The translations under genes and the position numbers were made by a program. Shown here one piece after another: positions 1-32,000 of a DNA stretch of 32,000 nt. This stretch comes from Haloferax volcanii DS2 (GTDB taxonomy: Archaea; Halobacteriota; Halobacteria; Halobacteriales; Haloferacaceae), in NCBI RefSeq assembly GCF_000025685.1, contig NC_013967.1, positions 1 to 32,000 of the forward strand. The letters run 5' to 3'. The notes beneath the pieces were generated by a model. That model was not told where the DNA came from. It was given only the letters and a program-made list of their open reading frames with translations, and made no database searches. How positions within the stretch are numbered: position 1 is the stretch's first letter; every line of letters starts with the position of its first letter.

Positions 1-40
1 GACGACATCGCCGGGGGAGCGAAACTGATACGCGCGGGTT

Positions 41-61
41 CTCGTGTTGAAACGGTCCCGC
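41..61 (+). repeat. Degenerate ORB-like box (core only, C-run instead of G-string)
   Basis: CTCGTGTTGAAAC matches the 13-nt core CTCCAGTTGAAAC of the 11780 copy at 11/13 positions. It is followed by GGTCCCGC rather than GAAGGGGT. Confidence 0.3.
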
Positions 62-70
62 CCGGCCGAG

Positions 71-96
71 TTCCGGTCGAACGGCGGCGGACGGGT
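71..96 (+). repeat. Degenerate ORB-like box
   Basis: TTCCGGTCGAACGG resembles CTCCAGTCGAAACGG of the 15332-15312 copy, with one A missing. The G-rich tail is interrupted (CGGCGGACGGGT). Confidence 0.3.
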
Positions 97-229
97 CGGA
101 GAAGTAAGGTTTTTGTACCAACTGTTCGTTTGGTTCCTTTGCATCATCTGGAATCGCCTTCTTCGGCGTGATGCGTAAATGCCGACTATCACCGGCTTCA
201 CGCACCCTATACGCCGCCGCGGGCGACTA

Positions 230-250
230 TTCCACTTGAAACAAAGGGGT
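230..250 (+). repeat. ORB-like box (origin recognition box candidate) on the orc1 promoter
   Basis: TTCCACTTGAAACAAAGGGGT has a dyad-like TTCCA.T.GAA core, then AC, a 3-nt spacer and a GGGGT G-string. It ends 7 nt before the orc1 ATG. Confidence 0.65.
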
Positions 251-257
251 ATTCACG

Positions 258-1952
258 ATGGACGAGGAAGAGAATCCGCGAGGCGGCGCACGAGGGGAAG
301 CCGGGAACAGCACGCCGGACGACGGCGGCGCGGACGCCGACGCCGATGCTGGCACCGACACCGACGACACACCCAGTAACGACGCGTCCGGCGGTGACGG
401 TTCCGCCGACAGTTCCGCCGTCGAGGACGACGTGTCGCCCGAAGACATCGACATTCAGGCGAGCATCGGTCCCGACGCCGACGCGCCCGACGCGTCCGAC
501 GAGGACCTCGACCAGCACAAAGACCCCGACGTCGGCCTCGACAAAGTCGTTCTCAACGACGACGAGGGGTCGAAGGGGCTGTTCGACGACCTTCTCGCCG
601 GCGAGCCGATTTTCGAGAACAAGGAAGTCCTCCGCCCGTCGTACACGCCACACGAACTCCCGCACCGGACCGACCAGATAAACCAGATGGCGACGATTCT
701 CGTCTCCGCCCTGCGCGGAGAGACGCCGTCGAACATCCTCATCTACGGGAAGACGGGGACCGGTAAGACCGCGAGCGCGAAGTTCGTCAGCCAGGAGCTC
801 GAATCCACCTCCCAGAAGTACGACGTGCCCTGCGAGGTCGAGTACATCAACTGCGAGGTGACGGACACGCAGTACCGCGTGCTCGCCCAACTCGCGAACA
901 AGTTCATCGAGAAGAACGTCGAGCGCATCGAGGCCGAACAGGAGCGCCTCGACGAGATGCGCACGCGGGCGACCGAAGACCCCAACGCCCTCGAAGAGAC
1001 GCCGTACGACTCCATCGCCGAAATCGACGAGCGCGCGGCGGAACTCGACGACGACGCCGACGAGATGGAGACGGTGCCGATGACCGGGTGGCCGACCGAC
1101 CGCGTCTACACGACGTTCTTCGACGCCGTCGACTACAAAGAGCGGGTGGTCGTCATCATGCTCGACGAAATCGACAAACTGGTCGAGAAGTCGGGCGACG
1201 ACACGCTGTACAACCTCTCGCGGATGAACTCCGAACTCGATAACTCCCGCATCTCCATTATGGGTATCTCGAACGACCTGAAGTTCACCGACTTCCTCGA
1301 CCCCCGGGTCAAGTCGAGCCTCGGCGAGGAGGAAATCGTCTTCCCGCCGTACGACGCCAACCAGCTCCGCGACATCCTCCAGCACCGCGCCGACGTGGCG
1401 TTCAAGCCCGGCGCGCTCACCGACGACGTGATTCCGCTGTGCGCCGCGTTCGCCGCGCAGGAACACGGCGACGCCCGGCGCGCGCTCGACTTGCTCCGCA
1501 CGGCCGGCGAACTCGCGGAGCGCGGGCAGGCCGACACCGTCGAGGAGGCCCACGTCCGGCAGGCGCAGGACAAAATCGAACTCGACCGGGTGGTCGAGGT
1601 CGTCCGCACCCTGCCCACGCAGTCGAAAATCGTCCTCTTCGCCATCATCCTCCTGGAGAAAAACGGCGTCCGCAACATCAACACCGGCGAGGTGTTCAAC
1701 ATCTACAAGCGCCTCTGCGAGGAGATCGACGCCGACGTGCTGACCCAGCGCCGCGTCACCGACCTCATCTCGGAACTCGACATGCTCGGCATCGTCAACG
1801 CCGTCGTCGTCTCGAAGGGTCGCTACGGCCGGACCAAGGAAATCAGCCTGTCCGTCCCCATCGACGAGACCGAGGCCGTCCTGCTGACGGACTCCCGACT
1901 CGGCGACATCGAGAGCGCACAGCCGTTCGTGCAGGCGCGGTTCGACAACTGA
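258..1952 (+). CDS. orc1: Orc1/Cdc6 replication initiator (AAA+ ATPase with winged helix)
   Basis: 564-aa ORF. Walker A GKTGTGKT, Walker B-like VVIMLDEID, sensor region and a C-terminal winged-helix-like tail. About 115 aa of Asp/Glu-rich N-terminal extension. High GC3 throughout. Confidence 0.95.
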   Translation: MDEEENPRGGARGEAGNSTPDDGGADADADAGTDTDDTPSNDASGGDGSADSSAVEDDVSPEDIDIQASIGPDADAPDASDEDLDQHKDPDVGLDKVVLNDDEGSKGLFDDLLAGEPIFENKEVLRPSYTPHELPHRTDQINQMATILVSALRGETPSNILIYGKTGTGKTASAKFVSQELESTSQKYDVPCEVEYINCEVTDTQYRVLAQLANKFIEKNVERIEAEQERLDEMRTRATEDPNALEETPYDSIAEIDERAAELDDDADEMETVPMTGWPTDRVYTTFFDAVDYKERVVVIMLDEIDKLVEKSGDDTLYNLSRMNSELDNSRISIMGISNDLKFTDFLDPRVKSSLGEEEIVFPPYDANQLRDILQHRADVAFKPGALTDDVIPLCAAFAAQEHGDARRALDLLRTAGELAERGQADTVEEAHVRQAQDKIELDRVVEVVRTLPTQSKIVLFAIILLEKNGVRNINTGEVFNIYKRLCEEIDADVLTQRRVTDLISELDMLGIVNAVVVSKGRYGRTKEISLSVPIDETEAVLLTDSRLGDIESAQPFVQARFDN

Positions 1953-1999
1953 AACTGAAGAACGAAGTCCCGAAGTCCGACGCTTTTAGTGCACTCGCG

Positions 2000-2863
2000 T
2001 CACGCCGCGAGCGCGGCGGTCCGCATCGGTGTGTTCCCCGCTTCGACCCGAAGCGGTGCCGTCGTCGCCGCCGCGTCGCTTCCCGGCGCGTCGCCTGCCG
2101 GCGCGTTTGCCGTCGACGCGTCGGGAACCGCCGTTTCCATCGTCGGCACGTCGACGAACTCGACAGGGGCGGGCGCGACCGGCGTCGTCGTCGCTATCGA
2201 GTTGGCGAGCGTCAGCCGAACCCACCCGAGAAGCGGGATACGGATTCGCGCGACGCCTTGGACCCACTCGGGGCGGACCGGGTCGGCGATGCCGCTTACT
2301 TGGTCGTACCGGGGGTTGTTGTCGCCTTTCGTGATGAAGCCGCTGTACTCGGCGGGGCAGTTGGCGAGTTCTCGGCAGTTGTCGGCCGACATGTACTCGG
2401 GGTTCGCCCGGTCGTACCAGTTCTCTCCGTCGTCGACCCAGAACATCGCCCGGTGGATAATCGGGGGACCTGCCGACCCGGGGTCGTCGTAGACGATGAC
2501 GCTCCCGGGGCCGCCGAACTTCCGGTAGTCGACCTCCGCGCCCGTCTCGGCCGTGACGACGGCGGTCCCCTCGACCGCCGAGTCGGGGGCGTATCGCTCC
2601 GGTCCCGTGATGAACACGAGGTCGCCTTTGTGCATGTGCGGTTCCATGCTCCCGCTTTCGACGGCGACCATCGGCGGCCACACGCCGCTCAGCGCGAACA
2701 GGAGCAACCCGACGGCCAACACGGCGAGCGCGCTCGTCAGGAGTTCGCGGACGAACAGAAGCGGCCCCTCCTCTGCCGTCCGAAGCCGAGTTAGCACGCC
2801 TTCGTCGGAGGTTGGACCGCGCCGCGAGTCGGGGGAGGGCGGGCGGCCATCGTCGTCACTCAT
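2000..2863 (-). CDS. sec11: Type I signal peptidase, Sec11/S26B family
   Basis: The conserved part starts at ATG 2863 (MSDDDG...). One N-terminal TM helix is followed by SGSMEP (catalytic Ser), GDLVF and ITKGDNNP motifs. The extra 82 upstream codons of track ORF 2000-3109 are basic and overlap the polD1 start, so I trimmed them. Confidence 0.85.
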   Translation of the reverse strand: MSDDDGRPPSPDSRRGPTSDEGVLTRLRTAEEGPLLFVRELLTSALAVLAVGLLLFALSGVWPPMVAVESGSMEPHMHKGDLVFITGPERYAPDSAVEGTAVVTAETGAEVDYRKFGGPGSVIVYDDPGSAGPPIIHRAMFWVDDGENWYDRANPEYMSADNCRELANCPAEYSGFITKGDNNPRYDQVSGIADPVRPEWVQGVARIRIPLLGWVRLTLANSIATTTPVAPAPVEFVDVPTMETAVPDASTANAPAGDAPGSDAAATTAPLRVEAGNTPMRTAALAA

Positions 2864-2882
2864 CACTCCCAGTTTACCCGGA

Positions 2883-2906
2883 CTGGGTTTCAACGTTCTG
2901 GGTTTC
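2883..2906 (+). promoter_or_regulatory. Tandem 9-mer CTGGGTTTC x2 (15-nt period) in the sec11/polD1 divergent promoter region
   Basis: CTGGGTTTC occurs at 2883-2891 and again at 2898-2906. The first copy overlaps the palindrome CCCAGT(8 nt)ACTGGG at 2868-2887. A T-rich box CCTTTTTG at 2912-2919 lies about 26 nt before GTG 2942. Confidence 0.35.
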
Positions 2907-2941
2907 GGCATCCTTTTTGCCGCGTGTCGCGCACTCCGGGT

Positions 2942-4543
2942 GTGCCACTGGAGACGCCGGCGCGCATCGTCCGGACGCTCGTCGGTCGCGGCTACAACGC
3001 CGAACGCGAGGCCGTGACCCTCATCGCCGGCTCCGACGACCCCGGCCGAACCCTCGCCCGCGTCGTCGAAGCCGCCCCGGACGACGCGCTTCGCATCACC
3101 GCCGACCACGTCCGCGAGGTGCTCGCGTCCGCCCCCGCCGCGGACCCGTCGGGAACCGAACCGACGCCCCCGGCCGCTGCGGACGCTGCGAACGCCGCGG
3201 ATGCCGACCCAGCCGCCTCCGCCGCATCAGACCCCTCCGTTTCCGCTGCAACATCGCACGACAACGCGGCCCACACCGACCAGTCTGCTCCAGCCGAAGC
3301 GCAGGGGACACCGGGCGGCCGGAACGTCGACCCGGCGCTTCGGTCCCTCGAAATCGCCAACGACATGACCGGCCAGTCGACGGGTACCGGCGAGTACGAC
3401 GACTTCGTGAAGGTGTTCCGCGACCGCTACGAGAAGCTCTCGAAACTGCTCCGCGGGCGCGTCAACCACCGCCCCGCGAAGGCCATCTCGAACATGTCCG
3501 GCGGCGAGGACGCCGAACTCATCGGCCTCGTCGACGACGTGCGCTCCACCAAGAGCGGCCACTGGATTATCGACCTTGAGGACACGACGGGGACGTTCCC
3601 CTGTCTCGTGATGAAGGACAAGGACATCGCGGGCTACGTCGACGAACTCCTCATGGACGAGTGCATCGCGGTGCAGGGGACGCTGTCGGGCGACGCGGGC
3701 ATCCTCTTCGTCGACTCGATGCACTTCCCCGACGTGCCGCGGAGCCACCGCTCCAACACCGCCGACAGGGACGTGCAGGCGGCGCTCATCTCCGACGTGC
3801 ACGTCGGCAGTCAGGAGTTCATGGCCGACGCGTGGAACCGCTTTGCCGACTGGCTCCACACCGAGGAGGCAGCGCGCATCGAGTACCTCCTCATCGCCGG
3901 CGACATGGTCGAAGGCGTCGGCGTCTACCCGAATCAGGACGAAGAACTCGACGTCATCGACATCTACGAGCAGTACGAGGCGTTCTCCGAGCACCTCAAA
4001 TCGGTGCCCGGCGACCTCGAAATCGTGATGATTCCGGGCAACCACGACGCGGTCCGACTCGCGGAGCCCCAACCCGGCTTCGACGACGAACTCCGCGACA
4101 TCATGTCGGCTCACGACGCCCGCATCACGAGCAATCCCTCGATGGTCACGCTCGAAGGCGTCAACGTCCTCATGTACCACGGTGTCTCGCTTGACGAGGT
4201 CATCGCCGAACTGCCGGCCGACAAGGCGAGCTACGACGAGCCGCACAAGGCGATGTACCAGCTTTTGAAAAAGCGTCACGTCGCGCCGCAGTTCGGGGGC
4301 CACACCCGCCTCGCGCCCGAGGAACTCGACTACCTCGTCATGGAGGACGTGCCCGACATCTTCCACACCGGCCACGTCCACAAGCTCGGTTGGGGCAAGT
4401 ACCACAACGTCCTCGCGGTCAACTCCGGCTGCTGGCAGGCCCAGACCGACTTCCAGAAATCGGTCAACATCGACCCCGACGCCGGCTACGCGCCCATCGT
4501 CGACCTCGACACGCTGAACATGACGGTCCGGAAGTTCTCCTGA
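2942..4543 (+). CDS. polD1: DNA polymerase D (Pol II) small subunit DP1, 3'-5' exonuclease
   Basis: Calcineurin-like phosphoesterase motifs SDVHVGS, GDMVEG, GNHD and GHVH in the C-terminal half. The N-terminal domain RIVRTLVGRGYN is followed by an Ala/Asp/Pro-rich linker. The track ORF starts at GTG 2924. I prefer GTG 2942 (MPLETPARIV) because the T-rich box sits about 26 nt upstream. The start remains uncertain. Confidence 0.9.
   Translation: MPLETPARIVRTLVGRGYNAEREAVTLIAGSDDPGRTLARVVEAAPDDALRITADHVREVLASAPAADPSGTEPTPPAAADAANAADADPAASAASDPSVSAATSHDNAAHTDQSAPAEAQGTPGGRNVDPALRSLEIANDMTGQSTGTGEYDDFVKVFRDRYEKLSKLLRGRVNHRPAKAISNMSGGEDAELIGLVDDVRSTKSGHWIIDLEDTTGTFPCLVMKDKDIAGYVDELLMDECIAVQGTLSGDAGILFVDSMHFPDVPRSHRSNTADRDVQAALISDVHVGSQEFMADAWNRFADWLHTEEAARIEYLLIAGDMVEGVGVYPNQDEELDVIDIYEQYEAFSEHLKSVPGDLEIVMIPGNHDAVRLAEPQPGFDDELRDIMSAHDARITSNPSMVTLEGVNVLMYHGVSLDEVIAELPADKASYDEPHKAMYQLLKKRHVAPQFGGHTRLAPEELDYLVMEDVPDIFHTGHVHKLGWGKYHNVLAVNSGCWQAQTDFQKSVNIDPDAGYAPIVDLDTLNMTVRKFS
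3231..3251 (-). repeat. ORB-like box inside the polD1 coding sequence
   Basis: The minus strand reads TTGCAGCGGAAACGGAGGGGT, 17/21 identical to the 15332-15312 copy. It lies in the low-complexity linker codons of polD1 (ASDPSVSAAT). Confidence 0.4.
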
Positions 4544-4655
4544 GGCGGCGACCGTTTCACTACTGACGACCGTTCGACTCAGCGACCGCTCTCCTACCAG
4601 TATGCTCCCTGATAGCACGCCGGATGTGCGGCGACCGAGACCATTCCACCGTCGC

Positions 4656-4662
4656 TTTTTAT
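4656..4662 (+). promoter_or_regulatory. TATA-like box for the OYE gene (leaderless geometry)
   Basis: TTTTTAT is centred about 27 nt upstream of ATG 4686. Confidence 0.45.
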
Positions 4663-4685
4663 CCGCGACGCCCACAGAATCGGTG

Positions 4686-5813
4686 ATGACCGACGACGCG
4701 CTGTTCGACGCGACGAGCCTGAACGACCTGTCGCTTTCCAACCGAGTCGGGCTGGCACCGATGACGCGCATCAGCGCCACCGACGAAGGACTGGCGACCA
4801 ACGAGATGGCCCACTACTACCGGAAGTTCGCCGACGGCGGCTTCGGCTTTCTCGTCACCGAGGGCGTCTACACGGACGACGCGTACAGTCAGGGATACCT
4901 GAACCAGCCGGGACTCGTCACCGACGACCACGTCGAGGCGTGGACGAACGTCACGGACGCCGTCCACGAGGTCGACACACCGATTTTCGCGCAGTTGATG
5001 CACGCCGGGGCGCAGTCGCAGGGCAACCCCCACCTCGACGGCGACCGGACGCTCGCGCCCTCCGCGGTCCAGCCCGACGGCCAGAAGGCCGAGGCCTACG
5101 GCGGCAGCGGCGAGTTCGCGGTCCCGAAGGCGGCCGACGAGACCGACCTCGAAACCGCCCGCGAGGGGTTCGTGCGGGCGGCGACGAACGCGGTCGAAGC
5201 CGGCTTCGACGGCGTGGAACTCCACGGCGCGAACGGCTACCTACTCAACGAGTTCCTCGCGGCGAACGCGAACCGACGCGACGACGAGTACGGCGGCGGT
5301 CCCGAGTCCCGCGTGAAATTCCCCGCCGAGGTGCTTTCGGCGGTCACCGACGCGGTTCCCGAGGAGTTCGTCGTCGGCATCCGCGTCTCGCAGGAGAAAG
5401 TGACCGACGGCGACTACGAGTGGCCCGAGGGCGAGGACGCGGCCGCGGTCTTCTTCGAGGAGCTGTCGGCGGCCGGAGCCGACTACGTCCACACGACCGA
5501 GACCGACGCGACGACTCCGACCTTCGGCGCGGACGGTCCGACACTCGCTGAGGCCGCCGCCGAGTACGTCACCGACGACACGGTCGTCATCGCCAACGGC
5601 GGGCTCGGGGACCCGGACGCGGCGCGGGCCGCCGTCGACGCCGGCGCGGACCTGTTCACGCTGGGCACGAGCGCGCTCGCCAACCCGGACTGGCCGGCGC
5701 GCGTGGCCGCCGGCGACGACCTCGACGCGTTCGACCCGGCGAAGTACCTCGCGCCGACCGCCGGGCTCTCGGACCACGAGGTCCCGTCCGAGCCGCCGCT
5801 CGCGGACGACTGA
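4686..5813 (+). CDS. NADH:flavin oxidoreductase, Old Yellow Enzyme family
   Basis: 375 aa from ATG 4686 (MTDDALFD...). OYE-type motifs LAPMTR, QLMHAG and GVELHGANGYLLNEFL. The 28 upstream codons of the track ORF are basic and contain the TATA box. Confidence 0.85.
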   Translation: MTDDALFDATSLNDLSLSNRVGLAPMTRISATDEGLATNEMAHYYRKFADGGFGFLVTEGVYTDDAYSQGYLNQPGLVTDDHVEAWTNVTDAVHEVDTPIFAQLMHAGAQSQGNPHLDGDRTLAPSAVQPDGQKAEAYGGSGEFAVPKAADETDLETAREGFVRAATNAVEAGFDGVELHGANGYLLNEFLAANANRRDDEYGGGPESRVKFPAEVLSAVTDAVPEEFVVGIRVSQEKVTDGDYEWPEGEDAAAVFFEELSAAGADYVHTTETDATTPTFGADGPTLAEAAAEYVTDDTVVIANGGLGDPDAARAAVDAGADLFTLGTSALANPDWPARVAAGDDLDAFDPAKYLAPTAGLSDHEVPSEPPLADD

Positions 5814-5857
5814 CGCGCGCTCGACGGCGGCTTCTCCGCCTGCGAACTACCCACCGA

Positions 5858-5878
5858 ACCCCTTCGCTTCCACTCGAA
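5858..5878 (-). repeat. ORB-like box in the OYE/ZIP convergent intergenic region
   Basis: The minus strand reads TTCGAGTGGAAGCGAAGGGGT, 17/21 identical to the 11780 copy. It lies 44 nt after the OYE stop and 57 nt after the ZIP stop. Confidence 0.5.
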
Positions 5879-5935
5879 CTCCCGTTTCACAGTTCCTCGA
5901 CGGTCGCCGTATTCGGACGCGCTAACTCGATTCGA

Positions 5936-6796
5936 CTACCCGAGCGTCACGTCGAGGTAGAGCATCACGACGACGCCGACCATCGTCCCGAACGTCGCCA
6001 CGCGCTCGTGGCCGTTCGAGTGCGTCTCGGGGACGATCTCGTCGGAGATGACGAACAGCATCGCGCCGGCGGCGAAGCCCATCGCGTAGGGAAGCAGCGC
6101 CGCGGCGTACTGGATGGCCCACGCGCCGAAGACGGCGAGCGGAATCTCCACGAGGCCGGCGCGGATACCCGCGAACGTCGCGTAGGTCGTGTTCCGAAGC
6201 CCGGCGTTGACGGCGGCGATGGAGACGGCCAGCCCCTCGGGGATGTTCTGGATGCCGATGGCGAGCATCAGCGGGACGGCGGTCCCGAGGTCGCCGGAGC
6301 CGAAACCGACCCCGACGGCGAGGCCCTCGGGCATGTTATGGATGGTGATGGCGACGATAAACAGGACGACAGAGGCCATCTTTTTGTCCGTCTCCGGGGC
6401 GTCCGCTCGGGTCTTGCCGGTCACGAGGATGTGGACGTGCGGAATCCACAGGTCGGCTTGGTCGAGGACGACGACGCCGATGACGAAGCCGACGAGGACG
6501 GGAATCGGACTCCCGCCCGCCGCCTCGATGCCGGGGAGGATGAGGCTCGTGAAACTCGCGGCGAGCATGACGCCGGCGGCGAAGCCGAGGAGCGTGTCGA
6601 GCGAGCGCTTCGAGGGGTCGCGCCAGACGAGAATGAGGAGCGCGCCGAGCATGTTCATCCCGGCGATGACGATGCCGCCGAGGAGGCCCTGCATCACCGG
6701 GTTCGAGCCGGCGAGCGAGACGAACAGCTCTTCGACCGCCGTCACGGCCGTCTCACTTCCGGCGGCCGTCTCTCGCGTCGTTCGGTCATGGACCAC
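5936..6796 (-). CDS. ZIP-family divalent metal (zinc) transporter, GufA/ZupT-like
   Basis: 286-aa polytopic membrane protein with the paired motifs HNMPEGLAVG and QNIPEGLAVS typical of ZIP transporters. GTG start at 6796. Confidence 0.8.
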   Translation of the reverse strand: MVHDRTTRETAAGSETAVTAVEELFVSLAGSNPVMQGLLGGIVIAGMNMLGALLILVWRDPSKRSLDTLLGFAAGVMLAASFTSLILPGIEAAGGSPIPVLVGFVIGVVVLDQADLWIPHVHILVTGKTRADAPETDKKMASVVLFIVAITIHNMPEGLAVGVGFGSGDLGTAVPLMLAIGIQNIPEGLAVSIAAVNAGLRNTTYATFAGIRAGLVEIPLAVFGAWAIQYAAALLPYAMGFAAGAMLFVISDEIVPETHSNGHERVATFGTMVGVVVMLYLDVTLG

Positions 6797-6853
6797 CTGA
6801 CGAGCGGGAGGTATGTATTCCCTCCGTCGGTTCTCGCCGGCCGCGAGGCTCGA

Positions 6854-7282
6854 CTATCCCGTCTCGTCGAGGACGTACCGAAGCGTCGGGGACCCTTCGA
6901 ACCGCGGGCCGTGGCCGACGCGGTCGAAGCCGACGTGCTCGACCGCCTCGCACAGCGGGGCCTCGGATTCGAGGACGAGCACCTCGACCGGCAGGTCTTC
7001 GGCGCTGGCGAAGCGCAGCGGCTCTTCGAGCAGTCGCCGCACCGCCGCCTCGGTGCCGCCGAGGCGGGTGACGTGGAGGACGCCGTCGCGGACGTCGAAG
7101 CCGACGAAGCCGAGCACCGGTTCGTCGTCGGCCGGCGCGTCGGCGTGGGGGTCCGAACTCGTCTCGGCGGTGGCGAGGCGGACCGTCCGGTCGCGTATCA
7201 GCCGACGCATCGCCCGTATCGGCGCGTCGGCGACGGCGGCGAGCGCCTCGGCGTCGGTGTCAACGGCGTCTCTGACATCCAT
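6854..7282 (-). CDS. Small acidic protein, GNAT acetyltransferase-like fold (tentative)
   Basis: 142 aa from ATG 7282 (MDVRDAVDTD...). The layout VLHVTRLGGTEAAVRRLLEE...VEVLVLESEAPLCEAVEHVGFDRVG resembles the GNAT acetyl-CoA-binding core but is degenerate. TTTAT (reverse complement of 7307-7311) lies 27 nt upstream of 7282. Confidence 0.5.
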   Translation of the reverse strand: MDVRDAVDTDAEALAAVADAPIRAMRRLIRDRTVRLATAETSSDPHADAPADDEPVLGFVGFDVRDGVLHVTRLGGTEAAVRRLLEEPLRFASAEDLPVEVLVLESEAPLCEAVEHVGFDRVGHGPRFEGSPTLRYVLDETG

Positions 7283-7304
7283 GCCCGAACGTTCCGCGGC
7301 TTCG

Positions 7305-7313
7305 GTGATAAAT
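7305..7313 (-). promoter_or_regulatory. TATA-like box for the 6854-7282 gene
   Basis: The minus strand reads GATTTATC, centred about 27 nt upstream of ATG 7282. This supports the trimmed start. Confidence 0.4.
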
Positions 7314-7469
7314 CTCCGCCCGCGAGGCGTCGGTACGGGCCGTCTCAGCGTCGGATTCGCGGGTGACGGCAACGGTTGAATCGGAGGACATAGTTATACG
7401 TCCCCCCGCGTTAGCCCCTCGCATGTTTACCAACGAAGCCCCGAAGCGACGCGACGCACCGGAGGAACG

Positions 7470-8648
7470 ATGCGCGTAGTCGCGAAGTTCGGCGGCACCT
7501 CGCTCGGTAGCGGCGACCGAATCAACCGCGCCGCCGACTCCATCGCCGCGGCCGTCGAACACGGCCACGAAATCGCCGTCGTCGCCTCCGCGATGGGCTC
7601 GACGACCGACGACCTCCTCGACGAAATCAAGTTCGAGGCCGACGACCGCGACCGCGCCGAAATCGTCTCGATGGGCGAGCGGACCAGCGTGCGCATGCTC
7701 AAGGCGGCGCTGGCCGCCCGCGGCGTCAACGCCCTGTTCGTCGAGCCCGGCACCGACGAGTGGCCGGTCATCACGAACGACCTCGGCGAGGTCGACGTCG
7801 AGGCGACCCGAGAGCGGGCCGCGAAGCTCGCCGCCGAACTCGACGGCGTCGTCCCGGTCATCACCGGCTTCCTCGCGCAGAACCACGACGGCGAAATCAC
7901 GACGCTCGGCCGCGGCGGCTCCGACACCTCCGCCGTGATGCTCGGCAACTACATGGACGCCGACGAGGTCGTCATCGTGACCGACGTGGAGGGCGTCATG
8001 ACCGGCGACCCGCGCGTGGTTGAAGGCGCGCGCAACGTCGGCCGCATCACCGTCGACGAGCTTCGGAACCTCTCGTTCCGCGGGGCCGAGGTCGTCGCGC
8101 CGTCGGCGCTGTCGTACAAGGACGCGGCGCTGGACGTTCGCGTCGTCCACTACCAGCACGGCGACCTGCTCACCGGCGGGACGCTCATCGAAGGCGAGTT
8201 CCACAACCTCATCGACATGCAGGAAGAGCCCCTCGCGTGTCTCACGGTGGCCGGGCGAGCGATTCGCAACCGACCGGGAATCCTCGCGGACCTCTCGGCA
8301 GCCCTCCGAGAAGAGGACATCAACGTCGACTCGGTCGCCTCCGGGATGGACTCTATCACGTTCTACGTCCTCGAAGACGACTCCGACCGGGCCGAGGCCG
8401 TCCTCCACGACCGCGTCGTCGCCGACGACGCGCTGTCGTCGGTCACCGTCGAAGACGACATCGCCGTCGTCCGCGTCACCGGCGGCGAACTCCCGAACCG
8501 CCCCGGCGTCATCCTCGACATCGTCGAGCCGCTGTCCGAGGCCGGCATCAACATCCACGACGCCATCACCTCCGCGACCTCCGTCGCCATCTTCGTGGCG
8601 TGGGACGACCGCGAGGAGACGCTCGGCATCATCCAAGACGAGTTCTGA
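7470..8648 (+). CDS. lysC: Aspartate kinase (amino-acid kinase domain plus two ACT domains)
   Basis: 392 aa. KFGGTS N-terminal signature, TLGRGGSD motif and two ACT-like repeats in the C-terminal third. GGAGG lies 5 nt before the ATG (Shine-Dalgarno-like). Confidence 0.9.
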   Translation: MRVVAKFGGTSLGSGDRINRAADSIAAAVEHGHEIAVVASAMGSTTDDLLDEIKFEADDRDRAEIVSMGERTSVRMLKAALAARGVNALFVEPGTDEWPVITNDLGEVDVEATRERAAKLAAELDGVVPVITGFLAQNHDGEITTLGRGGSDTSAVMLGNYMDADEVVIVTDVEGVMTGDPRVVEGARNVGRITVDELRNLSFRGAEVVAPSALSYKDAALDVRVVHYQHGDLLTGGTLIEGEFHNLIDMQEEPLACLTVAGRAIRNRPGILADLSAALREEDINVDSVASGMDSITFYVLEDDSDRAEAVLHDRVVADDALSSVTVEDDIAVVRVTGGELPNRPGVILDIVEPLSEAGINIHDAITSATSVAIFVAWDDREETLGIIQDEF

Positions 8649-8872
8649 GCCGGTTCTCGTCGCGCTCTCGAAGCTGTTTCTCGCGCGCTCGCGTCCTCGA
8701 AAGTGACATCGCTCGACCGGTGGTCGTCGGCGGTCGCTGAAGTCGGCTCGTGGCGAGAACGGAACAGCCGGCGACACCGATGCACACACCAGTCCACGAG
8801 CGCCGAAAACCGGGCGTAGCCCCTCGATTTTCCGCCTGCCGATTACTTCACATTCGCGGACCTATTGCGGGC
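8649..8872 (+). promoter_or_regulatory. tnaA upstream regulatory region
   Basis: 224-nt non-coding gap upstream of tryptophanase. The short direct repeat CGATT(N12)CGATT at 8825-8846 lies just upstream of the start. In H. volcanii the tnaA promoter is known to be tryptophan-inducible. Confidence 0.4.
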
Positions 8873-10219
8873 ATGAAATCGTACAAGGCGAAGATGGTCG
8901 AGCCCATCGAACTCCCCTCGCGCGAGGAGCGCGAGGCCGCCCTCGAACGCGCCGGCTACAACGCGTTCAACCTCGACGCTCGCGACGTGTACATCGACCT
9001 CCTGACCGACTCGGGGACGGGAACGATGTCCGCAGAGCAGTGGGCCGCGATGATTCGCGGCGACGAGGCCTACGCCGGCAGCGAGTCGTTCGCCCGACTC
9101 GCGGAGTCGGTCCGCGACGTGATGGGATTCGAGCACGTCGTGCCGACCCATCAGGGCCGCGGCGCTGAGAACGTCCTCTACGGCGTCCTCTTGGAGGACG
9201 GCGACGTGGTGCCGAACAACTCCCATTTCGACACGACCCGCGCCCACGTCGTCAATCAGGGCGCGGAGCCGGTCGACTGCCCGTCGCCCGCCGCTCGCGA
9301 CCCCAACTCGACGGAGACGTTCAAGGGCAACTTCGACATCGACGCGGGCTACGCGCTCGTCGAGGAGGTCGGGGCCGACGCGATTCCCGTCGTCGCCCTC
9401 ACCATCACGAACAACTCCGTCGCCGGCCAGCCGGTCTCGATGGCGAACATCCGCGCCACCGCCGAGTTCGCCCGCGACATCGACGCCATGTTCGTCATCG
9501 ACGCCTGTCGGTTCGCGGAGAACGCCCACTTCATCAAGACCCACGAGGCGGGCTACGAGAACCACTCGGTCGCCGAAATCGCCCGCGCGCAGTTCGAACA
9601 CGCAGACGCCATCACGATGTCCGGGAAGAAGGACGCCCTCGTCAACATCGGCGGCTTCGCCGCGATGCGCGACGAGACGGTGTTCGAACACGCGAAACAG
9701 CGCGCCATCCTCTACGAGGGCTTTCCCACCTACGGCGGCCTCTCGGGCCGCGACATCGAGGCGATGGCCGTCGGCCTCCGCGAGGCCGTCACACCGCCGT
9801 ACGTGACCGACCGCGTCGAGCAGGTGGCCGAACTGGGCGACCTGCTGGTCGAGGCCGGCGTCCCCGTCTACCAACCGACCGGCGGGCACGCGGTCTACCT
9901 CGACGCCGGCGAGGTGTTCCCGCACATCCCGAAAGAGGAGTTCCCCGGACAGGAACTCGTCTGCGCGCTCTACCTCGAAGGCGGCGTTCGCGGCGTCGAA
10001 CTCGGCGGCTTCGCGTTCCCCGGCACCGACCGGCCAGACCTCGTGCGCCTCGCGCTCCCGCGGCGCACATACAGCCGCGAACACCTCGAACACGTCGCCG
10101 AGACGGCCGCGAAGGTGATGGCCTCGGCCGGCGAATACGGCGGCCTCGAAATCGTCGCGGAGCCGCCGATGAAGGAGCTTCGGCATTTCTCGTCGCGGCT
10201 CGAACCGGTGTCGAACTGA
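8873..10219 (+). CDS. tnaA: Tryptophanase (beta-eliminating lyase, PLP-dependent)
   Basis: 448 aa from ATG 8873 (MKSYKAKMVEPIELPSREERE...). PLP-lysine region MSGKKDALVNIGG. The tryptophanase/tyrosine phenol-lyase architecture runs the full length. The 41 upstream codons of the track ORF look non-coding. Confidence 0.9.
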   Translation: MKSYKAKMVEPIELPSREEREAALERAGYNAFNLDARDVYIDLLTDSGTGTMSAEQWAAMIRGDEAYAGSESFARLAESVRDVMGFEHVVPTHQGRGAENVLYGVLLEDGDVVPNNSHFDTTRAHVVNQGAEPVDCPSPAARDPNSTETFKGNFDIDAGYALVEEVGADAIPVVALTITNNSVAGQPVSMANIRATAEFARDIDAMFVIDACRFAENAHFIKTHEAGYENHSVAEIARAQFEHADAITMSGKKDALVNIGGFAAMRDETVFEHAKQRAILYEGFPTYGGLSGRDIEAMAVGLREAVTPPYVTDRVEQVAELGDLLVEAGVPVYQPTGGHAVYLDAGEVFPHIPKEEFPGQELVCALYLEGGVRGVELGGFAFPGTDRPDLVRLALPRRTYSREHLEHVAETAAKVMASAGEYGGLEIVAEPPMKELRHFSSRLEPVSN

Positions 10220-10247
10220 TGGCTTCAGGACGGCCACTCGCGTTCCC

Positions 10248-10907
10248 CTATTTTCCCTCGTACAGCCGACTCGCCAGTCGCTCCGGCAGGCCGGCCTTGC
10301 GTACGCGCTCCGCGACGCGGTCGATGTCGTAGTTGACGCGTTCCGCCTCGATTTCCATCGCGTCGAGGTCGACGACCGCGTAGGCCGCCCGCGGGTCGCC
10401 GTCGCGGGGCTGGCCGACGCTACCGGGGTTCAGCACGATTCCGTCGTCGTAGATTCGGTAGCCCTGCACGTGGGTGTGGCCCAACACCAGCAGGTCCTCG
10501 TCGTCGAGGAGCGACGGCGAGAAGTCGTCGGGATAGGTGTAGCGGTCGGGGTGGTTCGGGTGGCCGTGGGCGAGTTTGACTCGGCCGTCGGCGAGCGTCC
10601 GGTTCTTCGGAAGCGCCGAGAGCCAATCCATCGACGCCGGCGACAGCGCGTCGCGGGCGTAGTCGACGCCCGCGGCCGCCATGCTGTTGAAGCGGAAGCC
10701 GGTCCCCGACGTGACCGCGCGGTCGTGGTTCCCCGAGACGGTCGGCACGTCCCGTTCTGCGAGTTCGGACACGCACTCCTCGGGCCACGGGTTGTAGCCG
10801 ACCACGTCGCCGGCGCAGACCAGTCGGTCGACCGAGGGCATCGATTCGAGCACCGCTTCGAGTGCCGGGAGGTTCCCGTGCACGTCCGAGATGACGCCCA
10901 GACGCAT
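10248..10907 (-). CDS. Metallophosphoesterase (YfcE/MJ0936-like)
   Basis: 219 aa with motifs DVHGN, GDVVGYNP, GNHD and GHTH. Confidence 0.85.
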   Translation of the reverse strand: MRLGVISDVHGNLPALEAVLESMPSVDRLVCAGDVVGYNPWPEECVSELAERDVPTVSGNHDRAVTSGTGFRFNSMAAAGVDYARDALSPASMDWLSALPKNRTLADGRVKLAHGHPNHPDRYTYPDDFSPSLLDDEDLLVLGHTHVQGYRIYDDGIVLNPGSVGQPRDGDPRAAYAVVDLDAMEIEAERVNYDIDRVAERVRKAGLPERLASRLYEGK

Positions 10908-10955
10908 GGCTCGGTGTACGGTGTCGCGGGTGAAAAATCTCGGGCCGCGGCGGCG

Positions 10956-11528
10956 TTATTCGCCGTTGTAGAAGGAGGTTTCGACGGCGTCGCCGACGGT
11001 CGCGGCGGCGGCGCAGACGGCGTGTTCGAACTCGTGGTCGTACAGTTCGCGGGCCGCGTCGGCGGCGGTCTCGGCGTCGAGGTCGAACGCGCGCGGGTCG
11101 TCTTCCTCGTAGGTCGCCACGAGCGTCGGTTCGGTGACAGCTTCGACGACGAGGGCGTCCTTGCGGACGATGCCGATGTAGGCCTCGTCGTCGCCGACGA
11201 CGCCAGCGATGCGGGGCGTGTCGTAGTCGTCTTTCTCGTAGTCGAGCGCGAGCAGAATCTCCGCGAGCGCGTCGCGCGGCGGGTAGCCGAGGTCGAGTTT
11301 CTCCGCGACGGGGTCGACCTGCGAGCCGTTGCCGACGACGACGTAGTCGCCGCCCTCGCGGACGCAGTTGTAGGCGATGTAGGGGTTGTCGGTCTCGGGG
11401 GCGTCGGGCGTCGGCCCGACGGTCAGGGCGTCGTCCCGGTCGACGACCCGTCGGTTCGGGAAGGACCGAGAGGAGACGCGATACGCACCGATTCCGGGAC
11501 TAACGACGACGAAACGTCCGACGTACAT
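10956..11528 (-). CDS. purO: Archaeal-type IMP cyclohydrolase PurO
   Basis: 190 aa with [24 protein letters not shown] and [13 protein letters not shown], which I recognise as PurO family signatures. Confidence 0.8.
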
Positions 11529-11626
11529 ACACGACAGTGGATAGAATAGGGGGAAATAGTTGGCGGTTTATGCACGTCCGTCCGTCACCGTGCGACGAAA
11601 TCCCACGGCGGAATCGACACGCAACG

Positions 11627-11636
11627 TTTACAAATA
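11627..11636 (+). promoter_or_regulatory. TATA box of tRNA-Gln
   Basis: TTTACAAATA is centred about 30 nt upstream of tRNA position 1 (11661). Confidence 0.5.
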
Positions 11637-11660
11637 CCCGCGAAGTACGAACTGATGCGA

Positions 11661-11733
11661 AGTCCCATGGGGTAGTGGCCAATCCTGTTGCCTTCTGGGG
11701 GCAACGACCCAGGTTCGAATCCTGGTGGGACTA
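11661..11733 (+). tRNA. tRNA-Gln: tRNA-Gln (anticodon CUG)
   Basis: Manual cloverleaf. Acceptor AGTCCCA/TGGGACT (7 bp), D stem GGGT/ATCC, anticodon stem TTGCC/GGCAA with loop TTCTGGG (U33, CTG, G37), T stem CCAGG/CCTGG with loop TTCGAAT, discriminator A. CCA is not encoded and there is no intron. Confidence 0.93.
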
Positions 11734-11779
11734 TTTCTCCGATTCTCACGCGCTTCGAGGCTACGCTGTCCCCCCTGAT

Positions 11780-11800
11780 CTCCAGTTGAAACGAAGGGGT
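11780..11800 (+). repeat. ORB-like box downstream of tRNA-Gln
   Basis: CTCCAGTTGAAACGAAGGGGT is 18/21 identical to the orc1-promoter copy and 19/21 identical to the 15332-15312 copy. Confidence 0.55.
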
Positions 11801-11837
11801 GGGATTCGAAAACCCAAGGGGTTTGTTTCGAGTGGAG
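11780..11837. repeat. 58-nt imperfect inverted repeat / hairpin
   Basis: Arms CTCCAGTTGAAAC (11780-11792) and GTTTCGAGTGGAG (11825-11837) give 11 Watson-Crick pairs, 1 G:U and 1 mismatch. An inner GGG(9 nt)CCC mini-stem lies at 11801-11815. Confidence 0.6.
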
Positions 11838-11896
11838 TTCTTGAGTACGGATTCGCGGGACCACCGGATACGGCCGATACGGGCCGCGAAAACCGC

Positions 11897-12391
11897 TTAG
11901 CGGTCGACCGCGAGGAGCGCCACTCGCTCTCTGACCAGCGCGGGGAGGTCGCCGTCGACGACGTGCAACTCCGTCTCGCCCACGTCGAACACGTCGCGGA
12001 CGAGGCTCTCGTCGTAATCACCGAGGGTCTCTGCGGGTTCGAAGTCGAGGCGGTCGAACAGCGCGGCCTCGGCGGCGGCCTCGTCGCCGCCGTCGACGAG
12101 AACCACGACGGGGAGCGTCCCTTCCGAGACGCCGATTTCGAACGCGCGGTTAATCTGCCGGCGGCCGCTGGCGTAGAGGAGGATTTCGACGGCGCGGTCG
12201 CGGGCGATTTCGTTGCCGCGGGCGATGGCCCTGTCGGCGAGCTCGACCGCTCGTTCGAGGTGCTCGCGGTCCACGACGTACCGGGCGTCGAACGCCTGCA
12301 CCGTCGCGCCCGTCTCGTCGGCCACGTCGCCGACGGCCGCGATGAACGAATCGAGGTCCGAGACGGTCGCCTCGGCTTCGAGGAGCCTCAT
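11897..12391 (-). CDS. cgi121: KEOPS complex subunit Cgi121
   Basis: 164 aa. [20 protein letters not shown] matches the conserved Cgi121 motif (compare EILVRASGQRQIHEAIKIIG in the methanogen protein as I recall it). Its start overlaps the hel308 stop (ATGA). Confidence 0.75.
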
Positions 12392-14871
12392 TCGAAATCA
12401 CCCAGACTGGCCTGCTGGTCGGCGCGCTCTTTGGCCGTCTCGAAGCCGGCGTCGTCGGGGACGGCGTCGTCCGGCGCGTCGTCTTCGTCCACCGCGTCCA
12501 TCGACGGGTCCTTTCTCCCCGCGGCTTCGAGGATGTTCTCCGCGGTCTTCCTGCGACCCCGGAGGGCGGCGAGGACGCGCGGTTTGTCGGCCTCGCGGAG
12601 GTCGGCCCGAGTTTCGACGCCGGCCTCGAACAGCCGGCGGGCGCGCTTTCGGCCGACGCCGCGGACGCCGGCGAGGTCGAGCAGTTCCTCGCGGACGCCG
12701 TACTCGACGCGCTTTTTCGCCTCGCGGACCGCGTACACCGAATCGAGGTCGAGTTCGGTGGCGAGTCGCTCGGCCGCGCCGAGGAGCCACTCGGAGGTCT
12801 CGACTTTCCCGCGGATGTCGCCGGGGCCGACCCCGTAGCGCTCGGTGATGCGGTCTTCGTCCACCTCGCCGACCCAGTCTTCGAGGAGTTTCGCGGTCTT
12901 CAGCGCCGACAGCCAGTCTTCGAACGCCACGTCCTCGTACTCCGAGGGAACGCGCCCGAGGAACTCCGGTTCGCGCTCGTAGCACAGTTCCGTGTAGGTC
13001 TCGCGGTCGCCGGACTTCAGGTAGAGCTGATACATATCGGGCGTCCGGCAGACGAGGTGATAGAGACCGAGCGGCGTCGGATACGTCCGGTCCGTCTCGA
13101 CCCCGTCGGCGTCGTCGCTGTCGCCGTCGCCGTTCGCCCCCACCCCGTCTTCGCCGCCTCCACCGTCGCCGTCGTCAGCGACCATCTCGCTTGCCCGCTG
13201 GAAGCCGCCGGATTCGTCGGATTCGCTTCGGTCTCGCGTCGGCTTCTCGGGCGTCTCGCCCGCGAGCGCCCGGAGCTTCTCGGTCCGGTGGTCCGCGGCC
13301 CATTCGAGGCCGTCGATGATTTCGGCGGCGCTCATCGGGTCGAGGTAGAGCCGCGAGACGGTGTGGCCGACGGGCGTCGCCTGTATGGTCTCTCCTTCGA
13401 ACTCGACGAACCCGTTTACTTCGAGGTAGTCGAGCACGCGGTCCGTCACCTGTCCGAGTCGCTCGGGGTCGTCGGTCTGGGTCGCATACAGTGTCTGGTC
13501 TAAGAATTCGAGCAGTCCCTCACGGGTGTGGGCGAAGCCGGAGGCGACCGTGGCGAGCAGGTGCGTCCGCAGGGCCGGCTCGGCCGCGAGCTTCGACCGC
13601 ACGTCCTCGGCGTCGGCCCAGATGTACCGCTCGAACAGTTCGTCGCGGGCGTCCGCGTCCTTCGCCAACAGCACCGCCTCGCCGTAGGGGTCGAGGCCGG
13701 GGCGGCCGGCCCGACCCATCATCTGGTGGACTTCGAGCACGTCCAGCGGTTTCATGCCGCCGTAGTCGCCGTCGTAGCGTTGCCAGTCGCGGACGACGAC
13801 GCGGCGGCTCGGGGTGTTGACGCCGGCGGCGAGCGTCGGCGTCGCGCAGATGCATTTGATGAGTCTGTCGCGGAAGGCGTCTTCCACGAGCGTTCGGTGT
13901 TCCGCGGCGAGTCCCGCGTGGTGGAACGCCGCGCCTTTGGCGACCGCGTTGGCGAGGTCGTCGGAGGTCTCGGTGTCGGACACGTCGCGTATCTCGGCGG
14001 CGAGCTCCGCGAGGTCGCTCCGCTCGTCGCCGGTGACGTACCGCTCCGTCACGTCGGCCATGCGGCGGGCCGCGGACTCCGCGTTGCGCCGCGAGTTCAC
14101 GAAGACGAGCGAGGAGCCTTGGTCGCCCTCGCCGTCGCCCTCCAGCGCGTCGGCGACGAGCGCGGGCGTCTGTCGTTCCCCGCGGCCGACCGGCACCTCG
14201 CGTTGGCTCCCGTCGGCGAAGGAGACGGCGTTGCCGTAGTGGACGCCCATCTTGAGGTCGATGGGTCGCCAGTCGGACTTGACGAGCTCCGCGTCGAGCC
14301 AGTCGGAGACGACGCCCGCGTTGCCGACGGTCGCCGAGAGTGCGACGACTTGCAGGTTCGTGTTGAGTCGGCGGAGCTTCGCCAGCGTGACCTCCAGCGT
14401 CGGCCCGCGGTGGCGGTCGTCGACGAGGTGGACCTCGTCGGCGACGACGCAGGTGAGTTGGTCCATCCACGCCGCGTTGTTCCGGACGAGCGAGTCGACC
14501 TTCTCGCTCGTGGCGACGATGATGTCGCGCGAGGAGAGCCACTCGCCGTCGGACTCGTAGTTGCCGGTCGAGACGCCCACGTCGATGCCGTACTCCTCCC
14601 AGCGCTCGAACTCGGCTTTCTTCTCGGAGGCGAGCGCCCGGAGCGGGACGATGTACAGCGCCTTCCCGCCGCGCGCGACGCTCGACAGCATCGCCAGTTC
14701 GGCGATGAGCGTCTTTCCGCTCGCCGTCGGGACGGCGGCCACGAGGCTCTCGCCGTCCGTCAGGCCGGCCTCGACGGCCTCGGCCTGCGGCGGGTACAGC
14801 TCCTCGATACCCTCGTCGCGGAGGGCCTCGGGAATCCCCGTCGGCAGGCCCGTCAGGTCCGCAGTTCGCAT
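12388..14871 (-). CDS. hel308: Hel308 (Ski2-like superfamily 2 DNA helicase)
   Basis: 827 aa. Walker [14 protein letters not shown] box VVADEVHLV, motif [13 protein letters not shown] and a C-terminal HhH-like region. Contains an acidic Gly/Asp-rich insertion encoded at about 13081-13262. Confidence 0.93.
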
Positions 14872-14896
14872 TGCATCTCCCTTGGACCGTCCCCCG

Positions 14897-14903
14897 GTTT
14901 AAG
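14897..14903 (-). promoter_or_regulatory. TATA-like box for hel308
   Basis: The minus strand reads CTTAAAC, centred about 29 nt upstream of ATG 14871. Confidence 0.3.
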
Positions 14904-14979
14904 CCATCGGGTCGGTTCGGTCGCCGACCCACGTCCCCGCGTCGGCAGGGCTTTGTACGGCCCGGCGGTACGATGGCGC

Positions 14980-15225
14980 ATGAGAGTCGAGTACGACCGC
15001 GACACCTGCATCGGCATGTTCCAGTGTGTCGACGAGTGGGAGGGCTTCGAGAAGAACGTCGACGACGGCAAGGCCGACCTCGTCGACGGCGAGGAGACCG
15101 ACGACGGCGTCTTCGTCCGCGAGGTCCCCGAGGACGCCGAGTTCGACGCGAAGTTCGCCGCCCGCGTCTGCCCCGTCGAGGCCATCCGCATCCTCGACGA
15201 CGACGGCGAACAGCTCGTTCCCTGA
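14980..15225 (+). CDS. Small single-cluster ferredoxin
   Basis: 81 aa (MRVEYDRDTCIGMFQCVDEW...ARVCPVEAIRIL) with the Cys pattern C-x5-C ... CP of mono-cluster Fe-S ferredoxins. It is the only credible part of track ORF 13528-15225; the rest of that ORF is antisense to hel308. Confidence 0.75.
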   Translation: MRVEYDRDTCIGMFQCVDEWEGFEKNVDDGKADLVDGEETDDGVFVREVPEDAEFDAKFAARVCPVEAIRILDDDGEQLVP

Positions 15226-15311
15226 CCGCGACGCCGACGACGCCACCGGCTTCTCTCGCTTCTTCGACCTGACCGGCCCGTGTGACCGCCGACCGTGGGC
15301 CGCGTCCCCGA

Positions 15312-15332
15312 ACCCCTCCGTTTCGACTGGAG
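15312..15332 (-). repeat. ORB-like box downstream of the ferredoxin gene
   Basis: The minus strand reads CTCCAGTCGAAACGGAGGGGT, 19/21 identical to the 11780 copy. It lies 86 nt after the ferredoxin stop and 55 nt before the micro-ORF ATG. Confidence 0.55.
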
Positions 15333-15387
15333 ATTCGACCGACGATAGAGTGTAACAGTTAAGCGGCGGGCCCCTAATCGTGCCACT

Positions 15388-15474
15388 ATGAGCCAAGCGA
15401 CGAAAATCGTGCTCGGTACCGTCGGCGTGTCGGCCCTGCTGGCCGTCGTGTTCGTCGGGATGAGCATCGCCTGA
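15388..15474 (+). CDS. 28-aa single-pass membrane micro-protein (not in the ORF track)
   Basis: ATG 15388 to TGA 15472-15474 encodes MSQATKIVLGTVGVSALLAVVFVGMSIA, one hydrophobic helix. 24 of 27 non-start codons end in G or C, as in real genes here. TTAA-containing box about 30 nt upstream. The stop lies 4 nt before the next gene's ATG. Confidence 0.5.
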   Translation: MSQATKIVLGTVGVSALLAVVFVGMSIA

Positions 15475-15478
15475 ACGG

Positions 15479-16336
15479 ATGTTCGAGACGCGCAGCCTGC
15501 CGTCGGACCTCGAATCGGTCCGCGACGACTACGCCCCCGGCGCGCTCGTGTTGGACGTGGCCGGCGACTTCGACACCATCCCCCCCGAGGCCGCCGAAAA
15601 CCTCGGGCTGGTGGTCGACTCGCTCTCCCCGGCGGCGTACCCCGCCGAGTGGCTACCGGACGACGCGCCCCAACAGCTTCGGCGCTACGCGTCGTCGGAT
15701 TTCACCATCGGGATGCCCGGCGACGGCACCGTGTCGTGGTCCCGACAGACCGACCCGCCGGTCGTGCTGGTGAAGTACCGCGCGAAGGGGACGCCGGACG
15801 ACTTTCTGGATTTCCTCATCGCCGAGGCGTTCGTGCAGGCCGGGAACGACGAGATTCCCGAACACTTCCTCCCCTTCTTCGGTGAGCAGTACGCCGACCT
15901 CGCGGCGGCGACGCCGCTCGGCCCGAGCGAGACGTATCAGGTCGCCGCCGCCCTCTACGAGGGTTGGGTCGGCCTCCACACCCGCGAGGCGTTCGCGTCG
16001 TGGGAGGGCGACCACGACCGCCTCCACGAGGCGTGGGTCGACGCCGGCGGCCGCCTCGACAACCGCCTCGAAAATCTCCCGCGGCTCGTCGCGCTCGGTA
16101 GACTCTCGTTCGCCGAGGCGACCGAGTTCGCGTGTTCGGCCGTCAAACACGGCCGCGATCTCCCCGCGCCGTTTTCGGCGCTGGACACCGCGGCGTACCG
16201 CGACCACGGCCCGAGCTACGCGGTCAAGTGGGCCGAAAAGACGTTCGAGCAGCTCGCGGCCGACGACGATGGCGCTGACGCGGAATCGAGCGACGACGCC
16301 GACCCGACCGCGGACGACGCCGCCGACTCGGCGTAG
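15479..16336 (+). CDS. Conserved-looking acidic hypothetical protein
   Basis: 285 aa with strong GC3 bias, acidic composition and an Asp/Ala-rich C-terminal tail. I recognise no motif. Confidence 0.75.
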   Translation: MFETRSLPSDLESVRDDYAPGALVLDVAGDFDTIPPEAAENLGLVVDSLSPAAYPAEWLPDDAPQQLRRYASSDFTIGMPGDGTVSWSRQTDPPVVLVKYRAKGTPDDFLDFLIAEAFVQAGNDEIPEHFLPFFGEQYADLAAATPLGPSETYQVAAALYEGWVGLHTREAFASWEGDHDRLHEAWVDAGGRLDNRLENLPRLVALGRLSFAEATEFACSAVKHGRDLPAPFSALDTAAYRDHGPSYAVKWAEKTFEQLAADDDGADAESSDDADPTADDAADSA

Positions 16337-16357
16337 TCGGTCGCGTCGCGTTTCGCC

Positions 16358-16936
16358 TCAGAACTCGGTCGTGACGGTGCCGTCCTCGTTGAGGTCGACG
16401 ACGCCGTCGAACAGTTCGCGGAAGCGGTCGAGCGTCTCCTGGTCGTGGACCTCCTTCGAGAGGTGGAACAGCCCCACCGCGTCGAACTCGTCGAGCAGTT
16501 CGAGAATCTGTTTCGTCGCCTCGAAGGCGCGGTCCTCGTCGGCGTAGTAGGCCATCTCCGTGACCGAATCGACGCTGAGCCGGAGCTTCCCGTCGTGGCG
16601 TTCGAGGAACTGCCGGGTCTTCTCGACGATGGCGTCGAGGTCGTCGGGGGCCGCGACGTAGTGGATGTTCTCCGAACTGCGCCGGGAGTAGCCGCGCTCG
16701 ATAGACAGCGTGTCGAGGATGGTGGCGCTGGACTCGTCGACCTCGTAGTGTTCCAGCTTCTGTTCGACCTCGCGCGCGGTCGTCCGCGTCGAGATGACGA
16801 GGAAGCGGTCGGTGTCGACCTTGAAGAAGTCGGTGTCGATACGGTCGGTCTCGCCGATGCTCGGATGAAGGAGCAAGATACCTGTGCCGCCCGGAATCGT
16901 CGCGGGCGCGTCTTCGATGGCGAGCTCGTAATCCAT
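16358..16936 (-). CDS. KaiC/RecA-superfamily-like protein with a degenerate P-loop
   Basis: 192 aa. IPGGTGILLLHPSIGETD occupies the place of IPGG..hhhhG.pGtGKT. The Walker-B-like strand is LRLSVDSVTEM and the C-terminal ending is GVVDL. The P-loop lysine is absent. Family assignment is by pattern only. Confidence 0.55.
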   Translation of the reverse strand: MDYELAIEDAPATIPGGTGILLLHPSIGETDRIDTDFFKVDTDRFLVISTRTTAREVEQKLEHYEVDESSATILDTLSIERGYSRRSSENIHYVAAPDDLDAIVEKTRQFLERHDGKLRLSVDSVTEMAYYADEDRAFEATKQILELLDEFDAVGLFHLSKEVHDQETLDRFRELFDGVVDLNEDGTVTTEF

Positions 16937-17029
16937 ACCCCAAGCAGTTACCCTGCCGACTTAATCCTTCATGCCGCTCGGGCGGCGTCGTCCCGGAATC
17001 GTAACGTATGTTCACGCCGCCGGGCGAGG

Positions 17030-17488
17030 TCAGAACAGCGAGTCGGCCGTGGCCGCGCCGATGACGCTAAACACCGCGCCGACGCTCGTCGCCTTGAGCG
17101 TGATGCGGAGCACCGCGAGGTCGAGTTCGTACCCGAGCACGGAGACGAGGACTTCTCCCGACACGTCCGAGAGGAACGTCCCCGGCGCGTCGAACGCGAG
17201 CGCGAGGATGAACACGGAGAGATACGAGACGGAGATGAGCGAGATGAATCGGACGGGAATCCCGCCGACCTCGCGCTCTCTGTCGGGGTCGCGGTCGTCG
17301 GCCTTGTAGAGCGCGCCGTAGCCGACCGCGAGCACGATGATGAGCGTGAGAAGCGCCTGCGCGAACGACATGCTCCGCGCGAGCACCCACACCTCCTCGG
17401 TGACGACGAACGGCCCCGCGAGGAGGAAGCCGCCGACGACCTGCTGGGCGGTGTCGGCGAGCGCGAACCGACGGCGGACTCCGACCAT
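17030..17488 (-). CDS. Integral membrane protein (DUF2391/TIGR02587-like, tentative)
   Basis: 152 aa from ATG 17488 with about 4 TM segments and the motif GGFLLAGPFVVTEEVW. TTTTAATT lies 27 nt upstream of 17488. The track start at 17512 is a TTG. Confidence 0.7.
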   Translation of the reverse strand: MVGVRRRFALADTAQQVVGGFLLAGPFVVTEEVWVLARSMSFAQALLTLIIVLAVGYGALYKADDRDPDREREVGGIPVRFISLISVSYLSVFILALAFDAPGTFLSDVSGEVLVSVLGYELDLAVLRITLKATSVGAVFSVIGAATADSLF

Positions 17489-17510
17489 ACCCCGTCGTCG
17501 TGACGGCGGC

Positions 17511-17518
17511 AATTAAAA
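17511..17518 (-). promoter_or_regulatory. TATA box for the 17030-17488 gene
   Basis: The minus strand reads TTTTAATT, centred about 27 nt upstream of ATG 17488. Confidence 0.45.
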
Positions 17519-17584
17519 CGCGCGACGGGGGGGCGCGACCGGGTCGTCGTCGGACTCGCCCGTCTGTGCGGTCCGGTCCGAACG

Positions 17585-17592
17585 CATTTTCA
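17585..17592 (+). promoter_or_regulatory. TATA-like box for the methyltransferase gene
   Basis: CATTTTCA is centred 27 nt upstream of ATG 17615. Confidence 0.4.
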
Positions 17593-17614
17593 CCCCGGCG
17601 CGCGAGGCTCCGAT

Positions 17615-18295
17615 ATGAGCGTCCGCGACGAGTTCGACGCCTGGGCGGCCGACGGCCGCGACAAGGGCATGGAGGACCGACACTGGCACACCGCGAAGCA
17701 CGCGCTCGCACGGATGCCCGTCGAGGAAGGCGACACCGTCGTCGACCTCGGGACCGGAAGCGGCTACGCCCTCCGCGCGCTCCGCGACACGAAGGGTATC
17801 GGCCGCGGGTTCGGCCTCGACGGCTCGCCCGAGATGGTCCAGAACGCCCGCGCGTACACCGACACCGACGACCTCTCGTTTCTCGTCGGCGACTTCGACG
17901 ACCTCCCGTTCGACGACGACAGCGTCGACCACGTCTGGTCGATGGAGGCGTTCTACTACGCCGCCGACCCGCACCACACCCTCGAAGAAATCGCTCGTAT
18001 CCTCAAGCCGGGCGGCACGTTCTACTGCGCGGTCAATTATTACGAGGAGAACGTCCACTCCCACGAGTGGCAGGAGCACATCTCCATCGACATGACCCGC
18101 TGGTCCCACGCGGAGTACCGCGAGGCGTTCCGCGACGCCGGCCTCCACGTCGCGGAACAGGACTCCATCGCCGACCTCGACATCGACATCCCGGCGGCGA
18201 CCGAGTTCCCGACCGACGACTGGGAGACCCGCGAGGCGATGGTCGAGCGCTACCGGACGTTCGGCACGCTCCTGACCGTCGGCGTCGCGCCCTGA
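17615..18295 (+). CDS. Class I SAM-dependent methyltransferase
   Basis: 226 aa. Motif I VVDLGTGSGY, post-I acidic residue GLDGS, and the later motif LKPGGTFY. Confidence 0.85.
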   Translation: MSVRDEFDAWAADGRDKGMEDRHWHTAKHALARMPVEEGDTVVDLGTGSGYALRALRDTKGIGRGFGLDGSPEMVQNARAYTDTDDLSFLVGDFDDLPFDDDSVDHVWSMEAFYYAADPHHTLEEIARILKPGGTFYCAVNYYEENVHSHEWQEHISIDMTRWSHAEYREAFRDAGLHVAEQDSIADLDIDIPAATEFPTDDWETREAMVERYRTFGTLLTVGVAP

Positions 18296-18322
18296 GACGG
18301 CGGAAAAACCGACCGTCTCGAC

Positions 18323-19408
18323 CTATTCGACGACGTGAGCCGACGCCGGAGCGAATCCGACTTCCAGCGTCGCCCCGACCTCGAACCCCGCGTCCGACTG
18401 TTCGCCGCCGTCTTCGACCGCCACGACGAGTTCCGTTCCGCCCCAGTCGAGTCTGACCCGCGTCGTCGCCCCCTGAAACTCGGTGTCGACGACGGTCCCC
18501 CGAATTTTGTTCGTCCCCGCGCCGGCCCGGAGTTGTTCGGGGCGGACGCAGAAGGTGAGTTCGTCGCCGGCTCCCGCTCTCGACCCCGCCTCCCCGAGCA
18601 CCCGCGGCCCCTCGGCCAGCGTGAACACCGCGTCGCCGACGCCGACGCGAATCCCCCCCGTTTCCGGTCGAGACTCGACGACCCCGTCGAGGACGTTGTT
18701 CTCGCCGAGGAACTCCGCGACGAATCGCGTCCGCGGGCGGTGGTAGAGGTCGCGGGGGTCGCCGACCTGCTCGACGCGGCCGCCGTTGAGGACGGCCACC
18801 CGGTCCGAGACCGCCAGCGCCTCCGACTGGTCGTGGGTGACGTAGACGGTCGTCACGCCGAGGTCCGACTGGATGCGCTTTACCTGCCGGCGGAGTCGGT
18901 CCCTGAGTCGGGCGTCCAGCGCCGACATCGGCTCGTCGAGGAGCAGCAGGTCCGGGCCGGGCGCGAGAGCGCGGGCGAGCGCGACGCGCTGTTGTTGGCC
19001 GCCAGATAGCGAGTCGGGGTCGCGGTCTTCGAACCCCGCGAGGTCGACGAGGTCAAGCAGTTCCGCGACGCGGTCGTCGCGGGAGCCGCCGCCCGGCGGG
19101 TCGGTAAAGCGGAGGCCGTAGGCGACGTTCTCGCCGACGCTGAGGTGCGGGAACAGCGCGTAGTTCTGGAACACGACGCCGACGCCCCGCGACTCGGGCG
19201 CGACGCCGACCATCGACTCGCCGTCGAAGCGGACGGTCCCCTCGGTCGGGGACTCGAAGCCGGCGATACAGCGGAGCGTGGTCGTCTTCCCGCAGCCGGA
19301 GGGGCCGACGAGCGTGAAGAACTCGCCGTCGTCGACCGACAGCGAGACGGAATCGAGCGCCGTCGCCGACCCGTAGCGTTTGGACACCGCGTCGAGTTCG
19401 AGTCTCAC
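18323..19408 (-). CDS. ABC importer ATP-binding protein (thiamine / Fe(III) / polyamine-type)
   Basis: 361 aa. Walker A GPSGCGKTT, signature LSGGQQQRVALARAL, Walker B LLLLDEP, H-loop, and a C-terminal TOBE-like domain. GTG start at 19408 with GGAGG 8 nt upstream. Confidence 0.9.
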   Translation of the reverse strand: MRLELDAVSKRYGSATALDSVSLSVDDGEFFTLVGPSGCGKTTTLRCIAGFESPTEGTVRFDGESMVGVAPESRGVGVVFQNYALFPHLSVGENVAYGLRFTDPPGGGSRDDRVAELLDLVDLAGFEDRDPDSLSGGQQQRVALARALAPGPDLLLLDEPMSALDARLRDRLRRQVKRIQSDLGVTTVYVTHDQSEALAVSDRVAVLNGGRVEQVGDPRDLYHRPRTRFVAEFLGENNVLDGVVESRPETGGIRVGVGDAVFTLAEGPRVLGEAGSRAGAGDELTFCVRPEQLRAGAGTNKIRGTVVDTEFQGATTRVRLDWGGTELVVAVEDGGEQSDAGFEVGATLEVGFAPASAHVVE

Positions 19409-19511
19409 GGGTTCGCCTCCGAAGTCACGTGCTCCCCTCGCCGGCGGACGGGCATAATTCTCACTTCCCGCGGTTCGTCTCCGTCTTGTTCTCCGGGCTC
19501 CCTCATCTCCC

Positions 19512-21233
19512 TCATAGCTCGCCCCACCGGCCGCCGAAGCGGTCGACGACGAGGAAGCTGGCGGACGTGACGAGAAGCAGGAGACAGCCCATCGCCGTCG
19601 CGGGGCCGAGCCGTCGACCGAGGAATCGCTCGACGGCGACGGGCATCGTGTAGCTTCCCGCGCCCTCCGCGAGGATGATGGTCGAGTCGAACTCGCCGAT
19701 GCTAATGGCGACGGCGAACGCCGCGCCCGCGACGACGCCGGTCCAGACGAGCGGGAGTTCGATATCCACGAGCGCGCGGGTTCTGGTCGCGCCGAGCGAG
19801 CGCGCGGACTCCACGAGCCGGCCGTCGAGCCGGGCGAAAAGCGGCGCGACGTTCCGGGTGACGAAGGGGTACGCGCCGACGGCGTGGGCCGCGACGATGG
19901 CGAGCGCGCCGGTGACGCGGATTCGCGTGCCCAACACGTCGACGCCGAACACCAGCCCGCGGAGCAGGCCGAGGCCGACGACGATGCCCGAGACGGCGAA
20001 CGGAGCCATCGAGAGCACGTCGATGAGCCCGCGCCCGCGGTACCGGCGGGTCGTGAGGACGGCCATCGTCACGCCCATCGGGACGGCCACGACGAGCGTC
20101 CCCGCGGCGAAGCCCAGCGAGTTCAGGATGGCCGGCAGGGGCTTGACCTGAAAGCTCGCGCCGGTCGCCTGCCGCTCGGCGAGGAAGGCGTAGTTGGCGA
20201 GGGTGAGGCCGCCGTCGCCGCCGGTGACGCTCGCCAGCACCATGCTGGCGACGGGGACGACGAACACCAGCCCGACGACGAGGGCGTAACCGCCGATGCC
20301 GACCGTCCGGAGCGTCGATTTCGGCGTCCAGTCAGCGGGAAGGACGGACTGACGGGGAAGCGGGTTCGCTGCGCCGCCGGCCGAGCGCTGGCTGGCCTCG
20401 TACCGGAGGTAGACTGCGGTCAGCGTAATCGAAACGGCCGTCTCGACGACCGCGAGGCTGGCGGCCTCGGCGTACGCGAGGTCCCGCACCCGCGAGTAGA
20501 CGAACACCTCGATGGTCGCCAGTTGGAAGCCGCCGAGCGCGAGGACGATGGGGAACGACGCGAAAGTGAAGATGAACGTCAGGGTCGCGCCGACGCCGAT
20601 AGACGGCAGGAGTTGGGGGAGGACCACGTCGCGGAAGGCCCGCCGCGGGTTCGCGCCGAGCGAGCGGGCGGTCTCGACGGTCCGGGCGTCCACACTCTCC
20701 CACGCGGCGGTGACGACGCGGGCGACGAGCGGGGCGTTGTAGAACGCGTGGGCGACGACGATGGCTTCGAGCGTGAACAGCAGTTCGACCGGCGGGAGGC
20801 CGACGAGAGAGAGCGCGCGGTTCAGCGTCCCGTTGCGGCCGAACGTCGCCACGAAGCCGATGGCGACCATGATGGAGGGCATGACGAACGGGAGGATGGT
20901 GAGCGAGCGGAGCGTCTCGCGGCCGCGGAACTCGAAGCGGGCGAACAGCCACGCGGCGGGGAGGCCGAGCGCGAGGCTGGCGAGCGTCGAGTAGAACGCC
21001 TGCTTCGCCGTGAACCAGATGATGTCGACGAGGTAGAACTCGCTCGTCAGCACCGCCGCGATGGGCTCGACGGTGAGCCGGCCGTCGGCGAGGACGGCGT
21101 CCGCGAAGACGGTGGCGACGGGGTAGTAAAACAGGACCAGAAGGACGACGGCGGTGAGCGCCGCGACGAGGGTGAGCAGCCGCTGTTCGAGGGCGCGGGC
21201 GACCCGGCGAACTGAGGCCGAGGCGCGGCTCAC
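19512..21233 (-). CDS. ABC importer permease, fused two-domain type (ThiP/FbpB-like)
   Basis: 573 aa with about 12 TM segments and two tandem permease modules. GTG start preceded by GAGGTGA (Shine-Dalgarno), 9 nt after the binding-protein stop. Confidence 0.88.
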   Translation of the reverse strand: MSRASASVRRVARALEQRLLTLVAALTAVVLLVLFYYPVATVFADAVLADGRLTVEPIAAVLTSEFYLVDIIWFTAKQAFYSTLASLALGLPAAWLFARFEFRGRETLRSLTILPFVMPSIMVAIGFVATFGRNGTLNRALSLVGLPPVELLFTLEAIVVAHAFYNAPLVARVVTAAWESVDARTVETARSLGANPRRAFRDVVLPQLLPSIGVGATLTFIFTFASFPIVLALGGFQLATIEVFVYSRVRDLAYAEAASLAVVETAVSITLTAVYLRYEASQRSAGGAANPLPRQSVLPADWTPKSTLRTVGIGGYALVVGLVFVVPVASMVLASVTGGDGGLTLANYAFLAERQATGASFQVKPLPAILNSLGFAAGTLVVAVPMGVTMAVLTTRRYRGRGLIDVLSMAPFAVSGIVVGLGLLRGLVFGVDVLGTRIRVTGALAIVAAHAVGAYPFVTRNVAPLFARLDGRLVESARSLGATRTRALVDIELPLVWTGVVAGAAFAVAISIGEFDSTIILAEGAGSYTMPVAVERFLGRRLGPATAMGCLLLLVTSASFLVVDRFGGRWGEL

Positions 21234-21242
21234 CGGCTCACC

Positions 21243-22379
21243 TCACTTACTGGCGAACTCGCGGGCCCACGCGTCGGTCCAGTCACTCAGGTTGTTCTGA
21301 AGCCGGTCGTACGAAAACGTGACGGCTTCCGGCGGCTCTTGGGCGTACTGCGCGAAGTCCTCGGGGAGTTCGGCGGTGGTCGTCGCCGGGAACTGGACGT
21401 TGCGGACGGCGATTTCGGCCTGCACCTCGGGCCGGAGCATGAAGTCCATGAACTCGACCGCGAGGTCGGGGTTCGACGCGTCCGCGAAGGGGGCCATCCC
21501 CTCGGGGTTGGCGTACGCCTGGTCGTTCAGGAAGCGAATCTGGTGTCTCGCCATGTCCTCGCCGGACTCGGCGGCGAACACCTGGTCGGTCGAGTACGAG
21601 ACGACCATCGGGGCCTCCCCGTTCGAGTAGGCGTTGTAGGTGTCCTCCCAGTTGCCGAGGACGCGCACGTCGTTTTCCTTCAGGCTCGCCCAGTAGTCGA
21701 GATAGCTGTCCTCGCCCTTGGCGTCGATGGTGTGGAGCAGGAACGCCTGCCCCGTCGCCGACGACGTGGGGTTCTGCGCGAGGAGCGCGCCCGCGTATTC
21801 GGAGTCCAGCAGGCCGTCGAACGTCTCGGGGGCGACGAAGTCGCCGTCGCCGTAGGTCTCGTCGTAGACGAGCGAGATGTAGCCCGTGTCGTAGGGGACC
21901 GCTCGGCCCTGCGGGTCGAAGTTCAACCCCTCCTTTACGTCGTCGATGCGGGACAGCCCCTCGGCGGGCGAAAACAGCGCCTCGTCGAGCTCCCGGTCGA
22001 TGCGGACGAGCATCTGCGCGTCGAGGCCGACGTAGAGGTCCGCGCCGGACTCGACGCCCCGGAGGCCGCGCTCGATGTAGTAGTTCACGCCCGAGTCGGG
22101 CGTCTGCCACTCCAGCGTCGCGTCGAACTCCGACTCGAACGTCTCTTTCAGCCACGGGCCGGGGCTCGAACTCGGCGCGTCGACGAACGAGCCGTAGGTG
22201 CCGACGGTGAGCGTCCGCGACTCGCCGCCCGCGGTCGTCCCTTCGGTCGTCGCTGTCGTCTCGGTCGCGTCGCCCGAGGCCTCGGTCGTCGTCTGCTCGC
22301 CGCCGGTCCCGGTACAGCCGGCGAGGAGCGCGGAGACGCCTCCCGCCCCGGCGGCCCTGAGGAAGCTACGTCGTCTCAT
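21243..22379 (-). CDS. ABC importer substrate-binding lipoprotein with Tat signal (thiamine/Fe(III)-binding family)
   Basis: 378 aa. The N-terminus MRRRSFLRAAGAGGVSALLAGC combines a twin-arginine motif with a lipobox Cys. A Thr/Glu/Gly-rich linker is followed by a periplasmic-binding-protein fold. Confidence 0.88.
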   Translation of the reverse strand: MRRRSFLRAAGAGGVSALLAGCTGTGGEQTTTEASGDATETTATTEGTTAGGESRTLTVGTYGSFVDAPSSSPGPWLKETFESEFDATLEWQTPDSGVNYYIERGLRGVESGADLYVGLDAQMLVRIDRELDEALFSPAEGLSRIDDVKEGLNFDPQGRAVPYDTGYISLVYDETYGDGDFVAPETFDGLLDSEYAGALLAQNPTSSATGQAFLLHTIDAKGEDSYLDYWASLKENDVRVLGNWEDTYNAYSNGEAPMVVSYSTDQVFAAESGEDMARHQIRFLNDQAYANPEGMAPFADASNPDLAVEFMDFMLRPEVQAEIAVRNVQFPATTTAELPEDFAQYAQEPPEAVTFSYDRLQNNLSDWTDAWAREFASK

Positions 22380-22509
22380 TACTCGGTTGTTGTACTCTGT
22401 GGTACTTAACGGGCGTGATGTTCGCGGGGCCGGGTAAACGGCCGAATCAGTCGGTTTCGAGGGTTGTCACGGGAGAACGGCTTTACCGTCAGCGAGAGTA
22501 TCACGGGCG

Positions 22510-23400
22510 ATGACTGCTTCTCGCCCGTACGTCCTCGGCGGCGTGTTCGCCCTCTTTGCGCTCCTCGCGGCGGTCCTGCTCGTAGACGTGCTGGCGACGG
22601 TGTTTTTCGCCATCACCGTCGCCTACCTGCTCGTCCCGCTCAGGCGACGCCTCGAAGCGTGCGGGGCCTCCCGGTGGGTCGCCAGCCTCGCCGCCACCGT
22701 CGTCGCGGCGGTCGGCGTCGGCGTCGTGCTCGCGCCGCTCGTCGTCATCCTCTTTCTCCGCCTGAGTGACATCCTCGAACTCGCGGCGCTCCTCCCCGAC
22801 GTGGTGACTATCGAGTTCCTCGGGATGGTCGAGACGGTGACGCTGGACGACGTGGTCGCGGTCGGTCTCGGTCTGCTCCGGTCGGTCGGCCGCACCGCCG
22901 CCACCGCCGCGCCCGTGGTCCTCATCAAACTCACGCTGTTCGGCTTCCTCGTGTTCGCGCTGCTCCTCAGCGGCGACGCGGTCGGGCGGACGCTCCCCGC
23001 GCTGGTCCCGGCCGACTACCGGGGCGCGGCGACGGCGCTCAACGAGCGGGCTCGCGAGACGCTGTTCGCTATCTACGTCTTGCAGGCGGCGACCGCCGTC
23101 GGCACGTTCGCCATCGGCCTCGTCGTCTTCTGGGCGCTCGGCTACGACTACGTCGTCACGCTCGCGACAGTCGCGGCCGTTCTCCAGTTCATCCCCATCG
23201 TCGGCCCGAGCGTCCTGCTCGCGGCGATGGCCGCCTACCACGCCGCCGTCGGCGACGTCGTCGCCGCCGCGCTCGTCGTCGCGCTCCTCGCGGAGTCGGT
23301 CGACCTGCTCGGCGCGGAGTTACGCGTCGACGACGTGGGTGGTGACGGCGACGAGCGCGACGAGTCCGCGGACGACTCGGTCGACCCGAGTCAGCCGTAA
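22510..23400 (+). CDS. AI-2E (PerM/UPF0118) family transporter-like membrane protein
   Basis: 296 aa, polytopic, with LQFIPIVGPSVLL, the FIPxxGP motif typical of the family. It is shorter than usual after that motif and ends in an acidic tail. Confidence 0.6.
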   Translation: MTASRPYVLGGVFALFALLAAVLLVDVLATVFFAITVAYLLVPLRRRLEACGASRWVASLAATVVAAVGVGVVLAPLVVILFLRLSDILELAALLPDVVTIEFLGMVETVTLDDVVAVGLGLLRSVGRTAATAAPVVLIKLTLFGFLVFALLLSGDAVGRTLPALVPADYRGAATALNERARETLFAIYVLQAATAVGTFAIGLVVFWALGYDYVVTLATVAAVLQFIPIVGPSVLLAAMAAYHAAVGDVVAAALVVALLAESVDLLGAELRVDDVGGDGDERDESADDSVDPSQP

Positions 23401-23409
23401 CCTCGCTCG

Positions 23410-24186
23410 TCAGCCCTCGACGACCGCGCCGTCGCGCTCCTCCCACTCGGTGAGGCTGCCCTCGTAGAACGCCACGTCGTCGTAGCCGAGGTGAGAGAGC
23501 ACGACGTAGGTGTGGCTGATGCGCCGGGCGGTGTTGCAGTAGAGGACGACCCGCCGGTCCGGGGTGACGCCCACGGCGTCCAGAATCGCGTCGAGTTCGT
23601 CCCGCGGTTTCAGCCCGCGCGTCTCGTCGTCGACGAGTTCGCGCCAGTCGAGGTTGACCGCGCCGGGGAGGTGCCCCTCGTCATACTCCGCGGGGTCGCG
23701 GGTGTCCACGATGACGGTCTCGGGGTCGTCGAGCGCGGCCTCGACGGCCTCGAAATCCACGAGCGGCGTCTCGGCCGGCTCGGTTATCTCGTAGACCGTT
23801 CCCGCGACCTCGCTCGCCTCGGTCGTCGTCTCGCGCTCGCGGTTCCACGCGCTGAAGTCGCCGTCGAGGAGGTGGAGCCTGTCGGGGTCGTGGCCGTAGA
23901 GGAGCGCGGTCACGAGAAAGCGCGCGGCGAAGACGCCGTGGGTGTCGTCGTAGGCGACCACGTCGTCGTCGGCCGCGACGCCCGCGCCCGACAGGAGGTC
24001 GGTCCACGCGTCGCGGCCGGGAAGCATCCCCACGTCGCCGTCGGCGCTTCGGAACTCGTCGAAGGGTATCGACACCGCGCCGGGGAGGTGTCCGATGCCG
24101 TCGAACTCCCAGCCGTCGCGCACGTCCACCACGCGCACGTCGTCGAGTCGGTCCGCGAGCCACGTCGGAGAGACCACGTCTACCAT
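23410..24186 (-). CDS. Tandem-rhodanese sulfurtransferase
   Basis: 258 aa from ATG 24186 (MVDVVSPTWLADRL...). Two rhodanese domains with the active-site loop YCNTARRIS in the second. The 53 upstream codons of the track ORF are basic and not gene-like. Confidence 0.85.
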   Translation of the reverse strand: MVDVVSPTWLADRLDDVRVVDVRDGWEFDGIGHLPGAVSIPFDEFRSADGDVGMLPGRDAWTDLLSGAGVAADDDVVAYDDTHGVFAARFLVTALLYGHDPDRLHLLDGDFSAWNRERETTTEASEVAGTVYEITEPAETPLVDFEAVEAALDDPETVIVDTRDPAEYDEGHLPGAVNLDWRELVDDETRGLKPRDELDAILDAVGVTPDRRVVLYCNTARRISHTYVVLSHLGYDDVAFYEGSLTEWEERDGAVVEG

Positions 24187-24437
24187 GCCCCCACGTTTCC
24201 GGGCCGCGGATTTAGGTCCGCCCCTCCTCGCACCCCTCGCCCCATGTCCGGGGTAGCGGATGTTGTTGCTGGTTCCGTTGGATACCGGACTGAAACCCAC
24301 CGAGACGGCCGTTCTCTGAATCCCTTTCGTCGTCTCTCGGGGCATACTCAGGCTAATATTGCCGCATCACCCGAGGTCAGGCCGTACATGCCGTCGCTGT
24401 GAGAGTTATGGGCCTTCCTGTTGTACGGTGAAACGCG

Positions 24438-25298
24438 ATGTCAAACTCCGATTACGCGAAGGACGTACTCGTCTCTGCGGACTGGGTGGAGAGCCACCTC
24501 GACGAGTTCCAGAGCGACGACCCGGCGTACCGACTCGTCGAAGTGGACGTGGACACCGAGGCGTACGACGAGAGTCACGCCCCCGGTGCCATCGGGTTCA
24601 ACTGGGAGTCCCAGCTGCAGGACCAGACGACCCGTGACGTGCTGACCAAGGAGGACTTCGAGGACCTCCTCGGCTCCCACGGCATCTCCGAGGACTCTAC
24701 GGTCGTCCTCTACGGCGACAACTCCAACTGGTTCGCCGCCTACACCTATTGGCAGTTCAAGTACTACGGCCACGAGAACGTTCACCTGATGAACGGCGGC
24801 CGCGACTACTGGGTCGACAACGACTATCCGACGACCGACGAAATCCCGTCCTTCCCGGAGCAAGACTACAGCGCCAAGGGTCCCTTCGAGGACATCCGCG
24901 CGTACCGCGACGACGTCGAGAAGGCGGTCGACAAGGGTCTTCCCCTCGTCGACGTTCGCTCGCCCGAAGAGTTCTCCGGCGAGATTCTCGCGCCCCCGGG
25001 ACTGCAGGAGACCGCCCAGCGCGGCGGCCACATCCCCGGCGCGAGCAACATCTCGTGGGCCGCGACCGTCAACGACGACGGCACCTTCAAGTCTGCCGAC
25101 GAACTCCGCGACCTCTACGCGGACCAGGGCATCGAAGGCGACGAGTCCACCATCGCCTACTGCCGCATCGGCGAGCGCTCGTCCATCGCGTGGTTCGCCC
25201 TTCACGAACTCCTCGGCTACGAGAACGTCACCAACTACGACGGCTCGTGGACGGAGTGGGGCAACCTCGTCGGCGCGCCCGTCGAGAAGGGTAACTGA
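24438..25298 (+). CDS. Thiosulfate / 3-mercaptopyruvate sulfurtransferase (tandem rhodanese)
   Basis: 286 aa. Two rhodanese domains with the active-site loop YCRIGERSS in the C-terminal domain. Confidence 0.9.
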   Translation: MSNSDYAKDVLVSADWVESHLDEFQSDDPAYRLVEVDVDTEAYDESHAPGAIGFNWESQLQDQTTRDVLTKEDFEDLLGSHGISEDSTVVLYGDNSNWFAAYTYWQFKYYGHENVHLMNGGRDYWVDNDYPTTDEIPSFPEQDYSAKGPFEDIRAYRDDVEKAVDKGLPLVDVRSPEEFSGEILAPPGLQETAQRGGHIPGASNISWAATVNDDGTFKSADELRDLYADQGIEGDESTIAYCRIGERSSIAWFALHELLGYENVTNYDGSWTEWGNLVGAPVEKGN

Positions 25299-25341
25299 GC
25301 CGCCTCGGCCTCAGTTCGTTTCGATACCGACCGACCGGTTC

Positions 25342-25346
25342 TTTTT
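25342..25346 (+). terminator. Oligo-T tract downstream of the rhodanese gene
   Basis: TTTTT lies 44 nt after the stop at 25298 and is preceded by the GC hairpin GCCG(CCT)CGGC. Archaeal termination commonly uses T-runs. Confidence 0.35.
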
Positions 25347-25351
25347 GGGGT

Positions 25352-26794
25352 TCACATCGGCAGGACGCTGATGCCGACGGCGACGAGTACGCCCGCGCCG
25401 AGAAGCACCATCACGCAGTAGCCCATGATGTCGCGGACCGACAGGCCGCTGATGGAGAGCAGCGGGATGGCCCAGAAGGGCTGAATCATGTTGGTCCACG
25501 CGTCGCCCCACGAGGCGGCGACGGCGACCCGCGGGATGGACTCGCCGGACGCCTTCGCGGCCGTGACGAGCGTCTCGCCGATGACGGCCCACTCGCCCCC
25601 GCCGGAGGGGACGAAGAAGTTCACGAGGCCGGCGGTGAAGAAGGCAAAGGCCGGGAGCGTCCCGTCGGGCGCGACGGCGACCATGCCCTGTGCGATTTGC
25701 GTGGCGAGGCTGACGGAGCCCTCCGGCGCGTAGGCCATGATGCCCATGATGCCCGCGTAGAAGGGGAACTGGAGGATGATTCCCCAGACGTTCTCGACGG
25801 CCTCGACGACGGCCTCGATGTACGCCTTGGGCGTCCCGTGGAACAGCACGCCGAGAAAGAGGAAACCGAAGTTGACGATGTTCAGGTTGAGATTGTTCCA
25901 CGGCATCGTCCCGTTCTGGACGCCCTCCCAGAAGTACAGGGCGACCGCGAGCAGGCCGACGACGCCGATTGCCACGCCGATGCCGAGCGAGTGCTCGATG
26001 CGCGTCGCGAGCGAGGCGTCGTCGGGGACGGCCGTGGAGGCCCACCCGCCGGTCGCCTGCTCGCCGCCGTCGGTCGCCGTCTCGAACGCCGCGGGGTCGA
26101 TGGGCGTCTTCTTCGCGTCGTCGGTCGGGTACATGAGCGCGAACAGCGCCGGCAGGAAGAGGAAGCCGACCGCGACGACCAACACGAGGTTGGCGACCGT
26201 GAAGATGGTCCCGCCGGTGCCGAACGTCGTGTCGAGGATGCCCGCCTCGATGAGGAAGTTCCCCTCGGTGTTCAACAGGAGCGGAATCGACCCCGCGAGA
26301 CCGCCGTGCCAGACGACGAACCCGGAGTACGCCCCGGCGACGACGATGGGGAAGTCGATGCCGCGCATCTCGGTCGCTATCTTCCGGGCGAACAGCGCCC
26401 CGACGACGAGGCCGAGGCCCCAGTGGACGAACGACGCCCCGGCGGCGACGACCGGAACCATCGCGGCCGCGCCCCGTTCGGTGTTCGGGACGCCCGCAAG
26501 TCGTGTCAAGAGCCAGTCCACGGGCTTCGTCTGCGCGAGCGCGTAGCCCGTCATCAGGATGAGCGTCATCTGCATCCCGAACGAAAGCAGGTTCCAGAAG
26601 CCCCCGTACCAGCCGTCGAGAAGCAGGTTTCCGGCGTGCCCCACCATGCCGACCCCCTCGGCCGGCGCGACCGACACCAGCGCCAGCACGAACGCCACTC
26701 CGGTCAGGATGATGGCGAACAGGAACGCGTCGGGGAGGTACTGTTCGACCAGTTTCGAACTGCGCTCCGCCGCCTGCCTGATAGCGTTTGTCAT
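25352..26794 (-). CDS. Short-chain fatty acid transporter, AtoE family
   Basis: 480 aa from ATG 26794 (MTNAIRQAAERSSKLVEQYLPDAFLFAIILT...). The N-terminal ..LPD..hFA.hLT pattern and about 12 TM segments match AtoE as I recall it. The track start at 26821 is a TTG inside the AT-rich promoter. Confidence 0.7.
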   Translation of the reverse strand: MTNAIRQAAERSSKLVEQYLPDAFLFAIILTGVAFVLALVSVAPAEGVGMVGHAGNLLLDGWYGGFWNLLSFGMQMTLILMTGYALAQTKPVDWLLTRLAGVPNTERGAAAMVPVVAAGASFVHWGLGLVVGALFARKIATEMRGIDFPIVVAGAYSGFVVWHGGLAGSIPLLLNTEGNFLIEAGILDTTFGTGGTIFTVANLVLVVAVGFLFLPALFALMYPTDDAKKTPIDPAAFETATDGGEQATGGWASTAVPDDASLATRIEHSLGIGVAIGVVGLLAVALYFWEGVQNGTMPWNNLNLNIVNFGFLFLGVLFHGTPKAYIEAVVEAVENVWGIILQFPFYAGIMGIMAYAPEGSVSLATQIAQGMVAVAPDGTLPAFAFFTAGLVNFFVPSGGGEWAVIGETLVTAAKASGESIPRVAVAASWGDAWTNMIQPFWAIPLLSISGLSVRDIMGYCVMVLLGAGVLVAVGISVLPM

Positions 26795-26807
26795 AGCTCG
26801 GATAACC

Positions 26808-26841
26808 TCATGATAATACAATATATAATGTTTAATATTCC
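26808..26841. promoter_or_regulatory. AT-rich island in the divergent promoter region
   Basis: TCATGATAATACAATATATAATGTTTAATATTCC is by far the most AT-rich stretch I saw in the window. It lies 14-47 nt upstream of the AtoE-like start. Confidence 0.5.
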
Positions 26842-26973
26842 TGCTAGTTCGATTCGGTAGAATGTCACGAACCGGCCGACACGCCGGTCGTCGTCTGGGG
26901 TCGGGTCGTCACAGACCCGCGCCGGACTCGCCGCCGCCGATGGGTACAAACCCGAGACGGACATACGGGGCGT

Positions 26974-27573
26974 ATGTCCGAACTCCTCGACACCCTCCGC
27001 GACGACCACGAGACGCCGCTTTCCCGACTCGGCTCCTCGAAGGCGCTGTACGCCGTCACCGGCGGCGAGATGGACGGCGACGCGGTCCGCGCCGCGGCCG
27101 CCGCCGAGGCCGCGGCCGCCGCCGACCTGTTCGACTGGTGGGCAGACGACGAACCGAACGACGAGGCCGCCGCGCTGTTTTCGGACCTCGCCGACACCGC
27201 CCGGGAGCACGCCGAAACCGTCGGCGCGGAGTCCGACGGCTCGAAGCCGAACGTCTACGACGTGCTCGCCGAGTTCGAGACGACCGACGGCCGCCTCGGC
27301 GGCGCGCTCGCCCGCGCGCTCGTGTCGCTGAAGACCGTCGAGCAGATGGTCGGCTTCTTCGTCGGCGACGCGGACCCGATGGCCGCCAACGACTTCCGCA
27401 CGCTCAAATCCGATCTCAACGACCAACTCGACACGCTCGAAGCCGCCGTCTCCGACCTCGTCGACGACGACGCAGTCGCCCGCGAGGCCGCCGACGCGGT
27501 GGTCGAAGCCGCCTACGACGAGTACGTCGAGACGCTGGAAGGCATGGGCGTCAAGCCGAAGAACGTCTGCTAA
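26974..27573 (+). CDS. Acidic hypothetical protein
   Basis: 199 aa with high GC3. Predicted helical and Ala/Asp/Glu-rich. I recognise no motif. Confidence 0.75.
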   Translation: MSELLDTLRDDHETPLSRLGSSKALYAVTGGEMDGDAVRAAAAAEAAAAADLFDWWADDEPNDEAAALFSDLADTAREHAETVGAESDGSKPNVYDVLAEFETTDGRLGGALARALVSLKTVEQMVGFFVGDADPMAANDFRTLKSDLNDQLDTLEAAVSDLVDDDAVAREAADAVVEAAYDEYVETLEGMGVKPKNVC

Positions 27574-27579
27574 GCCCCC

Positions 27580-27612
27580 TTTTCACTCACAGAGGGTCGC
27601 CGTTGGCGACCC
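27580..27612 (+). terminator. T-run plus perfect GC hairpin downstream of the 26974-27573 gene
   Basis: TTTT at 27580-27583 is followed by GGGTCGCC(GTT)GGCGACCC at 27594-27612 (8-bp stem, 3-nt loop), starting 7 nt after the stop. Confidence 0.4.
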
Positions 27613-27796
27613 ACCCGGAGTAAACCGTCTCCGTGAACGGTAGCGGAACGACGGCTCGTGAGACGCAGCGCGCCTCACGGTGGGGAAAACAGCCGCGAGA
27701 CTCGACTTCGGCCTGGCTCGCTGTGCGTTATGCTCGGAACTTGTATCTTCGTTCGCCCAGTGCTGACAGCACCGACGCGCGGCGTATGTGAGTGAG

Positions 27797-27817
27797 TTCC
27801 AGTAGAAACGAGGGGGT
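27797..27817 (+). repeat. ORB-like box
   Basis: TTCCAGTAGAAACGAGGGGGT is 18/21 identical to the 11780 copy. It lies 14 nt beyond the stop of the minus-strand gene 27832-28101. Confidence 0.55.
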
Positions 27818-27831
27818 ATGTCCGCCGGTCG

Positions 27832-28101
27832 TCAGACGCCGGGGACGCCCTTGCGGTATTCGAGGACTTCGCTTCGGGCCTCGCGGACCGTCTCGGCCGC
27901 GTCGCCGTCGAGGTCCTCGGCGAGGTCGTGAAGGACCGTCATGTGCCGGGCGAGTCGCCCGTGGTCCGGCCCCTGCTCGCGCGTCGCCAGCGTCGCCAGC
28001 TGGTCGGACTGTTCGTAGAGTCGCTCCTGCACGTCGCCCTCGGTCGCCTCGGCGGCGTCCTTGAGCAGGTTGCTCGCGCGTTCGAGTTCGGCTCTCGTCA
28101 T
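27832..28101 (-). CDS. Small acidic helical hypothetical protein, divergent from uvrB
   Basis: 89 aa from ATG 28101 ([23 protein letters not shown]...), acidic with high GC3. The upstream part of track ORF 27832-28371 overlaps uvrB and is not gene-like. Confidence 0.6.
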
Positions 28102-28189
28102 ACGGGAACGTTCGATAGCCCGCCACAAAACCGTTCCTCCGGCGACAAGCACCGCCTCGCTCAAGTACGCCGCGACCCAACGACGGGCA

Positions 28190-30286
28190 ATGAGCGAGTC
28201 CGGTCCCCTGTCCGCCGACAGACCCGACGCAGACCGCGAATTCCGCGTCGACGCCCCCTTCGACCCCGCGGGCGACCAACCCGAGGCAATCGAGGCGCTG
28301 GCCCGCGGCTTCCGCGAGGGTGCCGACGTACAGACCCTGCTCGGTGTCACCGGCTCCGGCAAGACCAACACCGTCTCGTGGGTGGTCGAGGAGATTCAGA
28401 AGCCGACGCTCGTCCTCGCGCACAACAAGACGCTCGCCGCCCAGTTGTACGAGGAGTTCAAGGGCCTCTTTCCCGACAACGCGGTCGAGTACTTCGTCTC
28501 CTACTACGACTACTACCAGCCCGAGGCGTACATCGAACAGACCGACACCTACATCGACAAGGACATGTCGATAAACGAGGAAATCGACCGGCTCCGCCAC
28601 TCCGCGACCCGGTCGCTTCTCACCCGCGACGACGTCATCGTCGTCGCCTCGGTGTCGGCCATCTACGGCCTCGGTGACCCGAAAAACTACACCGACATGT
28701 CCCTCCGGCTGGAGGTCGGCCAGGGGATGGACCGCGACGAACTGCTCCGCGCCCTCGTCGACCTCAACTACGAGCGCAACGACGTGGACTTCCGGCAGGG
28801 AACGTTCCGCGTCCGCGGCGACACTGTCGAGGTGTTCCCGATGTACGGCCGCTACGCCGTCCGCATCGAGTTCTGGGGCGACGAAATCGACCGCATGCTG
28901 AAGCTCGACCCGCTGGAGGGCGAGGTGAAGTCGTCGGAGCCGGCGGTGCTCGTCCACCCGGCGGAGCACTACTCCATCCCCGAAGAGCAGCTCGAAGGCG
29001 CAATCTCGGAAATCGAGGAACTGATGGAACAGCGGGTGAAGCACTTCCAGCGACAGGGCGACCTCGTGGCCGCCCAGCGCATCGAAGAGCGCACCACCTT
29101 CGACATCGAGATGCTCCGCGAGACGGGTCACTGCTCCGGCATCGAGAACTACTCGGTCCACCTCTCGGACCGCGAACCCGGCGACGCGCCCTACACGCTT
29201 CTGGACTACTTCCCCGACGACTTCCTCACCGTCATCGACGAGTCGCACGTCACGCTCCCGCAGATTAAGGGCCAGTACGCCGGCGACAAGTCCCGAAAGG
29301 ACTCGCTCGTCGAAAACGGCTTCCGCCTGCCGACGGCCTACGACAACCGCCCGCTCACCTTCGAGGAGTTCGAAGAGACCGTCGGGCAGACGCTTTTCGC
29401 CTCCGCGACGCCCGGCGACTACGAGCGCGAGCACTCCGACCAAATCGTCGAGCAAATCGTCCGGCCGACCCACCTCGTGGACCCGAAAGTCGAGGTGACG
29501 GAGGCGACCGGACAGGTCGACGACCTGATGGCCCGCATCGACGAGCGCATCGACCGCGACGAGCGCGTGCTCGTCACGACGCTCACGAAGCGGATGGCCG
29601 AAGACCTCACCGAGTACCTCGAAGAGGCCGGCGTCGACGTGGCCTACATGCACGACGAGACCGACACGCTCGAACGCCACGAACTCATCCGGTCGCTCCG
29701 CCTCGGCGACATCGACGTGCTCGTCGGCATCAACCTCCTCCGGGAGGGCCTCGACATCCCGGAGGTCTCGCTCGTCGCCATCCTCGACGCCGACCAGCAG
29801 GGCTTCCTGCGCTCCGAGACCACGCTCGTCCAGACGATGGGTCGCGCCGCCCGCAACGTCAACGGCGAGGTCGTGCTCTACGCCGACGAGATGACGGACG
29901 CGATGGAGGCAGCCATTTCCGAGACGCAGCGCCGCCGCCGCATCCAACAGGAGTTCAACGAGGAACACGGCTACACGCCGACGACCATCGAAAAGGAGGT
30001 CGGCGAGACGAACCTGCCGGGGAGCAAGACCGACACCCGCGGCGTCTCCGGCGACGAACCCGCCGACGCCGACGAGGCGGTGGAACAGATAGCCTTCCTC
30101 GAAGACCGGATGCAGGAGGCCGCCGACAACCTCGAGTTCGAACTCGCCGCCGACATCCGCGACCGCATCCAGAACCTCCGCCGCGAGTTCGACGTGGACG
30201 CGCTCGAAGACGGCGTCGCGCCCGAGTACCCCGACGAACACGACGGCGAGGCCGACGACGGCCTGACGCCCCCGGACGAGTTCTGA
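28190..30286 (+). CDS. uvrB: Excinuclease ABC subunit B
   Basis: 698 aa from ATG 28190. Walker A GVTGSGKT, beta-hairpin region [14 protein letters not shown] box, helicase motif [11 protein letters not shown] and a C-terminal UVR domain ([15 protein letters not shown]). Confidence 0.95.
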
Positions 30287-30292
30287 TCGGTC

Positions 30293-30712
30293 GTGTCCTC
30301 ACCACCGACCCTGACGTTCGCGGCCGGCGGGCTTCTCCGCCGCGACGACGGCCGACTCTGTCTCGTCCACCGGCCGCGCTACGACGACTGGTCGCTCCCG
30401 AAGGGGAAACTCGAACCCGGCGAGACGCTGGTCGAGACCGCCGTCAGAGAGGTCCGCGAGGAGACGAGATGCGAGGTCGACTGCGGCCGGTTCGCCGGGC
30501 GCTACGAGTACCGCGTTCCCGACGACGCGGGGACACGGAGCGGGCCGAAGGGCGTGTTCGTCTGGCACATGCGCGTCGTCGACGAGCACCAGTTCGAGCC
30601 CGACGCCGAGGTGGACGCGCGCCAGTGGGTTACCCCGGTCGAAGCCCTCCAACGGCTTACCTATGAGACCGAACGGGCGCTGGTCAGACGGGCGTTCGAA
30701 CTCAACGAGTGA
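30293..30712 (+). CDS. NUDIX hydrolase
   Basis: 139 aa. Nudix box GKLEPGETLVETAVREVREETRCEV (G-x5-E-x7-REUxEExGU). GTG start 6 nt after the uvrB stop. Confidence 0.85.
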   Translation: MSSPPTLTFAAGGLLRRDDGRLCLVHRPRYDDWSLPKGKLEPGETLVETAVREVREETRCEVDCGRFAGRYEYRVPDDAGTRSGPKGVFVWHMRVVDEHQFEPDAEVDARQWVTPVEALQRLTYETERALVRRAFELNE

Positions 30713-30719
30713 GCGCAGA

Positions 30720-30750
30720 TTTTGGATAGAAACACATGTTACTGGTTTTT
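30720..30750 (+). terminator. Two T-runs downstream of the uvrB-NUDIX unit
   Basis: TTTT at 30720-30723 and TTTTT at 30746-30750, directly after the NUDIX stop (30710-30712). Confidence 0.35.
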
Positions 30751-31120
30751 CGACGCGCGTCGGTGTGTGGTCCGTACCCAAATCAGTGGGTCGACATCAA
30801 GACTTATTACTCCGACTTCGCTATGCCCGTTCCACCGTGATCCGCACCTCGGCGGACGAGCCTGCAACCCACACCGTTCACCACGCCTACCCCAACGGAG
30901 GCATTACCTGAATGGTCCGCGGATTCGAGCACGGAGTGCTCGATAGTTCGGGCGACCACCGCACGCCGGCCCATCCGGCGTGCGACGCGGTCGCATCCTC
31001 GGGAGACGGTGAACACGCGCGGGTCGGTGCCGCTGATGACTCGGCGAACGGGCTGTTTTCGACGTGCCACTCCACGCGAGTGCAAGCGAACGCTACTGCG
31101 TACTGATAACAACGAGAACC

Positions 31121-32000
31121 ATGAGCTCTCAGTCTCTCAGTCACGTCCAGAAGTCGTTCCTGAAGTACCAACACATCCTCGTGTTCATCGCTCCCCTGCT
31201 GTTCCTCGCCTCGGTGTTCACCATGGCACCGACGCCGTCGGGTGTAGGCATGGAGTACTGGCTCCAGTACTGGTGGCTGTTCCCGGTGTTCCTCACCGGC
31301 GCGACCATCGTGAACACGGTCGGCATCAGCGGGTCGGCGCTCTTCGTCCCGTTCCTCATCTTCATCTTCCCCATCTTCGCGCACCCGCTCGACTCGTCGA
31401 CGCTGGTGAAAGTGGGCCTCATCAGCGAGGCGTTCGGCCTCTCCAGTTCGGCCGTCGCTTTCATCCAGTACGGCCTCGTCGACCGGCGACTGGCGCTGAC
31501 GCTCGTCGGCGGCTCGATTCCGTTCGTCGTCGGCGGCGCGCTCCTGTCGTTCGTCATCCCCGACGTGGTGTTCCACGCGCTGCTCGGAATCGCGCTGCTC
31601 GCCGCGTCCTACCTGCTGTTCAACGCCGACCTCGGCCACGACGAACCCGGCTCGTCGGACACCGACCACGCCGCGGCCACCGACGGCGGCACCGTCTCCG
31701 CGAGCCTCCCCAACGACCCCGGTAAGCTCGGTCCCGCGGGCGTCAACACGGCCGACGACGGGACCGTCACCCGCGTCGACCGCGACGGTGACGACTACAC
31801 CTACACCCGCGGCGGCTACCTGCGTCGCTTCGCCAATTACAGCGTCGGTGGGATGTTCCAGGGCCTCGCCGGCTTCGGTATCGGTGAACTCGGCATCATC
31901 TCGATGCTCGGCACGAAAGTCCCCGTTCGCGTCGCCATCGGCACGAACCACATCGTGGTCGCGCTGACCGCCATCTTGGCGTCGCTCGTCCACGTCTTCG
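31121..32000 (+). CDS. TauE/SafE (TSUP) family membrane permease, 3'-truncated by the window edge
   Basis: Not in the ORF track. I translated from ATG 31121 to 32000 and found no stop (293 codons) with strong GC3 bias. Hydrophobic repeats GATIVNTVGISGSALFVPFLIFIFP and GGMFQGLAGFGIGELGIISML resemble the two TSUP half-motifs, separated by an acidic Asp/Thr/Gly-rich loop. Confidence 0.7.
   Translation, partial: MSSQSLSHVQKSFLKYQHILVFIAPLLFLASVFTMAPTPSGVGMEYWLQYWWLFPVFLTGATIVNTVGISGSALFVPFLIFIFPIFAHPLDSSTLVKVGLISEAFGLSSSAVAFIQYGLVDRRLALTLVGGSIPFVVGGALLSFVIPDVVFHALLGIALLAASYLLFNADLGHDEPGSSDTDHAAATDGGTVSASLPNDPGKLGPAGVNTADDGTVTRVDRDGDDYTYTRGGYLRRFANYSVGGMFQGLAGFGIGELGIISMLGTKVPVRVAIGTNHIVVALTAILASLVHVF

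Follow-up and report, generated by a model that had tools for sequence, protein, structure and literature searches.

Why should sequences resembling the archaeal origin recognition box (ORB) recur far outside the replication origin of Haloferax volcanii DS2? The window analysed here, a stretch of 32,000 nt, opens at the start of the main chromosome and shares its coordinates. Six ORB-like 21-mers had been predicted in it, and all of them were recovered at the predicted positions and strands (table 1). With up to three mismatches allowed, the consensus matches the window six times, against 0.01 matches expected from 100 dinucleotide-preserving shuffles, which bears out the view that chance is an implausible source of these copies; the 13-nt core by itself matches 11 times, where 2.7 would be expected. 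The positions described as invariant (T2, A5, G9-A10-A11, C13, and the terminal GGGGT) are so in all six copies. Pairwise identity reaches 19/21 as described, yet its lower bound is 15 rather than 16, owing to a single pair. Scanning the window with a position weight matrix (PWM), a check that had been proposed for the complete genome, added three weaker boxes at 3288-3308(+), 11817-11837(-), and 18652-18672(-). The locations, mostly intergenic DNA at gene 3' ends, also proved correct, with two amendments: box 3231-3251 falls within the coding sequence of polD1 (HVO_0003, 2942-4540), not in intergenic DNA, and 15312-15332, behind a ferredoxin gene, also stands 147 nt upstream of HVO_0016. A MITE or other dispersed repeat was considered and rejected, the flanks of the boxes being unrelated and the likeness ending at the 21-mer; a repeat finder run on the window returned GC-rich coding noise only.

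Table 1. Boxes and box-like elements in the window (chromosome coordinates)
Feature	Position	Strand	Remark
ORB directly upstream of orc1 (HVO_0001, 258-1952)	230..250	+	origin-proximal copy, without extended G-string
Weak mini-ORB core (CTCGTGTTGAAAC), oriC1 intergenic region	41..53	+	13-nt core scan
Arm 1 of the inverted ORB pair in the polD1 linker, encoding DPSVSAAT	3231..3251	-	consensus match
Arm 2 of the polD1 pair, degenerate in H. volcanii, encoding APAEAQGT	3288..3308	+	PWM, 17.1 bits
Single box in the convergent gap HVO_0004 (OYE)/HVO_0005 (ZIP)	5858..5878	-	consensus match
Box 47 nt downstream of tRNA-Gln(CTG) (11661-11733)	11780..11800	+	sense strand of the tRNA is the G-rich one
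Mini-ORB paired with the 11780 box in inverted orientation, lacking a G-string	11817..11837	-	PWM
Single box, 87 nt beyond the ferredoxin HVO_0015 stop codon and 147 nt upstream of HVO_0016 (DUF7089)	15312..15332	-	consensus match
Degenerate box within HVO_0020 (ABC ATPase)	18652..18672	-	PWM, 16.7 bits
Single box in the convergent gap HVO_0028 (DUF7553)/HVO_0027, 14 nt beyond the HVO_0028 stop codon	27797..27817	+	consensus match

Comparison with origin boxes and other initiator sites

The dispersed boxes match both the euryarchaeal ORB consensus (GTTCCAGTGGAAAC-AAA----GGGGG) and the Sulfolobus islandicus ORB (TTTCCAGTGGAAATAAAGGGGT), combining a mini-ORB core with a G-string. The proposed resemblance to ORBs thus holds for the published archaeal consensus and for the 21-mers flanking the unwinding element at orc1: the boxes are letter-for-letter identical to those flanking the AT-rich region beside orc1 in other loci (L070 and L110; also L073), the origin spacers of the first two spanning 218-270 bp with 40-nt stretches at 25-30% GC. 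Like the oriC1 ORB, the dispersed boxes have the same 21 bp (core TCCAGTnGAAAC plus GGGG), lie in the orc1 neighbourhood and, where paired, are inverted with their TTCCAG ends facing inward. Unlike it, they flank no AT-rich element for unwinding, and are found in 3' gaps and in coding sequence as far as 28 kb from orc1, which only the 230-250 copy adjoins (a similar orc1-proximal box lies 112-119 nt from orc1 in loci L069 and L103). The halophile-specific extended G-string (GGGGTGGGGG) is found at boxes far upstream of orc1 and is missing from the dispersed and orc1-proximal boxes; the dispersed boxes also lack the inner G-rich repeat of origin ORBs, and these absences may lower or change their affinity. 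Since the 1.1-kb oriC1 intergenic region replicates alone, the dispersed boxes are dispensable for ARS activity.

How closely are such boxes tied to oriC1? A genome-wide pattern scan stricter than the consensus, which leaves out two of the six copies in the window and whose counts are therefore a sample and not a census, gave 74 of 85 haloarchaeal loci (~87%) adjoining homologues of genes in the window, among the matches listed. Of these 74, again among the matches listed, polD1 accounts for 33, the vicinity of tRNA-Gln or cgi121 for 19, and the region upstream of orc1 for 14. Judged by neighbouring genes, most sampled haloarchaeal boxes are in oriC1-proximal synteny.

The original prediction knew of no description of dispersed boxes, which was too strong a statement. 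In Haloarcula hispanica an ORB-rich region downstream of cdc6E, oriC2D, represses oriC2, probably by titration of Cdc6E (Wu et al. 2014); ORBs downstream of other ori-cdc6 regions were also reported in 2014, and Orc1/Cdc6 ChIP-seq in S. islandicus shows non-origin sites in vivo (Samson et al. 2013). Like the H. volcanii boxes, oriC2D has ORBs that lie outside the origin itself, downstream of their cognate orc gene, and the same proposed initiator-buffering logic may by analogy apply to both. It differs in packing its 11 ORBs into 722 bp as a single dense intergenic cluster, at an origin of recent acquisition, whereas the H. volcanii boxes occur alone or in pairs across 28 kb around the ancestral oriC1, some of them within genes and some conserved by position across families. 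No dense cluster was found here: five strong and three weak boxes are spread from 3.2 to 27.8 kb, the site nearest to orc1 being a two-box pair 1.3 kb past it, and one or two boxes per site are far below the 11-box density of oriC2D. The S. islandicus sites likewise place archaeal initiators away from origins, but they belong to another lineage, their positions and motifs are undescribed in that paper, which connects them neither with conserved positions nor with coding sequences. Bacterial DnaA-box loci (datA, DARS, gene bodies, promoters) may be comparable in that initiator sequences dispersed near the origin serve regulation and not initiation; the initiator and motif are unrelated, and the comparison is an analogy only.

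The pair of boxes within polD1 and conservation of the other sites

The two polD1 arms of H. volcanii lie 57 bp apart, start to start, around a 36-bp spacer of 67% GC, and score 28.8 and 17.1 bits, the pair being partly decayed; Haloarcula and Natrinema are examples in which it is perfect. Among 76 metagenomic polD1 loci picked independently of boxes (the unbiased set), 72 have at least one box in the polD1 linker and 49 have an inverted pair, with 57-bp spacing in 45 of the 49; their 548 kb contain 182 strong boxes, 103 of them in polD1 and 55 upstream of orc1. The pair is near-universal in Halobacteria, Halorubrum keeping one arm only. It appears specific to haloarchaea: in a small sample of non-halophile polD1 genes adjoining orc1 (Bathyarchaeia and others), intragenic boxes were not found. 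The linker is hypervariable apart from the two boxes, and the codons fixed there are rare ones ending in A or T (GTT 23/25, ACT 20/25, GGA 21/25, CCA 27/28), against a background use of 0.06-0.09 for those codons and a GC3 of 0.86. The codon fixation and the sparing of the boxes within a variable linker point to selection at the DNA level.

Could the selected element nonetheless be an RNA hairpin, in the polD1 mRNA or the tRNA-Gln trailer, or a DNA cruciform? The arms are near reverse complements at a fixed 57-bp spacing, and at position 8 they agree more often than expected (0.67 vs. 0.48); yet GC3 drift common to two synonymous sites can produce this concordance. Agreement between arms equals expectation at seven positions (1, 6, 7, 14, 15, 16, and 21), and in roughly half of the pairs position 15 would present a C-A mismatch. 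Covariation being absent, each arm behaves as an independent half-site. The single arm of Halorubrum also speaks against a hairpin, as do the folding of the three 3' UTRs and the tRNA-Gln trailer, no better than that of shuffles (z -0.84 to +0.9), and an Rfam search that matched the tRNA only. We consider such a structure highly improbable.

A box of the 11780 type follows tRNA-Gln by 45-55 nt in Natrialbaceae, Halorubrum, and Haloferax, and its inverted partner recurs in locus L029; none was found in Halorussus, Haloplanus, or Halobacterium, or in either of the 2 loci of the unbiased set examined for it. Apart from polD1 and tRNA-Gln, conservation is, on the counterparts recovered, at genus level. 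The 15312 box has a counterpart in L029 at -168, and four other genera have boxes next to their DUF7089 gene; the 27797 box has counterparts in loci L045 and L083. The weak 18652 site corresponds to stronger boxes in two other genera (L008, 32.9 bits; L104, 23.8 bits), at a similar distance from the 3' end of the HVO_0020-homologous gene, and a counterpart of the 5858..5878 box was seen only in Haloferax chudinovii (locus L101). Comparison with related genomes, another of the proposed checks, thus returned positional conservation across genera at several boxes.

The genes involved suggest another reading, in which the boxes would be operators of an Orc-family regulator, either an initiator or a non-initiator paralogue, for replication and repair genes, comparable to Sulfolobus Orc1-2 in the DNA-damage response. 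Boxes lie in or beside polD1, hel308/cgi121, and uvrB, and in other genera inside hef, beside an XPD-like helicase, and shortly after uvrB; Samson et al. suggested that Orc1 proteins have transcriptional roles. However, repair genes cluster round oriC1 anyway, so that gene adjacency is inseparable from origin adjacency, and the H. volcanii boxes occupy 3' gaps or coding sequence, not promoters, and have no associated transcription start site (TSS). We regard an operator function as unlikely.

Transcript ends and starts near the boxes

Overlaying the published 3'-end map placed three RNA 3' ends at the edges of three boxes: that of HVO_0004 at 5887(+), 9 nt past the far edge of the 5858 box; that of HVO_0015 at 15335(+), 3 nt past the far edge of the 15312 box; and that of HVO_0028 at 27798(-), 1 nt inside the far edge of the 27797 box. 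All three are read on the C-rich strand, and the coincidence has a chance of ~2e-4 if 3' ends are uniform in the gaps, the window for this estimate having been chosen after the data were seen. Might the boxes then be terminators or transcript 3'-end elements, acting through their sequence (CGTTTC, with AGATC or AGATT downstream) or through a bound protein? A box contains three T's only, with the 3' ends following them by 7-21 nt; only 5887 follows TTT-C, 15335 falling within GAGATT|C and 27798 having no T run. A protein roadblock, on the other hand, would halt the polymerase ahead of the box, not beyond it. The published map reports no 3' end at the polD1 pair, the tRNA-Gln box is read on its G-rich strand by transcripts that extend beyond it as far as 11923 and 12138, boxes differ among genera in their orientation relative to adjacent genes, and the identical 21-mer is the origin ORB. 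The terminator or 3'-UTR reading, the second of three originally offered, therefore stands in one respect, the 3' ends at box edges, and finds no match in structure, covariation, or consistent orientation. A role as terminators or 3'-end elements seems to us quite improbable, while the 3' ends themselves lie outside what auxiliary Orc1 sites would predict and stay unexplained by that model.

The third reading, promoters of antisense RNAs, found no support when the published TSS map was overlaid, as no box-driven start emerged: Babski et al. (Table S2) list no TSS ~25-30 nt downstream of any box. One start, 27771(+), does yield RNA antisense to the 3' end of HVO_0028; it lies 26 nt upstream of the 27797 box, has its own TATA at -27, and reads through the box, and it is the sole TSS near any box in the published map. 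Functionless relics of a mobile element or of an origin duplication would share flanks, and here the likeness stops at the 21-mer; positional conservation across families and rare-codon fixation rule out neutral relics. Antisense promoters and relics alike are largely refuted, and we give them hardly any credence.

A putative system of initiator sites around oriC1

Extra-origin Orc1 binding, the first reading, fits best, because the boxes match origin ORBs, cluster near oriC1, and are conserved across genera, including in a coding region selected as DNA. The dispersed 21-mers are probably genuine ORBs, acting as auxiliary Orc1 docking sites around oriC1. Each would be bound by an Orc1/Cdc6 monomer with defined polarity; Sulfolobus Cdc6-1 is reported to bind ORBs across species. 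As single boxes, or as inverted pairs with their TTCCAG ends turned toward one another over a short GC-rich spacer, they would present initiator with the polarity of origin ORBs, outside the oriC1 unwinding region and with no AT-rich element to melt. Initiator would in this way be held or buffered near oriC1 and firing tuned, much as proposed for H. hispanica oriC2D and for DnaA-box clusters in bacteria; occupancy by Orc1 may in addition influence transcription nearby, that of polD1 for instance. Of the 16 Orc paralogues in H. volcanii, Orc1 (HVO_0001) is the putative binder, with titration or regional organisation the most likely role. Origin-less H. volcanii strains are viable. Together with the partial decay of the polD1 pair, this implies that any such role is non-essential in H. 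volcanii.

Archaeal origin regulation beyond the core of ORBs and unwinding element is little understood, and the boxes offer defined, testable candidates for extra-origin initiator sites. Neither the polD1 pair nor the tRNA-Gln box was found described in a literature search that covered few subscription-journal papers, and pipelines that predict origins from intergenic DNA only would overlook the former. Lying in a hypervariable linker, the polD1 pair could be destroyed by synonymous recoding with the protein unchanged, an unusually clean genetic handle. It would make polD1 a protein-coding gene with a second, DNA-level code, putatively for the replication initiator. More tentatively, and with doubt prevailing, haloarchaea may keep Orc1 landing sites around oriC1 as a conserved set, the polD1 pair included, which would form a regulatory or architectural system of the origin region. 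If so, this set could serve as a reservoir or a sink for the initiator, let initiator occupancy gate the expression of PolD, or act as an anchor for the origin domain, a role comparable to that of bacterial datA/DARS or parS arrays.

Boxes in the window and their distribution by position

With up to three mismatches allowed, the consensus yTCCAGTnGAAACGrAGGGGT has six sites in the window, against 0.01 expected from dinucleotide-preserving shuffles. The six 21-mers of the original prediction, which resemble the archaeal origin recognition box (ORB) and are named here by start coordinate (230, 3231, 5858, 11780, 15312 and 27797), were all recovered at exactly the positions claimed, with the same invariant positions; of the pairwise identity of 16-19/21 claimed for them the upper end holds, the measured range being 15-19/21. 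A position weight matrix (PWM) built from the six copies added three weaker ones (see table), first-order Markov sequence giving 0.6 matches per window at the same threshold, and for the 13-nt core by itself there are 11 occurrences where 2.7 are expected. In the published H. volcanii DS2 TSS table, the sequence upstream of position 278 and the coordinates from HVO_0001 onward agree with the window; window coordinates are therefore chromosome coordinates. The predicted 3' intergenic placement fits box 15312, which lies 3' of HVO_0015, though also 147 nt upstream of HVO_0016, but not box 3231-3251, which with its partner lies inside polD1.

Weak boxes found by PWM, and genes of the window
Feature	Coordinates	Strand	Description
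orc1, HVO_0001	258-1952		Orc1/Cdc6 initiator
polD1, HVO_0003	2942-4540		PolD small subunit
Weak box	3288-3308	+	Inverted partner of 3231-3251
HVO_0004 / HVO_0005			OYE and ZIP, convergent
tRNA-Gln(CTG)	11661-11733		
Weak box	11817-11837	-	Without G-string (terminal GGGG); inverted partner of 11780-11800
cgi121	11897-12391	-	
hel308	12388-14871	-	
HVO_0015			4Fe-4S ferredoxin
HVO_0016			DUF7089
Weak box	18652-18672	-	
HVO_0028			DUF7553
HVO_0029			UvrB

The box sequence agrees with two published ORBs, the euryarchaeal consensus GTTCCAGTGGAAAC-AAA----GGGGG (as quoted by Norais et al.) and the S. islandicus ORB TTTCCAGTGGAAATAAAGGGGT from MCM-recruitment work. A single Orc1 monomer binds each ORB, in a defined polarity, and inverted ORBs around an unwinding element steer MCM hexamers into the DNA between them. 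At scan loci containing orc1, an AT-rich stretch is bordered on both sides by the same 21-mers, whose TTCCAG ends point inward; in two of these (L070 and L110) the origin spacers measure 218-270 bp, with 40-nt windows at 25-30% GC, and the extended halophile G-string GGGGTGGGGG is part of the boxes there but missing from the dispersed copies and from the one next to orc1. Dispersed pairs share the polarity of origin ORBs, yet with spacers both short and rich in GC they probably do not serve as initiation sites. A mobile repeat was rejected, because similarity between the compared box flanks ends at the 21-mer, with none beyond it. Elsewhere, locus L067 holds an opposite-polarity pair, 6868(+) and 6986(-), in which the G-strings face inward and the 97-bp spacer has 41% GC; the surrounding 8-kb block contains no orc1 homologue, and the pair may be a different origin type. 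Strong ORB-like boxes about 4 kb apart in Thorarchaeota (Asgard-related MAGs; L011, 2140 and 6209; L090, 1509, 5595 and 5733) hint that ORBs dispersed near origins are not limited to haloarchaea.

A collection-wide scan with a stricter box pattern matched at least 120 loci; among those listed, 85 are haloarchaeal, 27 belong to other archaea and 8 are bacterial, the last presumably chance matches. The haloarchaeal loci were sorted by gene context, comparing window proteins with the 120 listed loci by tblastn. Among these listed matches the box lies inside polD1 in 33 of the 85, near tRNA-Gln or cgi121 in 19, upstream of orc1 in 14, beside the DUF7089 gene in 5 and downstream of a methyltransferase gene or inside an HVO_0020 homologue in 2; 3 match Haloferax-specific sites, and placement was not possible for 11. 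Homologues of genes from this 32-kb window adjoin 74 of the 85 listed loci (87%, a sample of haloarchaeal loci rather than a census), which argues strongly against a uniform genome-wide background of boxes.

The inverted pair within polD1

Box 3231-3251 and its partner 3288-3308 sit in a low-complexity linker of polD1, at about residues 100-130. On the polD1 sense strand of about 20 genera a (-) box is followed by a (+) box, G-strings outward and in constant codon frame, with a start-to-start spacing of mostly 57 bp in these pattern-chosen loci. Because these first loci had been selected by the box itself, 80 metagenomic loci were fetched solely by two catalytic-domain peptides, AGDMVEGV and [ML]IPGNHDA, and boxes scoring at least 15 bits were counted within 450 nt upstream of the conserved polD1 C-terminal region. 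At least one box is present in 72 of the 76 usable loci, a (+) box in 69 and an inverted pair in 49, 45 of these pairs having the exact 57-bp spacing. The 548 kb of unbiased loci contain 182 strong boxes, 103 of them in polD1, 55 upstream of orc1 and few elsewhere.

In the protein alignment the linker is hypervariable in length and sequence save for two islands, (D/N/H)PSVSTG and xPVET(K/E)GS, which are the two boxes. Rare A/T-ending codons are nearly fixed there: GTT (23/25 at the box; background use 0.06), ACT (20/25; 0.06), GGA (21/25; 0.09), CCA (27/28; 0.09) and GAA (28/28; 0.26), and GGG stands at 28/28 (0.22). Over the remainder of the gene GC3 is 0.86, and just 7 of 268 conserved amino-acid columns prefer an A/T-ending codon, two of these in the box. 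With so few such columns elsewhere, the codon bias indicates that selection acts on the DNA sequence, the peptide islands being its by-product. At 28.8 and 17.1 bits, the H. volcanii pair ranks with the most decayed, and several loci of Halorubrum and related genomes (L049, L055, L075 and L009) have lost the (-) arm and retain just the (+) arm. Such boxes were not found in a small sample of polD1 genes adjoining orc1 in non-halophilic archaea. A role as structured RNA is not supported: Rfam gave no match to the boxes, folding energies equal those of shuffles, and in 60 distinct pairs arm-to-arm agreement follows the independent expectation at every variable position but position 8 (0.67 against 0.48 expected); if a stem formed, about half of the pairs would have a C-A mismatch at position 15. 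Shared GC3 drift may explain the concordance at position 8, since this is a synonymous site in both arms.

The tRNA-Gln site and other positions

A full box lies 45-55 nt 3' of the end of tRNA-Gln(CTG), its G-rich strand being the tRNA sense strand, in Natrinema, Natronococcus, Natronorubrum, Natrialba, Halorubrum and Haloferax. At several loci (L002, L017 and L094) an inverted mini-ORB, a core without G-string (e.g. GTTTCGACTCGAG), directly follows the tRNA, its start 46 bp from that of the full box; in H. volcanii (11734-11779) this upstream half is decayed (CGCTTCGAGGCTA), and in Haloferax a weak partner lies on the other side, downstream in H. volcanii at 11817-11837. The tRNA-Gln box is absent at the examined loci of Halorussus, Haloplanus and a MAG and in 2/2 unbiased loci, and Halobacterium has a box near cgi121 rather than at this site, which is therefore conserved at family level and not universal. 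An annotated small transcript, HVO_0011s, stops 10 nt short of box 11780, at 11770, as the Term-seq table implies.

Haloferax sp. YSSS75 also has box 15312, at -168, and since the scan pattern does not match this copy, the recurrence is independent of locus selection; box 27797 is kept in Haloferax sp. Q22 and H. larsenii, and box 5858 in H. chudinovii. The DUF7089 gene (HVO_0016 homologue) has boxes upstream or downstream in Haladaptatus, Halosimplex, Halomarina and a MAG, several of them tandem direct pairs 48-49 nt apart (L027, at about 2280 and 2329; L046, L092 and L081) that precede the gene in Haladaptatus and follow it in Halosimplex and a MAG, an arrangement unlike that of the inverted pairs. 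In the ABC ATPase gene HVO_0020 the degenerate box 18652 is 329 nt away from the 3' end, and homologues of this gene have stronger boxes at 263 nt (Halobacterium; L008, 1918-1938) and 257 nt (Halobaculum; L104, about 7392); those of H. volcanii and Halobaculum encode the aligned peptides RPETGG and PVEAGG. In the reading frame at this site the ORB encodes P-V-E-T-(K/E/G)-G, as in polD1. Some hits outside the window synteny sit at repair genes: inside a Hef-type gene of Natrinema zhouii (L006, 6703), 29 nt from the 5' end of an XPD/Rad3-like helicase ORF of Salinigranum (L014, 6792) and about 20 nt past uvrB in Salinarchaeum (L043, 1716).

Transcript ends and the predicted role of the boxes

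The original prediction had offered three readings, and transcript maps bear on two. That the boxes are promoters of antisense RNAs is not supported by the dRNA-seq TSS table, in which the one TSS near any box, 27771(+), precedes box 27797 by 26 nt and has its own TATA at -27. This intergenic TSS belongs to a novel transcript, 0027n2, which transcribes box 27797 and continues as antisense RNA into the HVO_0028 3' end. A terminator or 3'-UTR RNA element agrees with three RNA 3' ends in the published table: HVO_0004 at 5887(+), 9 nt past the far edge of box 5858; HVO_0015 at 15335(+), 3 nt past that of box 15312; and HVO_0028 at 27798(-), 1 nt inside that of box 27797, all three transcripts reading the C-rich strand. 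The chance of such coincidence is about 2e-4 if ends are uniform in the three gaps, for a window set after the data were seen. The association is real, yet no model considered explains it: a protein roadblock does not fit, because the polymerase has already crossed the box, nor does an oligo-T terminator, because the box has just three T's, 7-21 nt upstream of the 3' ends. Termination also leaves unexplained the polD1 pair, the G-strand orientation after tRNA-Gln, where read-through ends at 11923 and 12138, and the changing box orientation in other genera. The 3' ends speak for this reading, while the lack of RNA structure and the variable orientation speak against it.

Extra-origin initiator sites, the remaining reading, are an already known kind of element. 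The closest experimental precedent is oriC2D of H. hispanica, where a set of 11 ORBs that follows cdc6E represses oriC2, probably via Cdc6E titration; its authors found ORBs also downstream of other ori-cdc6 regions. Samson et al. reported Orc1 ChIP-seq sites away from origins and suggested transcriptional roles. Given these precedents and what is established for ORBs, together with the sequence match and conservation by position, we favour the dispersed boxes as auxiliary Orc1 docking sites that tune oriC1, the main origin beside orc1, with binding and function both predicted. Since the 1.1-kb intergenic region upstream of orc1 has ARS activity on its own, autonomous replication does not require the dispersed boxes.

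In the literature searched we found no description of boxes, single or paired, scattered around the ancestral oriC1 over about 28 kb, of their conservation by position across haloarchaeal families, of a near-universal ORB pair within polD1 under DNA-level selection or of a tRNA-Gln-linked box. Earlier surveys covered only intergenic regions flanking orc genes, where the intragenic polD1 pair could not be seen. The predicted docking sites would tune oriC1 by titration, by local organisation or by serving as a reservoir, and may also affect polD1 and neighbouring transcripts.
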